A DNA stretch of 64,000 nt, taken from contig CAZRVD010000001.1 in assembly GCA_964603545.1 (NCBI GenBank), positions 68,358 through 132,357 on the forward strand, read 5' to 3'. The stretch is from an uncultured Candidatus Saccharibacteria bacterium. GTDB taxonomy: Bacteria; Patescibacteriota; Minisyncoccia; Phycocordibacterales; DATDWN01. The notes beneath the pieces were generated by a model. It saw only the letters and a program-made list of their open reading frames with translations, did no database searches and was not told the DNA's origin. Below, one piece after another: positions 1 through 64,000 of the stretch. The position numbers were made by a program, and so were the translations under genes. Each line of letters starts with the position of its first letter. Position 1 is the first letter of the stretch.

Positions 1-30
1 ATGTGCGGGACTCCCGGTCGGGGCGATTGG

Positions 31-372
31 TCAGGGAAACTCAGTCACCCCATAAATCAATTGGGGTTTGAGTTCGATCCCGAACCTCTTTCGAGCGAAG
101 ACTTTTTGAACCTCGCCCTGCTTGGTGTAGTACGTGACGTTGATGGCGCGCCCATCAGATTCACCATCACATCTGATCGGTGATTCGGTTGCGTTGCAGG
201 CAAACAGGATCGCGAACTGGTCGTTTGGATAGCGTTGGATTGCATCGTTGATCCGCCAGCCTGCATCCTGCAGTGCGTGAAAAGCCATATCTCGCCGGAG
301 ACCGTTCTTCAACGGCTCCCAGCCTGCCAGGATGACCACAGCAAACATTGCGGTAAACAGAATCTTCTTCAA
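31..372 (-). CDS. small secreted protein (high-GC cassette), probable TTG start
   Basis: ORF 31..420 trimmed to the TTG at 370-372, which is preceded by AGGGAGGG. Signal-peptide-like N-terminus KKILFTAMFAVVILAGW. GC-rich relative to the backbone. No recognisable family. Confidence 0.35.
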   Translation of the reverse strand: MKKILFTAMFAVVILAGWEPLKNGLRRDMAFHALQDAGWRINDAIQRYPNDQFAILFACNATESPIRCDGESDGRAINVTYYTKQGEVQKVFARKRFGIELKPQLIYGVTEFP

Positions 373-409
373 TTTAAGGCCCTCCCTTGGCCCATTAATA
401 TCCACACTC

Positions 410-438
410 ACTATACACATAAAAAGTATCTATGTCAA
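410..438 (-). promoter_or_regulatory. sigma70-like promoter (minus strand: TTGACA-N17-TATAGT) for cassette ORF 31..372
   Basis: The reverse complement of 410-438 reads TTGACAtagatactttttatgtgTATAGT, followed by AGGGAGGG and the TTG start. Confidence 0.4.
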
Positions 439-525
439 GTGGTATTTTACTTATAAAAATAGCTAAAAATCGCTTGTTTATGGTGATAGAATTTGCTATA
501 ATGAACGGACCAAAAACACATAAAT

Positions 526-2610
526 ATGGCTAATAAAGTAGAGAAAAAGTCAGTAAAGAAAGACAGCTACGGAGCGGATGCAATCCAGATCCTAGAGGGC
601 CTAGAACCGGTCAGAAAGCGACCTGGAATGTACATTGGTACAACAGGAACAGATGGACTACATCACCTAATAACAGAGATTTTTGATAACTCGAGAGACG
701 AAGCCATGGGTGGTTTTGCAAACGAAATTGAAGTCACTCTTTTGCCTGGAAATAGAATTCGAGTTACAGACAACGGGCGAGGTATTCCTGTAGACATTCA
801 CAAGCAGACAAAAGTTTCAGCACTTGAAACTATTATGACGACTCTCCATGCTGGAGGAAAGTTTGGTGGCGAAGACGGTGGCTACAAAGTTTCTGGAGGA
901 CTGCACGGAGTGGGAGCTTCTGTTGTGAACGCACTTTCTATTTATTGTAAAGTTACTGTACATAAAGATGGGGGTGTTTATATGCAGGAGTATTCTCAAG
1001 GTAAGAAAAAAGCTCTTGTAAAGAAGATCGGTTCGACAAAACTAAATGGAACTATCTCAGTTTTTGAACCAGACCCAGCTATTTTCCCAATTATAGAATT
1101 CGATGCACAGAGAGTTATGGATCATATGCGACAGCAAGCATATCTAGTAAAAGGTCTAAGAATCACAGTAAACTACGCATCAAAATACGAGGGTAAAATA
1201 AAAGAAGATGAAGTTTTCAAAATTTCTGAACTTGGACTGGAGATTCCTTCTATGAGCTTTTATTTTGAAGGAGGACTTCTTTCTCTTGTTAAGTTTATGA
1301 ATTCTACAGAGAAGCCAATTCACAAAAATGTTTTCTATATAGAGAAAAAAACAAACGAATGGGAATCTGTAGAAGTATCACTCCAATATGTAGATGACAT
1401 AACTTGTAGACTTTCAGCTTTTGCAAACAATATCAGTACTCCAGAAGGTGGAACACATGTTACCGGCTTCAAAACTGCACTCACAAGAACACTCAACACA
1501 TATGGTAGAAAAAATAATTTAATAAAAGAAAGCGAAGACAATTTTACCGGGGAAGATGTTCTAGAAGGACTCACAGCTGTTGTTTCTGTAAAGCTTCGAG
1601 AGATTCAGTTCGAAGGACAAACTAAAGCTAAGCTTGGGACAGTTGAAGCGCAGGGTGCGGTTAATACTATTTTCTCAGAAGCATTTACATATTTCCTAGA
1701 AGAGAATCCAGACGATGCAAAGGCTATAATAAACAAAGTCGTTCTTGCTCTTAAGGCTCGTAAGGCTGCAAAAGCTGCAAAAGATTCTGTGCTTCGGAAA
1801 GGCGCGCTAGAGGGCATGACTCTCCCTGGAAAGCTTGCAGACTGTCAGAGTAAATCTGCGGAGGATTCTGAACTGTTTATTGTGGAGGGAGATTCTGCGG
1901 GAGGTACTGCAAAAACTGGACGAGACAGAAGAACACAGGCAATTTTGCCACTCCGAGGAAAAATTTTAAACATTGAACGTGCAAGACTAGACAGATTGCT
2001 TGAATCAGAACAAATTAAAAATTTGGTTATCGCACTCGGTACCGCGATAGGAGATACATTTGATATTTTTAAACTGCGATATCACAAAATAATTATTGCA
2101 ACAGATGCGGACGTTGATGGTGCACACATAAGAACACTTATTCTTACACTACTTTACAGATACTTCAGACCACTTATCGATGGAGGATTTATTTATATTG
2201 CTCAACCACCACTTTATAAAATAAAGAAAGGTAAAGAAGTTTTCTACGCTTATTCTGACGAGGATAAAGAAAAAATAGTTGGAAAAGCAGAAGTTGCTGA
2301 AATCACAGAAGTAGACGAAATGCCTGAAGAAGAAGAGGATTTGGATTCCGCCGGAGGTAAAAAATCATCAGAGGCGAAAGCTTCGAGAGCGGCAAAAATT
2401 TCTATTCAACGATACAAAGGTCTTGGAGAAATGAATTCAGAAGAATTGTGGGAAACAACCATGGACCCTGCACGTAGAATTCTAAAACAGGTTGCAGTAG
2501 AATCCACAGCATCTGCCGACAAAGTGTTTGATGTTTTGATGGGTACGGATGTGCCGGCTCGTAAGTCTTTCATCCAAAGTAATGCTACAAAAGCGAATTT
2601 AGATATTTAA
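526..2610 (+). CDS. gyrB: DNA gyrase subunit B
   Basis: 694 aa. GHKL ATPase N-terminus (LEGLEPVRKRPGMYIGTTG), Toprim motif EGDSAGG and a GyrB C-terminal domain. Confidence 0.9.
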   Translation: MANKVEKKSVKKDSYGADAIQILEGLEPVRKRPGMYIGTTGTDGLHHLITEIFDNSRDEAMGGFANEIEVTLLPGNRIRVTDNGRGIPVDIHKQTKVSALETIMTTLHAGGKFGGEDGGYKVSGGLHGVGASVVNALSIYCKVTVHKDGGVYMQEYSQGKKKALVKKIGSTKLNGTISVFEPDPAIFPIIEFDAQRVMDHMRQQAYLVKGLRITVNYASKYEGKIKEDEVFKISELGLEIPSMSFYFEGGLLSLVKFMNSTEKPIHKNVFYIEKKTNEWESVEVSLQYVDDITCRLSAFANNISTPEGGTHVTGFKTALTRTLNTYGRKNNLIKESEDNFTGEDVLEGLTAVVSVKLREIQFEGQTKAKLGTVEAQGAVNTIFSEAFTYFLEENPDDAKAIINKVVLALKARKAAKAAKDSVLRKGALEGMTLPGKLADCQSKSAEDSELFIVEGDSAGGTAKTGRDRRTQAILPLRGKILNIERARLDRLLESEQIKNLVIALGTAIGDTFDIFKLRYHKIIIATDADVDGAHIRTLILTLLYRYFRPLIDGGFIYIAQPPLYKIKKGKEVFYAYSDEDKEKIVGKAEVAEITEVDEMPEEEEDLDSAGGKKSSEAKASRAAKISIQRYKGLGEMNSEELWETTMDPARRILKQVAVESTASADKVFDVLMGTDVPARKSFIQSNATKANLDI

Positions 2611-2613
2611 TTT

Positions 2614-3549
2614 ATGGCAAAATATTTAGTTACGGGTGGTGCAGGGTTTATTGGTTCAAATATTGTAAAGAAACTTGTGGAGGACGGTCATATCGTCAGA
2701 GTTTTGGACAACTTAGCTACAGGAAAAAGAAAAAATTTAGAATCACTTCTTTCTAAAATAGAATTTATAGAGGGAGATTTCACAGATTTAACCGTTGCAA
2801 AAAAAGCTGTTGAGGGAATTGATTTTGTGTTACATCAAGGTGCTATACCATCCGTACCACGTTCAGTTGACGATCCGATTAAAACTAACAACGCAAATAT
2901 TTTAGGAACACTAAATATGCTCGTTGCATCGAGAGATGCAAAGGTAAAAAGATTTATATACGCTGCGTCTTCATCCGCTTATGGGGATTCAAAAGTAATG
3001 CCAAAGGAAGAGAGTATGGGTACTGCTCCTAAGTCTCCATATGCAATTCAAAAATTAACAGGAGAAGAATATTGCCAAGTTTTTTATAAATTGTATGGGT
3101 TGGAGACAGTTTGTCTAAGATATTTTAATGTCTTCGGTCCAAACCAGGATCCGGAATCAGTTTATTCGGCCGTTATCCCATTGTTTATAAAAAAAATAAT
3201 GCGCAATGAGTCTCCAGTTATATTTGGAGACGGAACAACTTCTAGAGATTTTACTTTTGTGGAAAATAATGTTGATGCCAATATCAGAGCTTGTGTTGCT
3301 CCAAGTATTGTCTCTGGAGAAGTAATAAATATTGCTTGTGGATATGAAATATCTCTAAATGAACTTGTTCAAAAAATAAATAAAGAATTTGGAACAAACA
3401 TAAAACCTATTTATAAAGACGAGAGAGTTGGAGATGTTAAACATTCTCTTGCTGATATTACCAAGGCAGAAAAATTATTAGGTTATAAACCAATAGTAAA
3501 TTTTGATGATGGATTAAGAAAAACTATAGAATTTTATAAAAATAATTAA
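2614..3549 (+). CDS. NAD-dependent epimerase/dehydratase (UDP-sugar 4-epimerase-like)
   Basis: N-terminal Rossmann motif VTGGAGFIGSN, YxxxK catalytic motif (SPYAIQK), 311 aa. Confidence 0.8.
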   Translation: MAKYLVTGGAGFIGSNIVKKLVEDGHIVRVLDNLATGKRKNLESLLSKIEFIEGDFTDLTVAKKAVEGIDFVLHQGAIPSVPRSVDDPIKTNNANILGTLNMLVASRDAKVKRFIYAASSSAYGDSKVMPKEESMGTAPKSPYAIQKLTGEEYCQVFYKLYGLETVCLRYFNVFGPNQDPESVYSAVIPLFIKKIMRNESPVIFGDGTTSRDFTFVENNVDANIRACVAPSIVSGEVINIACGYEISLNELVQKINKEFGTNIKPIYKDERVGDVKHSLADITKAEKLLGYKPIVNFDDGLRKTIEFYKNN

Positions 3550-3552
3550 ACT

Positions 3553-3576
3553 AAAACCACTCGAGTGAGTGGTTTT
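3553..3576. terminator. bidirectional hairpin terminator between the epimerase and the PspC-domain gene
   Basis: AAAACCACTC-GAGT-GAGTGGTTTT: 10-bp stem with A and T runs on either side. Confidence 0.6.
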
Positions 3577-3579
3577 AGT

Positions 3580-3873
3580 TTATTCCAAGTCCAATTCTTC
3601 TGTCTTTGGTTCTTCAGTATTAGGTTCCTCTTTCTTCTCCTTTTTTTCTGTCTTTTTTTCAGTGTGGTGCATGTGCACGGTGATGGGTTTTTTTGGAACA
3701 ATAAGTACTGCGATAATATAGCCCACTACAGCAGGGAAGACTCCTGTGGCTATGGTGATAATAATATAAGCGAGGCGCAATATGGTTGGATCAACATCGT
3801 AATACTCTCCAAGTCCTCCAATAACTCCAGCCACTATTTTGTTCTCTTCACTTTTATATAATATTTTTACCAT
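3580..3873 (-). CDS. PspC-domain membrane protein
   Basis: N-terminus KIVAGVIGGLGEYYDVDPTILRLAYIIITIATG matches the PspC domain. One TM segment and a Lys/Glu-rich tail. Confidence 0.65.
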   Translation of the reverse strand: MVKILYKSEENKIVAGVIGGLGEYYDVDPTILRLAYIIITIATGVFPAVVGYIIAVLIVPKKPITVHMHHTEKKTEKKEKKEEPNTEEPKTEELDLE

Positions 3874-3884
3874 AAATTTATTGA

Positions 3885-5147
3885 CTATGATTTGTTTTTG
3901 ATTTCTGTTTGGAGTTTGGCTAAGACTTCTTCAATCGACATCTGTCCAAGTTGACCTGCATCCCTAGATTCAAGAGTGACTTTTCCCGCTTCTACTTCCT
4001 TATCTCCTAATACAATCCAGTAAGGCATTTTATTTGTCTTAGCGTCACGAACTTTTGTTCCAAGGTTTTCATCTGCATTGTCTAGCTCTACTCGAATACC
4101 TGCTTCCAGAAGAGTTTTATAAACCTCTTCTGCTTTTGCGTTGTGAGTATCACGAACAGGAATAATTTTTACCTGAACTGGTGCAAGCCAGAGGGGGAAT
4201 GAGCCCTCATATTTTTCAATGAGGAAAGCCATAATTCTTTCAATCGCACCTATAGAAGAGCGGTGAATTACAGATGAACATAGTTTTGTTATACCATCTG
4301 AATCGACATATGAAAGTTCGAATCTGCCAGGGGCTAGAAAATCATATTGAACTGTGAATGCTGTATTTTCCAAACCCCTAACATCTTTCATTTGTACATC
4401 GATTTTTGGTCCGTAAAATGCAGCTTCGTCTTCTGCCTCGTAGAATTTAACTTCCTGGTTTTTTAAAACTTTTCTTAAAATTTCTTCTGCATTGTCCCAT
4501 GCCTTATCATCTTTGTGATATTTTTTTGAATCTGTTCTTTTACCAAGGGATAGTCTGTACCAAAAATCCTCTCCTTTTTTAAGCCCAAATACTCCAGCAG
4601 CATAAGTTATCAAGTCAAGAGCTTTTTGTATTTCAACACCAGATTGTTCGTTGTTTGCACAAATAATATGGGCATCTGCTAAACAAAAAGATCTTACGCG
4701 AACTAACCCCGTCAGGTTTCCAGAAGCTTCATATCTATAAAGTTTTGCAACTTCAGCTATTCTCATTGGGAGTTCTTTGTATGAATGAGGTTTAGAAAGA
4801 TATAATTCATAATGATGCGGGCATGTCATCGGACGAAGCATGAATTCTTCACCATCAATATTGATAGGAGCATACATTGTGTCTTTATAGTATGGGTAGT
4901 GTCCAGATTTCTCGTATAAACCTATTTTGGCTATATCAGGGGTACTAACATGTTTGTATCCACGTTTTATTTCCTCATCCACAATAAATCTCTCTAGCTC
5001 ACGTCTTATAGATGCTCCTTTATCCGTGTATAGTGGGAGACCTTTTCCTATAACATCTGAGAATACAAAAAGTCCCAATTCTTTACCAATGACTCTGTGG
5101 TCATTTTTGTCCATTTCATTGTTATCTTTTTCCATATTTATTAGCAT
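3885..5147 (-). CDS. thrS: threonyl-tRNA synthetase, short form lacking the N-terminal TGS/editing domains
   Basis: Class II catalytic core (RVIGKELGLF, motif 2/3 region) and ThrRS anticodon-binding C-terminus (LPLWLAPVQVKIIPV). The ORF extends to 5270, but the first 41 codons have no ThrRS counterpart. ATGs at 5147 or 5135 are the likely starts. Confidence 0.8.
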   Translation of the reverse strand: MLINMEKDNNEMDKNDHRVIGKELGLFVFSDVIGKGLPLYTDKGASIRRELERFIVDEEIKRGYKHVSTPDIAKIGLYEKSGHYPYYKDTMYAPINIDGEEFMLRPMTCPHHYELYLSKPHSYKELPMRIAEVAKLYRYEASGNLTGLVRVRSFCLADAHIICANNEQSGVEIQKALDLITYAAGVFGLKKGEDFWYRLSLGKRTDSKKYHKDDKAWDNAEEILRKVLKNQEVKFYEAEDEAAFYGPKIDVQMKDVRGLENTAFTVQYDFLAPGRFELSYVDSDGITKLCSSVIHRSSIGAIERIMAFLIEKYEGSFPLWLAPVQVKIIPVRDTHNAKAEEVYKTLLEAGIRVELDNADENLGTKVRDAKTNKMPYWIVLGDKEVEAGKVTLESRDAGQLGQMSIEEVLAKLQTEIKNKS

Positions 5148-5176
5148 AGCATAACACCAGGTATTTTTGCGACATG

Positions 5177-5216
5177 TTGACATTATGTATAAATGGTTTA
5201 TTGTGAATGTGGGGGG
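5177..5216 (+). promoter_or_regulatory. promoter region of high-GC cassette A (TTGACA at 5177-5182, GGGGGG RBS at 5211-5216)
   Basis: TTGACAttatgtataaatggtttattgtgaatgtGGGGGGattaataccATG. The exact -10 is ambiguous. The region is divergent from the thrS start. Confidence 0.35.
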
Positions 5217-5225
5217 ATTAATACC

Positions 5226-5456
5226 ATGACTGCAGGATTTGAGAACGTGAATGTCTCGGCCCTCCTCCAAGAATTAGGTATCAGTCGAGATAGAGCAGTC
5301 GAACTGCTTCAAGTCAAATCTGATACTCTTGCTGATTGGCAGGCCAGAGGGGAGATGCCTAAGGGAGTTCGGGGGTATCTGAAGCATCTTGTCCGTGGAG
5401 GAGAACCATATCGTGAATTGGTGGCAGTTTCACTTCGTGACAGGATAAACCAATGA
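5226..5456 (+). CDS. small HTH DNA-binding protein (AlpA/Xis/MerR-like), high-GC cassette A
   Basis: 76 aa from the ATG at 5226. LLQELGISRDRAVELL followed by LADWQARGEMPKG resembles the AlpA/excisionase-type HTH pattern (compare WIKEGKFP). GC clearly above the backbone. Confidence 0.45.
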   Translation: MTAGFENVNVSALLQELGISRDRAVELLQVKSDTLADWQARGEMPKGVRGYLKHLVRGGEPYRELVAVSLRDRINQ

Positions 5457-5641
5457 GTATACCTAGGACAAGCTGGATGGTAGGTGCTGTAGGTGCTGTG
5501 GCTGGCAGTATTCTGTTCACCTACGGACATAATCTCAACAGCTTTCTCGCGTCCATTCTAAGCATGATCTTCGTTGCATGTATCCTTAGGGCTCTTCTTG
5601 GTTTCGGTCCAGTCCAAGACAGGAATTCCCGCGAGCAATAA
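5453..5641 (+). CDS. small two-TM membrane protein, translationally coupled (ATGA overlap) to the HTH gene
   Basis: 62 aa with two hydrophobic segments (MVGAVGAVAGSILF; ILSMIFVACILRALLGF). Its start overlaps the upstream stop by 4 nt. Confidence 0.4.
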   Translation: MSIPRTSWMVGAVGAVAGSILFTYGHNLNSFLASILSMIFVACILRALLGFGPVQDRNSREQ

Positions 5642-5658
5642 CATCACACATCTGCCGG

Positions 5659-5714
5659 CGACGGAGTGTGTTGCATTCACACTCCGCGTCGAGATTCGTC
5701 TCGGCGTTTTTCTT
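5659..5714 (+). terminator. tandem hairpins ending in a T-run (terminator of cassette A)
   Basis: GACGGAGTGTG-ttgcatt-CACACTCCGCGTC, then CGAGA-TTCG-TCTCGG-CGTTTTTCTTT. Confidence 0.6.
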
Positions 5715-5763
5715 TATCCAACAACAAATAAATTTAGAATATTTTTAGAGACTCACGGAAACA

Positions 5764-5899
5764 ATTAGTAATTAACGACGAAGATAAAATAAGCACGAAG
5801 CATTGTTTGAGCAAAGCGAGTTTGCGAGAGTGCTATGTATCAAGGAGATTAATTTCTTGATTGTTGAGTGCGAGCAAAATTGTACCAACAATTTATGCG
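5764..5899. repeat. intergenic repeat family 2, copy A (3' of dnaE)
   Basis: About 75% identical to 46327-46465. Shared blocks are AATTAnnAAnnAACGACGA, GAAGCAyTGTyTGAG, CGAGTTTGCGAGA, TTTCTTGATT, CGAGCAAA and the end TTTATGCG. Confidence 0.6.
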
Positions 5900-5923
5900 T
5901 GCTCTAAAAATATTCCAAATTTA

Positions 5924-8900
5924 TTACTCCATCAGCTTTACTTTGTCGATCAATATTGACTTCTCTCCATTTCTTAAAGAAAAAGTCCCTTTTATAACGA
6001 TGCAACTTTCAGGGATTAAAATGTCTTGAAATTCTTCAAAAATTTTAGGGAAAGCAACAACATCTATACTATCTGTTAGATCTGCAAGTTTTAGGAAAAT
6101 CATTTTGTCTCCCTTTTTTGTCATTACACTTCGGATTTCTTCTACAATACCCCCCACAACAACCGGAGCTCTTTCTGTGGCAGTTTCTTTTAATTTTTTG
6201 ATATTAGTTTCTCTTCCTTCCAACTTATGTTTAAAAGAATCCAGTGGGTGTCCAGAAATATAAAGTCCGAGAAGTTCCTTTTCCCATAAAAGTTTTTCAG
6301 CTGAGTCACCTGGCGGAGATAGATCAAGTTCAATTTCTGAAGCTTTAGTCGGAGTGGACATCAAAGAGAAAAGTGAATCTTGGTCAGATTCCTTGCTTCG
6401 CTCTTCTTTGTTGAAAGTAAGAAGTTTATCTAGATTAAAAAGTAATGTGCTTCGATCACTGCCTTTTGGTGTTATGGATTCAAGTGCTCCTGTTTTAATA
6501 AGAGCTTCCATAGATTTTTTATTTAAATTTTTATCTTTTATTCTACGAAGGAAATCAGAAAGGGTAGTAAAAGGCCCATTTGCTTTTCTTTCTGTAATTA
6601 TTGATGTTGCGATTCCTTCACCAAAGTTTTTAATTGTTGTTAGTCCAAAACGGATTGAGTCTTTTCCATTTGTCTTTATTACGGTGAAGCCTTCAAAAGA
6701 TTGATTTACATCTGGGGGAAGAACAAGAATTCCCATTCTTTTACACTCGCTAATTATTTCTGAAATCATGTCTGTGTCGCCCGATTCTGCTGTAAGGACG
6801 GCGGACATATATATTGCGGGGAAGTTGGCTTTCATATAAGCAGTTTGGTAAGCCACTTTTCCATAGCTTGCTGCGTGGGCTTTGTTGAAGCCATAACCCT
6901 GGAAAGGTTCAAACAAATTCCACAATTCTTCTGCTTTTTTCTCTGTCATCCCGCCATGCGTCTGACAGCCTTCAACGAATTTTACGTGTTGTTTTGCCAT
7001 TTCTTCGCGGATTTTTTTACCAACAGCCTTTCGGAATTTATCCACTTCACCCCAATTGTATCCAGCCACTTCAATAGCTGTGTAAAGAAGGTCATCTTGG
7101 TAAACTAGCACTCCAAAAGTTTTGTCCAAAAAATTTTTCATTTTTGGATGCAAATACGTCACGGGTTTTCTACCATGCTTTCTCTCAATGTATTCTTTTA
7201 TGTTATCCATCGGTCCTGGGCGGTACAGAGCTACCATAACATTTATGTCGTGAATTACAGTTGGCTTCAAATCCTTAAGAGATCGAGTCATCCCATCCCC
7301 GTTAAGTTGGAAAAGTCCAACGGTTTCTCCGCGGGCGAGCATTTCAAAAGTTTTTTTGTCATCCACTGGTACGTTTTCAATATCAATTTTTACTCCTTCC
7401 AGTTTTTCTGCTAGTTTTACGGCGTCTGCCAAAATAGAAAGGTTTCGTATTCCAAGAAAATCAAATTTAAGTAACCCCACGCCGTCTTCACCAACATCAT
7501 TCATGTCGTATTGAGTTATTATTTTATTGTCACCTTTTGTGTCGTATTGTAGTGGCACATAGTCAGTAAGTGGTGTAGGGGAGATCACCACACCAGCTGC
7601 GTGCACAGAGATGTGTCTTGCTCCACCCTCTATTTTTTTTGCCATATCTATTATTTTTCGGACATCAGTTTGTTCTGTGTACATAGTTTTGAGTTCCGGG
7701 TTTTCTTTCAGTGCTCTCTCAAGGGTCATTGGGAAACCTTGTGCGCCCATGGGGATTTGTTTGGCTATCGCATCTCCCAGACTATATGGAAAACCAAGTG
7801 CACGTGTTACATCTCGCACTGCACCGCGAGCCGCCATTGTTCCAAATGTTCCGATTTGAGCCACTTTGTCTATACCGTATTTCTGCCTTGCATAGTCAAT
7901 CATTTCATCACGTCTATCATCGGCAAAATCCATATCAATATCTGGTGCTGATGGTCTGTCTGGGTTTAGAAATCTTTCAAACGGTAGTTTGTATTCAATA
8001 GGGTTTACGTTTGTGATTCCAGAAAGAAAAGTAACGAGTGAACCAGCCACCGAGCCTCTAATTGTTGTTAGTATTCCATGTTTGTGAGCGTAGTCTAGCA
8101 GGTCATATACAACAAGAAAGTATGGTGCGTATCCTTTGTCCTTGATAACCTTAAGTTCGTATTCTATTCTTTCTAATAGTTCTGGAGTCTTTTCTAGTTT
8201 TCTTTTTGGGATACCTTCAAAAACTATTCTTCGAAACTCGTCATCGTGAGAGAGACCACTTTCTACGATAAAATTTGGTAAAAACCATTTTCCAATAGAA
8301 ATTTCTAGGTTACATCTGTTTGCAATTTTCTCGTTGTTTATTAGCGCCTCTGGTAAATCTTTGAAATATTTCTCTACGATTTTTTGATTTATAAAAGAAA
8401 AGTCGTCTGTTCCTTCTTCCACCTTTTCGTCACTTTGTGACTGAATAGCAAGTAGAGTTTCGCGAGCCACTCTATCTTCTTTGTTTATATAATAGACATC
8501 ATGATTTGCAACAATGGGGGTGTTTGTCTCTTTGGCAAAAGTTATCAACTTTTTCATATTTTCCTCGTGGCCTTTCATCTCTGGGTGGTGAGTGATTTCA
8601 ATATAAAAGTTCGGGACTTCAGTTGTCCCAGCGAATGTTTTTTTGTACCATTCTACTCTTTCTAGTGCCTGTTCCTTATTTCCTGTTTCAAGCGAGGATA
8701 AAATATCGTTTGAAAAAGATGGGGCAATTGCAATAAGTCCATCAGAGTATTTTTCCAAAAGTTCCCTGTCCACTCTCGGTTTGTAGTAGAAACCTTCAAG
8801 GTGCGCGAGTGTCACAAGTTGGATTAAATTTTTATAACCTTTTTCATTTTTCGCAAGAAGCACTAGTCTGTAGCGCTGTTTGTCTATACCGGTTTGTTTT

Positions 8901-9133
8901 TCATGGCGACTTCTGTAGGCAACGTATGCGTCAATTCCAATAATGGGTTTAATTTCTTTTTTCTTGCAAGCCTTGTAAAACTCAATAGCTCCGTAAAGGT
9001 TTGCGTTGTCTGTTAGAGCTAAAGCCGTCATGTCGTTTTTCTTAGCTTCCTCAATTAATGCGTCTATTTTAGGTAGGGCATTAAGTAGGGAGTAGTGGGA
9101 ATGCGTGTGGAGGTGGGTGAAACGGGGTGCCAT
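5924..9133 (-). CDS. dnaE: DNA polymerase III alpha subunit
   Basis: 1069 aa. PHP domain N-terminus (HLHTHSHYSLL), polymerase core and a C-terminal OB fold. Confidence 0.9.
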   Translation of the reverse strand: MAPRFTHLHTHSHYSLLNALPKIDALIEEAKKNDMTALALTDNANLYGAIEFYKACKKKEIKPIIGIDAYVAYRSRHEKQTGIDKQRYRLVLLAKNEKGYKNLIQLVTLAHLEGFYYKPRVDRELLEKYSDGLIAIAPSFSNDILSSLETGNKEQALERVEWYKKTFAGTTEVPNFYIEITHHPEMKGHEENMKKLITFAKETNTPIVANHDVYYINKEDRVARETLLAIQSQSDEKVEEGTDDFSFINQKIVEKYFKDLPEALINNEKIANRCNLEISIGKWFLPNFIVESGLSHDDEFRRIVFEGIPKRKLEKTPELLERIEYELKVIKDKGYAPYFLVVYDLLDYAHKHGILTTIRGSVAGSLVTFLSGITNVNPIEYKLPFERFLNPDRPSAPDIDMDFADDRRDEMIDYARQKYGIDKVAQIGTFGTMAARGAVRDVTRALGFPYSLGDAIAKQIPMGAQGFPMTLERALKENPELKTMYTEQTDVRKIIDMAKKIEGGARHISVHAAGVVISPTPLTDYVPLQYDTKGDNKIITQYDMNDVGEDGVGLLKFDFLGIRNLSILADAVKLAEKLEGVKIDIENVPVDDKKTFEMLARGETVGLFQLNGDGMTRSLKDLKPTVIHDINVMVALYRPGPMDNIKEYIERKHGRKPVTYLHPKMKNFLDKTFGVLVYQDDLLYTAIEVAGYNWGEVDKFRKAVGKKIREEMAKQHVKFVEGCQTHGGMTEKKAEELWNLFEPFQGYGFNKAHAASYGKVAYQTAYMKANFPAIYMSAVLTAESGDTDMISEIISECKRMGILVLPPDVNQSFEGFTVIKTNGKDSIRFGLTTIKNFGEGIATSIITERKANGPFTTLSDFLRRIKDKNLNKKSMEALIKTGALESITPKGSDRSTLLFNLDKLLTFNKEERSKESDQDSLFSLMSTPTKASEIELDLSPPGDSAEKLLWEKELLGLYISGHPLDSFKHKLEGRETNIKKLKETATERAPVVVGGIVEEIRSVMTKKGDKMIFLKLADLTDSIDVVAFPKIFEEFQDILIPESCIVIKGTFSLRNGEKSILIDKVKLME

Positions 9134-9196
9134 ATGAAAGGATTATAGCACGAGGTTTTTATAGTAGTTCTATTGAAAAATTGCTAGAGTTATTGC

Positions 9197-9793
9197 ATGA
9201 AATATATAGTTGGTATAGACGAGGTCGGTAGGGGGCCCTTGGCGGGACCAGTCACAGTTTGTGTAACTCTTTGTGAGGAAAAAATCTACAAAAAATTGAA
9301 ACTCAACAAAAATTTACCACCGATTGGAAAAGACAGTAAAAAACTAAAAGAAAAAGATAGAGAAAAATTTTCAAAAGTTTTGGAGGATTTGAAAAAGCAA
9401 GGAAAAATTTCGTTTTCAATAAATCATGTTTCAAACACTATTATAGATACAAGGGGAATTTCTTTCGCTATTAAAAAGGCTATTCATCTTGGTATGAAAA
9501 AACTAAAAATAAATCCTAAAAATTATAGGATACTTTTAGATGGGGGTTTAAAAGTTCCAGTCGAGTTCGAACAAAAAACAATAATAAAAGGGGACGAAAA
9601 AGAAAGAATTATTGCTTGGGCATCTATACTGGCAAAGGTTAGTCGCGATAGGTTAATGGTTAAAATGGCGGAGAAATATCCAAAATATGACTTTGGGCAA
9701 CACAAAGGTTATGGTACGGCGAAACACAGCAATGCTATTTATAAATATGGATTAACTTTGGTTCACAGGGTTACTTTCTGTAGAAAGTATTGA
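9197..9793 (+). CDS. rnhB: ribonuclease HII
   Basis: N-terminus VGIDEVGRGPLAGPV, the RNase HII catalytic motif. 198 aa. Confidence 0.85.
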   Translation: MKYIVGIDEVGRGPLAGPVTVCVTLCEEKIYKKLKLNKNLPPIGKDSKKLKEKDREKFSKVLEDLKKQGKISFSINHVSNTIIDTRGISFAIKKAIHLGMKKLKINPKNYRILLDGGLKVPVEFEQKTIIKGDEKERIIAWASILAKVSRDRLMVKMAEKYPKYDFGQHKGYGTAKHSNAIYKYGLTLVHRVTFCRKY

Positions 9794-9839
9794 TTTTTCT
9801 GAATGGATAGTGTAAAGTATTCCCACTATGGTAGTACGA

Positions 9840-10055
9840 ATGCGTCATACAAAAAGCCAGCGAAACCGAACAAGGTCTCACCACAGACTCTCTAAACCTG
9901 CGGTTACAATGGATAAAAACACAAATGTTCCTCACTTAAGACACAGAGCTAGTCTTCAAACTGGTCAATATAAAGGTAGAACAGTAATAGATATTACAGC
10001 AAAGCTAGAGCGTAAAAACAAGAAAGCAAAAGCCTCTAAAAAAGAAGGAAGATAA
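9840..10055 (+). CDS. rpmF: 50S ribosomal protein L32
   Basis: MRHTKSQRNRTRSHHRLSKPAVTMDKNTNVPHLRHR matches the bL32 pattern (KKSRSRRDMRRSH...HLRHH). The ORF 9828..10055 is trimmed to an internal ATG. Confidence 0.75.
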   Translation: MRHTKSQRNRTRSHHRLSKPAVTMDKNTNVPHLRHRASLQTGQYKGRTVIDITAKLERKNKKAKASKKEGR

Positions 10056-10080
10056 AAACCTCCGAAACGGAGGTTTTTAT
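10054..10080 (+). terminator. rho-independent terminator after rpmF
   Basis: AAAACCTCCG-AAAC-GGAGGTTTTTAT. Confidence 0.7.
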
Positions 10081-10136
10081 CTTAATTAAAATTTGTAAAT
10101 TTTTATAATTGTTCTATACTGTAATCAAACAGTAGT

Positions 10137-11048
10137 ATGGCAAACAGGCACCTTTCAAGATCAATAGTCTTACAATCGCTCTTTGAGTGGGATTTTAATT
10201 CCAAAAATTCTGAAGAGGCGACATCTATCTTTAATCGTGATGTACTAGAATTTGCCCCAGGTACAAATGATATGTCTTTCATGGAAGGTCTCATGAAGGG
10301 TGTTTTAGAGAAACAAAAAGATATAGATTTAATAATAGAAAAAGCTGCTCCTGACTGGCCAATAGATAAAATAAGTGTGATGGATAGAAATATCCTCCGA
10401 ATAGGCCTCTACGAACTACTTTTCTCTGAACGCTCACAAGTACCTCCAAAAGTTGCTATAAATGAAGCAATTGAACTTTCCAAAGCTTTTGGAGGAGAAA
10501 CTTCAAGTAAATTTGTAAACGGAGTTTTGGGCGCGGTGTACAAAGAACTTGGAGAGCCCGGGAAAGAAGAGACAAGTAAAAATAAAAATAATAAATCTTT
10601 TAGTGGAGCTCCTGTTGCCACAGAAAATCTTGGTGGTGCCGTTGTTTATGCAAAAGATGGGGAAGATATTTATCTAGCACTAGTTCACGATGTTTTTGGA
10701 CGTTGGACATTGTCCAAGGGTAAGATTGCTAACACACCAGAGACTGTTGGCGAAACATTAAAAGAGGGAACGGTAAGAGGGATAAAGGAAGAACTTGGTT
10801 TGGATGTAGAAATCAAAGAAAAGTTGGGTGATAACGAGTATATTGCATATCATCCAGAAAAGGGAAAGATAAAAAAGCACGTTACTTTCTTTTTGGCTGA
10901 GTCGCCATTTAACGATATTGTAAGAGAAGAGAAGGGGGGGCTAGATGATGCAAAATGGTTCAAACTTGCTGACATCCTTGATTTAAATTTTTATAACGAT
11001 ATACTACCTCTCGTGACCAAGGCGATTAACTTATTACTGAAGAAATAG
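10137..11048 (+). CDS. nusB: NusB antitermination factor fused to a C-terminal Nudix hydrolase domain
   Basis: N-terminal ~140 aa are NusB-like (SRSIVLQSLFEWDFN, LRIGLYELLF). C-terminal ~150 aa carry a Nudix-like box (GRWTLSKGKIANTPETVGETLKEGTVRGIKEELGL: E-x7-R-[G]-I-x-E-E-x-G-L). One continuous 303-aa ORF. Confidence 0.7.
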   Translation: MANRHLSRSIVLQSLFEWDFNSKNSEEATSIFNRDVLEFAPGTNDMSFMEGLMKGVLEKQKDIDLIIEKAAPDWPIDKISVMDRNILRIGLYELLFSERSQVPPKVAINEAIELSKAFGGETSSKFVNGVLGAVYKELGEPGKEETSKNKNNKSFSGAPVATENLGGAVVYAKDGEDIYLALVHDVFGRWTLSKGKIANTPETVGETLKEGTVRGIKEELGLDVEIKEKLGDNEYIAYHPEKGKIKKHVTFFLAESPFNDIVREEKGGLDDAKWFKLADILDLNFYNDILPLVTKAINLLLKK

Positions 11049-11148
11049 ATACGAATATGGGAACAAGGAAAATTACGAATATATACGAATAGAATTCATT
11101 CGCATACATTCGTAATTGTATTTGATTTCATTCGTATCTCAATCACAT
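11048..11148 (+). promoter_or_regulatory. three-level nested inverted repeat of the heptamer TACGAAT/ATTCGTA in the rnc leader
   Basis: GATACGAAT...ATTACGAAT..TACGAAT-agaattc-ATTCGCA..ATTCGTAAT...ATTCGTATC. It could fold as one ~95-nt interrupted hairpin ending 8 nt before the rnc ATG. Confidence 0.55.
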
Positions 11149-11839
11149 GCAACCAGACTTAAAAGAATTTCAAAAATCCATAGGAATTACGTTCACTGAT
11201 GCGTCACTAATCACGCAGGCTTTTGTGCATCGTTCATATATAAACGAAAACAAACAGTCGGGGCTAAGTCATAACGAAAGATTGGAGTTTTTGGGAGACG
11301 CAGTTCTAGAACTTGTTATTACAGATTTTTTATACAAAAAATATACAGACAAAGCAGAGGGTGAACTTACCGCGTACAGGTCAGCTTTGGTAAACGCAGA
11401 TACTTGCGCTGGGATAGCTACAAAACTTGGAATGGATCAGTACCTCATGCTTTCAAAAGGTGAGAGTAAAGACACTGGAAGAGCAAGACAGTATATATTA
11501 GCAAATGCACTTGAGGCTCTTATTGGTGCAATTTATTTAGACCAAGGATTAGAAAAAGCACACGAATTTATAGAAAAGAATTTTACTCCAATGATTGAAA
11601 AAATTATTTTGGAAGGAAGTCATGTAGACAGCAAGAGTTTGTTTCAGGAAAAAGCACAAGAATTTGATGGTATCACTCCAGCCTACAAAACAATAAAAGA
11701 GTCAGGCCCAGATCATGAGAAAAAATTTACAGTTGGTGTTTATCTTGGCAAAGAGCTGGTTGCGACTGGTGAGGGGGAGTCAAAACAAGATGCAGAGCAA
11801 GAGGCGGCGGAGGAAGCACTATCTAAACGAGGTTGGTAG
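11147..11839 (+). CDS. rnc: ribonuclease III
   Basis: RNase III signature NERLEFLGDAVLELVI. C-terminal dsRBD. 230 aa. Confidence 0.9.
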   Translation: MQPDLKEFQKSIGITFTDASLITQAFVHRSYINENKQSGLSHNERLEFLGDAVLELVITDFLYKKYTDKAEGELTAYRSALVNADTCAGIATKLGMDQYLMLSKGESKDTGRARQYILANALEALIGAIYLDQGLEKAHEFIEKNFTPMIEKIILEGSHVDSKSLFQEKAQEFDGITPAYKTIKESGPDHEKKFTVGVYLGKELVATGEGESKQDAEQEAAEEALSKRGW

Positions 11840-11846
11840 GTGGCTT

Positions 11847-11957
11847 TCAAATTTGGCGAACTTCTCGTTCCCAAATTAAAAATACTCATCACCTTACTAC
11901 TTGTAAGGCTCTTCGTCTTTTTAATTTCTCTCGTCGGATTTCACTCAAATTTGAAAG
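11847..11957 (+). repeat. intergenic long-hairpin repeat family 1, copy 1 (after rnc)
   Basis: Terminal CAAATTTG/CAAATTTG, an AU-rich inverted flank (AAAATTAAAAATA / TTTTTAATTT) and apical CCTTAC-TACTT-GTAAGG. Homologous to the copies at 18157, 36238, 39505 and 51402. Confidence 0.7.
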
Positions 11958-11993
11958 CCGATAAAAAACTCAATTTAAGGTGTATTTTTGTGT

Positions 11994-12023
11994 TTGACAG
12001 GCACACCTAAAGTGTGCTACAAT
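11994..12023 (+). promoter_or_regulatory. consensus sigma70-like promoter with an embedded palindromic operator (high-GC cassette B)
   Basis: TTGACA(11994-11999)-N18-TACAAT(12018-12023). The spacer contains the perfect inverted repeat GCACAC-ctaaa-GTGTGC. RBS AAAGGAGGG at 12032-12040. Confidence 0.6.
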
Positions 12024-12042
12024 CGTGGTGAAAGGAGGGCTT

Positions 12043-12456
12043 ATGACTGAGGTCCAAGTGAGGGCTATTTTGGCCGGATTGTTCTTCGGGATTTGGCCGA
12101 TTGTGATGAGTTGGACGGGACTGAAAGGCAACGCCTCAGCAGCAGCGTTCAGCGGTATCACTTTTCTGATCGTGATACCCTTGGCACTGCAGGGAACGAG
12201 TTTCGCAGATTTGGCTCAGGCCAACTGGAAGTTTGCTCTGCTAGCTGGCCTTACTGGCGCATTGGGAGTGATCGCCTTCAACGGCGGTCTCGCCATTACG
12301 AACAAGTATACCGTCAGCACTTTCTTTATCACGATGATCGCAGTTCAGATCATGGTGCCGGCGGTCTACAAGGTGTTCGCGACTCGTTTCGTTACGCCCG
12401 AGCAACTCATTGGATTTACGTTGGCCATGTCGGCGACATATCTCCTGAATAAGTAA
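12043..12456 (+). CDS. small 4-TM membrane protein (EamA/DMT-like half-transporter?), high-GC
   Basis: 137 aa from the ATG at 12043 (the track ORF starts at 12025). Four hydrophobic helices. GC clearly above the backbone. The overlapping ORFs 12093..12452 and 12241..12483 are frame artefacts. Confidence 0.45.
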   Translation: MTEVQVRAILAGLFFGIWPIVMSWTGLKGNASAAAFSGITFLIVIPLALQGTSFADLAQANWKFALLAGLTGALGVIAFNGGLAITNKYTVSTFFITMIAVQIMVPAVYKVFATRFVTPEQLIGFTLAMSATYLLNK

Positions 12457-12461
12457 TTCGT

Positions 12462-12512
12462 AAGCACACTTAAAGAAAGGCACATTCGCTTTTCGAGAGT
12501 GTGCTTTTTCTG
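12462..12512 (+). terminator. hairpin terminator of cassette B that reuses the GCACAC/GTGTGC arms
   Basis: AAGCACACT...(27-nt loop)...AGTGTGCTTTTTC. Confidence 0.45.
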
Positions 12513-12543
12513 TTACAGAAAAATTGTTATACTGAAAAGTGAA

Positions 12544-14802
12544 ATGTATTTAAAAAGTATCGAATTATCTGGGTTTAAATCTTTCGCGAAAAAAAGCGAA
12601 CTCTCTTTTAATTCAAAAGTTTCTGCCATAGTTGGTCCAAACGGTTCTGGAAAGTCTAATGTTGCGGAAGCTTTTCGCTTCGTACTTGGAGAGCAGTCAA
12701 TAAAAAGTCTGCGTGGAAAAAAGGGTGAGGACCTTATCTTTAATGGCGCAGGGGATTTGCCTAGAGCAAACAGGGCGTCTGTAAAGGTAGTTTTTGACAA
12801 CACCTCTAAATTTCTACCAGTGGACTTTGAAACAGTAACAATAGAGCGTGTTGTTCATAGAGACGGGGTGAACGAATATTTAATAAATGGCTCGCAGGTA
12901 CGACTGAGGGATGTGGTAGAGCTTTTGTCGTCTGCACATATTGGCTCCTCTGGGCACCACATTATCTCTCAAGGTGAAGCAGATAGAATACTAAACTCCA
13001 GTCCAAAAGAGAGAAAAAACATGATAGAGGATGCACTTGGTCTCAAGATGTATCAGTACAAAAAAACAGAAAGTGAAAAGAAGTTAGAGAAGACGCGGGA
13101 AAATATTGGGCAGGTGGAGTCTCTAAGACGGGAGATTTTACCTCATATAAAATTTCTTAAAAAACAAGTAGAAAAAGTTGAGAGGGCAATACAAATGAAA
13201 GACGAGCTACAAAGGGAAGCATTAGAGTATTGCAAACGAGAAGACGATTATATTAAAAAGACAGAAGAGAGACTGGCAAAAGAAAAAGAACCATTGAGTC
13301 GGAAAGAAAAAGAACTTGATCACGAACTTAAAACAGCTAAATCTGTTTTGGAAAGAGCCAAAGACAAAGATGGTTTGTCAGACAGACTCATACAACTTGA
13401 AAACGATTTACATAAGACAAGAGATGAGAAAGACGAACTATTTAAAAATTTTGGTCGACTAGACGGGGAGATAAACTCTTTAGTAAAAATGGTTAGAAAG
13501 CAGGAGGAGGTTGCGAGGTCAATCGAGCACAAAACAGTCACCCTAGTTTCTGTAGAAGAACTTTCTGTCAAAATAGAAGAGAGGGTAAAAAAAGCGAGGG
13601 GTTCTCTTGATGTGAATACACTTGCATCAACTTTAGACGAAGTTTTTACTATGTTAGTAGATTTTATTGACCACAACAAAGACAAGGTAGAAATGTCACT
13701 TATCGCAGATGTACAAAGAGATATAGATAACTTACAAGTTTCCAAAAAAGAGTTAGAAGAGAAGTTAGAGAAAATAAACAAGGAAGAAAAAGAATTAACT
13801 CTGGAATATAACAAACTAAAAACAGAAATAGAAAGAGAGAAAGATTCAAACAGAGATGCAGAGAAAGCAGTATTCAGAATAATGGCAGAGTCTGGGGAGG
13901 TGAGATCTAGCCTTCACGACATTACTCTTCAAGAAGAAAACTTGAAGTTGGTAAAAGATGATTTCAAAAGGGAATTAACGGAGCTCGGAGTTTTACTTGG
14001 AGTCCATTTATTACAATTTAATAATTTTGTTATAGAAAATACAGATGAAGACAGACACACACAGGAAGAGAGGAGAAAAAGAATAGAAAAAATAAAAATC
14101 CGTTTAGAGGATTCTGGTGGTGTTGCTGGTACTGAGATTTTGAAAGAATATACAGATGCTACAGAGAGAGATTCTTTTCTTGAAAAGGAACTTTTGGATT
14201 TGCAAAATTCAGCAACTTCACTTGGTACTCTTATAACGGATTTGGATCAGAGACTTTCTTCGGAGTTTAAAACTGGAGTTGAAAAAATAAATACACAGTT
14301 TAAAGAATATTTTTCTATGATGTTTGGAGGTGGGGAAGCGAAGCTTGAAGTTACACTGCCTGTAAAGAAAAAGAAAAAAGATACAGATTTACTTTCTGAA
14401 GATGAAATTGTAGAAGAAGCAGAGTCTGAATCGCTTGAAACCTCCGATGAAGGGATAGAGATTGAGGTAAATTTGCCAAAGAAAAAAGTTAAGGGACTCA
14501 TGATGCTATCTGGTGGAGAGAGAGCGTTGACTTCTATTGCACTTCTTTTTGCAATCTCTCAGGTAAATCCTCCACCTTTTATTATCTTAGATGAAACGGA
14601 TGCGGCGCTAGACGAGGCCAATTCTAAAAAATATGCAGATATGGTTGAGAACCTTTCAAATCGTTCCCAGCTCATTGTTATTACTCACAATAGGGAGACA
14701 ATGTCTCGGGCTGGAATACTTTATGGTGTAACCATGGGCGCAGGAGGTGGCTCAAAACTACTTAGTGTTGCTTTTGAGGAAGCTCTAGCAGTAGCTAAGT
14801 AA
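12544..14802 (+). CDS. smc: SMC-family chromosome segregation ATPase (short form)
   Basis: Walker A VGPNGSGKSN at the N-terminus. Signature and Walker B LSGGERALTSIALLFAI...ILDETDAALD at the C-terminus. Long coiled coil between them. The ATG at 12544 matches the SMC N-terminus MYLKSIELSGFKSF. Confidence 0.8.
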   Translation: MYLKSIELSGFKSFAKKSELSFNSKVSAIVGPNGSGKSNVAEAFRFVLGEQSIKSLRGKKGEDLIFNGAGDLPRANRASVKVVFDNTSKFLPVDFETVTIERVVHRDGVNEYLINGSQVRLRDVVELLSSAHIGSSGHHIISQGEADRILNSSPKERKNMIEDALGLKMYQYKKTESEKKLEKTRENIGQVESLRREILPHIKFLKKQVEKVERAIQMKDELQREALEYCKREDDYIKKTEERLAKEKEPLSRKEKELDHELKTAKSVLERAKDKDGLSDRLIQLENDLHKTRDEKDELFKNFGRLDGEINSLVKMVRKQEEVARSIEHKTVTLVSVEELSVKIEERVKKARGSLDVNTLASTLDEVFTMLVDFIDHNKDKVEMSLIADVQRDIDNLQVSKKELEEKLEKINKEEKELTLEYNKLKTEIEREKDSNRDAEKAVFRIMAESGEVRSSLHDITLQEENLKLVKDDFKRELTELGVLLGVHLLQFNNFVIENTDEDRHTQEERRKRIEKIKIRLEDSGGVAGTEILKEYTDATERDSFLEKELLDLQNSATSLGTLITDLDQRLSSEFKTGVEKINTQFKEYFSMMFGGGEAKLEVTLPVKKKKKDTDLLSEDEIVEEAESESLETSDEGIEIEVNLPKKKVKGLMMLSGGERALTSIALLFAISQVNPPPFIILDETDAALDEANSKKYADMVENLSNRSQLIVITHNRETMSRAGILYGVTMGAGGGSKLLSVAFEEALAVAK

Positions 14803-14827
14803 AGATATGACTTTTTATATACGATGA

Positions 14828-14856
14828 AGGGCGGTCGCGTATTGCACGCGCCGCCC
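14828..14856. terminator. GC-rich hairpin between convergent smc and cassette C
   Basis: GGGCGGTCGCGT-attgc-ACGCGCCGCCC. Confidence 0.45.
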
Positions 14857-14873
14857 AACAAGTCCATGAGGCG

Positions 14874-15089
14874 TCACACCTTCATATAGTGCCGAAGTGG
14901 TACCGTCGGCAATGTTCCGTCGGCATTCCGACGGGGGAGCTGGTCAGGGTGCTCACCCAGGACAACCAGTTCCTGATTGGGGTCCACGTTGATGACGTAG
15001 ACTTCTCTTGGCATCATTGCGAGCCCTCTCTGTATGACTTGTTTCACCTTGTCTCCAGGGCTGACGGTCTGTCCTGTCGCTGTTCCCAT
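14874..15089 (-). CDS. hypothetical 71-aa protein, high-GC cassette C
   Basis: ATG at 15089 preceded by AGAGGAGG. GC-rich. No recognisable family (weak AbrB/MazE-like flavour). Confidence 0.4.
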   Translation of the reverse strand: MGTATGQTVSPGDKVKQVIQRGLAMMPREVYVINVDPNQELVVLGEHPDQLPRRNADGTLPTVPLRHYMKV

Positions 15090-15110
15090 CGAACACCTCC
15101 TCTGACCCAG

Positions 15111-15144
15111 AATTATACCACAATATAAAAAATAATGCAAGTCA
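15111..15144 (-). promoter_or_regulatory. promoter of cassette C (minus: TTGACTTGCAT...TGGTATAAT, extended -10)
   Basis: The reverse complement reads cTTGACTTGCATtattttttatattgTGGTATAATtctgggtcAGAGGAGG. Confidence 0.5.
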
Positions 15145-15227
15145 AGAAGGGAATAGTTGGGGATAATGAATTTTACTAAACTCATCGAGACTATATTTTT
15201 ATGGCGCATCACGGAGTTCGTGAAGAT

Positions 15228-15300
15228 ACGAGTGCGAGGAAAATTTCGAGCACGAAATTATTCCAACGACAGAAAAATATAGTTGAGTAAGAGTTTAGTA
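15228..15300. repeat. repeat family 2, partial/permuted copy (3' of rnr)
   Basis: GAGTGCGAGGAAAATT matches the 3' block of family 2. It is followed by CCAACGACAGAAAAATA..TTGAG.AAGAGTTT, which matches the 5' block. Confidence 0.4.
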
Positions 15301-15317
15301 ATCCGATAAATAAAAAA

Positions 15318-17255
15318 TCAAGAAACAATAGAGTAGTCCAGTACTCTTTTTTCCATATCTGCAGAAACTACTTTGAATTTTACTTTGTCACCAAGAGTAA
15401 ATTTTTGTCCAGTCTTCTCACCTTTGATAGTGTAATTTTTTTCATCAAGTGTATAAAAGTCATCACCTAGATCGCGGATTTTTACCATCCCTTCACACTT
15501 TGTCTCAATTTCTTCAATGTAAATGCCCCATTCAACAACACCAGTTATAGCTCCTTCGAATATTTCTCCAATGTGCTCCGTCATGTATTCAACTTGTTTG
15601 TATTTGATACTTGCTCTTTCTGCTTCGGATGCTTTTTTCTCAAGTTCAGAAGATGCCAAACAAATTCTTTCAAATTTTGTGTATTCATCAATTTCTATTT
15701 TTCCACCTTTTAGTTCGCGTTCAAGGAATCTGTGCACCAATACATCAGGGTATCTTCTGATCGGTGAAGTAAAGTGTGTGTAGTATGCAAATGCAAGAGA
15801 GAAGTGGCCAATATTTTTTGTAGAGTATGTTGCTTTAGCCATACTGCGTATAACTGCGGTGTTTATAAGGTCTTCGTTTGGAGTACCTTTCACATCCTTT
15901 AATAGTTCGTTTAAATCTCTTGAAGTCACCGAACCTTCTTTATTTTTGAGTTCAAAGCCCATAGCTTTTAAAAATACAGCTAGGTCTTGGATTCTGTCTT
16001 TATCTGGTTTTGGATGGATTCTGTATACAGATTGTTTCCCTTTCAATAAGCCCTGGTTTTGAGACATAAAAATATGTTTCGCTACCGCACGGTTGGCCAG
16101 GAGCATAAACTCTTCAACTAGTTTGTGTGTATCTAGTCTAGACTTTTTATAAACTTTTATTGGTTTACCTTTCTCATCTAGAACAAACTTTACTTCCTCT
16201 GTTTCAAAAACCATCGCACCGTTTTGTGATTTTTTCTTTTCTAATTTTTTTGCGATTTCGTTTAGTTTACGAAGCTCGACTTGGTGTGGACCGTCTTGAT
16301 TTCCAAGTATGACTTCGTTTGCGTCTTCGTATGTAAATCTTTTATTGCTATGTATGATTGTTCGGCCAAACCACTCTTCTAGGACCTCTCCACTACCAGT
16401 CATTTTAAAAATTGCAGAGAAAGTGAATTTGTCTTCGTTTGGGTTCAGAGAACAGAGGTCGTTTGAAAGTACTTCTGGAAGCATTGGTATCGTTCTGTCT
16501 ACCAGGTAAACTGATAAGCCTCTTTTTTCTGACTCTCGGTCCAAATCTGATCCAGGAGTAACAAAGTGAGACACATCTGCAATATGCACACCGATCTCAT
16601 ATTTATCGTCACCTAAGTCTTGGAATGAAATAGCGTCATCAAAGTCTTTGGCGTCAAAAGGATCTATGGTCATTGTTGTTACTCCGCGCATGTCGCGTCT
16701 GTTTTTTACTTCTTGATCGAAATTGTTTTTATATTCACTTTTTATTTTATCTGCTTCGGCTTCTACAGAGTGGGGGAATTCAATCCGAAAACCTTTTTCT
16801 AAAACGATGGACTCCATTTCTGTATTGTTTTCACCCTTTTGACCGATAACTTTCATAACTTCTCCTGTTAGTGTGTCCCAGTCAACAATTTTTACCAACA
16901 CTTTCTCTCCCACATTTACATCTGCGTCGTTGGAAAGGGAAATGTCTACATAGAGACGCTGATCATCTGGCATAACAAATTTTTTTCCATCTCTCTCTAT
17001 TATTACCCCCACAAACTCTTCTTTTGCTCTCTTTATTACTTTAACAACCCTACCTTGCTCTCGATTTTTTATCTTCTCACCAGTCAGCTCTATTTCTACT
17101 GTGTCTCCGTGTAGGGCACGATTAACGTCCTTTGGCTGTATCTCAATATTATTTTCTCTGTTCTTTTCTTCTGGATTTGGATCGAAAAAACCAACACCCT
17201 TCGTGTTTATGCTAATAGGTCCAACAAGCGAGTTTTTTTTCATAAGTAGCACCAT
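15318..17255 (-). CDS. rnr: ribonuclease R (RNB family 3'-5' exoribonuclease)
   Basis: RNB catalytic motif HFSLAFAYYTHFTSPIRRYPDVLVHR. Cold-shock/OB domain at the N-terminus and S1 at the C-terminus. 645 aa. Confidence 0.85.
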   Translation of the reverse strand: MVLLMKKNSLVGPISINTKGVGFFDPNPEEKNRENNIEIQPKDVNRALHGDTVEIELTGEKIKNREQGRVVKVIKRAKEEFVGVIIERDGKKFVMPDDQRLYVDISLSNDADVNVGEKVLVKIVDWDTLTGEVMKVIGQKGENNTEMESIVLEKGFRIEFPHSVEAEADKIKSEYKNNFDQEVKNRRDMRGVTTMTIDPFDAKDFDDAISFQDLGDDKYEIGVHIADVSHFVTPGSDLDRESEKRGLSVYLVDRTIPMLPEVLSNDLCSLNPNEDKFTFSAIFKMTGSGEVLEEWFGRTIIHSNKRFTYEDANEVILGNQDGPHQVELRKLNEIAKKLEKKKSQNGAMVFETEEVKFVLDEKGKPIKVYKKSRLDTHKLVEEFMLLANRAVAKHIFMSQNQGLLKGKQSVYRIHPKPDKDRIQDLAVFLKAMGFELKNKEGSVTSRDLNELLKDVKGTPNEDLINTAVIRSMAKATYSTKNIGHFSLAFAYYTHFTSPIRRYPDVLVHRFLERELKGGKIEIDEYTKFERICLASSELEKKASEAERASIKYKQVEYMTEHIGEIFEGAITGVVEWGIYIEEIETKCEGMVKIRDLGDDFYTLDEKNYTIKGEKTGQKFTLGDKVKFKVVSADMEKRVLDYSIVS

Positions 17256-17311
17256 ATTAACAAATATATAGTAATTTGACCATTTGGACTTGTTCTGCTA
17301 GAGTAAGTGGC

Positions 17312-17743
17312 ATGTTAAAAATTCGATTACAGAGAGTAGGAAGAAAACACGAGCCATCATTTAGGCTTGTTTTGACTGACTCAAAAAACTCTACAAAAAG
17401 TGGCAAATATCTAGAAAATCTAGGAAACTATGACGCAAGACGAGGCGAGAAGTCAGAATTCAAGGCAGATAGAATAACTTACTGGGTTTCAAAGGGAGCT
17501 CAACTTTCAGGCACAGTTCACAACTTACTAGTAGATAAGAAGGTGGTTACAGGTAAAAAAATCAACGTTCTTCCGCTTAAAAAAGCTATAGTAAAAGAAG
17601 CTCCTGCAGAAGCTCCAGCTCCGGCTCCTGCAGAAACTCCAATAGCAGAAGCACCAGCTACTATAGAAGAACCAGCTCCAGTTGATGTGATTGTGGAACC
17701 AGCCCCCGCTCCGGCTCCTGCCGAAGAAACTCCTATAGCCTAA
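17312..17743 (+). CDS. rpsP: 30S ribosomal protein S16 with a Pro/Ala-rich C-terminal extension
   Basis: MLKIRLQRVGRKHEPSFRLV is the bS16 N-terminus. The C-terminal ~50 aa are APAEAPAPAPAE low complexity. Confidence 0.85.
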   Translation: MLKIRLQRVGRKHEPSFRLVLTDSKNSTKSGKYLENLGNYDARRGEKSEFKADRITYWVSKGAQLSGTVHNLLVDKKVVTGKKINVLPLKKAIVKEAPAEAPAPAPAETPIAEAPATIEEPAPVDVIVEPAPAPAPAEETPIA

Positions 17744-17838
17744 ACTAACTAATAAGTTTGTTGACTAAGGTCTATTTTGTTAATAAAATATACAGAGTAA
17801 CCGTGCGTAAAAAGAATTACAATTAACTGATTGAAACT

Positions 17839-18153
17839 ATGGAAACTGATGTAAAATTTTTGGAATTTGTTGTAAAGGCACTAGTTGAAAATCCTGATGA
17901 TGTAAAAATAAATAGAACAGTGGATGAAATGGGAGTTCTTATGACGCTTGATGTACACAAAGACGATATGGGTAAAATAATTGGCCGTGAAGGAAACACA
18001 GCAAAAGCAATAAGAACACTACTTAGAGTTGTAGGGATGAAAAACAATGCAAGAGTTAATCTAAAAATTAACGAACCAGCAGGGGTTATGGGAGAGGTGA
18101 AGACTAGCTCGACCAAATCTCTAGACGATGCCATGAACGATTTGAAGTTATAA
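17839..18153 (+). CDS. KH-domain RNA-binding protein (YlqC/UPF0109 family)
   Basis: KH signature VIGREGNTAKAIRTLL. Sits in the position between rpsP and trmD that is typical of the family. Confidence 0.75.
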   Translation: METDVKFLEFVVKALVENPDDVKINRTVDEMGVLMTLDVHKDDMGKIIGREGNTAKAIRTLLRVVGMKNNARVNLKINEPAGVMGEVKTSSTKSLDDAMNDLKL

Positions 18154-18156
18154 CTT

Positions 18157-18269
18157 CCAAATCTGGCGAACTCCTAGTCTCAAATTTAAAAATATTCGGC
18201 ACCTTACTACCTGTAAGGCTTCTCACATTTTCAAATTCTCAACGTCGGATTTCATCCAGATTGTGAAAG
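18157..18269 (+). repeat. long-hairpin repeat family 1, copy 2 (after the KH gene)
   Basis: 5' CCAAATCTGG, 3' CCAGATTGTG (compensatory to the 5' end), apical CCTTAC-TACCT-GTAAGG. Confidence 0.7.
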
Positions 18270-18366
18270 TTCTAATATTTAAATCCCTAAAACGCTAATT
18301 TTATATACTGCATCTTACATAAAAGGTTTCCTTGATAAAGGATGCTTTTTATGTTATAAATACGAA

Positions 18367-19056
18367 ATGAATTTTCATATAGTAACATTATTTCCTGGTG
18401 CCTTTGACTCATATCTAAATGAGTCGATTATTTCTCGTGCAATAGAAGACAAGAAAATAAAGGTGGAGTTTTATAACCCTCGAGACTATTCTGACGATAA
18501 ATGGAAGAGAGTAGACCAAAAACCATACAGCGGAGGTCCAGGGATGGTTATACAGGCACTTCCTGTCATAAAAGCTATTGAAGCGGTCTTGAGAAAGATT
18601 AACAAAGTTAAAAAAACAAAGTCAAAGACGAAGTCCGGTAGTGAGCTTCGCTCTACTACTCGGATAATTTTCTTTTCTCCAGGAGGAAAACAGTTTGATA
18701 CGGATTATGCTAAAAAAACTGTCAAGAAATTTACTGACACCATTTTAGTTTGTGGCAGGTATGAGGGAATTGATAGCAGGGTGAAAAAGGCGTTTAAAAT
18801 GGAAGAAGTCTCTGTTGGGCCTTTTGTTTTAACTGGTGGAGAACTTCCAGCAATGGTTGTTCTAGATTGTATTAGTCGACAAGTGGAAGGTGTGCTTGGC
18901 AATTTCAATTCTCTTGAAGAAAGTCGTGTGGCAAGTCATAATGTCTACACTAGACCAGAAGTTTTTGAACATAAGGGTAAAAAGTATCGAGTTCCAAAGG
19001 TTCTACTTAGTGGAAATCATAAACAAATTGAAGAATGGAAACTAAAGAAAAAATAA
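18367..19056 (+). CDS. trmD: tRNA (guanine37-N1)-methyltransferase
   Basis: MNFHIVTLFPGAFDSYL is the TrmD N-terminus. SPOUT knot region GGYEGIDSRV is present. Confidence 0.85.
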   Translation: MNFHIVTLFPGAFDSYLNESIISRAIEDKKIKVEFYNPRDYSDDKWKRVDQKPYSGGPGMVIQALPVIKAIEAVLRKINKVKKTKSKTKSGSELRSTTRIIFFSPGGKQFDTDYAKKTVKKFTDTILVCGRYEGIDSRVKKAFKMEEVSVGPFVLTGGELPAMVVLDCISRQVEGVLGNFNSLEESRVASHNVYTRPEVFEHKGKKYRVPKVLLSGNHKQIEEWKLKKK

Positions 19057-20174
19057 TAAAATATCTGTTATGGTTTTTTGTTTGTGTGGTTTTGGTTTTA
19101 GGGCTATTACTTTTAAAGACCAATTCGTCATTAAAAAATTCAGAAGTTAAGAGCGAAACATTGGTCGTAGAAAAAAACTTAGTAGCAACTTCAACAGAGA
19201 CTAAAGGCAAGGTGGTAGAAAAATTACCAACTTCTGTTTCTACAAAATGTGAGTTTCCAAGCACAGACTTTGACTGCTACTACAACTATTACACTAAGTT
19301 AGTCAAGGAGAAGGGTCCAAAGGAGGCTTTTATTGATTTGAAAAAGCAGTATGAAACAAGTAGCTATGTTCGTGCACAATGTCATCCATTAACACATGTT
19401 ATTGGTCGAACAACTGCTATGCTCTACCCAAACACTACTGAAGCTTATAAATACGGAGATCCTCTGTGTTGGTCCGGGTTTTATCACGGGGTTATGGAAA
19501 CTATAGTAAATGAAATTGGCATAGAAAAAATTAAAAGTAGTTTAGATAATATTTGCGACGGAATTCCTGGTAAAGAAAAATATAGTTTTGATTATTATAA
19601 TTGTGTCCACGGTTTAGGGCATGGACTAATGGCCATAACAGAAAATGAACTTTTTGACTCTTTAAAATATTGTGACAGTCTAACTGGAGATTGGGAAAGA
19701 AGTTCTTGTTACGGCGGGGTTTTTATGGAAAACGTTATCGTTGATAACTTGAGTCACTTTACAAAATATTTAAAACCATCTGAGCCTCTTTATCCGTGCA
19801 ATGCAGTTGGGGGAGTGTACAAAACCCAATGTTATTTAATGCAGACATCATATATGTTAAAAGTAACAAGTTATGATTTTAATAAAGTTTTTGAACTTTG
19901 TAGAAATGCAGATCTTGGTTTTGAAGCAACTTGTTTTCAAAGTTTAGGAAGAGACGCCTCAGGTCAGAGTTTGTCTAATGCTGATGCCACTTGGGCAAAG
20001 TGCAGTCTTGGTATAGGGTTTGATGAGCAGTCGAACTGCATTGTAGGTGCGGTTAAGGATTTTATTTCTTATTATCATTCGGACAACCAAGCAAATGTTT
20101 TATGCGCAATTGTTTCTCCAGATTTGCAAAAAATTTGTTTAGATACTGCAACTTCCTATTATAAAACTCTATAA
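19035..20174 (+). CDS. membrane-anchored Cys-rich repeat protein (hypothetical)
   Basis: N-terminal TM (LLWFFVCVVLVLGLLLL) followed by about eight repeats of a ~35-aa C-x(8-12)-C..G.G motif. No recognised family. Confidence 0.45.
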   Translation: METKEKIIKYLLWFFVCVVLVLGLLLLKTNSSLKNSEVKSETLVVEKNLVATSTETKGKVVEKLPTSVSTKCEFPSTDFDCYYNYYTKLVKEKGPKEAFIDLKKQYETSSYVRAQCHPLTHVIGRTTAMLYPNTTEAYKYGDPLCWSGFYHGVMETIVNEIGIEKIKSSLDNICDGIPGKEKYSFDYYNCVHGLGHGLMAITENELFDSLKYCDSLTGDWERSSCYGGVFMENVIVDNLSHFTKYLKPSEPLYPCNAVGGVYKTQCYLMQTSYMLKVTSYDFNKVFELCRNADLGFEATCFQSLGRDASGQSLSNADATWAKCSLGIGFDEQSNCIVGAVKDFISYYHSDNQANVLCAIVSPDLQKICLDTATSYYKTL

Positions 20175-20182
20175 TACAGAAA

Positions 20183-20205
20183 ACCCACCTATAGAACAGG
20201 TGGGT
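20183..20205. terminator. bidirectional hairpin between the Cys-rich gene and cassette D
   Basis: ACCCACCT-atagaac-AGGTGGGT. Confidence 0.55.
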
Positions 20206-20227
20206 CTGTCCCAGTGGTGGGCGTGGT

Positions 20228-20476
20228 CTACAGGCGACCAGTTTGTTGTCTTATCCTTTCCTTTATGCTGGGGTCGAGGTTGACCGTTTGGTAGTCCCTT
20301 GCAGGGTCAATACCTTCAAGTTGTCCTTCGGCGAAACGACGATCGAGTACACCTAGCAAGAAGCACTTAGCTAGGACGATCTTGCCTTCTTTCAGATGGT
20401 TGCTCACCTGAATTTGACCTTTCGGTCCAAGAATACGTACCGCGAGTTCCCAGATATCCATCTCTTCTTTTGTCAT
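20228..20476 (-). CDS. hypothetical 82-aa protein, high-GC cassette D
   Basis: ATG at 20476 preceded by GAGGAGG. GC-rich. No family recognised. Confidence 0.4.
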   Translation of the reverse strand: MTKEEMDIWELAVRILGPKGQIQVSNHLKEGKIVLAKCFLLGVLDRRFAEGQLEGIDPARDYQTVNLDPSIKERIRQQTGRL

Positions 20477-20492
20477 AGAGGCCTCCTCAGCC

Positions 20493-20530
20493 ATCCATCC
20501 TTACTATATCTAATTTGCAAAATTTGTCAA
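20493..20530 (-). promoter_or_regulatory. promoter of cassette D (minus: TTGACA-N16-TATAGT)
   Basis: The reverse complement reads TTGACAaattttgcaaattagaTATAGTaaggatggctGAGGAGGcctctATG. Confidence 0.5.
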
Positions 20531-20583
20531 TTATAATATTTTTGATATTTTAGTTAAAGGGTTAGTACTGGTACAATGTTCCA

Positions 20584-22281
20584 ATGCTTCAATCACAAGC
20601 TCTAGATATTTTAAAAATGGGCAAGAACGTTTTCATCACTGGTCCTGCTGGAAGTGGTAAAACTCATGTTATAAACACATATGTAAAATATTTAAAGGAG
20701 CACGCGGTAGACGTAGCAGTTACAGCATCTACTGGTATCGCAGCTACACACATTGGCGGGATGACCATTCACTCATGGTCAGGACTTGGAATACGCGACA
20801 CTCTGACTGACTATGACATTGAAGATATGATAGAGAGACAGTATTTGTACAAAAGATTCGATAGAACAAAAGTTTTAATAATAGACGAGGTTTCAATGCT
20901 CCATAACTACAGACTAGATCTTATCGATTGGATTTGTCGGCAGATGAAACACAACGAAAAACCTTTTGGTGGGATGCAAATTATTTTATGCGGAGATTTT
21001 TTCCAGCTTCCCCCAGTTACGAGAGCAGGGAATTATAGAACATTTTCAGATGTTCCTTTTGGCGACACGGTTGAAACAGAGTTTGCTTATAAGTCACAAA
21101 GTTTTCTAGCCTCCAAATTTACTGTGTGTTACTTATCCGAACAGCACAGACAAAAAGACAATACTTATCTTTCTATTCTCAATCAAATCCGCGAAAACAA
21201 AGTATCTAGTAAAACAATTGAACTTTTAAAATCACGTTTGAATATTGGCACGGACGAATCTGGTGAATCTACTCGGCTTTATACTCACAACATAGATGTG
21301 GATGTGGTAAACAAAAAACATTTGGATTTAATCAATTCAAATTCTAAAAAGTATTATATGACAAGTAAAGGTTCAAGTGGACTTTCTGAGACTTTGAAAA
21401 AAAGTTGTCTGTCTCCAGAAGAATTGGAACTAAAAGTTGGTGCAAAAGTTATGTTCACTAAAAATCATCCAGAAGGTTTGTATGTTAACGGGACACTGGG
21501 TGTAGTAAAGGAGTTTAATTCGTTTGGCGAGCCGGTGGTGGTTACAAACAGCGGGATGGAAATTTCTGTAAGTCCACAGTCATGGAAAATAGAAGAAGAA
21601 GGAAAAATAAAAGCAGAAATAAGTCAGCTCCCACTACGTTTGGCGTGGGCTATAACAGTTCACAAAAGTCAGGGTATGTCTCTTGATTCCATGGAGGTGG
21701 ATCTTTCAAAATCTTTTGTAAAGGGTATGGGGTATGTTGCTCTTTCTCGGGTTCGTTCGTTGGAAGGCATGAAGCTTTTGGGTTTCAACGACATGTCGCT
21801 TTTAGTTGACCCAGAAGTTTTGGAAATGGATAAAAAGTTTCGTGAACTTTCAGTAGATGCTGTAAATGATTTAAAAGAACTCTCACGAGAGCAAATTTTA
21901 GAAGCACAAAAGGCATGGATTAAGAAAATAGAACCAGAAGAAAAAGTGAGAATCAAGAAAAGGGAGAAGGAATTAAAAAAAAGTACTCACGAAATAACTT
22001 TGGAAATGCTAGGGAGCCAAATCCCACTCAAAGATATTGCCAAAGCTCGTGGTGTAAAAGAAGAAACTATAGTATCTCACATAGAAGATCTGAAAAAGGA
22101 AAATAAATATCCTGATGTAGAGTATTTAAAGAGGGAACTAAAACGAAGTGAACTAGATGATATTTTGGATGCTTTTGATGTTTGTAATACCACAACTCTT
22201 TCTCCAGTTTACAACTATTTAATGAAGAAAAAAAAGAAACCGAATTACCTTAAAATTCGACTAGCTAGACTGTTTTTGTGA
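20584..22281 (+). CDS. PIF1/RecD-family ATP-dependent DNA helicase
   Basis: Walker A GPAGSGKTHV, motif II LIIDEVSM and the characteristic WAITVHKSQGMSLD box. ~140-aa Lys-rich C-terminal extension. Confidence 0.8.
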   Translation: MLQSQALDILKMGKNVFITGPAGSGKTHVINTYVKYLKEHAVDVAVTASTGIAATHIGGMTIHSWSGLGIRDTLTDYDIEDMIERQYLYKRFDRTKVLIIDEVSMLHNYRLDLIDWICRQMKHNEKPFGGMQIILCGDFFQLPPVTRAGNYRTFSDVPFGDTVETEFAYKSQSFLASKFTVCYLSEQHRQKDNTYLSILNQIRENKVSSKTIELLKSRLNIGTDESGESTRLYTHNIDVDVVNKKHLDLINSNSKKYYMTSKGSSGLSETLKKSCLSPEELELKVGAKVMFTKNHPEGLYVNGTLGVVKEFNSFGEPVVVTNSGMEISVSPQSWKIEEEGKIKAEISQLPLRLAWAITVHKSQGMSLDSMEVDLSKSFVKGMGYVALSRVRSLEGMKLLGFNDMSLLVDPEVLEMDKKFRELSVDAVNDLKELSREQILEAQKAWIKKIEPEEKVRIKKREKELKKSTHEITLEMLGSQIPLKDIAKARGVKEETIVSHIEDLKKENKYPDVEYLKRELKRSELDDILDAFDVCNTTTLSPVYNYLMKKKKKPNYLKIRLARLFL

Positions 22282-22293
22282 TAAAATTAAGCA

Positions 22294-23250
22294 GTGAAGA
22301 AAACCTATTTTTTATTTCTTGTACCACTTTTACTTTTTACTCTTGCTGAAGCCCCAACCTTTTTTCTTGGACCTAGTGTTAAAATTTTGAATTTCGGAGA
22401 CGTAATGTTTGATAGGGGTGTAAGAAATATAATTGAAAATAGAGGAAGAGATCCATTTGAATATATTAAAAAAGATTTGAGTTTACTTAAAGGCTTTGAT
22501 GTTTTTATCGTGAACCTTGAAGGTCCGCTAGTAGAAATGGATAGAAGTGAGTGCCAGCAGAAGGCGTATAATTTTCAATTTGCACCCGACACAGCGGAGA
22601 GATTAAAAAGCATTGGCGTAAATATAGTTAACATTGCAAACAATCATAGCTATGATTGTTTTGAGGGGGGTCTTGAAAGTACAAAAAAATATTTAAGTCT
22701 TTCTAAGATAGATTATATTGGAGACCAGAACCTAGAGAAAAGTTACCATATCAAAGAAATATCAGGCAAAAAAGTGGCTTTCGTTGGTATGGATGAAACC
22801 GTGCAAATAATTCCTCTTTCAAGTTTTTATCCACTCGTGAAAAAAATAAAAGCTGAAAATGATTTGGTGGTTGTAAATATTCACTGGGGTACAGAGTATG
22901 AACTTACAAACAATTCAAACCAACAAGCTATTGCTCACAGACTAATAGATAGTGGTGCAGATGTTGTTTTCGGTCACCACCCCCACGTTGTACAAAATAT
23001 GGAAATATACAAAGGCAAAGCAATATTTTACTCACTCGGGAATTTTGTCTTTGACCAAAAATTTGGAGACACCACAGTTGGGTTAGGAGTTGGAGTTGAA
23101 TTTGAAGAAGATAAAACCACTTTTGAACTTTTCCCGTTTAATATAAAAATTTTCGCACCAGATATGATGAAGGGGGAAGAAAGAGAAAAGTTTTGTAATG
23201 AATATTTAGAAAAATTCAATCATAATGATTGTGAATTTACTGTGATATAA
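22294..23250 (+). CDS. CapA/PGA_cap family metallophosphatase-like protein
   Basis: N-terminal signal/TM. Motifs NLEGPL, NIANNHSYD and GHHPHVVQ are typical of CapA. Confidence 0.7.
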   Translation: MKKTYFLFLVPLLLFTLAEAPTFFLGPSVKILNFGDVMFDRGVRNIIENRGRDPFEYIKKDLSLLKGFDVFIVNLEGPLVEMDRSECQQKAYNFQFAPDTAERLKSIGVNIVNIANNHSYDCFEGGLESTKKYLSLSKIDYIGDQNLEKSYHIKEISGKKVAFVGMDETVQIIPLSSFYPLVKKIKAENDLVVVNIHWGTEYELTNNSNQQAIAHRLIDSGADVVFGHHPHVVQNMEIYKGKAIFYSLGNFVFDQKFGDTTVGLGVGVEFEEDKTTFELFPFNIKIFAPDMMKGEEREKFCNEYLEKFNHNDCEFTVI

Positions 23251-23398
23251 TTTGCATATGCAAAAAAACAAAACAAAAAATTTTGATACTAGAATCAAGG
23301 TGAAGTCCAAAAAAAGTGGAAAGAGTATGAGTGTAAAGGCAAAAGTAAAAGGCAAGGCTCCTAGACCAAGTCGTACAAACAGCTAACTAAATTATTGT

Positions 23399-23428
23399 TT
23401 GACGTATATTCTTGTTTGTTGTTATATA
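23399..23428 (+). promoter_or_regulatory. promoter of high-GC cassette E (TTGACG-N18-TATATA)
   Basis: TTGACG at 23399-23404, TATATA at 23423-23428, RBS GGGGAG at 23434-23439, ATG at 23448. Confidence 0.5.
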
Positions 23429-23447
23429 AACCTGGGGAGTGTGATAC

Positions 23448-23738
23448 ATGCCAGATATTCCAAAAGCAGTCATTAGTCCTTTCTGGACTAAAGTGGAGAG
23501 AGACAGGGTGATAGTCAGGGTTCGGCTCGAGTTCAAGTATCTCGAGAGTGTAGTGGCCGGTCTTGCATCCTCTCGAGAGATAGATACCGACGCCTACCAG
23601 TATGCATGTAGTCGCAGGTGGTGGCTGGCAATTCTTCAGGAACTGCTGAACCATTATTCCGCTGAATTTCTGGAGAGACACCGAATCCTGTTCCATGAGT
23701 ACGTAGATGACTCTCGTTCAAACGCCTCGACACACTAA
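23448..23738 (+). CDS. hypothetical 96-aa protein, high-GC cassette E
   Basis: GC-rich. No family recognised. Its stop codon lies in the loop of the terminator hairpin. Confidence 0.4.
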   Translation: MPDIPKAVISPFWTKVERDRVIVRVRLEFKYLESVVAGLASSREIDTDAYQYACSRRWWLAILQELLNHYSAEFLERHRILFHEYVDDSRSNASTH

Positions 23739-23750
23739 GTGTCGGGGCGT
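23722..23750 (+). terminator. hairpin at the end of cassette E
   Basis: ACGCCTCGACAC-actaa-GTGTCGGGGCGT. The core CACACTAAGTGT resembles the cassette B operator. Confidence 0.45.
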
Positions 23751-23822
23751 CGTTGTATATGAAAATAAAAAATCCTCATGCTATAATTATTATTATAGAA
23801 ATTATAAATTTTAATAAACTAA

Positions 23823-24182
23823 TTGATAAATATGGTAGAAAATAAAAATGTGTGTGAGGTTTGTGGTTCTGGAGATGGAAGGTGTGGCCAATGCGGAAAT
23901 ATGTGTGGCTACAGAGGAAATCATCTTCTAAGATGGATACTTGGAATTATTATTATAACTTGGGTGTTTAGCATTGGAATGAAATTTGGTGAAATGAAAA
24001 CCTATCTAGAGCAATCTGGATATGGCCGAGGCGGTAACGGTTTTTATAAAACAATGCCAATGATGGGAGGAACTTACCCCGTTGGAGGACAGTGGAGTGG
24101 TGAAGATGTTATTTATTCAACATCAGCTACACCAGCAACTATGATGGGCACAGGGGCAGTCAGGGTAATAAAGTCTAACTAA
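23823..24182 (+). CDS. hypothetical membrane protein with an N-terminal CxxC..CxxC cluster
   Basis: CEVCGSGDGRCGQCGNMCGY, then one TM segment, then a Gly/Met-rich tail. Low GC. Confidence 0.4.
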   Translation: MINMVENKNVCEVCGSGDGRCGQCGNMCGYRGNHLLRWILGIIIITWVFSIGMKFGEMKTYLEQSGYGRGGNGFYKTMPMMGGTYPVGGQWSGEDVIYSTSATPATMMGTGAVRVIKSN

Positions 24183-24226
24183 AAAACAAGTAGAAAGTAT
24201 AGTCAATGCTTTTTGTTGTAAGGAGG

Positions 24227-24267
24227 AGTCCGTATTATCGTCTCAAATGGCAGTACGGACTTTTCTG
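24227..24267 (+). terminator. hairpin terminator
   Basis: AGTCCGTA...TACGGACTTTTCTG. Confidence 0.45.
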
Positions 24268-24304
24268 TACACATTAGTCTTAATTCTTCAATTTATACAA
24301 AACA

Positions 24305-25603
24305 ATGAAAACAAAAACATTAGTATTCTCTAATATTTCTATGTCAGTCATTTTGGCTGCTCTGGTGGTTGTGGTTTATGCATTTACAGCTTCATCTGCT
24401 TTTGCAGCAACAATACCTACAGTTGAAACGACAATCAGAAACACAAGTAACACGAACGTAACAACTGCTCCTATCGGAACAGTGGTTCATGCAAACACTT
24501 CAGTTTCTTCTTCAACAGGGCCTACAGTACTTGGTACTGTTGATTTTAGTTTATATCCAAACACAACTTGTTCTGGGATAGCTTCGGTGCAAGCCGGAGT
24601 GTTACTAGCTACAGGAGTAGCAGATTCTTCTACTACAACAGTTGGAAGTAGTGGACTTTCTTACAAAGTTACATTTAACGGACAAAGTGATGTTTACGCA
24701 ACTACCACAGGACCTTGTGTATCACTTAGTCCAACTTCTTCTAACGTTAGTGTGAATTCAACACTTTCAAGTACAACAGTTGTACAAGGAACAAACGTGT
24801 ATCAAAATTCTACTCTCTCTGGAGTAACAGCTAATGCTACAGGAACAGTAGCTTATGGAATTTACACAAACAACGCATGTACTCTTGGAAAAATAGATGC
24901 AGGTAGCAAAACAGTTGCAAACGCAGTTGTGCCACAGTCAAACTCTGTTCAAATGAACACAGTTGGAACTCTTTATTTCCAAGCACAGTATTCTGGTGAC
25001 CAATTTAATACTGGAGCAAATGGCCCATGTCAGGCATTCTCTGTAATTTCTGGTTCTACTACACCTCCTCCACCAGTACCTGTTGGTTCAGGAACTCTTG
25101 CCGGGGTATCTTTTAACGACTTAAATAAAAACAAAACCAAGGATAGCGGTGAAGCGGGGATTGCTGGTTTTACAGTTAGACTTTACGGTGGAACTTTCTG
25201 GTGGAACTGGGGTAGACCTAGAGCGGTTGCCACAACTACAACGGATGTAAACGGAAACTACTCATTTACAGGACTGGCAGATGGTTTATACAGAGTTGAA
25301 GAGACAAAATTAAAAGGTTGGGCACAAATATCTCCCGACTACAAATGGGTTCTACTTCTAAATGGCAAAAGTGTAACAGAACTAAACTTCGCTAACATTT
25401 CTGTTGCAAGTGGAGCAAACGCTACAACAACAAAACCAAGAATTGATGATGATCATAAAAACAGAGGACAAGAAAAGAAACAAGAAAAAATGGAACAGAA
25501 AGAAATAAAGAAGGAAGCTCAAAAACAAAAAAAGATAAACAAACTTTTCGACAGAATAAATAAACTTAGAGGAAACGGAAACGATAACGATAGAGATGAC
25601 TAA
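24305..25603 (+). CDS. Thr/Ser-rich cell-surface protein with an SdrD-B/Cna-B-like domain
   Basis: Signal/TM N-terminus, long T/S/N-rich region, GIAGFTVRLYGG...TDVNGNYSFTGLADGLYRVEE (SdrD B-like fold), and a Lys-rich C-terminus. Confidence 0.6.
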   Translation: MKTKTLVFSNISMSVILAALVVVVYAFTASSAFAATIPTVETTIRNTSNTNVTTAPIGTVVHANTSVSSSTGPTVLGTVDFSLYPNTTCSGIASVQAGVLLATGVADSSTTTVGSSGLSYKVTFNGQSDVYATTTGPCVSLSPTSSNVSVNSTLSSTTVVQGTNVYQNSTLSGVTANATGTVAYGIYTNNACTLGKIDAGSKTVANAVVPQSNSVQMNTVGTLYFQAQYSGDQFNTGANGPCQAFSVISGSTTPPPPVPVGSGTLAGVSFNDLNKNKTKDSGEAGIAGFTVRLYGGTFWWNWGRPRAVATTTTDVNGNYSFTGLADGLYRVEETKLKGWAQISPDYKWVLLLNGKSVTELNFANISVASGANATTTKPRIDDDHKNRGQEKKQEKMEQKEIKKEAQKQKKINKLFDRINKLRGNGNDNDRDD

Positions 25604-25623
25604 AAAATAAGCAAAAACAAAAA

Positions 25624-25647
25624 AGACCCGACCAGGGTCTTTTTTGT
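25624..25647. terminator. rho-independent terminator (bidirectional)
   Basis: AAAAAGACCC-gacca-GGGTCTTTTTTG. Confidence 0.7.
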
Positions 25648-25707
25648 GTAAAAGAAAAATCGGTGGCCCCGTAGTGGGGCCCCGATCGTTGTGCGCGTGG
25701 CGGGGTG

Positions 25708-25911
25708 TTAATCCCGCCGAATCCTGGCAGAGACTTCCCGGGAAGGATCCTCCGAACTCCAGGCCCGGATGGGTGCCTGCCCAGGGAGTCGGCGGCTTGC
25801 CGACACGCTGTCGCGCGACCGTGGGAAGGGCTTCCCGGGATTGTCGCTGGGGAGTGTGACTCCTCGGCAGATTACACCGAAGATGGGACGGTTTCCGTTG
25901 ACGTCAGGCAT
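25708..25911 (-). CDS. hypothetical Pro/Arg/Ser-rich 67-aa protein in a ~65% GC, hairpin-dense segment (cassette F)
   Basis: Minus-strand ATG at 25911 preceded by AGGAG (8 nt) and a TTGACA-N17-TAAGAT promoter. The protein MPDVNGNRPIFGVICRG...SRDSVSASRRLPG is low complexity. Coding status is uncertain. Confidence 0.3.
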   Translation of the reverse strand: MPDVNGNRPIFGVICRGVTLPSDNPGKPFPRSRDSVSASRRLPGQAPIRAWSSEDPSREVSARIRRD

Positions 25912-25931
25912 GTGGTGGTCTCCTACTGTGT

Positions 25932-25960
25932 ATCTTAGCACATCTAATCTAAACTGTCAA
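25932..25960 (-). promoter_or_regulatory. promoter for 25708..25911 (minus: TTGACA-N17-TAAGAT)
   Basis: The reverse complement reads TTGACAgtttagattagatgtgcTAAGATacacagtAGGAGaccaccacATG. Confidence 0.4.
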
Positions 25961-26054
25961 GTACATTTAAATAACTTAAAAAGGACCTGGCTGGTTACAA
26001 ACCATGCAGGTCCCTCGTGTTTGTAACTTATCCACAGTTTTATCTGCATATTAA

Positions 26055-26084
26055 TTGACTGGTGAACCATCGTTCACTTATAAT
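26055..26084 (+). promoter_or_regulatory. SOS promoter: TTGACT-N18-TATAAT with a Cheo-type LexA box (GAAC-N4-GTTC) in the spacer
   Basis: TTGACT(26055-60) ggtGAACcatcGTTCact TATAAT(26079-84), upstream of the 66-aa ORF and lexA. Confidence 0.65.
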
Positions 26085-26125
26085 AAACCTATATAAAACA
26101 AGGGTTAGTAATTTATAAAAACAAA

Positions 26126-26326
26126 ATGACACATCAAAATTTAGAAAGATCATTAAAAAAAGAATTGTATTTATTAAATGATATTATTGACAGGAAAATA
26201 GTAAGAGGGTTACCTTACTCAAAAGAGGCAAAACAACATAAGTTTATTTTGACAAAACTTTCAAATCTTCGTAGGGACAGAATGAACTGGATGCTAAGAC
26301 CATTCTCATCACTTTCTTTAATTTAA
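26126..26326 (+). CDS. small hypothetical protein co-transcribed with lexA
   Basis: 66 aa, low GC, directly downstream of the LexA-box promoter. Ends 4 nt before lexA. Confidence 0.4.
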   Translation: MTHQNLERSLKKELYLLNDIIDRKIVRGLPYSKEAKQHKFILTKLSNLRRDRMNWMLRPFSSLSLI

Positions 26327-26330
26327 AAAT

Positions 26331-26912
26331 ATGAGTGACGAAAAATATTCTACATATAGAGACAAAATACTTTCTTTCTATCGTGCCAACAGACGTATGC
26401 CTGGTTACAAGGAAATAATGTCACTAGTGGGATTCAAATCCAAAAACGCTGTCTACAAACTCATAAACAAACTTGTTGATGACGAAGTTATAGACAAGGA
26501 CAGTAACGGTAAGCTCACTCCTCTTAAAATATTTGGAGAAACTCCACTCCTTGGGCTTGTTGAAGCAGGTATTCCTACTACAGTAGATCAAGACAATACA
26601 GAAACAGTAAACATAGGAGAATATTTGATTGGCAACAACAAAAGGTCAACATACTTGCTAGAAGTAAAGGGGGATTCAATGATAGACGAAGGTATTCGTG
26701 AGGGCGATCTGGTTTTAGTAGAAAGACGGGGTGACCCAAAGGATGGTGACATTGTTATCGCGGAAGTAGATGGTGGTTGGACTATGAAATATTTCAAAAA
26801 GAAGGGAAACACGATTTACTTAAAACCAGCTAATAAAAATTATTCACCTATTTACCCTGAATATGATCTAAAGATTGCAGCGATAGTCAAAGGCGTAATT
26901 AGGAAGTATTAA
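26331..26912 (+). CDS. lexA: LexA repressor (S24 peptidase)
   Basis: N-terminal winged HTH. C-terminal S24 Ser/Lys dyad context (EVKGDSMIDEGI...DGDIVIAEVDGGWTMKYF). Confidence 0.85.
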   Translation: MSDEKYSTYRDKILSFYRANRRMPGYKEIMSLVGFKSKNAVYKLINKLVDDEVIDKDSNGKLTPLKIFGETPLLGLVEAGIPTTVDQDNTETVNIGEYLIGNNKRSTYLLEVKGDSMIDEGIREGDLVLVERRGDPKDGDIVIAEVDGGWTMKYFKKKGNTIYLKPANKNYSPIYPEYDLKIAAIVKGVIRKY

Positions 26913-27202
26913 TGTCTAGAGTTTTTACATTTGATGGGGTAGTTTGGGTATGGCCAGGAGTAGGAGGTTGGCATTTTGTAAATGTACCAGATAAGATTTC
27001 AAAACCTATAAGAAAAAATTTTGGGAAAGGTATGATAAAAATTGGTGCAAAAGTCGGCAAGACTATGTGGAACACATCTCTATTTCCTCACAAAAACTCT
27101 AAAGGTGAATTTGGTTACTTGATATCAATCAAAAAAATTGTAAGAAAGAATGAAAATATATATGAAAATGATAATATTAAGGTAACATTTAACTTAAAAT
27201 AA
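26912..27202 (+). CDS. DUF1905-like small protein
   Basis: WHFVNVPDKISKPIRKNFGKGMIKIGAKVGKTMWNTSLFP resembles the DUF1905/YdeI N-terminal domain. Confidence 0.4.
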   Translation: MSRVFTFDGVVWVWPGVGGWHFVNVPDKISKPIRKNFGKGMIKIGAKVGKTMWNTSLFPHKNSKGEFGYLISIKKIVRKNENIYENDNIKVTFNLK

Positions 27203-27204
27203 TT

Positions 27205-27474
27205 ATGGAAAGAGACCCAATACAAGAAATAGAAAGGATGATAAGGGGGATTCATGACCAGATGGCAAGTAAAGCAAAACCAGTACTTACGAGATACCCA
27301 CTTATTTTTGCTTTTTTGGTTACATTCGGTTTGGCCTCGATACTTCATGGTTTTGAACTTTTTACGGACAAGATGCCGGTTTTTCGACAGAATCCTCACT
27401 ATCTAGTTATTATTGGAATCGTAGTTCTGCTTATTACTGGGACTTTGTATAAAAAACTTGATAAGGGGGAATAA
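27205..27474 (+). CDS. small 2-TM membrane protein (hypothetical)
   Basis: 89 aa with two hydrophobic helices. Confidence 0.35.
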   Translation: MERDPIQEIERMIRGIHDQMASKAKPVLTRYPLIFAFLVTFGLASILHGFELFTDKMPVFRQNPHYLVIIGIVVLLITGTLYKKLDKGE

Positions 27475-27475
27475 A

Positions 27476-27730
27476 ATGAGAATAATTGTTAAGACAAAAC
27501 CAAATGCAAAAGTTGAAAGTGTAGAGAGAGTCACCCAAGCGACACTTCCACTTGATTTGAAAAAGGAAATGGAAGTTTACAGAGTCTCTGTAAAAGAACC
27601 CCCAGTAAATGGTAAGGCCAATACGGCGGTGGTAAAAGCTCTAGCAAAGTATTTTGAAGTTTCTCCGTCACTAGTGACTTTGGTTTCTGGTGGGTCTTCA
27701 AAAAGTAAAGTTTTTGAAATACTAAAATGA
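27476..27730 (+). CDS. DUF167 (YggU-like) protein
   Basis: VKTKPNAKVESV...VSVKEPPVNGKANTAVVKALAKYFEVSPSLVTLVSGGSSKSKVF matches the YggU pattern. ATG at 27476 after AAGGGGGA. Confidence 0.6.
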   Translation: MRIIVKTKPNAKVESVERVTQATLPLDLKKEMEVYRVSVKEPPVNGKANTAVVKALAKYFEVSPSLVTLVSGGSSKSKVFEILK

Positions 27731-27987
27731 GACCAACATTTAAAGACAAGGTAAGAAATATTGTTAAAAAAATTCCTAAAGGAAAAACTTTAACATACAA
27801 ACAGGTAGCGAGTTTAGCTGGTAGTCCTGGTGCAAGTCGAGCTGTGGGAAGTATTATGAAAAATAATTTTGATCCGCACATTCCCTGTCACCGTGTCATT
27901 CGCTCAGATGGAAGGATGGGGGGATATAATAGAGGCGGGGTAGAAAAAAAGAGGCAAATGTTGAAAAAGGAAGGGGCTTTGAAATAG
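27727..27987 (+). CDS. methylated-DNA-protein-cysteine methyltransferase DNA-binding/active-site domain protein (Ogt C-domain-like)
   Basis: IPKGKTLTYKQVASLAGSPGASRAVGS...IPCHRVIRSDGRMGGY carries the PCHRV active-site motif. Only 86 aa. Confidence 0.65.
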   Translation: MRPTFKDKVRNIVKKIPKGKTLTYKQVASLAGSPGASRAVGSIMKNNFDPHIPCHRVIRSDGRMGGYNRGGVEKKRQMLKKEGALK

Positions 27988-28034
27988 AAATAAAGGGAGT
28001 ATAATTGTTAGTATTATAAATAGTCTCAAATATT

Positions 28035-28580
28035 ATGAACAAACAAGTCATTGGAGTGGTTGTGGTGGTTGCGATTCTAGTTGTCGGTTATTTTACTTAT
28101 ACAAGCATGAGTGGTGTAGGAGGTAGAGATAGCAAATTGATTGGACCTCCAGTAAATCAAGATGAGGTAAACGGAAATACCAATACAACTGGCAAGAAGA
28201 TGTCTTTTGATTCTTTCTTAAGGCAGGGGGGTGCTTACCTCTGTACCGTGAATCAATCTGTAGAGGGTGTAGAAAGTAAAGGCACAGTTTATGTAGATGG
28301 AGCTCGCACTCGAGGTGAGTTTAAAACTAGTGTGCAGGGTATGAGCATAGACAATATTTTTGTTGTAAAGGACGGCTTTTCCTATTCTTGGTCTAGTATG
28401 ATGCCAGGCAAAGGTTACAAAGTAGCTGTTAGTGGAACCGGTGGATCCGGCGGGACTACATCAGGTCAGTATAGTTTTAATGCAGAACAGATAGGAGATT
28501 ATAACTGTGAGGCATGGAGCGTTGATAGTTCAAAGTTTGCATTACCAAGTGGAGTAGTGTTTACAGAAATTAAAAATTAA
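28035..28580 (+). CDS. membrane-anchored hypothetical protein
   Basis: N-terminal TM (VIGVVVVVAILVVGYF) followed by a Gly/Ser-rich extracellular part. Confidence 0.4.
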   Translation: MNKQVIGVVVVVAILVVGYFTYTSMSGVGGRDSKLIGPPVNQDEVNGNTNTTGKKMSFDSFLRQGGAYLCTVNQSVEGVESKGTVYVDGARTRGEFKTSVQGMSIDNIFVVKDGFSYSWSSMMPGKGYKVAVSGTGGSGGTTSGQYSFNAEQIGDYNCEAWSVDSSKFALPSGVVFTEIKN

Positions 28581-28587
28581 TAATTAA

Positions 28588-28623
28588 TTACAACCGTGCG
28601 AAGCCCAGAGTGGTCGCATGACC
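28588..28623 (+). promoter_or_regulatory. 33-nt conserved leader motif (family 3) overlapping the start codon of 28618
   Basis: AACCGTGCGAAGCCCAGAGTGGTCGCATGACCA. The ATG of the downstream gene sits in the TGGTC-GCAT-GACCA mini-hairpin. Confidence 0.5.
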
Positions 28624-29025
28624 AAACTTATGTTAACAATTATTTTAAGTGCAGTTGCGATATTTGCTTTCGGAGCTTTTTGGTTTACTGTTTTGTTTGG
28701 ACAGACTTGGGCAAAACTTATGGACTTTAACCCTGCAGGGGACGATGTTGCTAGGCAAATGGGGATGGGTAAGCCCTTAGTTCAGAATTTTATATCAAAT
28801 CTTGTTATCGCAACAGTTTTTTACTACATGATTCCACAGTTATTGGTTTCTTCATATTTAAGTCTAGCAAAGGTCCTGTTTATAGTTTGGTTAGCCTTTA
28901 GTTTGCCTATTTTTGCCAATGCCGCTATTTGGGAGAGAAAAAGCTGGAAGCTAGTTTTGATTAACTCTGCTCAGAGTCTTATCTCTCTGGCTATAGTTTC
29001 AAGTATTGTCTACTATATGCAGTAG
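28618..29025 (+). CDS. 4-TM membrane protein (DUF1761-like)
   Basis: 135 aa, four hydrophobic helices. Confidence 0.4.
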   Translation: MTKLMLTIILSAVAIFAFGAFWFTVLFGQTWAKLMDFNPAGDDVARQMGMGKPLVQNFISNLVIATVFYYMIPQLLVSSYLSLAKVLFIVWLAFSLPIFANAAIWERKSWKLVLINSAQSLISLAIVSSIVYYMQ

Positions 29026-29304
29026 TCAAACTGGGTGTTAGTAGTATGTGGATAACTTCATTGACTTTTGTTGACAAAAAATACCTATTGACATATACTC
29101 CTCTTTAGCTTCAATGATTGAGTTTCGGCAGGGGCAAGATAGAATCTAGGGTTGTTTTGAGTTTTTTACAGGGTTTAATAGTTTCATGACTATTTTGCAG
29201 TTCAATCGCTAACAGTTTAAAAGTTTTTAATAGCTATCCTCAGACAGGATGGCTGGTTTTGTTTGTAATTATTAAAGTTTCCGGGGTTAATTTTAATATT
29301 TTTT

Positions 29305-32300
29305 ATGCAAAAATTAAGAAGTGCTCGGCCACAGAAGTTTTTTAGTCGCTATAAAAAACCTCTATTGCCATCACCTAACTTTGTTGAATCCCAACTAGAC
29401 TCTTTCAAGATGTTAATTGAAAAGGGTCTCAAAGAGGTATTCGAAGAGTTTTCTTCTATTAAAGATTTTTCAGGAAAGAAGTTCACTCTGGACTTCACTG
29501 GTTTTGAGCTATCTGAGCCAAAATACGATGAGTATTATGCAAAGGACAACAAGCTTTCATACGAAGCACCACTTAAGGCAAAAGTTAGACTAAAAAACCA
29601 TATACTTGGGACAGAGAAAGAGCAGGAGATTTTCATGGCGGATTTTCCACTTATGACTTCTCACGGTACTTTTATTATCTCTGGGATCGAAAGAATCATT
29701 GTTCCGCAACTAGCAAGATCTTATGGAGTTTTCTTTACCGCTACAGAAATAAAAGGACGAAAGTTTTTTGGTGCAAAAATCATTCCATCTCGTGGAGCGT
29801 GGGTAGAAATAGAATCTGACAGCGAGGGTGTAATTTCAGTTAGAATAGATAGAAAGAGAAAGTTTGCCGGTACAACCCTGCTTCGGGTTCTTGGGGTAAA
29901 GGATGATGAGGCGATCAAAAAGCTTTTTAAGGATGATGCTTTTGCTACAGCTTCAATTGAAAAGACTCTACTTAAGGATCACACAAAGACTCCAGAGGAA
30001 GCATATATAGATATACACAAAAGACTACGAGATGGGGACTTGGCTACAGCCGAGAATGCCAAGGAATTCGTGGATTCTATTTTCGACTCCGAAAGATACG
30101 ACCTTTCTCCAGTTGGACGACACAGATTTAACAAAAGATTTGGTCTGAGCATGGACGACAAGGAACTTAAGAGAAAAACTGTATCTGTCTCTGACTTAGT
30201 AACTATTATTTCTCACGTAGCGATGTTAAACAACACTCCAAACGCTGCGGAGGATGACATTGATCACTTAGGATCAAGACGAGTTAGATTTGTTGGTGAA
30301 CTCTTTCAGCAAAACATCAGAAAGGGTATTGCACAAATAAAAAGAAATATTCAGAACAAAATGTCTACAATTGAGACAGATGTTACACTTCCAGTACAGT
30401 TTGTTGCTCCTAGACCATTACAAGCAAGAATAAAAGAATTTTTCACAACCAACCAACTTTCACAGTTCATGCTTCAGGAAAACCCCGTTGCGGAAATTGA
30501 GCACCTTCGAACCCTGTCTGCATTGGGTCCAGGAGGACTAAACAGAACTCGAGCGGGATTTGAAGTTCGTGACGTTCACACATCTCATTATGGAAGAATT
30601 TGTCCGATTCACACACCAGAAGGTCCAAACATCGGACTAGTTCTTCGTCTTGCCATTTATGCAAGAATAAATAGTTTTGGAATGATTGAAACTCCATACG
30701 CAAAAGTTAAACACGGAAAAGTTACAGACGAAATAGTTTATATGAATGCTTCTGAGGAAGAGGGTTATGCTATTGCACACGCAGCTACACCAGTAGATGA
30801 AAATGGAAAAATATTAGCTGATGAAGTTGAGGTTCGTATAGAAGGTAACCCAGCGACTGCTTCAAAAGACAAAGTTGATTTTATTGATGTTGCAACAAAC
30901 CAAGCATTCTCCATCGCAACTTCTATGATTCCTTTCCTAAACCACAATGAAGCAAGTAGAGCACTGATGGCATCAAACATGCAGAAACAAGCTACACCTT
31001 GTATTATTCCTGAAGTTCCCCTTGTGGCTACAGGCATGGAAGCAGATGGTATAAAAGACGCTGGTAGACTACTTTTTGCAGATGAAGAAGGAACAGTAAC
31101 GCATGCAGATGGAAATAAAATTGTTATAAAAAATAATAAAGGAAAGGAAGTTGAACACAATTTAGTAAAATTCTCTAGAACAAATGGCTTTACTTCTTTC
31201 CATCAGAGACCATCAGTAGATGTTGGAGACAAGGTAAAGAAGGGACAAATTCTAGCTGACACTTCTTCTAGTAAAGATGGACAGGCAGCGATTGGTCAAA
31301 ACATGCTGGTCGCTTTTATGTCATGGAGTGGTAGTAACTACGAAGATGCAATTATTCTTTCCGAAAGAGTTATAAAAGATAGTAAATTTACATCTATTCA
31401 TATAGATGAGTTTGTAGTTAATGTGCGAGATACAAAACTTGGTCCTGAAATCACCACTTGTGACATTCCAAACGTTGGTGAGGCAAAACTAAAGAACTTG
31501 GCAGAAGACGGAATCGTACGTGTTGGTGCAGAAGTAAGACCTGGAGATATTTTGGTTGGTAAAATTACTCCAAAAGGAGAAACACAACTTACTCCAGAAG
31601 AGAGATTACTTAGATCACTTTTCGGCGAGAAAGCTCACGATATCAAAGATACTTCAAAGAGAATGGAAGGAGGTAAAAGAGGAAGAGTGGTTAAGGTTCA
31701 AGTATTTAGTAGAGAGAAAGGTGACAAACTTGATTCTGGAATTATAAAAAGAATTCACATTGAAGTAGCACAGCTTAGAAACGTTTCTGTTGGAGACAAA
31801 CTTGCAGGACGACACGGAAATAAAGGAGTTATTTCTAGAATTCTTCCAGAAGAAGATATGCCATATATGGCTGACGGTACTCCAATTGACGTTATTCTTA
31901 CACCACTTGGTGTGCCATCACGTATGAACCTGGGTCAGATTCTTGAGCTCCACCTAGGCTTAGCGGCAAATACACTTGGTTATCAAGCTATCGTCCCACC
32001 ATTTGCAGGAGCAACTGGAGAAGAAATTAAAGAAGAGCTTGTGAAGGCAGGATTTTCTCCAACAGGAAAAATGAAACTGTTTGACGGTAGGACAGGGGAA
32101 GCTTTTGCTCAGGATGTTGCCGTTGGATATATGTATATTATGAAGCTCCATCATATGGTAGAGGACAAGATTCACATGCGATCTATCGGTCCATACTCTC
32201 TTATTACTCAGCAACCACTTGGAGGAAAGGCTCAAAACGGAGGCCAGAGATTTGGAGAAATGGAAGTGTGGGCACTTTTGGGTCATGGAGCAGCTCATAC

Positions 32301-32508
32301 TCTGCAAGAAATTCTAACTATCAAGTCAGACGATATTGTCGGACGCTCTGCTGCTTTTGATGCAATTGTGAAAGGTCTTCCAATCACACAGTTAAACATT
32401 CCAGCATCATTTAATGTGCTATTAAATAATTTAAGAGGATTAGCATTAGATGTTCAGATAAAAAGAGGGTCGAAAGAATTATTAGATGGTCACAAACAAA
32501 TCGTTTAG
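29305..32508 (+). CDS. rpoB: DNA-directed RNA polymerase beta subunit
   Basis: 1067 aa. Conserved RpoB blocks (GRHGNKGVISRILP, MNLGQILELHLG). ~280-nt leader with a triple TTGAC promoter region. Confidence 0.95.
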   Translation: MQKLRSARPQKFFSRYKKPLLPSPNFVESQLDSFKMLIEKGLKEVFEEFSSIKDFSGKKFTLDFTGFELSEPKYDEYYAKDNKLSYEAPLKAKVRLKNHILGTEKEQEIFMADFPLMTSHGTFIISGIERIIVPQLARSYGVFFTATEIKGRKFFGAKIIPSRGAWVEIESDSEGVISVRIDRKRKFAGTTLLRVLGVKDDEAIKKLFKDDAFATASIEKTLLKDHTKTPEEAYIDIHKRLRDGDLATAENAKEFVDSIFDSERYDLSPVGRHRFNKRFGLSMDDKELKRKTVSVSDLVTIISHVAMLNNTPNAAEDDIDHLGSRRVRFVGELFQQNIRKGIAQIKRNIQNKMSTIETDVTLPVQFVAPRPLQARIKEFFTTNQLSQFMLQENPVAEIEHLRTLSALGPGGLNRTRAGFEVRDVHTSHYGRICPIHTPEGPNIGLVLRLAIYARINSFGMIETPYAKVKHGKVTDEIVYMNASEEEGYAIAHAATPVDENGKILADEVEVRIEGNPATASKDKVDFIDVATNQAFSIATSMIPFLNHNEASRALMASNMQKQATPCIIPEVPLVATGMEADGIKDAGRLLFADEEGTVTHADGNKIVIKNNKGKEVEHNLVKFSRTNGFTSFHQRPSVDVGDKVKKGQILADTSSSKDGQAAIGQNMLVAFMSWSGSNYEDAIILSERVIKDSKFTSIHIDEFVVNVRDTKLGPEITTCDIPNVGEAKLKNLAEDGIVRVGAEVRPGDILVGKITPKGETQLTPEERLLRSLFGEKAHDIKDTSKRMEGGKRGRVVKVQVFSREKGDKLDSGIIKRIHIEVAQLRNVSVGDKLAGRHGNKGVISRILPEEDMPYMADGTPIDVILTPLGVPSRMNLGQILELHLGLAANTLGYQAIVPPFAGATGEEIKEELVKAGFSPTGKMKLFDGRTGEAFAQDVAVGYMYIMKLHHMVEDKIHMRSIGPYSLITQQPLGGKAQNGGQRFGEMEVWALLGHGAAHTLQEILTIKSDDIVGRSAAFDAIVKGLPITQLNIPASFNVLLNNLRGLALDVQIKRGSKELLDGHKQIV

Positions 32509-32542
32509 TAACCGTGCAAAGCCGAGCAATGGTCGCATGACC
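32508..32542 (+). promoter_or_regulatory. family-3 motif filling the rpoB-rpoC spacer and overlapping the rpoC ATG
   Basis: TAACCGTGCAAAGCCGAGCAATGGTCGCATGACCACC. Confidence 0.5.
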
Positions 32543-35500
32543 ACCAATAAAAATTATATGAAAAATAGAATAAACACAGACGCAAACGATTTCGAAACAA
32601 TAGCTCTAAAAATTGCTTCTCCTGAAAGAATAAAGGAGTGGTCATTTGGTGAAGTTACGAAACCAGAAACAATAAACTACAGAACACAGAGATCTGAAAA
32701 AAACGGTTTGTTTGATGAAAAGATTTTCGGTCCAGATAAAGATCATGAATGTTATTGTGGAAAATACAGAGGTATTAGATACAAAGGTATTATTTGTGAA
32801 AAATGTGGAGTTGAAATCACTCGTTCAATCGTTAGAAGAGAGAGAATGGGCCACATCGAGCTAGCAACTGTCGTTTCTCACATTTGGTTTTTGAAATCAA
32901 TGCCAAGTAGAATTTCTCTTGTTCTCGGTATTCCAGTAGCTGATATAGAGAAGGTTATATACTTTGCCGGATACATAATTACAAAAGTTTCTGAGGAAGA
33001 TAGGACAAGATATCTAAAGGATTTAGATTCTGAATATAAATCAAAAATAAAATCTCTTCAGGATGAAAAAACAAAAGAGAAGTTGAAAGAAATGTTACTT
33101 AATGCCAAGCGAGATATTGATTCTATCCAAGAAGGCAAGGTTTTGGATGAAGTAGAATACTACAACTTTGGAATGAAGTACGGAACAATGTTTGAGGCAA
33201 GTATAGGAGCAGAAGCGATTTACAACATTTTCAAAAAACTAGATCTAAACAAACTGCTTGAGCAACTACACGTTGAGCTTGAAAAAGCTGGTTCACTTGA
33301 GGTAGGAAAAGTTAATAAAAGAATTGGGGTGGTTAGCTCAATGATAAACTCAAACATCAGACCTGAGTGGATGTTTCTTACACATATTCCAATTATTCCT
33401 CCAGCACTGCGTCCTATGGTTCCATTAGACGGAGGAAGATACGCAACTTCTGATGTAAACGATTTGTATCGAAGAGTTATAAACAGAAATAATCGTCTAA
33501 AGAAACTAAAAGAAATTAGTGCTCCTGACGTTATTTTGCGAAATGAAAAAAGAATTCTACAAGAGGCAGTGGATGCACTTATAGATAACTCTATCAGACA
33601 TGGTTCAGCAACAAGTGCTTTAAATCAATCCCAGAGAAGAGCTTTGAAGTCTCTGGCGGACAATCTAAAAGGCAAGAGAGGAATTTTTCGACAGAATCTT
33701 CTTGGTAAAAGAGTAGACTACTCTGGACGATCTGTTATCGTTGTCGGTCCTGATCTTCACTTAAATCAATGTGGTCTTCCAAAACACATGGCTCTGGAGC
33801 TTTTCAAACCGTTTGTAATTTCACAGCTTCTAAAAAGTGAATTGGCTTACAACATAAAAGGGGCAAGCAAACTTATTGATGATGGTATTCCTGAAGTGTG
33901 GGCAATTTTAGAAGAAGTTATTTCTGACAGATTTGTTCTTCTAAACCGTGCACCAACTCTTCACAGACTTGGTATTCAAGCTTTCAAACCTATATTGATT
34001 GAAGGTAATGCTATTCAGGTACATCCACTCGTTTGTTCTGCTTTCAACGCGGACTTCGACGGTGACCAAATGGCAGTTCACGTACCACTTTCTGACGAAG
34101 CACAACTTGAAGCACGGGAGATAATGGCGTCTGACAAAAATATTCTAAAACCAGGATCTGGCGACCCAACTGTGTCCGCAAAAATGCTAGATATCACACT
34201 TGGTTGTTATTGGATGACAAAAGGAATAGATGGAGAGATGGGTGAAGGAAAGTTTTTCTCATCTCCAAACGCGGCCATTACCGCGTATGACCTTGGCGCA
34301 GTTTCTTTCAGAGCGAAAATAAAAGTTCTTCCATCTGATACAGAAAAGTACTCACAGTTTGGAGGAAAATTATTTGAAACAACAGTTGGAAGACTTTTGT
34401 TTAACTCCGTTCTGCCAAAAGATTACGCATTTATTAACAACGAATTTGATAGAAAGAAAATATCTGCACTAGTGGATGATCTTATAGAAAAATATGGTAT
34501 TGAAAATGTTCCTGTTATTATCGACAAGATAAAAACATTCGGTTTCAAATATGCTACTTACTCTGGCGTTACATGGGGACTAGATGACGTGGCTATTCCA
34601 GAAGGTAAGAAAGCTATTATTCTAAAATCAAAAGAGAAGTCTGATTCTATTGTCGGTCACTTTAACGCAGGACTTATTTCAAAGGAAGAAAGACTAAGAC
34701 AGACGATTGAGATTTGGCAGGGTGCAAAAATGGAAGTTGAAAAACTAATGCCTGGTGCACTTCCTAAAAACGGCTCAGTTCTTGACATGGTACTTTCTGG
34801 AACTAGAGGTTCTATGTCAAACATCACCCAGATGGCAGGTATGAAGGGTCTTATTGCAAACAACGCCGGAGAGACTATTGAATTTCCGATTATATCTTGT
34901 TCAAAAGAGGGTCTTACCCCGCTTGAATACTTTATTACTACTCACGGCGCTAGAAAGGGTTTGACTGACACTGCTCTGAACACTGCGAAATCTGGATATC
35001 TAACGAGAAAAATGTTCGTTGTAGCACAGGATACTATAATTGTAGAAGAGGATTGCGGTACAAAAGAAGGTGTTGTTATCGACAAGTTTGCTATTTCTGG
35101 AATCGAAACTCCAATTGCAAAACACGTTAAGGGTAGATTTTTGTCAGAGGATGTCTCCACTCCTGACGGAAAGGTTCTCTTTAAAAAAGATCACTTGGTA
35201 AGCAAGGCAGATGCACAAGCTATAGAAGCAAGCGGTGTTACAAAAGTGTGGGTACGGTCACCGCTGTCATGTAAAACTCCAAACGGTATCTGTATAAAAT
35301 GTTACGGAACTGATCTTGGTAAAAACAAGGTGGTTGAACTTGGTGAAGCAGTAGGAACAGTTGCAGGACAAGCTATTGGTGAGCCAGGAACACAGCTTAC
35401 TATGAACACAAAACATGCGGGAGCGGCTTCAGTTTCTGGAGACATTGTTCAAGGTTTGCCTCGTGTTGAAGAGTTGTTTGAAAAAAGAAAACCGAAGAAT

Positions 35501-36232
35501 CCTGCTGTTGTCTGTTCTGTTTCTGGAACTATTTCAGAGGTTAAGGTTACTGATAAGGAAAAAATTATCACCATCACCCCTGACCTAGAAGATAGAAAGA
35601 AATCAAAAGACAGAATAGACTACTCAACATCTCTAAACAGAACGATATTAGTAAAAGTGGGGGATGAAGTTAAAAAGGGTGACATAATCACAGACGGTTC
35701 AGCAGACATAGATGAACTTTTCAAATATGCTGGTAAAGATAAAACTGTTGACTATATTATTCACGAAATTAACAAACCATACGAACTTCAAGGGGAAAAT
35801 GTTTCCAGAAAACACATTGAAACTATTGTCAGGCAAATGTTCTCTAGAAAGAGAATTAAAACTACAGGAGATACTTACTTTGTAGCCGGGGACATTGTAG
35901 AAGCAAATCTTCTTACAGAGGAAAATGCAAAAATGAAAACTGAAGGAAAGGAAGAGGCAAAAGCAGAGCCAGTCGTGATGGGTATCACAGATGTGTCACT
36001 TTCAAGACATAGTTTCCTTTCAGCGGCTTCATTCCAACACACAACACGAATCCTTATCTCAAGTGCCATAAGAGGTAATGCAGATAAACTAGCTGGTCTT
36101 ATGGAAAACGTTATCTTAGGAAAACTTATCCCAGCGGGTACTGGTTTTAAGGGAAGTAGCAAGGCGGAGATGATAGCTAAGATGCGAGCAGAGAGACCTG
36201 TAGTATTCGACGAGAGCACTCGCTACCAGTAA
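32537..36232 (+). CDS. rpoC: DNA-directed RNA polymerase beta-prime subunit
   Basis: Zn-binding CYCGKYRG...CEKCGVEI. Catalytic NADFDGD. The ATG at 32537 matches RpoC N-termini; the track ORF starts at 32486. Confidence 0.95.
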   Translation: MTTNKNYMKNRINTDANDFETIALKIASPERIKEWSFGEVTKPETINYRTQRSEKNGLFDEKIFGPDKDHECYCGKYRGIRYKGIICEKCGVEITRSIVRRERMGHIELATVVSHIWFLKSMPSRISLVLGIPVADIEKVIYFAGYIITKVSEEDRTRYLKDLDSEYKSKIKSLQDEKTKEKLKEMLLNAKRDIDSIQEGKVLDEVEYYNFGMKYGTMFEASIGAEAIYNIFKKLDLNKLLEQLHVELEKAGSLEVGKVNKRIGVVSSMINSNIRPEWMFLTHIPIIPPALRPMVPLDGGRYATSDVNDLYRRVINRNNRLKKLKEISAPDVILRNEKRILQEAVDALIDNSIRHGSATSALNQSQRRALKSLADNLKGKRGIFRQNLLGKRVDYSGRSVIVVGPDLHLNQCGLPKHMALELFKPFVISQLLKSELAYNIKGASKLIDDGIPEVWAILEEVISDRFVLLNRAPTLHRLGIQAFKPILIEGNAIQVHPLVCSAFNADFDGDQMAVHVPLSDEAQLEAREIMASDKNILKPGSGDPTVSAKMLDITLGCYWMTKGIDGEMGEGKFFSSPNAAITAYDLGAVSFRAKIKVLPSDTEKYSQFGGKLFETTVGRLLFNSVLPKDYAFINNEFDRKKISALVDDLIEKYGIENVPVIIDKIKTFGFKYATYSGVTWGLDDVAIPEGKKAIILKSKEKSDSIVGHFNAGLISKEERLRQTIEIWQGAKMEVEKLMPGALPKNGSVLDMVLSGTRGSMSNITQMAGMKGLIANNAGETIEFPIISCSKEGLTPLEYFITTHGARKGLTDTALNTAKSGYLTRKMFVVAQDTIIVEEDCGTKEGVVIDKFAISGIETPIAKHVKGRFLSEDVSTPDGKVLFKKDHLVSKADAQAIEASGVTKVWVRSPLSCKTPNGICIKCYGTDLGKNKVVELGEAVGTVAGQAIGEPGTQLTMNTKHAGAASVSGDIVQGLPRVEELFEKRKPKNPAVVCSVSGTISEVKVTDKEKIITITPDLEDRKKSKDRIDYSTSLNRTILVKVGDEVKKGDIITDGSADIDELFKYAGKDKTVDYIIHEINKPYELQGENVSRKHIETIVRQMFSRKRIKTTGDTYFVAGDIVEANLLTEENAKMKTEGKEEAKAEPVVMGITDVSLSRHSFLSAASFQHTTRILISSAIRGNADKLAGLMENVILGKLIPAGTGFKGSSKAEMIAKMRAERPVVFDESTRYQ

Positions 36233-36237
36233 AAGTT

Positions 36238-36347
36238 TCCAAATTTGGCCAATTTCTTTGTCAGAGTTCAAAAAATAATTCTCACCGTACTAGTTGTACG
36301 ACTCGAATTATTTTTATCCTCTTTCGCGAAATTGTCTCAAATTTGAA
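36238..36347 (+). repeat. long-hairpin repeat family 1, copy 3 (after rpoC)
   Basis: Terminal CAAATTTGG / CAAATTTG. Apical helix is CGTAC-tagtt-GTACG (compensatory relative to CCTTAC/GTAAGG). Confidence 0.65.
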
Positions 36348-36392
36348 AATTTTACGAGAATTCTGATGATAAAGTTTTAAACTCAAAACTAA

Positions 36393-38168
36393 ATGTCCTC
36401 AGTAGATCAAATCAAATCAAAAATAGATATCGTAAGCCTAGTTTCATCTTATATAAAACTGGAAAAGGCTGGAACGAACTTTAAAGGCAAGTGTCCTTTT
36501 CACAACGAAAAGACGCCGTCCTTTTTCGTCTCTCAAGATAGGGGCAACTATTATTGTTTTGGCTGTCACGCTAAAGGCGACATCTTTACTTTTGTACAGG
36601 AGTTTGAAGGGTTGGATTTTGTTGGAGCGCTTAAAGTTTTGGCAGAAAAGGCAGGAGTAGAGCTTGAGCAGTACAAAAGCGGAGAGAAGTCAGAAAAAGA
36701 CAGACTTTTTTCTGTTCTAGAAAAAGCAGTTTTCTTTTACGAAAAAAAATTATCTGAAAATAAGATTGCCTTGGACTATGTTCACAGTAGGGGCATCACA
36801 GACGAAACAGTAAAAAATTTCCGTATTGGTTATGCACCACTTGACTGGAGATTACTTTATGACTATCTGAAAGAAAAAGGTGTGACAGAAAAAGATATGC
36901 TTGCTGTAGGGCTCATAAAACAAAAAGATTCTACTTTTTCTAGCTCCTCTTATTATGATGTTTTTCGTGGAAGAATTATGTTTCCAATAGCAGACTCTTC
37001 CGGAAGAGTAGTTGGTTTTTCTGGAAGAATCTTGGTTCCTGACGAAAAGTCTCCAAAATATTTAAACACTCCTGAAACAGAACTCTATAATAAATCGGAA
37101 ATTCTTTTTGGGTTAGATAAGGCCAAGAAAGATATAAAACTAAAAGACTATTCTATTTTGGTAGAGGGTCAAATGGATCTTGTAATGATGCACCAGGTAG
37201 GGATGTCTAATACTGTAGCTTCTTCTGGCACGGCAGTTACAGCTGATGAAAACAAGAAAGATGAAGATAATAAAAGATCTCAGGATCACCTTGTTAAACT
37301 TCGCCGTCTTTCAAATCGCATAGTCATGTCTTTTGATTCAGATAGTGCTGGTTTCTCGGCTTCTAATAGAACTGCTAAACTTGCTTTGGCTCTAGATATG
37401 GACTTGAAAATTGTTAAATTGCCGAAAGGTAAGGACCCTGCAGAACTTGCAAAAGAGGATCCGGAGTTACTGAAAGAGTGTTTTAGGAACTCTAAATCAA
37501 TAGTAGATTTCTACGTTGATTACTTATTAGATCAAGATTTAAACCCTAGAGATTTAGCAACAGAAATAAGGAAAAAAGTATTACCATATGTAGCAGAAAT
37601 GGCACCTACAAATCAATCTTCGTCAATAATGAGTATTAACCAAAAAACTTTTATCAATCCAGAAGCATTACGTGCCGACCTAAATACTATAACTACTGGC
37701 CAAACCCCTTATGTTCCAGTAATAAATACTTCTCCACCTGGAAAAAGAGTGGATAGTATAGAGAGAAAAATATTTGGAATTATACTTTGGACAAAGGAGA
37801 AAAAAAATAAAGAAGAAGATGTCAAAGTTGAGATAGATGTAGAGAGTCGGGCAAAAGCAATTTTAGGAAAAAGATTGGATGAACTTGAAAAAGAATTTCA
37901 AAAAGATAAGGAACTACTTTTATTTGAGACGGAAAGCTATTATAATGATAAGGCAAATTTAGAAAAAGATATTGACGAACTCCTAGTCTCACTTGAGGAA
38001 GAATATTTAAAAAAAGATTTGTCTCTTGCCATGATAAATCTTCAAAAGGCCGAGCAGAAAAGGGAAAGTGGGGAGGTCTTAAAATTTTTAGAAGAGTGCC
38101 AGAGAATAACACAAAGAATAAACACAATAAGAACAATCAAAAACGCATTCCAAGATAATACAAAATGA
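36393..38168 (+). CDS. dnaG: DNA primase
   Basis: Zinc ribbon [11 protein letters not shown]...CFGC. Toprim core EGQMDLV...DSD. Confidence 0.85.
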
Positions 38169-39490
38169 AAAAAGGTAAAAAATCAAAAAAAAATAAATCT
38201 GTCTCACGGAAGTCTACAAAAAAAGTAGCAAGAAAACCTGAGAAGAAAGTGAAGAAGGTAAGGGTATCTAGTAGACAGCCGAAGCGTAAGCTACGAAAGC
38301 CTAAGAAAATATCCGTACCTAAAATTCGTTTAAAAAAGAAAAACAAGTCTTCTCTTGCCATGAGAGCCTCTAAATCCGTGCCAAAAAGTACCAAAGTACT
38401 TAAAAAGGCAGATAAACAGCACGATGGAATGGCGAGACTTCTTCACAAAGGAAAGGAGAGGGGCTATATAACGTTTGATGAAATTTTGAAGGAGTTTCCT
38501 ACTGTTGAGGATGACATTCTTTTCCTAGAAGAACTTTATGATAAGTTTTCAGTAAGTGGTATAGACGTTTTGGAAGGAGGCGGACTTCTTGACGCTTCTA
38601 CTACAGAAGATTTAGTAAGTAAAAAATATACATATGGCAGAGGCAATGAGTCTTCGTACGATTCTATTCAGATGTACCTAAAGGAAATTGGTCAGTACCA
38701 ACTTATTTCTGGTGGAATGGAAAAAGAATTGGCAAAAAGAATTGAGGCGGGGGATGTGGAAGCAAAAACTCTTTTAGCTCGAGCAAATCTCCGTTTGGTT
38801 GTTTCTATCGCAAAAAAATATGCAAATCGAAGTGCGGATCTGACACTTCTAGATCTTATTCAAGAGGGAAATCTAGGTTTGTTTAAGGCGGTAGATAAAT
38901 TTGATTGGACAAAGGGTTACAAGTTTTCAACATATGCAACTTGGTGGATACGCCAAGCTATCACTCGTGCCTTAGCAGACCAAAGCAGAACAATTCGTGT
39001 ACCAGTACACATGGTAGAGACAATCGCAAAATACAAACAAGTAGTAAGACGACTTTCACAAGACTTGGGCAGAGATCCACTTCCAGAGGAAATTGCAGTT
39101 GAGATGAATCTTAGTGTTGATAAAGTTTATACAATTGAAAAAATTGACCAAAGTACACTTTCTCTTGAAGCACCGATAGGGGATGAAGGAGATGAAAGTA
39201 AAAGTAAGCTCGGGGATTTCTTGGCTGATGATAAAATACTTTCTCCAGAACAAGAAGCATCACGCAGAATTATAGGAGACCAAGTTCGTGAAATACTAAA
39301 CGACCTTCCAGAAAAAGAAAGAAAAATTCTAGAACTTAGACATGGACTTGTCGACGGCGTTACTCATACACTTGAAGAAGTGGGGAAAGAGTTCGGAGTT
39401 ACGAGAGAGAGAATTCGACAAATCGAAGCTAAGGCGCATGAGAAAATCCGCCAGCATGACAAGATCAATAGGTTAAGGAACTATTACTAG
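38165..39490 (+). CDS. rpoD: RNA polymerase sigma-70 factor with a Lys-rich N-terminal extension
   Basis: Regions 2-4 present ([30 protein letters not shown]). ~80-aa KKxK-rich N-terminus. Confidence 0.9.
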
Positions 39491-39504
39491 GCTCGGGTCT
39501 TTTT

Positions 39505-39595
39505 ACTCAATCTCATCTTCTAAAATTTGAAAATAATCATCACCTTACTACTTGTAAGGCTCTTCATATTTTAAAATTTTATAAGCGACCTTGAG
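39505..39595 (+). repeat. long-hairpin repeat family 1, copy 4 (after rpoD)
   Basis: Its own terminal helix GCTCgGGTC / GACCttGAGC. Shared core TCTAAAATTTGAAAATAATCATCACCTTACTACTTGTAAGGCTCTTCATATTTTAAAATTTTATAAGCGACC. Confidence 0.65.
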
Positions 39596-39626
39596 CAAAA
39601 ATCCTCCAAGTTTCATAGCTTCATTA

Positions 39627-39704
39627 AATACAAGAACACTCTCAATTGAGAGTGTTCTTGTATTGACAAAAGGAAATAATTATGCTAGTGTCTTGCGCAG
39701 GAGG
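39627..39704 (+). promoter_or_regulatory. 32-bp perfect palindrome abutting a TTGACA promoter (cassette G)
   Basis: ACAAGAACACTCTC-AATT-GAGAGTGTTCTTGT at 39627-39658, then TTGACA(39662-67)-N17-TAGTGT, then AGGAGG at 39699-704. Confidence 0.5.
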
Positions 39705-39742
39705 GGATTTTCCCCTTGCATTAGACCAGAAAGGTTACTACG

Positions 39743-40408
39743 TTGAAAACACTCCGTATTGTCATGGCGATGACTCTGTTCTCTCTCACTTCCTTCGCTT
39801 CGGCGACGGCGCAGGACGGAGGATACAAGGTTTCGGCGATTTCTGTCGGTTCGGGGGAAACCCCGATCTCCGGCGGGATCTCCGCTTCAGTCGATCTGAC
39901 GACCGAAAGTGGCGGATTCATGCAGGTCATGGTTCAATCTGAGCAGGCTTGGTTCATGATTGGCAAGGACTGGAAGTTCTCTCGCTCCCGTTGCAGTTTC
40001 TACGGTTCAGTGGGGCATTTCCAGTCGGCGCCGTGGGTGGGTCCGTACGCGGGTTGTACCCTTGTTCTGGCCAACCTTGGTGGGCAGGAGGTTTCTATCA
40101 GTGCTCTGACTTGGCCCGGCTTTTACATCGGTTGGGAGCCGAAGAACTGGCGCACAGCCGAGGATGGGGTGGAGAATCCGGAGTCCTTGAAGGCTGGGTA
40201 TTTCTCGGTTGCCTCGCTCAATCTCGGGAGGGTTTCGGTGAGCATCGCTCATTTGAACTTTTTGGACGACAAGACCAACATCCTTCCGGGCGTCGCATAC
40301 ACCCAGAAGGTGCGTAGTGACATGGATGTCAGCGGGAGTTTCACTTGGAACTCCAACTCTGACTCCCCGATGTTCTTCGTTGGTGCATCATGGCATCCGA
40401 AGAAGTAG
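39743..40408 (+). CDS. secreted beta-rich protein (possible beta-barrel or adhesin-like), high-GC cassette G, TTG start
   Basis: Signal peptide KTLRIVMAMTLFSLTSFASATAQD, then alternating-hydrophobic beta-strand-like sequence. GC well above the backbone. Only TTG is in frame upstream, after GAAAGG. Confidence 0.45.
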   Translation: MKTLRIVMAMTLFSLTSFASATAQDGGYKVSAISVGSGETPISGGISASVDLTTESGGFMQVMVQSEQAWFMIGKDWKFSRSRCSFYGSVGHFQSAPWVGPYAGCTLVLANLGGQEVSISALTWPGFYIGWEPKNWRTAEDGVENPESLKAGYFSVASLNLGRVSVSIAHLNFLDDKTNILPGVAYTQKVRSDMDVSGSFTWNSNSDSPMFFVGASWHPKK

Positions 40409-40427
40409 AGCGACTAGCTTCGTGTAC

Positions 40428-40470
40428 GGCAGGACACCCGAGTGGGGGTCCTGCCGGCGCGGAGTTTTTT
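40428..40470 (+). terminator. rho-independent terminator of cassette G
   Basis: GGCAGGAC-acccgagtgggg-GTCCTGCC ggcgcggagTTTTTT. Confidence 0.6.
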
Positions 40471-40549
40471 GATACCTGAAATTATCCACAAGGGGTTTAA
40501 AAAATCTTCATGTTAGTATTGATACGGAAAGTCTGAGAGGGGAGGTGAC

Positions 40550-40753
40550 ATGGAGAAGTGTCCGGATTGTGAGGGTCCTGTCGGTGTGCTCATGAACTAT
40601 TATATTTGTAGGGGTCAGTGTGACGGCAAACTTTTGTTGCACACTGATCCAGATGAAAACAGGAAGGAGATGAGAAGGAGAGGGGCTCTTCTTCAAGTTA
40701 GCCACACGGATGAGGACGTAGTACACTTCGTCAGTCGAACACCCAAAGTCTAG
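40550..40753 (+). CDS. small zinc-ribbon-like protein, high-GC cassette H
   Basis: CPDCEG...CRGQC (CxxC-N16-CxxxC). RBS GGGGAGGTGA. 67 aa. Confidence 0.4.
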   Translation: MEKCPDCEGPVGVLMNYYICRGQCDGKLLLHTDPDENRKEMRRRGALLQVSHTDEDVVHFVSRTPKV

Positions 40754-40798
40754 TCTTGTCATGGTGGAGTCGTTTTGTGACTCCACCCGCAAGGCCTG

Positions 40799-40831
40799 CC
40801 CCGTAGTAGAGATACTCTACCGGGGTTTTTT
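40799..40831 (+). terminator. terminator of cassette H
   Basis: CCCCGTAGTAGAG-atac-TCTACCGGGG TTTTTTCG. Preceded by a second hairpin GGTGGAGTC-gttttgt-GACTCCACC at 40763-40787. Confidence 0.55.
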
Positions 40832-40853
40832 CGTATTAAAAAGTATATGAGAA

Positions 40854-40877
40854 GGCCCCGGGGTTGATTCCGGGGCC
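40854..40877 (-). terminator. terminator of the minus-strand coiled-coil gene
   Basis: GGCCCCGG-ggttgatt-CCGGGGCC, followed on the minus strand by TTCTCATATACTTTTTAAT. Confidence 0.5.
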
Positions 40878-40905
40878 TGGTATTCGATGTCGCAACTTGC
40901 GCTTC

Positions 40906-41542
40906 CTACTTCTTCTTCGTCAGGAGCGCACGAAGCGCGTCAGCTTTGCTCTTGCGCGCGGCCATCAGGACCGCGCGCTGTTCGGTTCCGGAGGGTCGAG
41001 GCGTGGCGACCACCACGGCGGGGTTTGCGACCTTCGCCTTGTTCGCGACTTCTCGCTGAACCCGACGTACCTGGTCGCGCTTCTTCTGCTCGACTTCGGC
41101 CTCGTCGACTGCGTTCGCCAGTGCGTTGTAGGCGTTGATGCGAAGTTCGAATGTGCCGTTCAGTTCTGCGCTGACTGCGCTGACGAGCTCAGCCTGGAGC
41201 TTCTGGAGGCGTTCGATGAGGTCCTTGTCGTAGCCCTCCTCGTCGCGCAGGCGGTTGATGATCTTGGTGAAGCGTGCCGTCTGCACCTGGTTGCCCTCGA
41301 GTGGCTTGTCGGTGACCGAGTAGCGCAGGAAGGCTCGGAGCTTGCCGTGTTCCGGTCGACACGATATCGGCCCCGATGACGATCGCCTTCTCGTTCTCGC
41401 CTTCCTCGATGGCGTCCGCCATCGCCAGGATGTAGCTGTCGATGGGGTTGCCGATCTGGAAATCGCGCGTCTTGCTCATCGCGCCCATGATTTCCGCGAC
41501 CGCTTCCTGAGACTGTTCGAAGGTCATTGTCGTCTTGGCCAT
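40906..41542 (-). pseudogene. GC-rich alpha-helical/coiled-coil protein gene interrupted by a frameshift near 41330-41360 (cassette I)
   Basis: ORF 41189..41542 is protein-like for about 62 aa (MAKTTMTFEQSQEAVAEIMGAMSKTRDFQIG...AIVIGADIVS) and then becomes P/R/G-rich junk. The +1 frame continues protein-like (EHGKLRAFLRYSVTDKPLEGNQVQTARFTKIINRL...) into ORF 40906..41286. The plus-strand ORF 40864..41379 is an antisense artefact. Confidence 0.5.
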
Positions 41543-41609
41543 ATCGGACTCCGTTCTATGAAGGTACTGCTTTTCTGAGGGCGAAATGCCGTTCAGATCT
41601 AACTAGACG

Positions 41610-41638
41610 TAGTGTAGCATGCTATGCAAAAAATGTCA
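41610..41638 (-). promoter_or_regulatory. promoter of cassette I (minus: TTGACA-N17-TACACT, with TAGCATGCTA palindrome in the spacer)
   Basis: The reverse complement reads TTGACAttttttgcatagcatgcTACACT...GGAGtccgatATG. Confidence 0.5.
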
Positions 41639-41677
41639 ATAGATTAAACATACACTAAAAAATGCTATTCTATAACC

Positions 41678-44611
41678 ATGTCTGACACTATTTTGAACAA
41701 AAAATTTCAGGAAAAATATAAAGCCTTGAACAAGGCGCAGAAGGAGGCAGTGGATGCAATTGATGGCCCTGTCATGGTTGTGGCGGGGCCTGGAACAGGT
41801 AAGACAACTATTTTAACTTTACGTATTGCAAATATCCTAAAGGAAACAGACACTCCGCCTTCGGGCATTTTGGCCCTTACTTTTACTGATGCCGGAGCAA
41901 AAGTAATGAGACTTAAATTACGTGAGATTATTGGAAGTTCTGCTGACCTAGTTCGCATTCACACTTTTCATGGATTTGCCTCAAGCGTGATAGCAGAGTT
42001 TCCAGATCACTTTCCTCACCTTTCTCGTTCTACACAAATCACAGAAATAGAAGCTGAGGCGATTGTTAGAGAAATATTAAAAGATAAAAAATTTTCCAAA
42101 TTGAGACCCTTTGGAGATAAGGATTATTATATTGGTAAAATTTTGGGAGCTATTCGTGACTGTAAAAAAGAAGCTTGGACTCCAGACGTAGTAAAAAGTT
42201 TTGCCAAAGAAGAAATAGAAAGAGTTAAGACCAACGAAGATTCCATATCTACACGGGGTAGTTCAAAAGGAGAACTTAAAGCTGATGCACTTAAGAGGAT
42301 AGAGAAGTGTGAGAGAACGATTTTATTTTCTGATGTTTATAGTGAATATGAAATAAAAAAAAGAGAAGAAAGAAAAATGGATTTTGATGACCTTCTTTTT
42401 GAGCTACTTTTAGCACTACAAAAAGACGAGTTATTACTGCGACTGTTGCAAGAAAAGTTTTTATATATTTTAGTTGACGAACATCAAGACACAAACGACT
42501 CACAAAATTTAATAGTGACACTTCTTGCCAACTTCTTTGAAAACCCAAATGTTTTTGTTGTAGGGGATGAAAAGCAAGCCATCTACCGTTTCCAAGGAGC
42601 GTCAGTTGAAAATTTCTTGAAATTCCAAAACATTTGGAAAAGTATGAAAGTCATAACTCTTAAAAGTAATTATCGTTCCCATCAGAGCATTCTTGACGCC
42701 ACATTCTCTATGATAGAGAACAATTATGCAGACGGAGAGCATTTAGGTTTAAGAACGATTTTAAAATCTGAATCAAAAACAAAACAAAAACCTATAGAAG
42801 TTGTGTCGGCTGGCAATAGTCAGTCTGCCGACAATTATCTAGTGAAAAAATTAAAAGAAATCCACAAAAACGCTTTCGAGAGCACGGTTGCGGTTATTGT
42901 TCGCAAAAACAGAGAAGTGGAACATATTTTAAATATTTGCGAAGCAGGGGGTGTGCCAGTTTCTGCTGAACGCGGAACAGATGTTTTCTCTCACCCAGTA
43001 GGGATTTTATATTTTAACCTACTGGAGTATTTGGACGACCCAACAAAAGTAGAGTGCCTGGCGGAGACACTGGCAGTGGGACTTTGGAAAGTAAGTTTTA
43101 CAAAAGGCAAAGATTTAATTTCTAAACTGCGCAGTAGCAACATAGAAATAGAAAAAGAAATTCCAGCACTAAATAAACTTCAACAAGAAATAACAAATTC
43201 TGGAGTTATTTCTTTTCTAATTCTTGTTGGAGATTTGTCAGGGTTTACAGAACTAACAACAAAGAATCCACTTTCGGCAGAAGTTTGGAGAAGTATTATT
43301 GATCTTTCTCGGGATATAGCTGAGAGACAAAAAATTTCTGACCCAAAGGTTTTAATCAAAGAACTTCTAGCCTACAGAAAGACAGCAGAAACTAAGAGTA
43401 TAAAAATCGGGGGTGGGAAACTGGATGCCAATATTCACATAATGACAGCGCATGGTTCAAAGGGTTTGGAGTATGACCTTGTGTTCCTACCTTTTGCCAC
43501 AGAGGAGTCTTGGATGAGACACACTTTTGGCTCATCTTTTGTGTTACCTCGTGAGAAAGACGAGAAAGACGAGATTCGTGATGCTAGGAGACTTTTTTAT
43601 GTGGCTATGACCAGAGCGAGAGAGCATGTGGAGATTGTAGTGCCACTAGAGGATAATCTGGGTAAGATTTTTACACCACTACGGTTTATTTCTGAGATGG
43701 ATAAAAATCATGTGAAGTATATAGATACACCAGCGGTTCACGAACTACCAAAATCTTTCAAACTCTCCGATATAGAGTCACAGAGAAGGAGTGATATGAT
43801 AGAGCATACCAAAAGAACTATTGTAGAGAAGGGCCTGTCTGTCACGGCACTAAATCACTATATGGTTTGTCCTAGACAATTTTTTTACAAAAGTATTTTG
43901 AAAATCCCAGAAGCACCGAGTGTATCTTCTGAAAAAGGTATCGCAATGCACAAAGCACTTGCTTATGTGTGGAAAGAGGAAGATAGAAGTGTAAAAAACA
44001 TTTCACGAGTTATTGAGGACACAGTGAAAGATTATTTTCACGTCTCACTACTTCCTAGTTTTGAAAAAGAAATAATAGTAGAAGAACTTCTGGAGAGCGC
44101 CCCAAAAGTCGCTACAGCTCTCCATGGATATTTCCAAAGTGAGGGAAAAGTTTTTACAGAGATTTGGGAAGAACGTGCTTTTGATACAACTTTTGGTAAA
44201 AAGCAAATCTCTTTTAATTTACACGGACAACTTGATGCGGTTATTGACCTTGCAGACAAAGTAGGGGTTTTTGATTATAAAACTCGCGAAGCTTTGAGCG
44301 TAAACGCTATAAAAGGGGAGACCAAGGATTCCGACGGAAATTATTTTAGACAACTGGTGTTTTATAAGATTTTACTCGGAACAAATTCAAAGTATAAAGG
44401 TAAGCAAATAGAACCTGCGCTTATTTTTGTAAAACCAGATAGCAAGGGAAGATGTCCAACTATTGTTTTGCCAATAGAAAAAGAAGATGAGGCGAAAGTA
44501 ATGTCGGAAGTAGAAGCCCTTGTACAAAGCGTTTGGTCCGAAAAGTTTCTAGAAGCAGATTGTGAAGACAAAGACTGCAAATACTGTAAAATGTTCAAAC
44601 TAATAGTTTAG
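41678..44611 (+). CDS. UvrD/PcrA-family helicase fused to a C-terminal PD-(D/E)XK nuclease with a 4-Cys cluster (AddA/AddB-Cas4-like)
   Basis: Walker A VVAGPGTGKTT, DExx ILVDEHQDTN, helicase motif VI VAMTRAREHV. C-terminal nuclease-like domain ending with CEDKDCKYC. Confidence 0.75.
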   Translation: MSDTILNKKFQEKYKALNKAQKEAVDAIDGPVMVVAGPGTGKTTILTLRIANILKETDTPPSGILALTFTDAGAKVMRLKLREIIGSSADLVRIHTFHGFASSVIAEFPDHFPHLSRSTQITEIEAEAIVREILKDKKFSKLRPFGDKDYYIGKILGAIRDCKKEAWTPDVVKSFAKEEIERVKTNEDSISTRGSSKGELKADALKRIEKCERTILFSDVYSEYEIKKREERKMDFDDLLFELLLALQKDELLLRLLQEKFLYILVDEHQDTNDSQNLIVTLLANFFENPNVFVVGDEKQAIYRFQGASVENFLKFQNIWKSMKVITLKSNYRSHQSILDATFSMIENNYADGEHLGLRTILKSESKTKQKPIEVVSAGNSQSADNYLVKKLKEIHKNAFESTVAVIVRKNREVEHILNICEAGGVPVSAERGTDVFSHPVGILYFNLLEYLDDPTKVECLAETLAVGLWKVSFTKGKDLISKLRSSNIEIEKEIPALNKLQQEITNSGVISFLILVGDLSGFTELTTKNPLSAEVWRSIIDLSRDIAERQKISDPKVLIKELLAYRKTAETKSIKIGGGKLDANIHIMTAHGSKGLEYDLVFLPFATEESWMRHTFGSSFVLPREKDEKDEIRDARRLFYVAMTRAREHVEIVVPLEDNLGKIFTPLRFISEMDKNHVKYIDTPAVHELPKSFKLSDIESQRRSDMIEHTKRTIVEKGLSVTALNHYMVCPRQFFYKSILKIPEAPSVSSEKGIAMHKALAYVWKEEDRSVKNISRVIEDTVKDYFHVSLLPSFEKEIIVEELLESAPKVATALHGYFQSEGKVFTEIWEERAFDTTFGKKQISFNLHGQLDAVIDLADKVGVFDYKTREALSVNAIKGETKDSDGNYFRQLVFYKILLGTNSKYKGKQIEPALIFVKPDSKGRCPTIVLPIEKEDEAKVMSEVEALVQSVWSEKFLEADCEDKDCKYCKMFKLIV

Positions 44612-44612
44612 G

Positions 44613-45314
44613 TTATTCGAAGAGAAGAGCATCTATGACACGCTTTAGGTTTTCGTAAGGTTGTGCGCCTTGAACAACTGTTTTTGTTCCATCTCTTGAA
44701 ACAATTATAGAGTTTGGTGTGCCTCTTCCTCCGGCCTTAACAGCGTCTTGGTAGTCTACTTCTACTTTGGTTGCGTATTTACCACTAGATAGACATTCGT
44801 TGAATGCAGTTACATTAAGTCCGACATCTTTTGCGATTTTTGGAAGCTCTGCTGGATCTAGAGAGTCGTTTGAATTTGTTCTTGTGTAGATAGTGTTTAG
44901 GTATTCCCAGAATTTTGTAGGTCCACCAAGTTCGTTTGCACATTCTGTCGCTTCCGCTTCCTTACGAGCCTTTGGATGGAGTTGGTCTATAGGGAAGTGT
45001 CTGTAAACCCAAGCCACTTTTCCATTTTTGCCATACTCATCCATCATGCGTCTTAGCGTTGTGTGGAATTGTTTACAGTAAGGGCATTCTGTATCAGAGT
45101 ATTCAACTAGTATAAGTTTTGCATCTGGGTTTCCCAAAATATGATCCTGTGCTGTTATTGGTCTCATTTCTTCACCAGCAGTAGTTTCTGTCCCTGTTGT
45201 TTTGACTTTAGCTAACTCCTGTCCGTTTTTAAGGTTTGAATAATAAAATGCTCCAGCTATTAAGGCTCCTGCGATAACTATTGCTATCGGTACAGATAAT
45301 TTTTCTATATTCAT
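44613..45314 (-). CDS. DsbA-family thiol:disulfide oxidoreductase (membrane-anchored)
   Basis: N-terminal TM. Thioredoxin active site ECPYCKQF. Confidence 0.75.
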   Translation of the reverse strand: MNIEKLSVPIAIVIAGALIAGAFYYSNLKNGQELAKVKTTGTETTAGEEMRPITAQDHILGNPDAKLILVEYSDTECPYCKQFHTTLRRMMDEYGKNGKVAWVYRHFPIDQLHPKARKEAEATECANELGGPTKFWEYLNTIYTRTNSNDSLDPAELPKIAKDVGLNVTAFNECLSSGKYATKVEVDYQDAVKAGGRGTPNSIIVSRDGTKTVVQGAQPYENLKRVIDALLFE

Positions 45315-45384
45315 ATGTGACCATTCTACTAGGGAATAAATTTATATGCAATTGGACTTTTTTAGAATCGTGTTATTATGATAA

Positions 45385-45519
45385 CGGATGCATGTGCATC
45401 TCCGGGAAAGGAGGGTATCGCATGAGGTAGTCGCCATTCTCCTGGGGGAGTATACTTTCGCACTGGGAAGAGGAGGGGTTCTATGACACCACCCTCCTCA
45501 ACCCGGTTTTTCTTTTATT
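45385..45519 (+). ncRNA. candidate ~135-nt GC-rich small RNA with its own promoter and intrinsic terminator
   Basis: TTGGAC(45352-57)-N16-TATTAT(45374-79) promoter. Terminator GAGGAGGG-gttctatgacacca-CCCTCCTC aacccggTTTTTCTTTTATTT at 45468-45519. No ORF longer than 10 codons with an RBS inside. Not matched to a known RNA family. Confidence 0.35.
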
Positions 45520-45570
45520 TGAAAACTAGTATAATTAAAAAGGATCGAGGGCGGTCCAGAAAGGAGTGTA

Positions 45571-45612
45571 ATGGCTATGAAGGCAAAGAAGGCTGCGAAG
45601 AAGACCGCCTAG
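45571..45612 (+). CDS. tiny Lys/Ala-rich ORF (13 aa, MAMKAKKAAKKTA) with strong SD and terminator
   Basis: TATAAT at 45529-34, AAAGGAG at 45559-65, ATG at 45571, TAG at 45610-12, then the hairpin terminator at 45650-45674. Confidence 0.25.
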   Translation: MAMKAKKAAKKTA

Positions 45613-45649
45613 AAGCGGTAGGTTGCGATCTTCGCGACTGCACTATCCA

Positions 45650-45674
45650 GGGGGCACCGTGTGCCCCCTTTTTT
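45650..45674. terminator. bidirectional hairpin terminator
   Basis: GGGGGCAC-cgt-GTGCCCCC TTTTTT. Confidence 0.6.
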
Positions 45675-45678
45675 ATAT

Positions 45679-46260
45679 CTAAAAAAGACTTTGAGTTTTT
45701 ATTTCAGGAACTGGCTCCCAATGTTTAGTTTCCAACTTTATTTCTTTTGTAAAAGGTCCTTCTTTGAACATCAGCTTCTTATTTTTCATAGCAAATTCAA
45801 AAACATCTTTGGTTATTTTTACATCGTCTAAACAATACTTGCGTATTTTTTCTATCTCTCCTGACCTCCACCAAGCTACGGCTTCTAGTCCGTTACCACT
45901 TTTACTTAATCCAAAAGTTCCTTGGGCTATTTGTTCTAGTTTCATTCTACGACCGTAGGCTTGGCGGATTTCTTTTAGTAGGTCTAGTGAAAGTGTTTGT
46001 GTAAGGTCACCGTGTCCAGCTTTTTTATAGTATTTATTTAATAGGGGAATATCAAAGTGGTCGCCGTTAAAAGTGACAAGCATTTCCGCTTTTTTAAAGT
46101 AAGGCCACATTTTTTCAAATTCTTCTTCTAAAAAACTTTCATACTTGCCGGTTTCGTAGTCAAAAAGCCCAACTAGAGAAATATCTAAATCTACTGGGTC
46201 ATTAGATCCCACATCTTGAAATATGTTTTTTGTTTCAATATCAAAAACTACTTTTCTCAT
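45679..46260 (-). CDS. RNase H-like 3'-5' exonuclease (DEDDy, PolB-exonuclease-domain-like)
   Basis: Exo I FDIET, Exo II FNGDHFDIPLL, Exo III YCLDDV. Confidence 0.65.
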   Translation of the reverse strand: MRKVVFDIETKNIFQDVGSNDPVDLDISLVGLFDYETGKYESFLEEEFEKMWPYFKKAEMLVTFNGDHFDIPLLNKYYKKAGHGDLTQTLSLDLLKEIRQAYGRRMKLEQIAQGTFGLSKSGNGLEAVAWWRSGEIEKIRKYCLDDVKITKDVFEFAMKNKKLMFKEGPFTKEIKLETKHWEPVPEIKTQSLF

Positions 46261-46326
46261 AAAATTCAGTATAACAGGTATTCCACGTTCGTAAAATATT
46301 AATTAATTTTAAGACATTGCGCAGGA

Positions 46327-46465
46327 AATTAGAAAACAACGACGAGCGAAAAGAAGCCTGAAGCACTGTCTGAGGGTAATCCCGAGTTTGCGAGAAGGCT
46401 CTGGAGTGAGGAAGATTGTTTTCTTGATTTCCGAGCAAAGCAAAATCAAAGCTTTGATTTATGCG
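46327..46465. repeat. intergenic repeat family 2, copy B (3' of hisS)
   Basis: Aligns with 5764-5899 across ~135 bp (AACGACGAG...CGAGTTTGCGAGAAGGCT...TTTTCTTGATTTCCGAGCAAAG...TTTATGCG). Confidence 0.6.
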
Positions 46466-46475
46466 GGTCTTAAAA

Positions 46476-47756
46476 TTAATTAAGATTTGAAGCTATCTCT
46501 TCCAATTTCACTTTCTTTTCTTCACCACTTTCCATATTTTTTAGGTTATATACACCAGATTTTACTTCATCTTCACCAACACAGATAACAAAAGGAATTT
46601 TCTGTTTATTGGCAAGTTTCAATTGATCACTAAGTTTTTTGTCTGTGAGGTCAACTGCAGTATTTACGCCAAACTCTCTCATTTTTCCCGCCAGAGTTTC
46701 TGCTTCATTTTTAAACTCACTACTTACGGTACAAATATAGACTTGCGTTTTAGGTTTATAAATAGGAAGTAGGTTGTGTTTCTCTAGAAAATCCTGAGCA
46801 GTGACGTCTCCTGCGCCGAAACCAACAGAAGGAACTTTTTTTACTCCAAAAATATTCATAAGGTCATCGTACCTGCCACCGCCAAAAACAGAGCGAGTAT
46901 TCTCTGGGTCTGTATCAAAAACCTCAAAAACCATACCAGTGTAATAATCAAAACCACGTACTAGGGTTGGGTCAAAAGTTACATTTTTGACACCAAGGTT
47001 TAAGAGTTTCTCTATAGTAGAGATCATTTCTTTTGTCACTTCACTTTCACCTAGAAAATCCAAAAGTTTATCATGTGATTCAAGTAATGAGGTAAATTCA
47101 ATAGCTTTATCTCCTAAAAGTTCTCCGAAAGCTTCTTGAAACCCGGATTTTGAGATTTTATCTTTTTTGTCTATTACTTTTGAAGCCTTGTTTGACTTCT
47201 CTTCATCTAAACCAAATTTTTCATAAAGTTTCTTTATGATTCTTCTGTCATTTATTCGAATAATAAAATCTTCGTCCTTTGCACCAAAATTTTTCATTAT
47301 TTGGTAGGCGATGTTTACAATTTCTATATCTGCTAGGCTAGAATCTACTCCAAACAAGTCAACGTTGAGTTGCCAGTGCTCGCGCAGTCTGCCTCTTTGG
47401 GGTTTCTCGTATCTAAAAAGGTTTGGGATGGAATACCAGCGAAGTGGAAAAGCAAGTTCCTTTTCTTTTCCTGCTACCATTCTAGCCACAGTTGGCGTCA
47501 TCTCTGGACGAAGAGTAACTTCGCGGTCACCACGGTCTGTAAAAGTATAAGTTTGTTCGCTTACTATTTCTTCACCAGATTTTGCTTTGTATAGTTCTGC
47601 CGATTCTAGTATAGAAGCCGAATATTCTTCGTATCCGAATTTTTCAACGGTGTCTTTCCAGGTTTGGAATATGTAGTTTTGTATAAAAAGTTCTTCGGGG
47701 TAGAAGTCGCGCACGCCTTTGTAGCTTTCTGTACTTAACTTTGATTTGTCTGTCAT
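46476..47756 (-). CDS. hisS: histidyl-tRNA synthetase
   Basis: Class II motif 2 FRYEKPQRGRLREHWQ. HisRS-specific GGGRYD. Anticodon-binding C-terminus. The ATG at 47756 (MTDKSKL) is the likely start; the track ORF extends to 47837. Confidence 0.85.
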   Translation of the reverse strand: MTDKSKLSTESYKGVRDFYPEELFIQNYIFQTWKDTVEKFGYEEYSASILESAELYKAKSGEEIVSEQTYTFTDRGDREVTLRPEMTPTVARMVAGKEKELAFPLRWYSIPNLFRYEKPQRGRLREHWQLNVDLFGVDSSLADIEIVNIAYQIMKNFGAKDEDFIIRINDRRIIKKLYEKFGLDEEKSNKASKVIDKKDKISKSGFQEAFGELLGDKAIEFTSLLESHDKLLDFLGESEVTKEMISTIEKLLNLGVKNVTFDPTLVRGFDYYTGMVFEVFDTDPENTRSVFGGGRYDDLMNIFGVKKVPSVGFGAGDVTAQDFLEKHNLLPIYKPKTQVYICTVSSEFKNEAETLAGKMREFGVNTAVDLTDKKLSDQLKLANKQKIPFVICVGEDEVKSGVYNLKNMESGEEKKVKLEEIASNLN

Positions 47757-47776
47757 ATGGGTTATTGTATCAGAAT

Positions 47777-48535
47777 ATGGAAGCTTCACAAGAAAAGGAT
47801 GTGTATGTTGTATATAAAAATCTGGGCGAGACTCCACTTGAATGTATACAAAGATTTAAAAAAAATAAGCCGGAATTTGGAAGTTCTAGCGTGACCTATG
47901 CAGGAAGGCTGGACCCCATGGCAGAGGGGCTACTTATTTTACTTACAAACGAAAAAGTAAACGAGAAGGAGAAATATTTGGATTTACCAAAAACGTATGA
48001 ATTTGAGGTTCTGTGGGGCTTTGAAACGGATACACTAGATATATTAGGAAAAATTTCAAATTCAAAATTTCAAATTTCAAAACAGGAAGAGGTTGAAGAT
48101 TATTTAAAAAAAACGGTTGGAAAATTTGAACAAAAATATCCAGATTATTCGTCAAAGCCAGTGCAAGGCAAACCTTTGTTTCAGTGGGCTAGGGAAGATA
48201 GACTTTCAGAAATAGACATTCCAAAACACGAGGTTGAAGTTTTTGAAGCGAAGTATATTTCTAGAAGGATTATTTCAAAAGAGGATTTGCTTAATGACAT
48301 TGATTTTAAAATAGGAAAAGTAAGGGGAGACTTTAGACAGAAGGAAATACTTGAGAAGTGGAAAGAAGTTTTGAGTGGAACGAGTGAGGAAAACTTTGTA
48401 ATTGATAAATTAGAATTAAAAGTTTCTAGTGGTTTCTATGTTAGGCAATTTGTTTCTGATATGGCAGAGGACTTAGGGATGCTTGCAACTACTTTTCATA
48501 TAAAGAGGACAAAGATTGGTGATTGCGAAATTTAA
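47777..48535 (+). CDS. truB: TruB-family tRNA pseudouridine synthase (divergent)
   Basis: Catalytic Asp context YAGRLDPMAEGLLILLT (compare GTLDPLATGLL). Confidence 0.6.
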   Translation: MEASQEKDVYVVYKNLGETPLECIQRFKKNKPEFGSSSVTYAGRLDPMAEGLLILLTNEKVNEKEKYLDLPKTYEFEVLWGFETDTLDILGKISNSKFQISKQEEVEDYLKKTVGKFEQKYPDYSSKPVQGKPLFQWAREDRLSEIDIPKHEVEVFEAKYISRRIISKEDLLNDIDFKIGKVRGDFRQKEILEKWKEVLSGTSEENFVIDKLELKVSSGFYVRQFVSDMAEDLGMLATTFHIKRTKIGDCEI

Positions 48536-48652
48536 AATGAAAGAAATACACAGTTTTGATTGTAATAGGCGTTTACAGACTATTTCTTATGTGATTAGAT
48601 ATTATAGGAGGATCCTCGTTTCAATTTGAGGGTCTCTAGGGAGTGTGATTTG

Positions 48653-49003
48653 ATGCCGGCTGAGGACACACGGAAATCTGAAGCGTTGGTGGCGATTGGG
48701 CAAACCCTGGTCACCGCCCGTCGACGTTCGGGTCTGAGTTTGACTCAACTCGTTCGTTCAACCCGTAACCCGCGCCTTTCAGGTGTGGGTGACAAGTTCG
48801 TTCTCGCTGAGAAGGGGACGTTTGAGGGCAAGGAAGACCTGCTTCGGGAAATCATTCAGGCTTACCACCTGAACACTTCCGAGGACGTGGAGGTGGAACG
48901 CTGTCTGGCCGTCACGTTCCCGAAGACGGATGCCAACTCTCGCAGAAGTGGTGTTCCCGGCCATCCAAGGCCTTCACTCGGAGGGTACAGACCCTCGGCG
49001 TAG
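48653..49003 (+). CDS. XRE-family HTH regulator, high-GC cassette K1
   Basis: AIGQTLVTARRRSGLSLTQLV is a helix-turn-helix. ATG at 48653 after GGGAGTGTGA. GC-rich. The C-terminal ~30 aa are low confidence. Confidence 0.45.
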   Translation: MPAEDTRKSEALVAIGQTLVTARRRSGLSLTQLVRSTRNPRLSGVGDKFVLAEKGTFEGKEDLLREIIQAYHLNTSEDVEVERCLAVTFPKTDANSRRSGVPGHPRPSLGGYRPSA

Positions 49004-49023
49004 AAAAAGCACACAACAGGGGC

Positions 49024-49058
49024 CGGTCGCGCATGCGCGACCGAGCTCTTTTTCTTAT
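49024..49058 (+). terminator. terminator after K1
   Basis: CGGTCGCGC-at-GCGCGACCG agctcTTTTTCTT. Confidence 0.55.
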
Positions 49059-49061
49059 GGT

Positions 49062-49128
49062 CATGCGACCATTCTGGGTTGCGCACGGTTGCGGTCATAC
49101 GACCACTGCTCGCTTTCAGCGGTTGCAT
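49062..49128 (-). repeat. two adjacent TGGTCGYATGACC-core sites (family 3 copy plus 33-bp direct-repeat copy 1), minus strand
   Basis: The minus strand reads CGCTGAAAGCGAGCAGTGGTCGTATGACC-GC-AACCGTGCGCAACCCAGAATGGTCGCATGACCA. Confidence 0.6.
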
Positions 49129-49172
49129 AAAGTTTAAGTAAGTGTAGATTGATATTTAGGGAGGCAGACAGG

Positions 49173-49499
49173 ATGCTGAGCGGAGTCCAGCTGAACGAGG
49201 TAGTGAAGGATGTCAAGATATTTCGGATGAAGAGAGGACTGGAGAGAAAAGACCTGGCCTTGGAGGCTCAGGTTGGAGTTAGGTTTGTCCGAAACGTGGA
49301 AGAAGAGAGAAGGCTCAAGTGGAGGCTTCCACTAGTGCAGAAGCTTCTGCGGGTTCTGGTGGCACTGGATCTCAAACTTCATGAAGAGGCCATCAAAAAG
49401 AAAGTCAGCCAAGTTGCTCATTCACCTCGCAAGAAGAGGCGTTGCAGATTCGACCGGCGTCGTGGCGGAGTTGTTCTGAATCGGCGCTGTCGCAGGTAA
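49173..49499 (+). CDS. XRE-family HTH regulator, high-GC cassette K2
   Basis: MKRGLERKDLALEAQVGVRFVRNVEE is a helix-turn-helix. ATG at 49173 after GGGAGG. Basic Arg-rich tail. Confidence 0.5.
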   Translation: MLSGVQLNEVVKDVKIFRMKRGLERKDLALEAQVGVRFVRNVEEERRLKWRLPLVQKLLRVLVALDLKLHEEAIKKKVSQVAHSPRKKRRCRFDRRRGGVVLNRRCRR

Positions 49500-49518
49500 G
49501 TTCTTCGTTTTCGAAAAA

Positions 49519-49565
49519 GGCTCTGGGTGTGTGGCGTCACACACCCAGAGCCTTCGTTCGTTTTG
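49519..49565 (+). terminator. 15-bp perfect-stem terminator after K2
   Basis: GGCTCTGGGTGTGTG-gcg-tCACACACCCAGAGCC ttcgttcgTTTT. Confidence 0.65.
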
Positions 49566-49566
49566 G

Positions 49567-49599
49567 TCATACGACCTCTGCTCGCTTTCAGCGATTGTT
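49567..49599 (-). repeat. 33-bp direct-repeat copy 2 (31/33 identical to 49094-49126), abutting the typA stop codon
   Basis: GGTCATACGACCtCTGCTCGCTTTCAGCGaTTG versus GGTCATACGACCaCTGCTCGCTTTCAGCGgTTG. Confidence 0.6.
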
Positions 49600-51388
49600 A
49601 TTTTCTAACTGATTTCTTTCTCAATCGGACGGATTTTGGGGTTATCTCAATATACTCATCATCCGACATGATTTCCATAGCTTTTTCAATATCTAGTTTA
49701 AAAGTAGCGGCAAGGTAAACAGAACCATCTGAACTAGAAGATCGCATGTTTGTTAGTTGTTTACCTTTTGTTGGGTTTACTATTAGATCTTCACCCTTTG
49801 ATACGTTTCCAATAACCATTCCAACATAAACTTCTGTTCCGGGGTCTATGTATAGTGTTCCTCTTTGTTGTAGGTTATCTAATGCAAAAGCAAGTGCTTT
49901 ACCTTTTTCCATTGAAACCATTGAACCGTAGCTAGTACGATTTATTTCTCCAACATATTCTCTGAATTCAACAAATCGTGAAGAAAGTATTCCGAGACCT
50001 TTTGTATCTACTACAAATTGTCCACGGTATCCCAAAAGTCCTCTTGTTGGTATTTCAAACGTCAGCCGTTGTGTTCCGTGACCTTGTTTTACGTTCATTA
50101 GAACTCCGCGTCTTTCTGTAAGTCTTGAAATAACTGAGCCAGCGATTTCGTCTGGAACATCCACCGTGACTTCTTCAAAAGGTTCCATTTTTATCCCATT
50201 AACTTCTTTTATAATAACTTGTGGCTGTGAGACTTGGAGTTCAAAACCTTCTCGTCTCATATTTTCACAAAGTATTGCAATATGAAGTTCACCACGACCA
50301 TATACGGTGTAGTATTCGTTGTTGTTCCAATCCACTTTTAGTCCGACGTTTATTTCCAGCTCCTTTTCAAGTCTGTCGCGGATTTGTCTACCTGTAACAA
50401 ACTTTCCTTCCTTTCCTGCGAAAGGTGAGTCGTTAACTAAAAAGTTTAGAGAAATTGTAGGTTCATCAATGTTGATAGATGGTAGTGGTTCCGCATCTTC
50501 ACTTTGGCAAATAGTGTCTCCAATATAAACTGTTGGAAGTCCAGCAATCATCACAATGTCTCCTGCGGAAGCCTCTTTTATTTCTACTCTTTTGGTTCCT
50601 TCAAAACTGAAAAGTTTAGTAAGCTTTCCAGAAACAGTAGCTGGCGCTTTTGCATCGTGATGTTGTTTCACAAACACGGCATCATTGTTTTTAATAACAC
50701 CTTCATAAACTCTACAAACTGCAAGTCGTCCAAGGAAGTTGTCGTATGCTAAATTAAACGATTGCAGTCTTGCGGGCGCGGTTTTGTCACCTGTAGCAGG
50801 TGGGACTTCTTTTAAAATTGTTTCAAGAAGGGGGGTAAGGTCCTTGCTTTCATCTATTAGTTTCATTTTTGCAATACCTTGTCTTCCTATAGCATACACA
50901 GTTGTGAAATTAAGCTGTTCATCATTTGCTCCAAGTTCCATAAACAATTCCAAAACCATTTCGTGTACATCATCTGGTCTTGCAGCTGGTTTATCTATTT
51001 TGTTTATAATAACGATTGGTTTAAGTCCGAGTTCAAGGGATTTTTTCAAAACAAAACGAGTTTGTGGCATTGGCCCTTCTTGGGCGTCTACTAAAAGTAA
51101 AACTGTATCAATAGAACGTAGTACGCGTTCTACTTCAGAACCAAAGTCTGAGTGGCCTGGAGTATCCACAATGTTGATTTTTGTTACTTCTCGGCCTGAA
51201 TCAGCTGGGGGATAGTAAACTGATGTATTTTTTGCATATATAGTAATACCACGCTCTTGTTCTAGAGCGTTTGAGTCCATGGTTACACCTTCCTCGGTTA
51301 CCATGCCAGTCTGGCGCATTAGGGCGTCAGTTAGGGTTGTTTTGCCGTGGTCGACGTGGGCTATAATTGCTATGTTACGAATTTCCAT
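49598..51388 (-). CDS. typA: GTP-binding protein TypA/BipA
   Basis: N-terminus MEIRNIAIIAHVDHGKTTLTDALM. EF-G-like domains. 596 aa. Confidence 0.85.
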   Translation of the reverse strand: MEIRNIAIIAHVDHGKTTLTDALMRQTGMVTEEGVTMDSNALEQERGITIYAKNTSVYYPPADSGREVTKINIVDTPGHSDFGSEVERVLRSIDTVLLLVDAQEGPMPQTRFVLKKSLELGLKPIVIINKIDKPAARPDDVHEMVLELFMELGANDEQLNFTTVYAIGRQGIAKMKLIDESKDLTPLLETILKEVPPATGDKTAPARLQSFNLAYDNFLGRLAVCRVYEGVIKNNDAVFVKQHHDAKAPATVSGKLTKLFSFEGTKRVEIKEASAGDIVMIAGLPTVYIGDTICQSEDAEPLPSINIDEPTISLNFLVNDSPFAGKEGKFVTGRQIRDRLEKELEINVGLKVDWNNNEYYTVYGRGELHIAILCENMRREGFELQVSQPQVIIKEVNGIKMEPFEEVTVDVPDEIAGSVISRLTERRGVLMNVKQGHGTQRLTFEIPTRGLLGYRGQFVVDTKGLGILSSRFVEFREYVGEINRTSYGSMVSMEKGKALAFALDNLQQRGTLYIDPGTEVYVGMVIGNVSKGEDLIVNPTKGKQLTNMRSSSSDGSVYLAATFKLDIEKAMEIMSDDEYIEITPKSVRLRKKSVRK

Positions 51389-51401
51389 ATTGTTGTGAAC
51401 T

Positions 51402-51515
51402 TCCAGATTTGGCCAATCTCATCTTCTAAAATTTAAAAATACTCCTCACCTTAGCGCTAACTAAGGCTCGTCACATTTTTAAATTTTATAAGCGACCTTG
51501 TCTCAAATCTGAAAG
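51402..51515 (+). repeat. long-hairpin repeat family 1, copy 5 (typA-dedA divergent spacer)
   Basis: Terminal CCAGATTTGG / CAAATCTG (compensatory pair). Apical CCTTAG-cgctaa-CTAAGG (compensatory pair). Confidence 0.7.
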
Positions 51516-51636
51516 TTCGGGTTAATTTCATTCAAAAGCCGGCAAGGCCGGCAATAGAGGTCTTATTAAAGCAAATTTAGGGAGAAAAGTCAAAAAATCG
51601 GTTGCTTTATCTCTACAAAATTGAGATTATTAAACA

Positions 51637-52233
51637 ATGTTCGCGTCACCTGCAGAGCTTATAGGAATACTAGAGCACTATAAATATTGGATTATTTTTC
51701 CAATAGCCATTTTTGAGGGACCTATAATAATAATTATTTCAGGGTTTCTCGTAAGTCTTGGTTATTTAAATGGGGTAATAGCTTATATCGTTGTTGTTGT
51801 GGCAGACATGATAGGGGATTCTCTTTATTATTCTATAGGTAAGTACTGGGGCAAAGCCTCTTGGATTAAAAAAGTAGGTAAATTTGTTGGTTATGATGAA
51901 AATAGTGAAAAGTTTTTAGAGGAGCACTTTAAAAAACACAAGGTCAAAACTTTTCTTATAGGTAAGGTAACACATGGTTTGGGGGGCTCGGTACAGATCG
52001 CTTCTGGCATAGGGAAGGTTAAATACTCAGAGTTTTTCGTATTGTCTCTTCTGGGCACAGTCCCAAAAGCGTTATTTCTAATTTTACTTGGATATTTTGC
52101 AGGTAGTTATTACGAAAGAATAAATGGTTACCTACACAATATTGCACTTGTAACTATAAGTATTTTTGTTTTAGTTTTGTTTTTTGTGATTTCAAGAAAA
52201 ATTCAGAGTAATTTTTTAAAAAGTAAAGATTAG
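51637..52233 (+). CDS. DedA-family membrane protein
   Basis: DedA signature region GFLVSLGYLNGVIAYIVVVVADMIGDSLYYSIGKYWGK. Confidence 0.7.
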   Translation: MFASPAELIGILEHYKYWIIFPIAIFEGPIIIIISGFLVSLGYLNGVIAYIVVVVADMIGDSLYYSIGKYWGKASWIKKVGKFVGYDENSEKFLEEHFKKHKVKTFLIGKVTHGLGGSVQIASGIGKVKYSEFFVLSLLGTVPKALFLILLGYFAGSYYERINGYLHNIALVTISIFVLVLFFVISRKIQSNFLKSKD

Positions 52234-52280
52234 CTTTTTATCTTACGTGCGTTTTTTAATTTTCTTGATATAATATTAGT

Positions 52281-52529
52281 ATGGAATTCGAGATTTTCTC
52301 ACTACCAACGTTTTCAGGTTTTAATATAAGTTCAGTTTTAAATAAACCCGTGCTCGTGTGGATACTTATTGTTTTTTTCTTTTTCTACTGTGTGATTTCT
52401 GGGATACTTATGTATCACTGGTCAGCATACGGGATGAGACATCGTGGAATAATTTTGGCTAGGAGTTTATATATTTTCGTTTCTATTGTCCTGTTTGTCA
52501 TAGCAGGACTTGCTATATCTTATTATTAA
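52281..52529 (+). CDS. small 2-TM membrane protein (hypothetical)
   Basis: 82 aa, hydrophobic. Confidence 0.3.
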   Translation: MEFEIFSLPTFSGFNISSVLNKPVLVWILIVFFFFYCVISGILMYHWSAYGMRHRGIILARSLYIFVSIVLFVIAGLAISYY

Positions 52530-52534
52530 ATTAT

Positions 52535-53077
52535 ATGAATTATAAAGCGTTACACTTAGATGAAGGAGAAACTGTGGTTTTAGAAGTTCGAAAACATTGG
52601 ATTGTTTTTGCTGGTATTGCTTTCGGACTTTTAACTATTGCCTTTTTGCCAATTATTATTTTTTCTCTTCTTGAAATATTTTTGCCAAGCTTGGTGAATT
52701 TTGATTTTCCTGGGAATGGAAGTGCTTTATTTGTATTTTTGCACACTCTCTGGATATTAGGACTGTGGGCTCTATTTTTTGTTGATTGGACAAAATATTA
52801 TTTAGACGTTTGGTATGTTACCGAGAAAAGAATTATAGCTATTGATCAGAGATTTATCTTTAGTAGGGAGGTTTCAAACTTACGTTTTGACAAAATTCAA
52901 GATATCACAGTAGATGTTCATGGTTTTATTCCAACAATGCTAAATTTCGGCAGTATTCGTGTTCAAACTGCTAGTGAAGACAGTAAAGAGTTTTACATAA
53001 AAAATATAAGACATCCAGAAAACATAAGAAAGGTTATTTTTGGCCGTCAAAATAAAATAAACGACGCAGTACGTTGA
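52535..53077 (+). CDS. membrane protein with a bacterial PH domain (YdbT/DUF304-like)
   Basis: Two TM helices followed by WYVTEKRIIAIDQRFIFSREVSNLRFDKIQDI (bPH_2 pattern). Confidence 0.6.
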   Translation: MNYKALHLDEGETVVLEVRKHWIVFAGIAFGLLTIAFLPIIIFSLLEIFLPSLVNFDFPGNGSALFVFLHTLWILGLWALFFVDWTKYYLDVWYVTEKRIIAIDQRFIFSREVSNLRFDKIQDITVDVHGFIPTMLNFGSIRVQTASEDSKEFYIKNIRHPENIRKVIFGRQNKINDAVR

Positions 53078-53201
53078 TTTTTTTAGTTTCTTAACCAAAT
53101 TCTTATTCACATGTGTTTTAGCACGAATCTAGAAATCAACTATTCCCTCGTGATATAATATACACGTAGTTAGTATTTATAATTAAGATAAACATTTTTT
53201 T

Positions 53202-53426
53202 ATGAAATCATTACACATGGTTACTTTTGTTCTTCTAGTAGTTGGAGGTCTAAACTGGTTACTTGTTGCTTTCGGGTATAACCTAGTAGATGGTCTTTTG
53301 GGAGAAGGATCAACGTTATCAATGTTGGTTTATATATTAGTTGGTTTGTCTGCTGTTCATCAGGTAGTTACTCATAAGAGTCATTGCAGAGCTTGTGGAG
53401 GTTCCTCTATGGGTGGCCAAATGTAA
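53202..53426 (+). CDS. DUF378-family small membrane protein
   Basis: VGGLNWLLVAFGYNLVDGLLG...LVYILVGLSAV matches DUF378. Confidence 0.55.
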   Translation: MKSLHMVTFVLLVVGGLNWLLVAFGYNLVDGLLGEGSTLSMLVYILVGLSAVHQVVTHKSHCRACGGSSMGGQM

Positions 53427-53457
53427 TATTAGAAATCTTAAATTCAGCACATAAAAA

Positions 53458-53490
53458 CAAAAAACCAGAGACACAAATCTCTGGTTTTTT
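53458..53490. terminator. bidirectional rho-independent terminator
   Basis: AAAAACCAGAGA-cacaaa-TCTCTGGTTTTTT. Confidence 0.7.
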
Positions 53491-53494
53491 GTGT

Positions 53495-54388
53495 CTAGTC
53501 GAAGAAATTAATAAGATAACCGTCTATTACTCTCTGATCCAAATCATAAAAATTTAACTTGTCATTGTACAGACTGGTAGCAAGAGGAATACTGACAAAA
53601 CGGAAGTGCCATGGCTCATAAACATAGTAGGTGTTTCCTTTGGGATAGGATAGTGTAAAGCCGTATCTGTGAGAATTTTCAGTTAGCCATTTATAGGCTG
53701 TGGTTTTTTCAAAACCAACTAGATTACCTCCGATTTCTTGGGTGGTGAAATCTAGTGTTGTGCCAAGTTGGTGTTCAGAGTAGCCCTGGTCGGCAGAAAA
53801 TTTGTTAGCTGTTCCCACACCATAAGTTACGCTATATGTTGATTTTAAACCCGCTTGTGCCCCGAAAGACCTGTACCCAGATGCTATTTGTATTTTTATA
53901 CCACTTGCAAGTGCTGATTCCAGCATTTTCTGTAGATGTGGCCAGACACTTTCGTGTATCTCTACAGGTTTGTCTTTAGTAAAAAGATATTGGGATGGAA
54001 TAGAGACTAGTTTTGGTGGTACATAATTTTCATTCAAAAAATATACTTTTGAATACTTTTTAAGCAGTTCTGTATCAGTCTTACTTAATTTCTCTAGGAC
54101 CCCTACTGTGCCCGTTAGGTTTTGTATTTGGTTTTGGAATAAACTAGTGTATTCTTTTTCTTTCTGTAGTGTGTCAGCTAAAGCTAATTTCTCTGACATT
54201 GTGTTTGTAAGTCGTTTTTGGCTAACAGAAAGGGCAGTGTCAGATTCTTCTAACTTTTGCAAAAGTACCAAATTCTGCTCCTTCAGTTTCCAAAATTGGT
54301 ATCCATTATAAGCAAAAGACAAAAGAAGAAGTGAGAGAGAACCTGTGAGAATCAGGGTTTTTCTTTTTGTTTTATCTATTGTGTGCAT
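53495..54388 (-). CDS. D-alanyl-D-alanine carboxypeptidase (peptidase M15B/VanY-like), membrane-anchored
   Basis: N-terminal TM and coiled coil. M15 motifs SGYRSF, HQLGTTLDF, EPWHFRF. Confidence 0.7.
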   Translation of the reverse strand: MHTIDKTKRKTLILTGSLSLLLLSFAYNGYQFWKLKEQNLVLLQKLEESDTALSVSQKRLTNTMSEKLALADTLQKEKEYTSLFQNQIQNLTGTVGVLEKLSKTDTELLKKYSKVYFLNENYVPPKLVSIPSQYLFTKDKPVEIHESVWPHLQKMLESALASGIKIQIASGYRSFGAQAGLKSTYSVTYGVGTANKFSADQGYSEHQLGTTLDFTTQEIGGNLVGFEKTTAYKWLTENSHRYGFTLSYPKGNTYYVYEPWHFRFVSIPLATSLYNDKLNFYDLDQRVIDGYLINFFD

Positions 54389-54400
54389 GGTCTTATGGTA

Positions 54401-54730
54401 TCACATAATACCATATGAAAAATCATTAATTTTAATATCAAAATGGCTTGCAGAGTAGGTCACTAAACCTCTACTTATTATTATGATTTGAGGGGATTCG
54501 TGTTTGATATTAAAAAATTCTGCTATTTTTTTAGAAAGAATAGGCTTTTCTTGTACAGTTAAAAGGTATATTGAATTTTTTAGTTTTTTGTTGGTGATAT
54601 TTTTCTCTAGTTCTGTTTTTAAGGTATCACTACTTTCACATTGATTAGAGTATTTAAAGATTATTACAGGATTTTTTTCTGATTCTTCTAATATTTCAGA
54701 TAAATGAGTTGTTATTTTGAACAAATTCAT
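54401..54730 (-). CDS. YtxJ-like monothiol thioredoxin-fold protein
   Basis: VIIFKYSNQCESS resembles the YtxJ TxxC motif. 109 aa. Confidence 0.45.
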   Translation of the reverse strand: MNLFKITTHLSEILEESEKNPVIIFKYSNQCESSDTLKTELEKNITNKKLKNSIYLLTVQEKPILSKKIAEFFNIKHESPQIIIISRGLVTYSASHFDIKINDFSYGIM

Positions 54731-54805
54731 TTAAAAAGTGTAGCATATACATATGGGTATATGAATGATAAAATAAACGAAAGATTATTAAATAACTTAA
54801 AAATC

Positions 54806-55109
54806 ATGAAAGGATTTTTGGATTTTGTAAGAGAGCAGGGGGGTTGTAGGGCTCGCAGTCGGTTTTATTTTGGGCGGGGCTGTTTCAAAAGTCGTTACAG
54901 CTCTTGTAACTGATATTGTAAATCCACTATTGGGAACGATTTTGGGTGGAACTGGGGAATTAAAAACTGCTTCATTCGGGATAGGTTCTGCTCGGATTCT
55001 TTACGGAGACCTTATCTCAGTAGCCATAGATTTTCTAGTTATAGCACTCGTGGTTTATTATGGGGTAAAGCTTCTTAAACTTGATAAATTAGATAAGGCA
55101 AAGGCATAA
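54806..55109 (+). CDS. mscL: large-conductance mechanosensitive channel MscL, interrupted by a +1 frameshift in a G6 tract (54838-54843)
   Basis: ORF 54704..54913 encodes MKGFLDFVREQGG (MscL N-terminus). ORF 54870..55109 continues in the +1 frame. Removing one G from GGGGGG yields MKGFLDFVREQGVVGLAVGFILGGAVSKVV, which matches the MscL TM1 consensus. Confidence 0.7.
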
Positions 55110-55624
55110 TGGATATATTTTCACACGGACTGTATGGTGGAGTGGCTTTTGGTCGGAAGACCAAGAGAGACTACATTACTGCTTTTTTGTTTGGTATTGG
55201 GCCAGACCTTCTTGCTTTTGGTCCATTTTTCATTTTTGCTTTTTTAGGGTTTGTTCCATTTCCAACAGGAAGAATTGAACCCCCAAGTTCGAACGTTATA
55301 CCAGAGTATATTCACTCACTTTATAATTTTACGCACAGTTTTATTATATACGCTCTATTTTTTGCTTTGCTTTGGTTTTTAGGCAAAAAAACTTTTGCCA
55401 AATTGACTTTGGGATGGCCACTTCACATTCTAATTGATATGCCGGTACACTCGCTCAACTTTTTCCCAACTCCATTTTTATGGCCGGTGTCAGATTTTCA
55501 TATTGACGGAGTTCCTTGGAGTAACCCTTATATATTTTTTCCTAATATTATAGTTTTACTTGTTCTTTATGTTTTCTGGTTTTTTAAGAAAAAAAGAAAA
55601 AGATTAGAAAACCAAAACAATTAG
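55109..55624 (+). CDS. membrane-bound metal-dependent hydrolase, YdjM/DUF457 family (native low-GC copy)
   Basis: FGIGPDLLAFGPF and WPLHILIDMPVH motifs. 171 aa. Low GC. Confidence 0.6.
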   Translation: MDIFSHGLYGGVAFGRKTKRDYITAFLFGIGPDLLAFGPFFIFAFLGFVPFPTGRIEPPSSNVIPEYIHSLYNFTHSFIIYALFFALLWFLGKKTFAKLTLGWPLHILIDMPVHSLNFFPTPFLWPVSDFHIDGVPWSNPYIFFPNIIVLLVLYVFWFFKKKRKRLENQNN

Positions 55625-56392
55625 AATTAAACAGGCAATTACAATACGATAAATTCCAAAATAGGTAAGTGAGATTTTTGTTAAATATTTCTCCATTAAA
55701 TATAATGTAAAATAGCTTGTAATAAAGGCTACTAATATTCCAAAACTCAAACTACCATAAGAATTTATCGTTTCAAATATTTCTCTAGATTTGTATGCAT
55801 CGTACAAAACTGCCACTCCCAATGTTGGAAGTGCTAGTACAAAAGTGTACTCGATTATTACAGCTTTTTTTATACCTCTTAAAATACCGGCAACTATAGT
55901 TGCGCCAGAACGAGATACTCCGGGGATAATGGCTAGTGCTTGGACTAGTCCAACCACAAAAGCATCCATAATTGTCATTTCAATTTTACCAAAGGTTGCT
56001 GAGTCAGTGACTTCATTTTGTTTCATAAAAACTTTTTCAAGATATATAAAAATTATTCCCCCGATAAGTAGAGCTAGTGACAGCACCAACATGTTTCCTT
56101 CAAGTAATTTTTTAAAAGATTTATATAAAACAAAACCTAAGATCGCACTTGGTAGGAAACTAATACATATGTTGATAAAGAGTTTTTTGTTAGTTAAGAC
56201 CTTTTTTGCAAAGAAAAATAGACCAGCAAGTAAGGCTCCTAGTTGTATAACAAGTAAATAAAATTTTATATACGGCAGAGTCAAGTTTACTCCAAGGATT
56301 TTTGAAGTGACTATAAGATGCGCGGTGGAGGATATTGGTAGGAACTCTGTCAGTCCTTCTAAAAAAGAGATAAATATTAAGTTTAAATCCAT
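55604..56392 (-). CDS. uppP: undecaprenyl-diphosphatase
   Basis: N-terminus LEGLTEFLPISSTAHLI is the BacA/UppP signature. 262 aa, 7-8 TM. Confidence 0.85.
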   Translation of the reverse strand: MDLNLIFISFLEGLTEFLPISSTAHLIVTSKILGVNLTLPYIKFYLLVIQLGALLAGLFFFAKKVLTNKKLFINICISFLPSAILGFVLYKSFKKLLEGNMLVLSLALLIGGIIFIYLEKVFMKQNEVTDSATFGKIEMTIMDAFVVGLVQALAIIPGVSRSGATIVAGILRGIKKAVIIEYTFVLALPTLGVAVLYDAYKSREIFETINSYGSLSFGILVAFITSYFTLYLMEKYLTKISLTYFGIYRIVIACLILIVLVF

Positions 56393-56424
56393 TCGAATAT
56401 TTTAGTCTAAAACTTTGAAGTTGG

Positions 56425-56841
56425 CTATTTAAAACATTTCATGCATTTACATCCAACTGGTTTCAAGTGTTCGTCAAAGTATTCCTTGCCATAGTCGTAG
56501 GTAAGTTCCTCGCCCGCTTTGATGTTTTTAATCGCAGAGATAAAGACTCTTCCTGCTGGTCCATCGGCTTCGCAGTTACCGACACATGAGTGGTTTATAA
56601 ATCGAGCCGTGTTACTTTTTATATTTCCGTTTATGGTTTTATTTTTACCCACTTCAAAAAGGTATTTACTGTTGATTGTGTACAAATCTTTTTCTTTCAT
56701 CAAAATCCCCGTGTATTCAATAATACAACTCCCTTTAGGTATTGGGCTAAGAGTAAAAAGGCCCTTTCCAGTTCCTGATTTTTTAACTTTTAATGCAAAG
56801 TTTCCTGGGGTGTATTTACTTTTTTTCATACGGTTTTTCAT
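56425..56841 (-). CDS. SET-domain protein (lysine methyltransferase-like)
   Basis: RFINHSCVGNC...ELTYDY and post-SET CKCMKC. Confidence 0.7.
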   Translation of the reverse strand: MKNRMKKSKYTPGNFALKVKKSGTGKGLFTLSPIPKGSCIIEYTGILMKEKDLYTINSKYLFEVGKNKTINGNIKSNTARFINHSCVGNCEADGPAGRVFISAIKNIKAGEELTYDYGKEYFDEHLKPVGCKCMKCFK

Positions 56842-56856
56842 TCTAACTTAAATTAT

Positions 56857-56907
56857 CCAAAAGCGAAACCCGCCGAGACTGCACAATGTCCGTGCTGTAA
56901 CGGCGGG
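56857..56907 (-). terminator. terminator of the high-GC YdjM-like gene
   Basis: CCCGCCG...CGGCGGG stem. On the minus strand it is followed by TTTCGCTTTTGG. Confidence 0.45.
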
Positions 56908-56915
56908 GGAGAGAT

Positions 56916-57452
56916 TCATAAAGACATCTCGGGGACTTTTATTGGTGCTACTCTAACCACCATCTTACTTCTAGGCCTGAATTTCCATGCGAACCACCAT
57001 AGGAGTAAGGTGTCGATCGTGCCAATCGTGATTGACCACTGTTTCGGCCAGTCACGTTTCCACCAGTTGTGAAGCTGGTGGTGGAAGTTCTCGTAGTCCT
57101 TAAGCCACTGTGACTGTGGGAGGTAGTCAATCTGGGTCCATGCCTGTACAAGGTCTGGACCGATCCCAGCAATGAAGATGAGCCACACAACCCGCCTGTA
57201 TTCTGGTTGGTTTTTGGTAAGTTTGTGACATAGCAAGAACGAAATTGCTATGTCGGTCTGGGCCCACCAGAAGTTAAAGGTGTAAGGGCTCGTGTATTCC
57301 GAACCCGAGAACAGTCCTGGCTCGAGATGTGGTATGAGGTCGAACGGCACATGTGCCAGTATGACCATGATAGGAAACCAGATCCATGATGTTTCTGGTC
57401 TGGTTTTTATGGCCACAGCTATGGCAGGTAAAATGTGCGCGCTCGGCAACAT
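56916..57452 (-). CDS. YdjM/DUF457-family membrane hydrolase, high-GC xenolog of 55109..55624 (cassette L)
   Basis: IAGIGPDLV and HVPFDLIPH correspond to the motifs of the low-GC paralog. GC clearly higher. GGAGG 9 nt upstream of the ATG. Confidence 0.55.
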   Translation of the reverse strand: MLPSAHILPAIAVAIKTRPETSWIWFPIMVILAHVPFDLIPHLEPGLFSGSEYTSPYTFNFWWAQTDIAISFLLCHKLTKNQPEYRRVVWLIFIAGIGPDLVQAWTQIDYLPQSQWLKDYENFHHQLHNWWKRDWPKQWSITIGTIDTLLLWWFAWKFRPRSKMVVRVAPIKVPEMSL

Positions 57453-57521
57453 GAGACAATCCTCCGGTTTTTTGTGAACAGTCTGAGGATTAGCTTATCT
57501 CAAACTTAAATTAATATCAAA

Positions 57522-59000
57522 TTATTTAGCCCAAATATAACTTAATGTAGATTCATACCACTTTTTATTTTCAATTCTTTTTTCCTGTTTTTCTATCCAA
57601 GGGTTCCAGTCAAATTCTTTTTTGGTGATTTCCATTTCTCCATTTGGTTTTATGATAATTAAGTCTACTTCCTCAATTAATTTTCCTTCAGCTTTGTATT
57701 TTTTGATTTGGGGCAGAACGTCAGGAGAAAGCATTGTCATCTCAAATAAATGAATTTTTGTATCTGGTCTGTCTACCAGAGTCATATTTGATTTCAGTAT
57801 AAACAATTCAACTGGGAATATTGATACTAGTGAAAACATCCAAAGAAACTGAAATGCCAGGAATTTAACGACATTTGATTTTTTATTAATAAATAGTCGT
57901 GAGATGAGCCAGAGAAAAAGTACTCCACAAAATAATACGGTATATGATGCATAAAACTTTTCGTAACTAAAACCATAATGAGTTACATAGAGTACGATTC
58001 TTTGCGCAGAGGAAACCAAAAGCAAAAGAGAGGCAAAAGAAAATACACCCAGCAGTTTTTGCCCCACAGAGACAGTTCTGCGATAGAGGAAAAGGAAAAT
58101 AGCAATATTTATAACCGAGAGGAATAGAAGTTGCCAAAAACCGCTTTTTACCAAATTTTCTGTTTCCTTGAAATCAAATGGTAATGCTCCTACCCACAGA
58201 CGATCAATTTGTATCCAAAGAAATAGGAGATAAACAACAAAAATTCCTCCCAAAACAATGCTGGTAATTACAATGTCTACGTCAGTTTTCTTTTCAGTAT
58301 TAGTTATTGTAAGAGGTCTGCCCCATGCGATTAGCGCTGTTAGTGTTCCCAGGGTCAGTAATACAAAGACAATTATTTTTGCAACAATTGAAGTAGATAA
58401 GATTTTAGTAAAAGCGTCGTAAAAAGGTTTTAATTTTTCTGCAAAAAGTGGGTCAGAGGAAGAAAGAAGAGGAACGATGACAAGGAGGGCAACCAGGAGG
58501 AGGGCTATACCAGTCAATACTCTTTTCCATACTTCACCTTTATTTTTTTCCTTATTATAAATAGTGTTCAAAATAAACTGTATAGATGGATATAGAAAAA
58601 CTAAGAAACCTAAAATGTGTTTAACTATTTTAATGGCAAAAAGACTATTCCAATCAATTTCTTTCTTTCTCTCTAGCCATGAGTAAGAATAAAAGACAGA
58701 AAAAAGTACAGGAAATAACAAGAAACTAAATGCTTTGAAAAAAGGATTCTCATATACTGCAAACGAAACAGAAAGTAAAAATAAGGGAACAATCCACACA
58801 GAGTCACTTACATCAAATTTAAGATTTTTTCTCAATCTATATACGAAAAAGGCGACAACAGAAACAAGGTAAACAGCGAAGTTAATTCCAAGAGCGAAAA
58901 TTTCTCTTGAAAAGAAGCCCCACATGAAAATGATAAAAAACAACGACAAGATAAGACTTATGCCTACTTCTTTTTTTGTTGCAAATAATTTGTTTTCCAT
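57522..59000 (-). CDS. large polytopic membrane protein (hypothetical, 12 or more TM)
   Basis: About 490 aa. The ATG at 59000 (MENKLF) is used; the track ORF extends to a TTG at 59039. It is the last gene of a three-gene minus-strand operon (59257..59790, 59049..59252, 57522..59000). Confidence 0.5.
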   Translation of the reverse strand: MENKLFATKKEVGISLILSLFFIIFMWGFFSREIFALGINFAVYLVSVVAFFVYRLRKNLKFDVSDSVWIVPLFLLSVSFAVYENPFFKAFSFLLFPVLFSVFYSYSWLERKKEIDWNSLFAIKIVKHILGFLVFLYPSIQFILNTIYNKEKNKGEVWKRVLTGIALLLVALLVIVPLLSSSDPLFAEKLKPFYDAFTKILSTSIVAKIIVFVLLTLGTLTALIAWGRPLTITNTEKKTDVDIVITSIVLGGIFVVYLLFLWIQIDRLWVGALPFDFKETENLVKSGFWQLLFLSVINIAIFLFLYRRTVSVGQKLLGVFSFASLLLLVSSAQRIVLYVTHYGFSYEKFYASYTVLFCGVLFLWLISRLFINKKSNVVKFLAFQFLWMFSLVSIFPVELFILKSNMTLVDRPDTKIHLFEMTMLSPDVLPQIKKYKAEGKLIEEVDLIIIKPNGEMEITKKEFDWNPWIEKQEKRIENKKWYESTLSYIWAK

Positions 59001-59048
59001 ATTTGTTACGGTTATGTGGCCGGCTACTCGGCTTCGCAAGGTTGTTAA

Positions 59049-59252
59049 TTATTTTTTGTATTCTAAAATGTCACCTGGCTGACAATCTAGCGCCTTACAA
59101 ATCGCCTCGAGTGTTCCAAATCTCACAGCTTTTGCTTTTCCGTTTTTCAATATAGAAAGATTGGCCATAGTTATCCCAACTTTTTCAGTAAGTTGGGTCA
59201 AACTCATTTTTCTTCTTGCTAGCATCACATCTATATTGATTATAATTGACAT
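59049..59252 (-). CDS. XRE-family HTH transcriptional regulator (YozG-like)
   Basis: LARRKMSLTQLTEKVGITMANLSILKNGKAKAVRFGTLEAICKALDCQPGDIL. Confidence 0.8.
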   Translation of the reverse strand: MSIIINIDVMLARRKMSLTQLTEKVGITMANLSILKNGKAKAVRFGTLEAICKALDCQPGDILEYKK

Positions 59253-59256
59253 GATG

Positions 59257-59790
59257 TTATACGGTTAAGTCGTTCTCAGTTTTGATATCTATGGCATTTT
59301 GTAAAAGTCTCTCAAACACCGCCGCAGCAGTAGCAATTACCGCAGACAGAAAAATCATTACAAGACCTATTACAACACCACCAGCGATGTCTTCACCCTT
59401 GCTACGCTCCACTGTATTGAAGTACACTTCTGCTCCCACAATAAAACCGATGAGAGTCATTGCGCAGTATTTAATAGTACGTAGTGTTCCCACAGAATCT
59501 AATGAGAATACTTTATTTTGTCCAATATATCCGAGTAACTTAAATGCTTGGTAGATTGCAATGAAAAAGGGAATAGATGCAATATATGCATATGCCAAGA
59601 ATGGGTCATTGAAATATATTTGAAAGAGTGTGGCATTTACATTCCTGCCCTCAAGGTGGGGTTCCCAAAGCATAAGGGCAAGAGCACCTAGGGCTACAAC
59701 TACTAGGACAAATTTTAAAAATAATGTTGATCCTTTTTTCATAGGGTAAATTTTCTTATGTAGTAATAAGGTAATACTAGCATACCTCAC
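59257..59790 (-). CDS. DUF2975-like membrane protein (typical partner of YozG-type regulators)
   Basis: Four TM helices. Lies upstream of and adjacent to the HTH gene. The start may be the internal MKKGSTLF at 59742. Confidence 0.5.
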   Translation of the reverse strand: MRYASITLLLHKKIYPMKKGSTLFLKFVLVVVALGALALMLWEPHLEGRNVNATLFQIYFNDPFLAYAYIASIPFFIAIYQAFKLLGYIGQNKVFSLDSVGTLRTIKYCAMTLIGFIVGAEVYFNTVERSKGEDIAGGVVIGLVMIFLSAVIATAAAVFERLLQNAIDIKTENDLTV

Positions 59791-59901
59791 ATCGTATTAC
59801 AATAAATATATATTGTTTATTACAAATAGTCACATGAGTCTAGTTTGTATATACAGAATCGCCCGACGCAGTCGGGCGACCTGTCGGGCGTGTAGTTTGC
59901 C

Positions 59902-60084
59902 TTATTCACGAGGGATAGCCATCTCTGGCACCTGTCCCGCGAATTCTTTCAAACACTGGTCATAGATATCAAGCCAAAATCTGGCCCAATTACCACCGTC
60001 TCGCCCTTCTCTGTAGGCGATTTCCATCTCTCTTTCTGCGATGTGCATCGCACGTTCCGCTGGGTTGTTTGTGTGGTGCCTCAT
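59902..60084 (-). CDS. hypothetical 60-aa protein, high-GC cassette M
   Basis: Minus-strand TTGACA-N16-TATAAC promoter (60100-60128), AGGAGG, ATG. Downstream hairpin CGCCCGAC-tgcg-TCGGGCG at 59861-59880. Confidence 0.4.
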   Translation of the reverse strand: MRHHTNNPAERAMHIAEREMEIAYREGRDGGNWARFWLDIYDQCLKEFAGQVPEMAIPRE

Positions 60085-60099
60085 GACAAACCTCCTGTG

Positions 60100-60128
60100 T
60101 TTGTTATAACAATTATAAATAATCTGTC
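60100..60128 (-). promoter_or_regulatory. promoter of cassette M
   Basis: The reverse complement reads TTGACAgattatttataattgtTATAACaaacacAGGAGGtttgtcATG. Confidence 0.45.
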
Positions 60129-60248
60129 AACTATCAACTCTTGCGATAGAGTAAAAAAGAAGTAATTGCGTTGCTTTCTTACTTATTTTTGATATTATCT
60201 ATTCTGTTAGAATTTGTACTTTGAAAATTAAATAAATGATTAATAAGC

Positions 60249-60320
60249 TCCGGTGTAGCTCAGTGGTAGAGCAATCGCCTGTTAAGCGATTGGTCGTAGG
60301 TTCGATCCCTACCGCCGGAG
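60249..60320 (+). tRNA. tRNA-Asn (anticodon GTT)
   Basis: Acceptor stem TCCGGTG/CGCCGGA. D arm GCTC-AGTGGTA-GAGC. Anticodon stem ATCGC/GCGAT with loop CTGTTAA. T arm GTAGG-TTCGATC-CCTAC. Discriminator G. No encoded CCA. Confidence 0.85.
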
Positions 60321-60363
60321 CTTAGTAATCATTTAAATTTTATAAATTTATTACAATTGAATT

Positions 60364-60585
60364 ATGAATAATGAAAACAGCCCACGAGTTGATTCTTTAT
60401 CTGAAGGCTTCACTACAGAATTTGAAGTTTTAGCTAGTCGTTTAAAAGAATTAGAAGTGAAAAGACGAAAACTAGAAGATGAAGGGATGAATGGTATTCC
60501 GAAAGAAGAGGATGTTTCAGAAGCAGCTAGTATTTCCTTAGAAATGCTTGATATTAAAGAAGAATTGAAAAAACTTCAAAACTAG
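60364..60585 (+). CDS. small acidic coiled-coil protein (hypothetical) between the tRNA and its 3'-end repeat
   Basis: 73 aa, low GC, weak RBS. Confidence 0.25.
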   Translation: MNNENSPRVDSLSEGFTTEFEVLASRLKELEVKRRKLEDEGMNGIPKEEDVSEAASISLEMLDIKEELKKLQN

Positions 60586-60660
60586 GTAGAAATTGATACC
60601 AGACATCAATCTCACTTTAATTTTATCTATACAGACAAAATTAAAAAAGATCACTCTATG

Positions 60661-60683
60661 CCGCCGGAGCTTAGTAATCATTT
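60661..60683 (+). repeat. 23-bp exact direct repeat of the tRNA-Asn 3' end plus its downstream flank (att-like)
   Basis: CCGCCGGAGCTTAGTAATCATTT at 60312-60334 and again at 60661-60683. Confidence 0.75.
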
Positions 60684-60691
60684 TTTATAAA

Positions 60692-60725
60692 TTGACACAA
60701 ATGTCATTTTAATAGATAATCCTTC
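60692..60725 (+). promoter_or_regulatory. promoter of cassette N (TTGACA with overlapping TGACA-caaa-TGTCA palindrome)
   Basis: TTGACAcaaatgtcattttaaTAGATAAT, then AAAGG, then ATG at 60759. Confidence 0.45.
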
Positions 60726-60758
60726 TCGGAACTTCTTCCAAGAAAGGTTGGGTTAGCT

Positions 60759-61523
60759 ATGCTTTTGAGAAAAGGAGACCACTCTGTATGGGCAACGTCT
60801 GAAGGCGGGTCCATACTCTCGTGGCAATGGCGAGAGCACAACATTCTCGGACCAGCACGTTTTGTGCGTGTAGATGGAGAACTTAAACTTCGCGGTGAGA
60901 CGCACTGGTGTTACCCGAACTTTGGGTCTGTGCCAGAGGGTGCCAATTTCAATTACCCCAAACATGGGCACCTTCGAAACGTCGTTCTTGACATTGAACG
61001 ACTTTACGACGATTCTGCACAGTTCTATCTGCCATCCAATCGTACCGGCAACTCCACCGAAGTCAGGGTTGACTTGGGAGTTCATAATTGGGGGGTTAGC
61101 ACATGGCTTTCTGCCATCAATCGAGGCGATGAGCGTGTGCCAATGTTGGTTGGGAGTCACCCCTACTTTGTAGTTCCGGAAGATGGCCTTGAAGTCTGGG
61201 TGAACGGCAAGTTGGAAGCTGAGGTTGTACGCCTAGGAGCTGGCCTATTGCAATCGGCAGGAGTTTTCTCGAAGGCGCGAATCCTGCCTCGATTTGGTGG
61301 TAGGGTCGCGGTAAACCTCAAGGGTCTCGGAGAGGTGCATCTCGGTTTGCACGATCACTGTTCACACATTGTCATTTGGTCTGATTGCCGGGCGGAGTAC
61401 ATTTGTGTTGAACCCGTATTTGGTGAACCCGGGGAATTTGGTACCGAGGAGGGAAATTGGCTTAGCAAGAATGAGTCCACTTTCTGCCAGGTGGACTTCA
61501 ACTTCAAACCGCGCTCGGTATAA
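60759..61523 (+). CDS. aldose 1-epimerase-family protein (glucose-6-phosphate 1-epimerase/YeaD-like), high-GC cassette N
   Basis: GGSILSWQ, HPYF and ICVEP motifs. GC-rich. Confidence 0.55.
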   Translation: MLLRKGDHSVWATSEGGSILSWQWREHNILGPARFVRVDGELKLRGETHWCYPNFGSVPEGANFNYPKHGHLRNVVLDIERLYDDSAQFYLPSNRTGNSTEVRVDLGVHNWGVSTWLSAINRGDERVPMLVGSHPYFVVPEDGLEVWVNGKLEAEVVRLGAGLLQSAGVFSKARILPRFGGRVAVNLKGLGEVHLGLHDHCSHIVIWSDCRAEYICVEPVFGEPGEFGTEEGNWLSKNESTFCQVDFNFKPRSV

Positions 61524-61644
61524 CCGCGTGCGATCAAGAAAGGATGGGCTCGCTTTAGCTACGGCTAAGGGCGGGCCCGTTTCATTTAAGTTAATTATTT
61601 GGTATATTAATAATTAGAAATTTCAGTTCATCTGGAGGTCTTAC

Positions 61645-61845
61645 ATGGGTAATCGGGGAACTACTCCTTCGTGGGATGATGAGCAAATCGCATTGTACGG
61701 CCTTTTTGGACACATGGACAATGTGAGAAGAGGTTACAGGATGAGGGAAGTCTCTCGTAAGAAAGCGCGACGCCGGAATATAAAGGAGGATCTCAAGCGT
61801 CGGCTTGACTCCAAAAGAGAAGAAAGGAGTCGTTCAAAGAAGTGA
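61645..61845 (+). CDS. hypothetical 66-aa basic protein, high-GC cassette O
   Basis: TTTCAT-N17-TATATT promoter, GGAGG RBS, ATG at 61645. Arg/Lys-rich C-terminus. Confidence 0.35.
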   Translation: MGNRGTTPSWDDEQIALYGLFGHMDNVRRGYRMREVSRKKARRRNIKEDLKRRLDSKREERSRSKK

Positions 61846-61875
61846 ATCTGCCGAACTCTACACTAGTTCTACAGT

Positions 61876-61918
61876 CCGCCCCGAAGGCCAAACGCTTTTG
61901 CGGGCGGCTTTCGTTTTG
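61876..61918 (+). terminator. hairpin terminator after cassette O
   Basis: CCGCCCCG...CGGGCGG, then cTTTCGTTTTG. Confidence 0.4.
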
Positions 61919-61944
61919 TATTTAGGTGGGTGTATAATGTAGGT

Positions 61945-62322
61945 ATGAATATTAAAATACGATCAATAAACTTTGATTTAACAGATGCGATAGAGGAATA
62001 TGTAAATAAAAAAGCATCTTCTCTTGAGAAGTTTTTGCAAAACAAAGAGGGTGCGCTCTGTGAAGTGGAAATAGGTAGAACAACCAAACATCACAATTCT
62101 GGTGATATTTTTAAGGCAGAAATCAATATTATGGTACCCGGTAGCGGACAGGTTTATGCAGTAGCAGAAGAACCAGAGCTTTACACTGCAATAGATATTG
62201 TTCGGGATGAAGCAGAAAGGGTAATAGTCAGTCAAAAAAGTAAAAGAGACACTCTTTTTAGAAGAGGGGCATCACAAATAAAAAATTTAATAAAGAGGAT
62301 TAACGGTGGGAGCAAAAATTAA
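61945..62322 (+). CDS. hpf: ribosome hibernation-promoting factor (RaiA/YfiA family)
   Basis: MNIKIRSINFDLTDAIEEYV...AEINIMVPG matches the HPF/sigma-54 modulation protein fold. Extended -10 TGTATAAT at 61931-61938. Confidence 0.8.
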   Translation: MNIKIRSINFDLTDAIEEYVNKKASSLEKFLQNKEGALCEVEIGRTTKHHNSGDIFKAEINIMVPGSGQVYAVAEEPELYTAIDIVRDEAERVIVSQKSKRDTLFRRGASQIKNLIKRINGGSKN

Positions 62323-62486
62323 ATGAGAGTAGGTTCTTTACAAGAAAGGGCCAACTGGTTTTTAGTCGGTTTTGTATTCGGGTGTATTTTTATAATTATC
62401 TTACTTCTTTACGCAATGGTTAAGGCAGAACAAAAAGCAGATTATTTAGATTCAGTTTCACTTTATTATGTGCACAATCCAAAAAT

Positions 62487-63371
62487 CTAGTTGATCTTTA
62501 TTCCCCGGAGGAAGTCAGTATAATCCATTTCTTTTTTTCCTTCAGGAATAACTCTTTCTAACACTAACTCGCCATTCTCTAAGTGAGCCGTTTTAACTAT
62601 AATTCTTTTTTTAACCCCATCTATTTCTTTAAAGAAGTAAGCCCCTGGCCAACTACAATAAGCTCTAATTTTTCTCAAGTTTATCTCTCCCGGGTCTTTC
62701 ATATCAAGTTCGCCGTCCGCTTTTTCTATTTTTTTTGTAAAAGTAGCTAGATTATGGTTTTGCTCTATTTCTTTTACCTCGCCCATTATCCATGGAGAAA
62801 TAATATGGGCTAACATTTTACCACCGAGCTCCCCAGCCAATTTTTCTAAGTTATAAAAATATGGTGGCCACTCCACCTCTATTTTTTCTTGGGCTAATAT
62901 AGGTCCATGATCAATTTCTTCATCCAGTCTCATTATAGTTACTCCCGTCTCATTTTCAGATAAAATTGCACTTTGGATAGGGGATGGACCACGAAGTTTG
63001 GGTAGTAGGGATGGGTGGACGTTTAGTGTTTTGAATCTAGGGATATCTAATATATTTTTAGGTATTATTTTCCCATAAGAACAGACAATAAATAAGTCAA
63101 AACCACTTGATGAGAATGACCTTATTTCATCTATCATTTCATTTGTTTTAAGTGTTTTTGGTTGGATGTACTTAACCCCTTCTTTTTCTGCCCAAGTTTT
63201 TACTTCGGAGGGCGTTAGTGTGAGTTTCCTACCCTTTGGCTTATCTTCAGTTGTTATAACGAGAGATGGTACAAACCCTCCCTTTTTGAGTTCATCTAAA
63301 ACATTTACTGCAAATTTTGATGTACCAAAATATGCAACAGTGGGTTTATTTTGTTTTTCTTGATTTACCAT
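62487..63371 (-). CDS. fmt: methionyl-tRNA formyltransferase
   Basis: Formyltransferase core LNVHPSLLPKLRGPSPIQ. C-terminal Fmt domain. Confidence 0.85.
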   Translation of the reverse strand: MVNQEKQNKPTVAYFGTSKFAVNVLDELKKGGFVPSLVITTEDKPKGRKLTLTPSEVKTWAEKEGVKYIQPKTLKTNEMIDEIRSFSSSGFDLFIVCSYGKIIPKNILDIPRFKTLNVHPSLLPKLRGPSPIQSAILSENETGVTIMRLDEEIDHGPILAQEKIEVEWPPYFYNLEKLAGELGGKMLAHIISPWIMGEVKEIEQNHNLATFTKKIEKADGELDMKDPGEINLRKIRAYCSWPGAYFFKEIDGVKKRIIVKTAHLENGELVLERVIPEGKKEMDYTDFLRGIKIN

Positions 63372-63945
63372 TCTTTTTGTATTCTTCGGGGAATATTTCT
63401 TCTACGTTTTGAGCCTTATCAATAAAAAGCACTCCGTCTAAATGGTCCATCTCGTGTTGAAATATCTGTGCCAAAAGTCCTGTACCACCTCTTTCAAATT
63501 TATTTCCATTTTCATCAAATGCTACTACTGTGGCTTTTTTACTACGACTAACTTGGCCGTAGAGGTATCTTACGGACAAACACCCCTCTTCTACCGTTTT
63601 TCTTTCTTTAGAAAGCTTTTTAATTGTTGGGTTAATAAAAACGAGATCTTTCGTATCTTTGGTTTTAAAAGCTAAATCTCCCTCAATCTGCTTTGTTGGA
63701 AGACTAGTTTTTTTTCTTTTTGTTTCAGCTAGAATATCCTCTACTTTTCTGGAAACCACAAATATTCTAAGTGAGTGGCCAATCTGCGGAGCGGCAATAG
63801 CCACGCCGTCCTCCTGGGAGTCTAAAGCTTCCTTCATTTCAGATAAAACTTTTTTTATTTTAATCGATTTTATCTCCTCTACTGCGACAGGTAGGGCTAT
63901 TTCTCTCAGGATTTCCGCGTCTTTCTGTAAAATCTTAGTTGTCAT
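63346..63945 (-). CDS. def: peptide deformylase
   Basis: Motifs GVAIAAPQIG, EGCLSV and QHEMDHLDG. Overlaps fmt by 26 nt (def-fmt operon). Confidence 0.85.
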   Translation of the reverse strand: MTTKILQKDAEILREIALPVAVEEIKSIKIKKVLSEMKEALDSQEDGVAIAAPQIGHSLRIFVVSRKVEDILAETKRKKTSLPTKQIEGDLAFKTKDTKDLVFINPTIKKLSKERKTVEEGCLSVRYLYGQVSRSKKATVVAFDENGNKFERGGTGLLAQIFQHEMDHLDGVLFIDKAQNVEEIFPEEYKKNGKSRKTK

Positions 63946-64000
63946 TTATTCTATTAAAATATCATAAAAGACTGGCTGGGTCTATTCTAACGGAGAATTG

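Follow-up and report, generated by a model that had tools for sequence, protein, structure and literature searches.

The TACGAAT palindrome between nusB and rnc belongs to a dispersed family of (C)RCGAAT repeats

The stretch of DNA that was analyzed (64,000 nt, here called the window) contains the gene rnc for RNase III, and the spacer between rnc and the upstream gene nusB is occupied by a palindrome built from the heptamer TACGAAT. The locus raises the question whether RNase III controls its own synthesis by cleaving this hairpin. A precedent is rncO of E. coli, i.e., RNase III autoregulatory stem-loops in the 5' leader of rnc (Bardwell 1989; Matsunaga 1996, both as cited in PMC5371410). The original prediction for the locus had proposed the same logic and, alternatively, a binding array for a dimeric regulator.

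Structure and transcription context of the palindrome

The features of the locus are listed below with their positions in the window.

10137-11048, + strand: NusB+NUDIX fusion gene upstream of the spacer, with a stop codon that reaches into the hairpin base
10978-11005, + strand: promoter-like site TTGATT-16-TATACT inside the 3' end of nusB, a consensus match only
11047-11139, no strand: whole palindromic element of 93 nt, a single interrupted hairpin when folded
11047-11056: outer left arm AGATACGAAT, comprising unit 1 and flanking bases
11050-11056, + strand: unit 1, TACGAAT, outer left, exact match
11071-11090 and 11098-11117: inner arms around the loop AGAATTC
11074-11080, + strand: unit 2, TACGAAT, middle left, exact match
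11084-11090, + strand: unit 3, TACGAAT, inner left, 10 nt after unit 2
11091-11097, no strand: apical loop AGAATTC, which includes GAATTC at 11092-11097
11098-11104, + strand: unit 3', ATTCGCA, the sixth unit, an imperfect complement
11108-11114, + strand (TACGAAT on the - strand): unit 2', ATTCGTA, 10 nt after unit 3'
11120-11125, + strand: degenerate unit ATTTGA, right arm, at distances of 12 nt from unit 2' and 10 nt from unit 1'
11130-11136, + strand (TACGAAT on the - strand): unit 1', ATTCGTA, outer right, exact complement
11130-11139: outer right arm ATTCGTATCT, with 7 nt between its end and the rnc ATG
11147-11839, + strand: rnc, encoding RNase III of 230 aa
11873-11927, no strand: terminator-like hairpin directly 3' of rnc, a member of a separate multi-copy hairpin family of the genome

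The spacer comprises 98 nt, from the stop codon TAG of the upstream gene (11046-11048) to the rnc ATG at 11147. Each arm of the palindrome comprises three (T)ACGAAT units, forward in the left arm and inverted in the right one, and in addition a degenerate unit. This verified the nested array of three forward and three inverted TACGAAT heptamers that had been proposed, with the sixth unit, ATTCGCA, being imperfect; it leads to an A·C mismatch in + strand RNA and to a G·U pair in - strand RNA. The degenerate ATTTGA of the right arm is loosely mirrored at 11063-11068 in the left arm (ATTCGCATACATTCGTA versus ATTTGATTTCATTCGTA, 76%). The two outer arms of 10 nt are 100% complementary, and the units follow one another with periods of 10 and about 12 nt. 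The first two bases of the stem, AG, are the last two bases of the nusB stop codon TAG, and the 7 nt between the stem and the rnc ATG contain no visible Shine-Dalgarno-like sequence. Five of the eight exact copies of TACGAAT in the 64-kb window are located in this spacer (7.1 were expected window-wide), and it is the only place in the window with a cluster of at least four [AG]CGAAT/ATTCG[CT] units.

The upstream gene had been named nusB, and it indeed encodes a NusB domain, which is fused to a NUDIX domain. The RNase III of the window is 100% identical to a record of Parcubacteria group bacterium Gr01-1014_46. The hairpin at 11873-11927 probably marks the end of the nusB-rnc unit.

Folding of the + strand RNA resulted in an energy of -31.7 kcal/mol, compared to -14.2 +/- 2.7 kcal/mol for shuffled sequences (z -6.5), and the native sequence was better than all 200 shuffles. 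A long interrupted hairpin had been predicted and was thus recovered, but its stem of 93 nt ends 7 nt, and not 8 nt, before the start codon. The - strand RNA had an even lower energy (-38.1 kcal/mol, z -7.6), and the + strand folded as DNA reached -19.0 kcal/mol (z -5.0). In the region 11047-11139 36 pairs are predicted, with 10 and 8 bp as the longest uninterrupted runs, and in silico the palindrome forms a double helix of at least about two turns. Bacterial RNase III cuts helices of about two turns and has little sequence requirement. The modeled hairpin is therefore a plausible substrate of RNase III, but the inner stem is interrupted on the + strand by two A·C mismatches, and thus cleavage is not assured.

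The distribution of G·U-type mismatches between the two strands was also analyzed. The counts for the + and the - strand were 4 versus 3 in the window and 21 versus 34 over the repeat-built palindromes at the nusB-rnc junction (p = 0.10), and for the whole family the counts relative to gene direction were 104 versus 82 among the matches listed (p = 0.12). No bias was significant, and thus the mismatch test does not assign the functional RNA strand. The - strand energy was lower also in several relatives, an observation that rests on few transitions. A raw sliding-window energy scan of the 64-kb window was dominated by G+C-rich islands. Comparison with Rfam 15 revealed only weak microRNA-precursor look-alikes for the spacer (best 24.6 bits, cut-off 80) and no family for the whole window, 20 loci of relatives, 20 family members, and the X element.

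A consensus scan of the spacer revealed neither a sigma-70 promoter-like nor a terminator-like site on the + strand, and therefore the rnc mRNA probably includes the hairpin. The sole promoter-like site upstream on the + strand is the one at 10978-11005, and its transcript would carry the whole palindrome as the rnc leader. The scan also called one terminator-like and one promoter-like site on the - strand of the spacer, which is the frequency expected by chance. The nusB-rnc spacers of distant relatives have lengths of 1-25 nt, and in 35 of 91 related genomes the spacer is at most 30 nt, often 1-15 nt or overlapping. These short or overlapping spacers point to an operon with co-transcription of the two genes as the ancestral state. 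From this sequence context we infer that the palindrome is probably transcribed within the nusB-rnc message.

The nusB-rnc junction in related genomes

To compare the junction, 90 rnc loci of relatives were collected, and the junction statistics cover 91. The nusB-rnc spacer turned out to be hypervariable among the collected loci. The TACGAAT array was absent from all ten closest relatives, the RNase III proteins of which are 87-91% identical. Seven of the ten have a promoter of their own, TTGACT-17-TATTAT, followed by a conserved, about 100 nt long leader that contains a 23-bp hairpin. This hairpin varies only by changes from U-A to U·G, as expected for + strand RNA. The remaining ones have leaderless-type promoters (L081 and L085), a long hairpin of another type (L082), or a Y-shaped element that has a length of about 110 nt and was found in either orientation. 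Loss of both the repeat and the structure in close relatives had been named as an observation that would speak against autoregulation; the repeat is indeed missing in ten of ten, while seven of them have a different, conserved leader hairpin.

An array of [AG]CGAAT units was present at the same junction in L018, L024, L046, and L079, and a weaker one in L073; the RNase III proteins of these loci are 64-85% identical. Including the window, six lineages with RNase III identities of 64-100% carry the array at the nusB-rnc junction. No further array was found in the first 84 rnc loci (527 kb) and the 64-kb window, together about 590 kb. The presence in six lineages at only this junction fits selection at the site better than random lodging. 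The sequence TAGATACGAATAT, which begins at the stop codon, is common to the window, L018, and L073. The right-arm units in L046 and L018 overlap promoter-like sequences of rnc.

Palindromes made from other short units occupy the same site in further relatives, i.e., AAAGTT in L008 and L022 and GAAAATT in L014 and L025. Across the clade the junction holds at least five unrelated types of hairpin sequences. Strongly folded inserts (z <= -6) were present at 11 of 91 nusB-rnc junctions, but at only 3 of 162 junctions of two neighboring positions (Fisher p = 0.001, kinship ignored). With a threshold of z <= -4 the numbers were 18 of 91 versus 15 of 162 (p = 0.02, again with kinship ignored). Strong folding was also more common at nusB-rnc than in the other spacers of the same loci. 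The pairing itself was not conserved in the rnc leaders of the relatives: the palindrome occurs in just five other loci, and unrelated hairpins are found elsewhere.

A dispersed family of (C)RCGAAT palindromes

A metagenome collection was scanned irrespective of gene context for two forward units, a gap, and two inverted units, using the pattern CGAATN{3,4}RCGAATN{3,33}ATTCGYNNNNATTCG. At least 120 loci had the same architecture as the window element, and relatives of rnc or nusB were encoded at none of the metagenomic loci among the matches listed. The same pattern was found at 24 loci of a viral collection, about 18 of them independent, and rnc or nusB was near none of the 24. Three control 5-mers placed into the same pattern yielded only 5, 5, and 6 viral loci (5, 3, and 1 independent), and the reversed order, ATTCG units followed by CGAAT units, yielded 11 viral loci (about 3 independent). 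As the controls and the reversed order are much rarer, both the core and the orientation are specific.

The matches listed share several features that the pattern does not impose. They usually have at least three units per arm and a C at position -2, and the unit consensus is C[A/G]CGAAT. The unit period was 10 nt in 265 and 9 nt in 107 cases, i.e., in 372 of 497 pairs of adjacent units. The outermost units are preceded by CC, so that the element ends read (A/G)(A/G)CC[AG]CGAAT. The spacers between the cores match between the two arms to 66% within an element, compared to 39% between elements. The gap between the half-arrays varies from -2 to 33 nt among these matches, and their GC content spans 34-67%. 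Arm mismatches comprise 482 transitions and 284 transversions without a strand bias, and the flanks are mildly A-rich on the 5' side and mildly T-rich on the 3' side. Thus, a few (C)RCGAAT units at a phase of 9-10 nt make up a family arm, and the order is always CGAAT units, then ATTCG units, around a loop of variable length.

The window element matches this family in core, unit order, phase, arm complementarity, and the tight intercistronic position, and it was therefore assigned to it. It has T before ACGAAT, and T or A is typical for the units of low-GC, CPR-like loci at the position where the family consensus has C; the label CPR-like is based on GC content and gene content only. These low-GC loci have the housekeeping gene content of small genomes, and their elements are located at the dnaX-ybaB and gyrB-nusG junctions, beside pyk and groEL, and upstream of mraZ.

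Among the matches listed, the neighboring genes were co-directional in 44, convergent in 13, and divergent in 9 cases (about 14% divergent). Clustering of the neighbors of these matches revealed no recurrent flanking protein family, and a mobilizing enzyme was not found near their arrays. Some contigs carry two to four arrays, and in viral contigs several copies are located between co-directional structural genes. Near-identical elements occur in non-homologous flanks: L167 and L174 share 86% over 73 nt, L104 and L136 90% over 60 nt, and L123 and L160 98% over 40 nt. The element of L018 has 17 nt, ATTCGTAGCCATTCGTA, in common with L123 and L160, which are both in other contexts.

One example is L133, which belongs to Acidobacteriota according to its NuoL. 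The element follows the stop codon of nuoH at the end of the nuo operon. At the orthologous site of L261 (88% NuoL identity) it is kept with one additional 10-nt unit and a tandem duplicate, and at that of a relative with 93% NuoL identity it is absent.

The presence of the same architecture at at least 120 metagenomic and 24 viral loci other than rnc shows that it is not a device specific for rnc. BLAST of family members and of the window element against plasmid and phage collections gave no match, and this method is poor for short, variable repeats. In a literature search, neither the motif nor a characterization of the elements led to a paper on the (C)RCGAAT family, which apparently has not been described before.

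Explanations for the element ahead of rnc

The best explanation is that the window element represents a REP-like, dispersed palindromic repeat, which is lodged in the junction of the nusB-rnc operon and would lead to RNase III feedback by default. We regard the chances of this reading as about even. The element sits in an ancestrally tight junction, where an insert may have been tolerated because it folds onto itself. The stem would extend from the nusB stop codon to 7 nt before the rnc start, so that the 93-nt insert would be looped out and the two cistrons would be adjacent in the folded mRNA. This bridging of stop and start codon may explain why the insert was tolerated in a formerly tight junction. 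The message of rnc would gain an interrupted double helix of roughly 36 pairs, and RNase III would cut it, as predicted from its position and from general knowledge about the enzyme. The cut would separate nusB from rnc and would expose the rnc mRNA to decay, i.e., it would be a negative feedback by default. Feedback at this locus is thus more likely a by-product than the task of a dedicated regulator. Points against this explanation are the single copy of the array in the 64-kb window, its occurrence in six lineages at only this junction, the T or A of the CPR units in place of the consensus C, the two A·C mismatches of the inner stem, and the searches for a mobilizing enzyme and for target-site duplications, which found neither.

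REP/BIME and REPIN are repetitive extragenic palindromes (PMC3733652, PMC3116915). Like these, the window element and its family are short, imperfect, intergenic or intercistronic palindromes with unrelated flanks, a variable copy number, and no target-site duplications, and they occur within operons, where their transcription is predicted. Similar copies in unrelated flanks, a hallmark of REP and REPIN, were found at the level of the family; multiple copies per genome, the second hallmark, were not seen within the 64-kb window with its single cluster. In contrast to REP, the window element and the family do not have a GTAG or CGTC tag (PMC3733652), and the window element ends with AGATACGAAT. 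In addition, a 9-10 nt unit is repeated in the arms of the family and its core is common across phyla, whereas REP sequences are lineage-specific, and a search for recurrent neighbors of the matches listed linked no RAYT-type transposase to the family.

In the case of the Correia/NEMIS elements of Neisseria and the intercistronic sites of phage T7, RNase III processes intergenic hairpins and thereby alters how stable the adjoining mRNA segments are. The viral family copies between co-directional structural genes resemble them in position. However, TA duplications and defined terminal inverted repeats characterize the Correia elements, and each T7 site is one hairpin that has internal loops but does not contain a repeated core, while the (C)RCGAAT family consists of arrays of a repeated core and has no target-site duplications.

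The alternative of a dedicated autoregulatory hairpin states that the helix was selected in the rnc leader for cleavage by RNase III of its own message, as at E. coli rncO (PMC5371410). Similar to rncO, a stable double helix is predicted in the RNA immediately upstream of rnc, and by analogy it could enable RNase III to destabilize its own message. In contrast to rncO, the window element has no sequence or structural homology to it, lies between two cistrons and not downstream of a mapped promoter, is made of a repeated hexamer, is missing in the closest relatives, and belongs to a family at many non-rnc loci, and its cleavage is a prediction. Parts of the autoregulation proposal have held up, namely the hairpin directly ahead of rnc, the lack of a promoter or terminator in between, and the enrichment of folded inserts at the junction. 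Against it are the absence from the ten closest relatives, the at least 120 loci unrelated to rnc with the same architecture, the conserved hexamer, which is unexpected for a signal based on structure only, and the G·U-type mismatches without preference for the + strand (4 versus 3; 21 versus 34). Altogether this reading is unlikely, but the several unrelated hairpins at the junction, the six lineages that keep the array, and the leader hairpin of the sister lineages with its variation restricted to U-A and U·G keep it alive.

Another possibility, to which only a low probability is assigned, is that (C)RCGAAT palindromes are an undescribed cross-phylum class of sequence-specific hairpins in CPR-like bacteria, Acidobacteriota, and viral contigs. 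The core, order, and phase would be read by a universal machine, and one copy would be kept in the rnc leader of this clade for feedback. Candidate machines are, speculatively, RNase III, which would act on phased boxes, or RNA polymerase, which would pause at the CGYG that recurs every 10 nt in the 3' arm. The consensus of the elemental pause is G-10, Y-1, G+1. ATTCG-Y-G every 10 nt in the 3' arm might thus present this consensus once per unit and on either strand, which is also a speculation. Boxes preferred by RNase III or a hairpin-recognizing transposase are equally open ideas. The CPR variant of the unit does not have the final G of ATTCG-Y-G. MraZ boxes, NarL heptamers, LexA or parS sites, the RuvC cleavage consensus, and a UUCG mini-hairpin within AUUCGUG were further conceivable readings of the repeat.

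Recognition could also occur at the DNA level, i.e., a protein could bind the phased RCGAAT units across the dyad, as at an operator or an iteron-like array, and thereby regulate rnc or DNA transactions nearby. Known arrays of protein-bound short units are MraZ boxes, omega-repressor heptads, and parC iterons; their units recur about once per helical turn, both directly and inverted, and the arrays adjoin their cognate genes at a fixed spacing. The (C)RCGAAT family shares with them the phased, repeated motif: its core recurs at 9-10 bp, about one turn of DNA, and the order of the units is fixed. The missing sense-strand G·U bias (104 versus 82, p = 0.12) is expected for a DNA-level feature, and the right-arm units of L046 and L018 that overlap promoter-like sequences of rnc are also in line with it. 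In contrast to the known arrays, the arms are fully complementary, including their variable spacers, and the gap of -2 to 33 nt between the half-arrays among the matches listed suits a fixed protein complex on linear DNA poorly. The same matches have no recurrent neighboring gene that could encode a cognate protein, and the protein would need to exist in CPR-like bacteria, Acidobacteriota, and phages alike. The array for a dimeric regulator that had been proposed as alternative is weakened by the variable gap and the missing neighbor, and an operator is quite unlikely.

It is very unlikely that the element is a functionless selfish or mutational palindrome, which is kept by hairpin-templated correction and slippage of units and has no effect on rnc. 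In accordance with such a palindrome, it is readily lost or replaced in close relatives, the unit number differs by exact 10-nt steps between the orthologous L133 and L261, and the mismatches resemble neutral decay (482 transitions, 284 transversions, no strand bias). However, one junction retains the array across lineages with RNase III identities of only 64%, and the same core is present across phyla and from 34 to 67% GC. A cut-and-paste MITE was rejected, as direct repeats of 2-8 nt at the palindrome borders, i.e., possible target-site duplications, were at chance level in 97 elements.

The least probable reading is termination or attenuation of nusB transcription ahead of rnc, for which the strong hairpin after the stop codon, the moderately T-rich stretch TGTATTTGATTTC after the inner stem, the mildly A-rich 5' and T-rich 3' flanks of the family, and the Acidobacteriota copy at the end of the nuo operon could be cited, but the scan called a site on the - strand only, no downstream promoter would drive rnc, just 4 of 96 family members have at least five T within 8 nt after the stem, and about 14% of the members lie between divergent genes. 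A canonical intrinsic terminator on the + strand was rejected, as the stem is A+T-rich and the outer stem is followed by CAATCAC and not by a U-tract.

Taken together, an effect of the window element on rnc is plausible by analogy, but position and foldability alone are insufficient for self-regulation of RNase III via a leader hairpin at this locus, and caution is warranted, as a generic repeat forms the hairpin. With respect to the family, it is important that one short core with the same order and phase is present in palindromes of genomes with 34-67% GC and of phage-like contigs. Known REP-type repeats are lineage-specific, and thus a core that is common to distant lineages is unusual; it points to a shared mechanism of recognition or generation. 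The nusB-rnc junction, with its at least five unrelated types of hairpins, is a natural system for the question whether bacteria repeatedly use whatever long hairpin is at hand to bring RNase III under feedback.

The NusB-NUDIX gene and the surrounding window

In the gene upstream of rnc (window 10137-11048, + strand) a NUDIX hydrolase domain is fused to NusB, and this fusion was kept throughout the clade, together with the motif LDLNFYNDILP at its C-terminus. Between this gene and rnc, the left arm of the palindrome contains a mini-ORF of eleven codons (MGTRKITNIYE, window 11057-11092), the conservation of which was absent in the relatives. From the other side, a minus-strand promoter-like site (TTGAGA-16-TACAAT, window 11142-11115), a match at chance frequency, is directed into the palindrome. 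A tiny antisense RNA starting from this site would be conceivable, because the inner hairpin of the palindrome plus TTTTCCTTGTT would follow downstream.

The window also contains copies of a terminator-like hairpin family with the core TCACCTTAC-loop-GTAAGGCTC and A and T runs on the flanks:

Window 11873-11927: terminator-like hairpin
Window 18186-18220: terminator-like hairpin
Window 36271-36315: terminator-like hairpin
Window 39517-39585: terminator-like hairpin

One copy is located immediately 3' of rnc, and related copies were also present at five rnc loci of related genomes (L001, L002, L011, L012, L081). In addition, two islands (about 25660-25900 and 39700-41650) have a G+C content of 0.53-0.70, compared with about 37% for the genome. 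They contained no long ATG-started ORFs, and a comparison with Rfam gave no hit at a cut-off as permissive as E <= 0.05. They may represent unrecognised structured RNAs or foreign DNA.

Other inserts at the nusB-rnc junction and CGAAT repeats elsewhere

At the rnc loci of relatives, the nusB-rnc spacer was found to harbor a structured, Y-shaped element (length about 110 nt, folding energy -50 kcal/mol, z -7.8) in both orientations, without an Rfam match. The copies in L016 and L019 have opposite orientations and are 98.8% identical across 82 nt. Palindromes of other short repeated units, i.e., AAAGTT (period of 8-10 nt) and GAAAATT, also occupied the junction.

L016:2866-2985 (+): Y-shaped element
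L019, L026, L028, L033, L088, L089: Y-shaped element, inverted
L004, L010, L012: Y-shaped element
L008:2904-2997, L022:2911-3003, L014:2861-2997, L027, L025: palindromes of other units

CGAAT palindromes were also seen at other genes. On an Acidobacteriota contig (L261:12800-13100), the last ~25 nt of nuoH are tandemly duplicated together with such a palindrome. In the metagenomic locus L103 (4736-4870) it is located immediately 5' of mraZ, and it is followed by the MraZ-box-like GTGGT-N4-GTGGC and by TTATCCAC, a perfect DnaA-box-like sequence. A further repeat, abundant and roughly 100 nt long, contained CGAATTTT arrays and was 90-98% identical between contigs, and many of these pairs had unrelated flanks (metagenomic loci L098, L100, L107, L109, L137, L145, L162, L166, L197, L202).

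Promoters and leaders of rnc in relatives

In many relatives an extended -10 box (TGTGTTATATT-like) was found only 6-7 nt ahead of the rnc ATG, which suggests that the rnc mRNAs there would be leaderless or near-leaderless.

L023, L025, L031, L036, L081, L085: region of 30-45 nt before the rnc ATG, with the extended -10 box

In the closest relatives, rnc has a promoter of its own (TTGACT-17-TATTAT) as well as a conserved leader, which is about 100 nt long and contains a hairpin of 23 bp:

L001:2880-3002: promoter and leader hairpin
L002:1998-2119: promoter and leader hairpin
L083:720-842: promoter and leader hairpin
L084:2878-3002: promoter and leader hairpin
L086:1880-2002: promoter and leader hairpin
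L090:1878-2002: promoter and leader hairpin

Both were kept regardless of the identity of the upstream gene. This leader hairpin is a better candidate for an E. coli-like autoregulation of rnc than the palindrome of the window.

Follow-up and report, generated by a model that had tools for sequence, protein, structure and literature searches.

The repeat and its five copies in the window

The window, by which we mean the whole 64-kb stretch of DNA analysed, carries five copies of a long imperfect palindrome: four begin 0-4 nt past the stop codons of the plus-strand genes rnc, khpA, rpoC and rpoD, and the fifth lies in the divergent spacer between typA and dedA. A covariance model finds exactly these five, with no sixth at E<=1, and all five share one orientation. 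The preliminary description of this DNA had placed every copy correctly, including the four directly 3' of plus-strand genes, and had noted the common orientation, but it folded the reverse complement of the strand on which structure appears to be selected, and its extents were slightly smaller than those of the model, which are listed here with the signals nearby.

11839-11961, minus strand: copy 1, architecture A, directly after the rnc stop codon TAG (11837-11839); apical module 11890-11910
11994-12023, plus strand: near-consensus sigma-70-type promoter (TTGACA, 18 nt, TGnTACAAT; 11/12 matches in a consensus scan), 33 nt past copy 1
18149-18272, minus strand: copy 2, architecture A, overlapping the khpA stop codon TAA (18151-18153); apical module 18200-18220
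36231-36353, minus strand: copy 3, architecture A with variant apical stem GUCGUAC/GUACGGU, after the rpoC stop codon TAA (36230-36232)
39488-39613, minus strand: copy 4, architecture C with outer helix GCUCNGAGGAUUUUU.../...AAAAAGACCNGAGC, after the rpoD stop codon TAG (39488-39490); apical module 39541-39561
39627-39664, no strand assigned: perfect palindrome of 19+19 nt (inverted repeat I7, 100% complementary), beyond copy 4
51395-51519, minus strand: copy 5, architecture A with apical stem GCCUUAG/CUAAGGU, in the divergent typA/dedA spacer
51538-51552, minus strand: terminator-like G+C-rich hairpin followed by TTTT (consensus scan), 14-18 nt upstream of copy 5 on the minus strand

Copy 1 scores 119 bits (E 1e-22) with covariance model R1, and copies 2 to 5 score 131, 94, 82.5 and 106.6 bits. 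Every copy is one long hairpin, with z-scores against shuffled sequences of -3.3 to -9.2 on the plus strand and -6.2 to -9.6 on the minus strand, and in all five the minus strand is the more stable and the better paired (-39 to -44 versus -34 to -38 kcal/mol in copy 1, -49 to -51 versus -25 to -26 in copy 2, and -48 to -52 versus -31 to -36 in copy 5). The apical helices are those originally quoted, CCTTAC/GTAAGG in copies 1, 2 and 4, CCTTAG/CTAAGG in copy 5 and CGTAC/GTACG in copy 3, as is the different outer helix of copy 4. The shorter extent first given to copy 4 does not reflect truncation; the copy is full-length but has a different basal architecture, one seen again in the related loci L021 (4226-4349) and L020 (4-102).

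Pfam families confirm rnc upstream of copy 1, and the promoter beyond that copy serves the next gene, so that the far-side spacer carries that gene's signals. Copy 2 is flanked by genes with Pfam KH_KhpA-B and tRNA_m1G_MT, the trmD start lying 94 nt beyond it, and copy 3 is followed by dnaG (start at 36393; DnaG confirmed by Pfam). The palindrome beyond copy 4 occupies the place of the rpoD terminator of relatives, as judged against the empty sites in L041 and L042, and is followed by a TTGACA hexamer. The neighbours of copy 5 match Pfam TypA/BipA and DedA (VTT domain). The copy is 6-10 nt upstream of typA, whose start codon is at 51386-51388 on the minus strand, and the minus-strand 3' end of the copy is 6 nt from that codon.

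Searching related Patescibacteria/CPR assemblies with the covariance model revealed 58 further distinct copies in other loci. No Rfam family matched, even at E<=1, in agreement with the earlier failure to place the repeat in a known family, and no similar DNA was found by blastn in 5,426 E. coli genomes or in phages or plasmids.

Compensatory change and the selected strand

In an alignment of 42 copies, 95.2% of cells are paired and 30 of the 35 pairs contain double changes (184 cells), a level of covariation reached by none of 500 shuffles, while slid controls were at most 56% paired. Alignments that were not fitted to the structure gave double changes in 18 of 35 pairs (MAFFT with RNAalifold) and, for architecture B, in 27 of 45. 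The compensatory change in several helices that had been proposed from five copies is therefore strong, and this pattern in the aligned copies clearly points to selection on the pairing of the hairpin.

The reverse complement of the orientation first described gives the better fold in all 58 copies tested. An arm-to-arm count made without an energy model gives 218 G·T against 62 A·C oppositions, with G·T exceeding A·C in 51 copies, equalling it in seven and falling below it in none; within the consensus structure the selected strand has 122 G·U against 13 A·C over 20 pairs, and architecture B has about 50 against 4. Unpaired positions on this strand are 73% purine. The genome has an excess of G over C on the gene strand, and as this skew runs the opposite way, mutation bias does not explain the asymmetry. 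Together with the fixed G·U and G·A features of the apex, the better fold, the G·U excess and the purine-rich loops indicate that the selected strand is antisense to the upstream gene, and pairing selected on the strand opposite the neighbouring mRNA is expected of neither an ordinary terminator nor an ordinary 3'-UTR hairpin. The selected strand is the C-rich strand in 52 of 62 copies, and the orientation bias of about 85% leaves the orientation that is more stable as RNA the rare one. One copy, L004 6856-6978 in a minority-strand operon, is oriented with transcription and not with the skew.

These observations bear on the possibility, which we consider real but doubtful, that the element is a cis-acting mRNA hairpin, in the 3' UTR or between cistrons, that blocks 3'-5' exonucleases or serves as a site for RNase III or other processing and thereby determines how stable the upstream cistron is, a role described for REP, ERIC and Correia elements. 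Transcription of the element on the gene strand is certain, given its location between stop codon and terminator or just ahead (9-28 nt) of the following start codon. As sense RNA it keeps a fold of -20 to -45 kcal/mol, its copies show strong conservation in place, RNase III and an RNB-domain exonuclease are both encoded in the genome, and the effects of BIME, ERIC and Correia elements on transcripts offer a precedent (PMC3049150). However, A·C oppositions that break the sense fold are tolerated while G·U pairs that would keep it are avoided, only 87.8% of cells are paired on the sense strand against 95.2% on the opposite strand, and mRNA would carry the conserved loops as pyrimidine·pyrimidine mismatches. 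Were a stable hairpin of any kind enough, one would expect the more stable orientation to be common, and it is the rare one. Two copies, copy 5 of the window and L044 16177-16300, have the opposite sense and lie in 5' leaders, where the selected strand is almost certainly part of the mRNA leader. As such, the base-pair asymmetry argues against the simple form of the earlier suggestion of a structured 3'-UTR RNA or RNase III substrate.

The apical module reads, on the selected strand, ...GA-N-RA-[G-NNK-UAY / loop ending UA / RUA-MNN-U]-GA-N-GA..., and its closing pair is an invariant G·U, while its internal loops are purine·purine (G·A). It is essentially invariant across architectures, whereas the ends of the element vary, and such a near-invariant apex fits a recognition site. 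Several apical stems coexist in one genome, for example GCCUUAC and GAUGUAC in L003. Recognition could in principle be of double-stranded DNA, with the apex CCTTAC-N5-GTAAGG acting as a palindromic or cruciform site for a dimeric protein (a nucleoid protein, gyrase-type factor or roadblock), as in BIME-type binding. This would suit an invariant 6-5-6 palindrome centred in a long A+T-rich inverted repeat, and the copies lie at gene ends, where supercoiling accumulates. We nevertheless judge it very unlikely, since it predicts neither the strand asymmetry nor the orientation bias that are observed, and is at odds both with that diversity of apical stems within a single genome and with covariation along the whole 50-bp stem and not just a binding site.

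Placement at gene ends and turnover among relatives

The stop codon is abutted (-16 to +3 nt) by 46 of 56 informative copies, and the usual place of the element is between the stop codon and the terminator or next gene. A canonical intrinsic terminator follows at least 6 of 46 typical copies, and relatives without the element have that terminator immediately after the same stop codon. Where a canonical terminator is present it thus lies beyond the element, which indicates that the element is not itself the terminator. The proposal that it is an intrinsic terminator of the upstream gene draws on the hairpin's position directly after stop codons and on the lack, in most copies, of any other recognisable terminator ahead of the next gene. 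We give this proposal, also raised in the preliminary description, hardly any credence, because the flank in the gene direction is A-rich and not U-rich, the base of the stem is A+U-rich, and many copies are inside operons, with the next start codon only 9-28 nt away in about 12 copies.

The same neighbourhood constrains any transcript of the selected strand. At least six copies are preceded on that strand by a bidirectional terminator at a distance of 1-25 nt and, counted with the copies close to a start codon, these leave about 40% of copies without room for a promoter transcribing it; no promoter motif stands at a fixed distance from the element among the copies, and our own reading of the consensus revealed no convincing promoter inside it. 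A structured minus-strand RNA, whether an antisense RNA, an insulator against transcription from the downstream promoter into the 3' end of the gene, or a 5'-leader module at copy 5, with a protein bound at the G·A/G·U apex, therefore appears unlikely. It would account for all of the strand-asymmetry evidence, its 5' end would always face the promoter-bearing spacer while its 3' end abuts the ORF, the element must be transcribed as a leader at copy 5 and L044 16177-16300, 6-8 nt upstream of start codons, and the hairpin followed by GUUU(U)A resembles a weak terminator. That resemblance is offset by the A+U-rich stem base and a U-tract of only 3-4 nt, which would make a poor terminator. The selected fold on the mRNA-complementary strand, taken with the large fraction of copies that lack promoter room, instead suggests that the selected molecule is most likely single-stranded DNA.

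Close relatives differ in whether the element is present at the sites after rnc, nusB, L32, gyrB, rpoC and rpoD. Orthologous copies follow rpoC, the site of copy 3, in L041, L046 and L047. At the rpoD site of copy 4, L005 and L043 carry an architecture-A copy and L041, L042 and L044 have none; different architectures occupy two orthologous sites. Orthologous copies are 83-88% identical, compared with 57% at third codon positions of the adjoining gene, and the median pairwise identity of copies is 0.65, so that the family consists of divergent and not of recent identical copies. One copy holds a nested insertion of another small element. We note that some copies adjoin, or are interrupted by, a second repeat family.

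An ordinary MITE, that is, selfish DNA moved by a DDE transposase and decaying in place, would share the inverted-repeat form, the intergenic location and high copy number, the differences in presence between species and the nesting in or next to other small repeats, and its apparent covariation could arise if the two terminal inverted repeats both followed one transposase, or if template switching corrected quasi-palindromes. We consider this highly improbable. There is no consistent target-site duplication at the copies, no solo ends or longer partner elements were found in about 400 kb, and there is no transposase or integrase among the ORFs of the window. Moreover, the centre is invariant while the ends vary, old and divergent copies are still 95% paired, orthologous copies change far more slowly than third codon positions, and template switching would not yield an excess of G·U on one strand. 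The preliminary interpretation is thus supported in part, its evidence for selected structure having held while the plain MITE that it also considered has not.

A candidate single-stranded hairpin element and its counterparts

The reading that we favour, tentatively, is of an interspersed element resembling REP, ERIC and attC, selected as a single-stranded hairpin, probably of DNA, that is recognised at its apex, with the mRNA copy a weaker by-product. The selected form would be a single-stranded DNA hairpin or an extruded cruciform arm, and a strand-specific DNA enzyme would recognise the invariant apex and copy, replace or recombine elements, on the same principle as REPIN-RAYT elements, the ends of IS200/IS605 and the bottom strands of integron attC sites. 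The mRNA also carries the element, in the form of a weaker hairpin that contains A·C mismatches and has pyrimidine loops. The orientation bias may have arisen because the very stable strand is selected against as RNA just past a stop codon, and genome compaction may account for how closely copies abut ORF ends. The missing target-site duplication is as expected for HUH- or recombinase-type mechanisms.

Several observations count against a single-stranded DNA element. The slow change of orthologous copies is what a host function predicts, and selfish DNA would need frequent conversion or re-insertion to explain it. A conserved apex with variable ends is the reverse of REPIN, MITE and attC, the stop-codon placement and orientation bias need the extra assumptions just given, and the minority-strand copy in L004 follows transcription. 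Tandem G·A loops and an invariant G·U pair are typical of RNA motifs at least as much as of DNA, and the selected strand lies in the mRNA leader at two copies. No candidate enzyme was found; 493 kb contained no RayT homologue and the ORFs of the window no transposase or integrase, which is weak evidence as this sample covers only a few percent of each genome.

REPINs reportedly form hairpins roughly 100 nt long in which compensatory change maintains the pairing, and probably move as single-stranded hairpins that leave no target-site duplication. Like REP/BIME and REPIN elements, the family described here consists of imperfect palindromes that occur outside genes in high copy number, both at the 3' ends of genes and within operons. 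In contrast to REPINs, in which the terminal REPs are the conserved part, its hairpin centre is invariant and its ends vary; it is A+T-rich and 115-125 nt long, has no 5' GTAG/GGAG tetranucleotide and none of the RAYT (Y1/HUH) transposases that accompany REP and REPIN elements in the DNA surveyed, and is strongly biased in orientation to the neighbouring gene. ERIC/IRU, the 127-bp enterobacterial repetitive intergenic consensus, is alike in size, in being a single long imperfect palindrome, and in being old, conserved across species and situated in transcribed intergenic regions, and its effects on the upstream transcript are described as dependent on orientation (PMC3049150). It belongs to a different phylum, however, and shares no sequence similarity (none by blastn in the E. 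coli genomes), and the present family differs in having modular basal architectures, abutting stop codons and being selected on the gene-antisense strand.

attC sites are 57-141-bp structure-defined single-stranded DNA hairpins that act via the bottom strand, which in sedentary chromosomal integrons is on the leading-strand template (PMC5371416). Structure, not sequence, defines both these sites and the elements described here, all of them imperfect inverted repeats lying immediately 3' of ORFs, and the functional form of attC, a folded ORF-antisense bottom strand with unpaired or extrahelical features, parallels the ORF-antisense, mostly C-rich selected strand. Unlike attC, the present family has no R''/R' core sites (RYYYAAC/GTTRRRY), its apex and not its base is conserved, its neighbours are housekeeping genes with their own promoters and terminators and not arrays of promoterless cassettes, and the window contains no intI or attI. 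Correia, BOX, RUP and other MITE-like repeats are likewise small, interspersed and stably structured when transcribed; BOX is modular, and such repeats are over-represented at gene ends and sometimes clustered or nested (PMC3049150). The present family differs from them in having no TA or other target-site duplication and no related IS that we found, and in its divergent copies, extensive covariation and invariant RNA-like apical motif.

These elements very probably constitute a new superfamily of interspersed, non-coding long imperfect palindromes of about 115-125 nt in a CPR/Patescibacteria clade, with at least three basal architectures (A, B and C), a common apical module, placement at ORF boundaries and pairing kept by compensatory change. 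A CPR bacterium and its relatives carry a long-hairpin repeat family that was previously undescribed.

A family of interspersed hairpins and its distribution

The five stretches named in the preliminary description are mutually related, share one orientation and each fold as a single long hairpin, and the genes beside them (rnc; khpA followed by trmD; rpoC followed by dnaG; rpoD; and the divergent typA/dedA spacer) had been correctly assigned. R1, a covariance model of the element built from 19 copies, delimits them as listed below and finds no sixth copy in the window at E<=1. Their folds have z-scores against dinucleotide shuffles of -3.3 to -9.2 on the plus strand and -6.2 to -9.6 on the minus strand.

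Copies of the element in the window as placed by R1 (the strand selected for structure, treated below, is the minus strand throughout)
11839-11961, copy 1, after rnc, architecture A
18149-18272, copy 2, after khpA, architecture A
36231-36353, copy 3, after rpoC, architecture A
39488-39613, copy 4, after rpoD, architecture C
51395-51519, copy 5, typA/dedA spacer, architecture A

The element is A+T-rich, 115-125 nt long, and overlaps ORFs by at most 16 nt in all but a few copies. A small ORF within it was considered and rejected, since the short frames starting with ATG that some copies contain lack conservation. At least three architectures share one apical module, such that the centre of the element is invariant and its ends vary. 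Architecture A ends in (A)AACTTYC...GRAAGTT(T), and B and C lack this AAC/GTT. In B the sequence of the outer helix is different in each copy and the loops CUAGGCG/CAACAACG are conserved, while C comprises window copy 4 together with two copies at numbered loci from related assemblies, L021 4226-4349 and L020 4-102.

With the 21-nt apical core as query against one genome per species, metagenome loci and viral contigs, matches were obtained at 19 loci in six MAGs, whose titles name Candidatus Saccharibacteria or Zambryskibacteria, and at 20 metagenome loci, with none in the viral contigs. The wider covariance-model search proposed in the preliminary description, run on relatives' loci that included syntenic loci fetched via RpoD homologues, gave 63 distinct copies in ~0.5 Mb, window included. 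Median pairwise identity among copies is 0.65, and they are therefore not recent and identical. That the repeat could be placed in no known family also stands: Rfam returned no match at the five copies (gathering score), over the whole window at E<=1, or at the elements of four other loci. The closest RpoD proteins, at up to 96-97% identity, are labelled Parcubacteria, Zambryskibacteria or Paceibacterota, unlike the element-bearing TPA MAGs (L002-L020), which are titled 'uncultured Candidatus Saccharibacteria'; given this conflict we call the host CPR/Patescibacteria and nothing narrower.

Covariation and the strand under selection

Compensatory change in the helices, as originally described from five copies, was borne out in three alignments. 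In a MAFFT alignment to which no structure was fitted, RNAalifold predicts 35 pairs, of which 18 carry compensatory double changes, and in a MAFFT alignment of 12 architecture-B copies 27 of 45 pairs do so, the copy-unique outer helix included; both are free of the bias towards its own model that affects the third alignment, of 42 architecture-A copies, in which 95.2% of cells are paired and double changes occur in 30 of 35 pairs (184 cells). Sliding the 3' partner by 1-3 columns in that alignment reduces pairing to 32-56%, and none of 500 shuffles reaches any of five measures, a control inflated by relatedness among copies. The identity of the element as a new interspersed hairpin family, selected for structure, is secure.

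This covariation is textbook-like, yet it lies on the strand not expected to be the RNA. The preliminary description had read the plus strand, and this was wrong: the reverse complement, antisense to the upstream gene and here termed the selected strand, gives the better fold in all 58 copies tested, by 3 to 25 kcal/mol. When one arm is simply compared with the reverse complement of the other, with no energy model, the selected strand has 218 G·T against 62 A·C mismatches, and A·C exceeds G·T in no copy. Its consensus structure has 122 G·U against 13 A·C (80 against 13, over 20 pairs, without the invariant pair), and architecture B is similarly asymmetric (~50 against 4). Canonical cells make up 95.2% on this strand compared with 87.8% on the gene strand, and 73% of its unpaired positions are purines. 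Mutation bias as the source of the G·U asymmetry was rejected: genomic skew runs the opposite way, the gene strand of the window being G-rich, and the usual mutational skew would put G·U pairs on the non-selected strand, so that the asymmetry belongs to the element itself. In 52 of 62 copies the selected strand lies on the C-rich strand. Replication and transcription are confounded as determinants of orientation: the copy in a minority-strand operon agrees with transcription, the two 5'-leader copies with skew.

Read along the selected strand, the apical module is ...GA-N-RA-G-NNK-UAY-(loop ending UA)-RUA-MNN-U-GA-N-GA..., and its internal loops include tandem purine·purine (G·A) ones. A closing G·U pair is present at the apex of every copy with a parsable apex, and covariation is seen in the three central pairs of the stem (CCU/AGG, AUG/CAU, ACG/CGU, CUG/CAG, UCG/CGG).

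Placement at stop codons and turnover among relatives

In 46 of 56 informative copies the selected strand has its 3' end within -16 to +3 nt of an opposite-strand gene's stop codon; the element thus begins at the upstream gene's stop codon, antisense to that gene. In the window four copies start 0-4 nt past the stop codon, and the opposite-strand typA start codon (51388, minus strand) is 6 nt from the end of copy 5. Four copies follow stop codons in inverted orientation. Two others, window copy 5 and L044 16177-16300, precede a start codon by 6-8 nt, and there the selected strand has the sense of that gene. The far side of the element faces the signals of the next gene (a near-consensus promoter beyond copy 1, for example), with the next start codon 9-28 nt beyond it in about a dozen copies. 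The suggestion that the element is a terminator fails, given its A+U-rich stem base, its A-rich 3' flank in the gene direction, and the canonical bidirectional terminators 1-25 nt past at least six copies. In relatives without a post-rpoD element the stop codon is followed directly by a terminator and then a TTGACA promoter, so that the element, where present, separates the stop codon from the terminator and is distinct from the latter.

No minus-strand promoter motif, internal or upstream, was found at a fixed distance from the copies. An antisense or leader RNA transcribed from the other strand, which we rank third, would agree with the strand evidence and with the two leader copies, but in about 40% of copies a promoter would not fit or a terminator intervenes, and this reading is quite unlikely. 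At 14-18 nt upstream of copy 5 there is a terminator-like hairpin, G+C-rich and tailed by TTTT (51538-51552, minus strand), with no minus-strand gene upstream that it could terminate; hairpin and copy together, before typA, may form an attenuator-like leader.

Canonical bidirectional terminators of the window (perfect 16-17-bp palindromes)
3547-3582
10049-10083
49517-49554
53438-53511

These palindromes begin at or inside the stop codon (e.g. TAAACTAAAACCACTC/GAGTGGTTTTAGTTTA), and such stop-codon-overlapping terminators are the usual ground state of the gene ends that receive repeats.

Occupancy differs among relatives. At the post-rpoC site the element is present in the window, L041, L046 and L047 and missing from L042-L045 and L048; at the post-rpoD site it is present in the window, L005 and L043 and missing from L041, L042 and L044. 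L018, with genes ~78% nucleotide-identical to the window's, is without the rnc copy and has copies after nusB and L32, and L006 has one after gyrB, all absent from the window; at two orthologous sites one architecture is replaced by another between species. Three orthologous copy pairs are 83-88% identical, compared with 57% at third codon positions of the adjoining gene, and most changes at paired positions preserve the pair. Orthologues do not consistently resemble one another more than they resemble copies elsewhere, and together with slow change in place this implies strong constraint or concerted evolution. Purifying selection on the element appears no weaker than that on coding DNA. A hairpin in the 3'-UTR of the mRNA, ranked second, would account for both position and conservation in place, but it conflicts with the strand evidence, and we consider it rather unlikely.

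The window's nusB-rnc spacer is filled by a separate imperfect hairpin (11057-11131; 34-nt arms, 76% complementary) where L018 holds an inverted copy of the element. The rnc-smc spacer of L018 contains an unrelated, G+C-rich, structured-looking ~300 nt (~4400-4700) that may be an RNA gene; its window counterpart holds copy 1 and a 143-aa ORF (12025-12456) without Pfam match. A second repeat family, branched, ~80-110 nt and enclosed by CUUUUUWGGA...UCCWAAAAAG, also directly follows stop codons, for example in relatives' rpoC-dnaG and rpoD-downstream spacers, and occurs in both orientations within L045; in its window copy the strand antisense to dnaE folds better (-37 compared with -23 kcal/mol). 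One first-family copy, in L031, is interrupted by a small element of 72 nt (GAGAAG-hairpin-GCAAGACCUUGAGC...), and another, in L037, is truncated by it; nesting and clustering thus occur among this clade's small repeats. The rpoC-dnaG spacer of L044 has, immediately past the stop codon, an A+U-rich hairpin of ~100 nt and unrelated sequence, which suggests that additional hairpin families share this placement.

Other repeats and hairpins
Window, about 5790-5910, second family, just past the dnaE stop codon (5924, minus strand)
L045 3630-3705 and 6847-6922, second family
L042 2522-2598, second family
L048 5246-5327, second family
L025 158-239, second family
L003 1550-1611, second family
L009 698-744, second family
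L031 2921-3116, site of the 72-nt element
L037 844-970, site of the 72-nt element
L009 624-683, site of the 72-nt element
L044 8168-8265, A+U-rich hairpin
Window, 60233-60335, leader-trailer helix around the only tRNA gene (60249-60320)
Window, 49054-49125 and 49560-49597, 38-nt direct repeat (GTTGCGGTCATACGACCACTGCTCGCTTTCAGCGGTTG), three copies, 61-89% identical

The tRNA helix (21 bp, 95% complementary) lengthens the acceptor stem by ~10 pairs on each side and looks like a processing stalk. The 38-nt repeats lie in a G+C-richer stretch with two ORFs without Pfam match (48626-49003, 49149-49499).

Relation to known elements and possible mechanism

Blastn found no match to the element in 5,426 E. 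coli genomes (E<=0.01) and no similar DNA in phages and plasmids, and no description of it was found in the literature on Saccharibacteria/Patescibacteria repeats, attC or MITEs. It behaves most like REP/REPIN, ERIC and attC, yet lacks the sequence or architecture that defines each. Like REP/REPIN it is high-copy and extragenic, with a hairpin kept by compensatory change, but the short G+C-rich palindrome preceded by a conserved GTAG/GGAG is absent, and a REPIN has two conserved terminal REPs around a variable centre. An E. coli RayT query (tblastn) against 493 kb of loci plus the window, a sample of a few percent of each genome, gave only noise (E>1). No similarity to the ERIC consensus was detected (blastn, E. 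coli genomes). The likeness to attC, an imperfect hairpin of 57-141 nt, is one of logic only, in length and in the better-folded antisense strand: the R'' RYYYAAC and R' GTTRRRY cores are lacking, the bases before AAC in architecture A being A/T purine-rich and not RYYY, and in contrast to the promoterless cassette arrays that adjoin intI/attI the neighbours (rnc, khpA, rpoC, dnaG, rpoD, typA) have their own promoters and terminators. Unlike a DDE-type MITE, the element has ends that differ among architectures and no conserved terminal inverted repeats. No solo termini or autonomous partner were found, no transposase in the window or near any copy examined, and no integrase in the window. Flanks aligned on conserved ends show no consistent direct repeat, and a TAA/TA target-site duplication suspected by eye was unsupported by them; comparisons of empty with filled sites are too divergent to be exact. 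As the conservation pattern is also the reverse of that in REP/REPIN, ERIC and attC, we class the element among the bacterial interspersed palindromic elements, as a new variant.

The mechanism is not secure. We rank first, as quite possible though short of probable, a selected molecule that would be a single-stranded DNA hairpin recognised at its invariant apex. REPIN-RAYT elements provide a precedent for single-stranded DNA hairpin recognition. A DNA hairpin fits the strand evidence, the invariant apex, turnover, replacement of one architecture by another at one site, the nested arrangement with other repeats and the lack of a target-site duplication. Integron attC bottom strands are a second precedent: in stable chromosomal arrays they are carried by the leading-strand template (PMC5371416), and the selected strand of the element is found mostly on the C-rich strand. 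Against a DNA hairpin, no enzyme was found in the loci sampled; conservation in place would require conversion or re-insertion, and the orientation bias would require counter-selection. It is less likely than not, though a real chance, that the elements are substrates of an undescribed strand-specific hairpin-recognising system of CPR bacteria, either a new DNA enzyme or a new class of antisense structured RNA. As DNA, the folded single strand would be bound at its invariant G·U/G·A apex by an enzyme carrying out attC- or REPIN-like recombination or transposition among housekeeping genes; as RNA, a structured transcript antisense to gene 3' ends would be bound by a dedicated protein.

The genomes of CPR/Patescibacteria are tiny and compact, knowledge of their non-coding DNA is next to nil, and the element makes up as much as ~1% of sequence in this clade (5 copies in 64 kb). 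Either way a covariance model is ready for annotating these genomes, and the question posed is which strand, and which molecule, is folded. If DNA is what folds, an undescribed hairpin-recognising enzyme is implied, along with a means by which small genomes shuffle or mark gene ends; if it is RNA, the element would be a new and abundant class of structured RNA with a well-defined, protein-binding-like motif.

Follow-up and report, generated by a model that had tools for sequence, protein, structure and literature searches.

The conserved sites that lie beside rpoB, typA and a DUF1761 membrane gene are copies of a previously undescribed two-hairpin repeat, which is spread through the ultra-small genomes of Parcubacteria/CPR. 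The unit is only 34-35 nt long and was found as 166 instances at 124 loci from Parcubacteria/CPR genomes and groundwater metagenomes. The five sites in the window, that is, the whole 64-kb stretch of DNA analysed here, probably belong to a miniature interspersed repeat family specific to CPR of the Parcubacteria/Paceibacteria type. The unit itself is very probably a mobile interspersed repeat, neither an att site nor an AUG switch.

Copies of the Unit in the Window

The window has exactly five full copies of the unit and one 12-nt fragment (Table 1). A profile built from the five copies recovered these five only from the 64 kb (E 1e-8 to 1e-10), with no further match below E = 3. In the original prediction, a 13-mer core was said to occur five times; all five sites are present, four with the exact TGGTCGYATGACC (28611 and 32530 on the plus strand, 49059 and 49093 on the minus strand) and the fifth (49565-49577, minus strand) with one mismatch, AGGTCGTATGACC. 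The expectation for the 13-mer by chance in the window is none (100 shuffles). An independent assembly (Logan contig L001) has the same arrangement with 100% identity, which shows that it is not an assembly artefact.

Table 1. The unit and its probable fragment in the 64-kb window
Feature	Position	Strand	Type and sequence	Profile search
Copy 1	28591..28624	+	34 nt, variant of 35-nt type: CAACCGTGCGAAGCCCAGAGTGGTCGCATGACCA	nhmmer E 8.6e-10
Copy 2	32509..32543	+	35-nt type: TAACCGTGCAAAGCCGAGCAATGGTCGCATGACCA	match
Copy 3	49058..49091	-	34 nt, variant of 35-nt type	match
Copy 4	49092..49125	-	34-nt type: CAACCGCTGAAAGCGAGCAGTGGTCGTATGACCG	match
Copy 5	49564..49597	-	34-nt type with two changes: CAATCGCTGAAAGCGAGCAGAGGTCGTATGACCA	match
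Probable truncated copy	17798..17809	+	first 12 nt of 35-nt type: TAACCGTGCGTA	missed

The block was also predicted to run from the upstream stop codon. This is true of copy 2, which adjoins the rpoB stop (TAG 32506-32508) at 0 nt and supplies a second in-frame stop with its own TAA, but not of copy 1, which lies 10 nt 3′ of the stop of a 181-aa gene (28035-28580). On the other side, the DUF1761 membrane gene, assigned by its DUF1761 match, starts just after copy 1 or is overlapped by it, and 15 nt separate the end of copy 2 from the probable rpoC start (ATG 32559). Copies 3 and 4 form a head-to-tail pair, and copy 3 comes after the first small GC-rich gene and its terminator, which are on the opposite strand; copies 1 and 3 make up the inverted pair I1 (91%). 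Copy 4 matches copies in other Parcubacteria (e.g., L022) except for its last base, which is G and not A. Copy 5 has the sense of typA and touches its stop codon (49598-49600) at 0 nt. Copies 4 and 5 are, as described before, direct repeats identical at 31 of 33 positions that flank the second small gene and its terminator. The 9-mer noticed near 17797 is part of a 12-nt match, for which an arithmetic estimate predicts about 0.008 occurrences in 128 kb of two strands, and probably represents a truncated copy of the unit.

Structure and Hosts of the Unit

The unit can be written as (C/T)AACCG-[4-bp hairpin]-AGCAG-UGGUC-GYAU-GACC(A/G), and consists of four parts; 5′-(C/T)AAC, the first hairpin (H1), the AGCAG linker, and the second hairpin (H2; UGGUC-GYAU-GACCR) in this order. 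H1 has a 4-bp stem and a 3-nt variable loop, with one bulged base in the 35-nt type. Only structure is constrained in H1, while sequence is constrained in CAAC, the linker and H2; the 5′-tetranucleotide is CAAC or TAAC in 61 of 62 distinct sequences. The model with H1 and H2 is paired in 98.9% of cells. Pair 8-12 of H1 is U-A (n = 16), C-G (n = 14) or U-G (n = 1), pair 7-13 differs between the types (34-nt, C-G; 35-nt, G-C), and the stem of H2 becomes UAGUC/GACUA in L211. In 14 of 31 sequences, the alternative helix with the best thermodynamics is disrupted. G-U pairs exceed A-C pairs (21 vs. 7), indicating that the sense strand is the folding strand. Thus, both hairpins are supported by compensatory and wobble changes, which favor folding of one strand. 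The small hairpin UGGUC-GYAU-GACCA that had been proposed is upheld by this analysis.

A scan of a genome collection followed by the profile filter gave full-length matches in ten contigs. Nine of them come from MAGs with CPR names (Zambryskibacteria, Parcubacteria, Paceibacterota and ‘Saccharibacteria’), and the tenth, of low GC (0.41), is labelled Nitrospira. A strict pattern search matched 120 metagenome contigs, and one scan of viral contigs with the same pattern gave zero matches. Rfam has no match to the unit and a literature search found no description of it, in line with the earlier statement that this multi-copy signal has no known counterpart.

Insertion and Loss between Relatives

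The unit is gained and lost as a whole. Its ends can be read from a multi-copy repeat of about 200 nt that exists with and without the unit: the empty form reads ...CACAACCTCTA/TGCATG... and the filled form ...CTCTA/34 nt/TGCATG.... The two forms differ by exactly 34 nt, placed between TA and TG, with neither target-site duplication nor terminal inverted repeats. Insertion is therefore precise and leaves no such duplication or repeats. A purine precedes the unit (position -1) in 79 of 85 copies, and position -2 is A or T; a conserved 4-5-mer 5′ of the insertion was sought among the copies but was not found.

Orthologous junctions tell the same story. The window and L200 (97.5% identity at the RpoB C-terminus) have a copy between rpoB and rpoC, whereas five relatives at 86-93% RpoB identity have none. 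The L200 copy is orthologous and partly decayed, with unpaired changes in both hairpins. Upstream of rpoB, L200 has an array of 4 x 35 nt where the window has none, and the position orthologous to copy 1 lacks the unit in L200, though the region is rearranged there. In six genomes, the number of copies in the typA 3′ region ranges from 0 to 3. In UvrA, the unit occupies two different sites in L039 and L130. An 11-aa insert in PolA is present in L140 and L154 and missing from nearly all of 120 CPR homologs; it also occurs in P0177, with a nested copy in P0121.

Arrays and Placement

The unit amplifies into head-to-tail arrays of 2-8 units, up to 8 of them identical, with a period of 34 or 35 nt. 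Inverted doublets were also looked for, but clusters are mostly direct and inverted neighbors occur at only two loci (L208 and L234). Some arrays lie upstream of promoters (L213 before rplJ and L200 before rpoB). Of the copies between co-directional genes, 20 have the sense orientation and 5 the antisense, and within 60 nt of a gene end the sense to antisense ratios are 20:3 and 17:2. Nine unique copies begin at -3 to +3 nt of a stop codon, where those at -3 provide the stop with their own TAA, and some copies are located 4-17 nt upstream of the next start.

About 18 copies reside within long ORFs, including those for PolA, UvrA, GyrB, PGK, DnaX and MurG. Thirteen of these are in the frame encoding QPLKASSGRMT, two in another sense frame, and three antisense; 23 further antisense calls in short ORFs, mostly in tandem arrays, were taken as spurious. 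The 11-aa peptide occurs in at least 10 different proteins, with in-frame copies in PolA, UvrA, GyrB, PGK and DnaX and thus even in essential genes, and the net gain in copies within ORFs is 33 nt. The unit is hence tolerated directly after stops, in short operon spacers, and in protein surface loops, where only in-frame (+33 nt) versions survive.

How the Unit May Move

The unit is most likely a selfish, non-autonomous mini-element. It would be moved in trans by a protein recognizing the conserved CAAC, linker and H2 on one folded strand. The most plausible route may be a single-stranded-DNA reaction (HUH/Y1-type, REP/RAYT- or IS200/IS605-like), for which the non-template or lagging-template strand could be the substrate, but such a mechanism can be proposed only tentatively. 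No transposase or other partner protein was identified in the collected loci, and tblastn of these contig-fragment loci with an approximate E. coli RAYT sequence as the query gave no match. L129 is the only locus with a Y1_Tnp/IS200-like gene (Pfam E 1e-27), and in this single case the hairpins on either side of the gene, CCACCGCC-TCYG-GCGGTGG, are not related to the unit. Furthermore, the stems of the unit (4 and 5 bp) are very short compared with known IS200/IS605 or REP hairpins. Three copies in the window lie on the strand opposite to that expected from GC skew for replication-strand insertion, and their orientation instead follows the neighboring gene typA. Selection at the RNA level, or coupling to transcription, would account for this at least as well as the classical lagging-strand model, if not better.

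Random insertion alone does not explain the strong sense and frame bias inside ORFs. In addition, a 34-nt unit cannot be in frame, so that copies adding 33 nt within ORFs require an extra assumption; they may arise through rare 33-nt events or through a compensating 1-nt loss in flanking A-runs. The near-identity of copies across distant genomes could reflect function rather than recent mobility.

Cis-acting RNA and Other Explanations

Alternatively, the unit could serve operon mRNAs as a functional cis-acting RNA module, kept because it is useful in these bacteria, which are without Shine-Dalgarno sequences. Possible roles are as the target of an RNA-binding protein, as a hairpin that protects or processes the 3′-end of the upstream cistron, or as a MIRU-like device delivering ribosomes to the next cistron. 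The sense bias relative to flanking genes, the copies 0-3 nt after stops and 4-17 nt before the next start, and the G-U wobbles pointing to folding of the transcribed strand agree with such a role, as do the lack of Shine-Dalgarno sequences in native genes of the window and the retention of the rpoB-rpoC copy in two related genomes. In L198, moreover, the next start overlaps, as ATGA, the end of a mini-ORF opened by the motif ATG, and MIRUs are reported to insert at gene junctions and to contain a coupled internal ORF (PMC12548453). However, copies also occur antisense, inside ORFs, inside other repeats, and in arrays upstream of promoters; the same junctions are empty in the closest relatives; from copy to copy, the mini-ORF shows no consistent frame or distance to the downstream start; and the rpoB-rpoC copy of L200 is decaying. 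A role of this kind is rather unlikely.

We give about the same low weight to a combined scheme, in which the two-hairpin 34-nt unit would move between and within CPR genomes by a transcription-coupled mechanism acting on the exposed sense strand, and/or has been domesticated as an intercistronic RNA module that might, for example, deliver ribosomes or protect mRNA ends in bacteria without Shine-Dalgarno sequences. If this is true, the unit would be the smallest structured mobile element yet described and its mechanism would be new; either version would explain the sense orientation, the adjacency to stop codons and the single preferred reading frame.

The original prediction offered two other explanations. 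First, a GC-rich HTH cassette was taken to have inserted site-specifically and to have left the direct repeats as duplicated att or target sites. The bracketing of the second small gene by copies 4 and 5 fits this, and L170 has two copies with the same bracketing, one of them degenerate. However, comparison of the typA 3′ regions shows that some relatives keep the small genes without the repeats, an outcome that the original prediction itself had named as its refutation. The typA-truB interval of the closest relative, L241 (93% identity in TypA), contains two small GC-rich genes; one is 39% identical to the second small gene of the window but lacks flanking repeats. L243 and L244 likewise have small GC-rich genes at this place and, like L241, zero copies of the unit, while L242 has a single copy between such genes. 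The position of copy 5 after typA is empty in L241-L244 and filled in L170. The pattern expected of att/attC sites, with one site per boundary and a single empty site in cassette-free relatives, was not found. Furthermore, the motif is absent from the other GC-rich islands of the window, of which there are seven or more, no copies flank an extra GC-rich cassette in L200, and most copies elsewhere adjoin no cassette. Since relatives keep the small genes with 0, 1 or 2 copies, the repeats are not att sites of the cassette, and an att origin is highly improbable. The copies in the window are independent intergenic insertions, made in a lineage whose typA-truB interval already contained the small GC-rich genes.

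Second, H2 was suggested to sequester the AUG of the downstream gene as a translational operator. H2 is real and contains an AUG, which shares its frame with the downstream ORF in copies 1 and 2. However, among 117 unique copies the motif ATG is followed by an open frame of 60 codons or more in only 24, and about half of these are copies within ORFs. The closest relatives align, or begin rpoC, at the downstream ATG, so that 32559 is, from this alignment, most likely the rpoC start, and the match to the DUF1761 profile sets in at residue 7 of the longer ORF, as is compatible with use of the second ATG. The ATG of the unit is usually not a start codon, and its presence in ORFs, in antisense copies and in arrays before promoters also makes such an operator hardly credible.

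Finally, CPR bacteria are thought to depend on DNA uptake, and the unit is over-represented, lineage-specific and found in genes in a preferred frame, but it is very improbable that mutation and biased recombination have accumulated it as a DNA uptake or other genome-wide signal (like DUS/USS or Chi), in view of the gain of copies as whole 34-nt insertions rather than by point mutation, the compensatory changes in stems, the tandem arrays, and the strong orientation bias.

Comparison with Known Systems

As a mobile repeat, the unit resembles REP/REPIN-RAYT systems in its size class (about 35 nt), its non-autonomy, and the presence of a hairpin with compensatory changes beside a conserved short single-stranded motif. 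Like REPs, it forms hundreds of dispersed, mostly intergenic copies, often just 3′ of stop codons, without terminal inverted repeats or target-site duplication. However, it has two different mini-hairpins instead of one longer palindrome, a 5′ CAAC/TAAC instead of GTAG, and direct head-to-tail arrays instead of the inverted doublets of REPINs and BIMEs. It is often in frame inside ORFs whereas REPs are extragenic, and the collected loci have no RAYT gene by the approximate query. REPs are mostly known from Proteobacteria, while the hosts of the unit are CPR.

Like the unit, the miniature elements derived from IS200/IS605 (PATEs) insert precisely, are strand-specific and have structure at both ends, and they lack target duplications and terminal inverted repeats. 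Known examples are, however, at least about 100 nt long with 8-10-bp hairpins and a defined 4-5-nt target, compared with 4-5-bp stems and only the purine at -1 in the unit, and the ends of the sole IS200 copy found (L129) differ from the hairpins of the unit.

MIRUs are short direct repeats found between operon genes, oriented with transcription and in contact with the stop and start codons on either side; they vary in tandem copy number and are apparently mobile with minimal effect on expression (PMC12548453). The unit is similarly intercistronic and transcription-directed at rpoB-rpoC and other junctions, and similarly arrayed. The two differ in length (46-101 bp in MIRUs) and in that the unit is defined by two hairpins and also inserts inside ORFs. 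The coupled internal ORF of MIRUs contrasts with an inconsistent mini-ORF geometry in the unit. The unit often begins at the stop codon of the gene before it or supplies this stop (TAA), and the ORF from its ATG has variable, mostly uncoupled ends, with the ATGA overlap in L198 only.

Rickettsia palindromic elements (RPEs) are selfish repeats that insert in frame in unrelated housekeeping genes, add a conserved peptide, and also occur between genes (PMC10969869). They are longer (about 100-150 bp) than the unit (33-35 nt; 11 aa), unrelated in sequence, found in another phylum, and not characterized by tandem arrays. Nevertheless, the unit, like RPEs, adds a conserved peptide in frame to unrelated proteins and does so in hosts with reduced genomes.

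Copies of the Repeat in the Window

All five sites of the 13-mer TGGTCGYATGACC listed in the original prediction are present in the 64-kb window, four of them as exact occurrences and the fifth with one mismatch, and the 13-mer does not occur in shuffled sequence. A profile built from these sites recovers exactly the same five (E 1e-8 to 1e-10) and nothing else in the 64-kb window. The direct repeats that had been described around the second of the two small genes between typA and truB are indeed copies 4 and 5 of the unit. The truB-typA region is identical in an independent assembly. The window is low in GC (38.5%), and its TypA homologues of 87-93% identity come from sources named Zambryskibacteria, Parcubacteria, Minisyncoccia or Paceibacterota; the host is a member of Parcubacteria/Paceibacteria.

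Copies of the repeat unit in the window and their surroundings
Feature	Position	Strand	Remark
Copy 1	28591-28624	+	Unit, 34 or 35 nt
Copy 2	32509-32543	+	Begins immediately 3′ of the rpoB stop codon
Copy 3	49058-49091	-	Head to tail with copy 4
Copy 4	49092-49125	-	With copy 5 brackets the second small GC-rich gene
Copy 5	49564-49597	-	Begins immediately 3′ of the typA stop codon
12-nt 5′ fragment of the unit	17798-17809

Probable Fold of the Unit

The consensus of the unit is (C/T)AAC-CGCU-GAA-AGCG-AGCAG-UGGUC-GYAU-GACC(A/G), and two hairpins are predicted from the alignment. H1 consists of a 4-bp stem capped by a variable triloop, and H2, of 5 bp and nearly invariant, is the core hairpin UGGUC-GYAU-GACC(A/G) foreseen earlier. 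The unit ends in A or G, so the stem of H2 closes with U-A or U-G; the one double change in H2 is UAGUC/GACUA in contig L211. In H1 and H2 together 98.9% of cells are paired, and the covariation score of the alignment was equalled by no shuffle. CAAC, the linker and H2 are conserved in sequence, and H1 is conserved in structure alone: its inner pair is U-A in 16, C-G in 14 and U-G in one of the 31 distinct 34-nt sequences, and the adjacent pair is C-G in 34-nt units and G-C in 35-nt units, which carry one extra bulged base in H1. Since G-U pairs outnumber A-C pairs in the stems (21 versus 7), the strand as written would be the folding strand. The helices of thermodynamic minimum free energy, ACCGCUG/CAGUGGU and, in the 35-nt type, CGUGCG/CGCAUG, have no covariation support, and the thermodynamically best alternative helix is disrupted in 14 of the 31 sequences. 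As independent covariation events are few and the stems short, the two-hairpin structure is supported but not proven.

Distribution of the Repeat Family

A pattern scan of a genome collection with one genome per species gave 119 matches, the pattern being loose and the matches mostly due to chance in high-GC genomes; true matches were separated from chance ones by profile filtering, which left the full-length unit in ten contigs. Nine of these come from MAGs named as CPR, the ultra-small Patescibacteria-type bacteria (Zambryskibacteria, Parcubacteria, Paceibacterota and Saccharibacteria-labelled), and the remaining one, low in GC, was binned as Nitrospira. Because the label ‘Saccharibacteria’ may be crude, the family is claimed only for Parcubacteria-type CPR. 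A strict 21-nt pattern matched at least 120 metagenome contigs, predominantly from groundwater (Hainich and Rifle being among the sites), and none of the viral contigs scanned. The resulting collection holds 166 instances at 124 loci, of which 117 are unique by their flanks, with 62 distinct sequences. Rfam gave no relevant family for the whole window at the gathering threshold, for two motif regions at E up to 10, or for seven loci with a larger repeat of ~200 nt, and neither the unit sequence, nor its encoded peptide, nor CPR together with REP or MITE repeats was found by full-text literature searches. The signal is thus multi-copy and undescribed, as had been proposed.

Gain and Loss of Whole Units

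The ~200-nt multi-copy repeat exists both with and without the unit, empty as ...CACAACCTCTA/TGCATG... and filled as ...CTCTA/34 nt/TGCATG.... The insertion is precise, without duplication and without terminal inverted repeats, and in one copy the unit is reversed in orientation and lies at a different place. The larger repeat is itself structured (about 170-240 nt, ...CACAACCTCTA...long hairpin...CCTCCGCCGGTTG...GGCAATAGAGGTTCAAACT..., commonly with a terminator after it), has no Rfam entry, and occurs in CPR metagenome contigs (L205 with 8 copies, L158, L167, L135, L192, L197, L210, L216 and others), about half of its copies containing the 34-nt unit. The unit was also considered as the start of a conserved housekeeping ncRNA; this reading was rejected because the ~200-nt sequence is itself repetitive, with as many as 8 copies in 10 kb, because many copies lack the motif, and because it occurs in some metagenome lineages but not in the window.

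Turnover is also seen between orthologous regions. L200, the closest relative with the rpoB region compared (RpoB C-terminus 97.5% identical; 81% nucleotide identity over 3.4 kb), shares the rpoB-rpoC unit with the window in a partly decayed form, and in five relatives of 86-93% identity the same spacer is plain AT-rich sequence of about 15-45 nt without the unit. Four 35-nt units stand antisense in L200, 51 nt 5′ of rpoB, a position unoccupied in the window; at the position of copy 1, L200 has no unit, in a region that is rearranged there. The typA-truB spacer holds 3, 2, 1, 0, 0 and 0 copies in six related genomes. In many contigs, 2-8 identical units are arranged in tandem at a period of 34 or 35 nt; some of these arrays lie directly upstream of promoters, for example before rplJ in contig L213. 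Thus, a structured 34-35-nt unit is inserted precisely as a whole, is amplified, and turns over rapidly between relatives.

Two other comparisons were discarded: L153, as a third rpoB-rpoC case, had no RpoB/RpoC match, and the UvrA loops of L039 and L130 are too diverged for boundaries to be placed in a clean filled/empty pair. A separate observation concerns a 47%-GC CPR lineage, in which arrays lie immediately upstream of promoters in the conserved frame AAAGGGAGAAATAAAG/array/CCATTTCGCGGGAGGT...TTGACA (L213 5176-5448 and 14133-14269; L128, L163, L173, L189, L190, L209, L219); the frame itself recurs at several loci.

Placement, Orientation and Start Codons

Placement was counted on 56 intergenic copies that are unique and solitary. 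Where the flanking genes run in the same direction, 20 copies have the sense orientation and 5 the antisense; for copies no more than 60 nt from a gene end, the ratio of sense to antisense is 20:3 for the upstream gene and 17:2 for the downstream gene. Nine copies start -3 to +3 nt from the upstream stop codon, and at -3 the TAA of the unit serves as the stop of the gene (L084, L236, L196); 13 copies finish 4-17 nt ahead of the next start. A purine directly precedes the unit in 79 of 85 cases, among which no longer target motif is visible.

The main rival to a mobile repeat has the unit serve as a functional RNA module between cistrons, or as a MIRU-like element maintaining translation of the gene that follows (PMC12548453). 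Such a role fits the orientation and the stop-codon data, but it accounts neither for antisense copies and promoter-upstream arrays nor for the decaying copy in L200 and the close relatives without a unit at the same junctions. The earlier suggestion that the hairpin sequesters the AUG of the next gene fares less well: an open frame of 60 codons or more begins at the motif ATG in just 24 of the 117 copies, and rpoC most likely starts at the downstream ATG at 32559, so that the motif ATG was rejected as a true start codon. Finally, post-stop insertion cannot be explained as protection of a Shine-Dalgarno sequence, since none is seen at the native genes of the window; many of these genes have a TATAAT-like box a few bases 5′ of the ATG.

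Copies inside Genes

About 18 copies lie within long ORFs. Thirteen are on the sense strand in a single frame and encode the peptide QPLKASSGRMT, in PolA (L140, L154), UvrA (two different sites, L039 and L130), GyrB, PGK, DnaX, a flavoprotein, the UvrB C-terminus, a ComEC-like protein and RsmE; a further two read through the second open sense frame (TTAESEQWSYDQ), and three more have the antisense orientation. The PolA insert is missing in nearly all of 120 CPR homologues, the exceptions being P0177 and P0121; in the latter an inverted, incomplete copy is nested within the same loop. The filled and empty forms of PolA differ by exactly 11 residues, and the net gain is 33 nt in ORFs versus 34 nt in non-coding DNA. 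We infer, rather than show, that the 33-nt gain reflects selection favouring infrequent in-frame insertions or the offsetting loss of 1 nt from flanking A-runs. The unit is tolerated both at stop-codon junctions and in protein loops.

The loop after GTIVEQ in the 5′-3′ exonuclease domain of PolA was compared in P0121, P0147, P0176, P0218 and P0221; in several CPR lineages it carries other insertions unrelated to the unit, HPLRHSDTSPLAKGEAGRG being one example, and in one case the nested unit copy. Insertions are tolerated in this surface loop, a hot spot in which other repeat families may also occur.

The typA-truB Genes and GC-rich Cassettes

The typA-truB spacer (48540-49600) contains two short, fast-evolving genes, antisense to typA and GC-richer. 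Two such genes are found in the window and in four of the relatives L241, L242, L243, L244 and L170, with one on record for L243. The genes are conserved across all relatives examined, with a GC of 0.46-0.58 versus 0.37-0.41 for the loci; they are only 39-44% identical between genomes with TypA about 90% identical, and their order appears shuffled. The spacer is a conserved hot spot. Neither small protein, each of them a putative ‘XRE’ protein, matches an HTH family in Pfam. The sites had been linked to the GC-rich cassettes as their att or target sites, and this link fails: in L241 a gene sharing 39% identity with the window's second small gene is present and motif copies are absent, and the motif is likewise absent from the other GC-rich islands of the window and from an extra cassette in L200.

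This extra mini-cassette (L200 3880-4150, orthologous to window ~29025) holds a small antisense gene with GGAGG and is missing in the window, so that cassette content differs between genomes 81% identical in DNA; the DUF1761 gene of L200 appears degraded. Within the window, the small genes of GC-rich islands (GC 0.50-0.58 versus 0.385; e.g. 48600-49600, 39691-41610, 25601-25960, 56861-57450, 60721-61590) have strong GGAGG sites and their own GC-rich terminators. The largest island encodes a secreted-looking protein of 221 aa (39743-40408) with no Pfam family match, whose homologue of 69% DNA identity lies in L057 (136-724), another CPR MAG contig, where the motif is also found in front of rpoC.

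Other Repeats in the Window

A second repeat family of about 55-100 nt (TTCCAAATTTGGC...CACCTTACTACTTGTAAGGCT...) is present at 11844-11930, 18154-18240, 36237-36289, 39495-39593 and 51401-51500, with a CCTTAC/GTAAGG hairpin inside and no Rfam match. Four of the five copies begin about 1-5 nt 3′ of the stop codon of a + strand gene, namely ORFs ending at 11839 and 18153, rpoC (36232) and a sigma-factor-like gene (39490). An exact 23-nt duplicate (CCGCCGGAGCTTAGTAATCATTT) of the 3′ end of a tRNA gene (60249-60320) lies 349 nt downstream (region 60249-60334 and 60661-60683), adjoining the GC-rich island at 60721-61590; the two copies resemble att sites belonging to an integrated element or to what is left of one.

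Possible Mechanism and Relation to Known Repeats

The unit is probably a mobile interspersed repeat, neither an att site nor an AUG operator. It would be a selfish, non-autonomous element recognised in trans by a protein on one folded strand, and the conservation of CAAC, linker and H2 in sequence and of H1 only in structure suggests that this protein is sequence-specific. The closest mechanistic model would be single-stranded-DNA transposition of the REP/RAYT or IS200/IS605 kind, which likewise leaves no duplication and no inverted repeats. Against it stand the very short stems, the lack of a defined target and the orientation of the copies in the window, which matches that of the neighbouring gene and not the replication strand expected from GC skew. 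No partner enzyme was found; the one IS200-like transposase gene seen, in L129, was rejected as the partner because its hairpins differ from those of the unit. It is rather doubtful that an ssDNA/HUH mechanism moves the unit. The orientation and frame biases make transcription-coupled insertion, and an RNA-level role without Shine-Dalgarno sequences, directly testable.

A selfish 34-nt repeat that is still spreading is unexpected in the tiny, streamlined genomes of CPR/Patescibacteria, especially in essential polA, uvrA and gyrB and at the rpoB-rpoC junction. It marks recent genome change between close relatives, and its variable tandem arrays could be strain markers. Annotation pipelines should be made aware of the unit, since it disrupts or misleads gene calling and lengthens proteins by 11-aa inserts. 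The unit is also a compact substrate for finding the recognising protein, with its conserved CAAC, linker and second hairpin.

Among known systems, the unit shares size, hairpin and post-stop location with REPs, in-frame insertion into housekeeping genes with RPEs (PMC10969869), and the form of a sense-oriented variable tandem repeat between operon genes with MIRUs. However, it fails at least one defining feature of each, and is therefore placed as a distinct variant within the miniature interspersed bacterial repeats.
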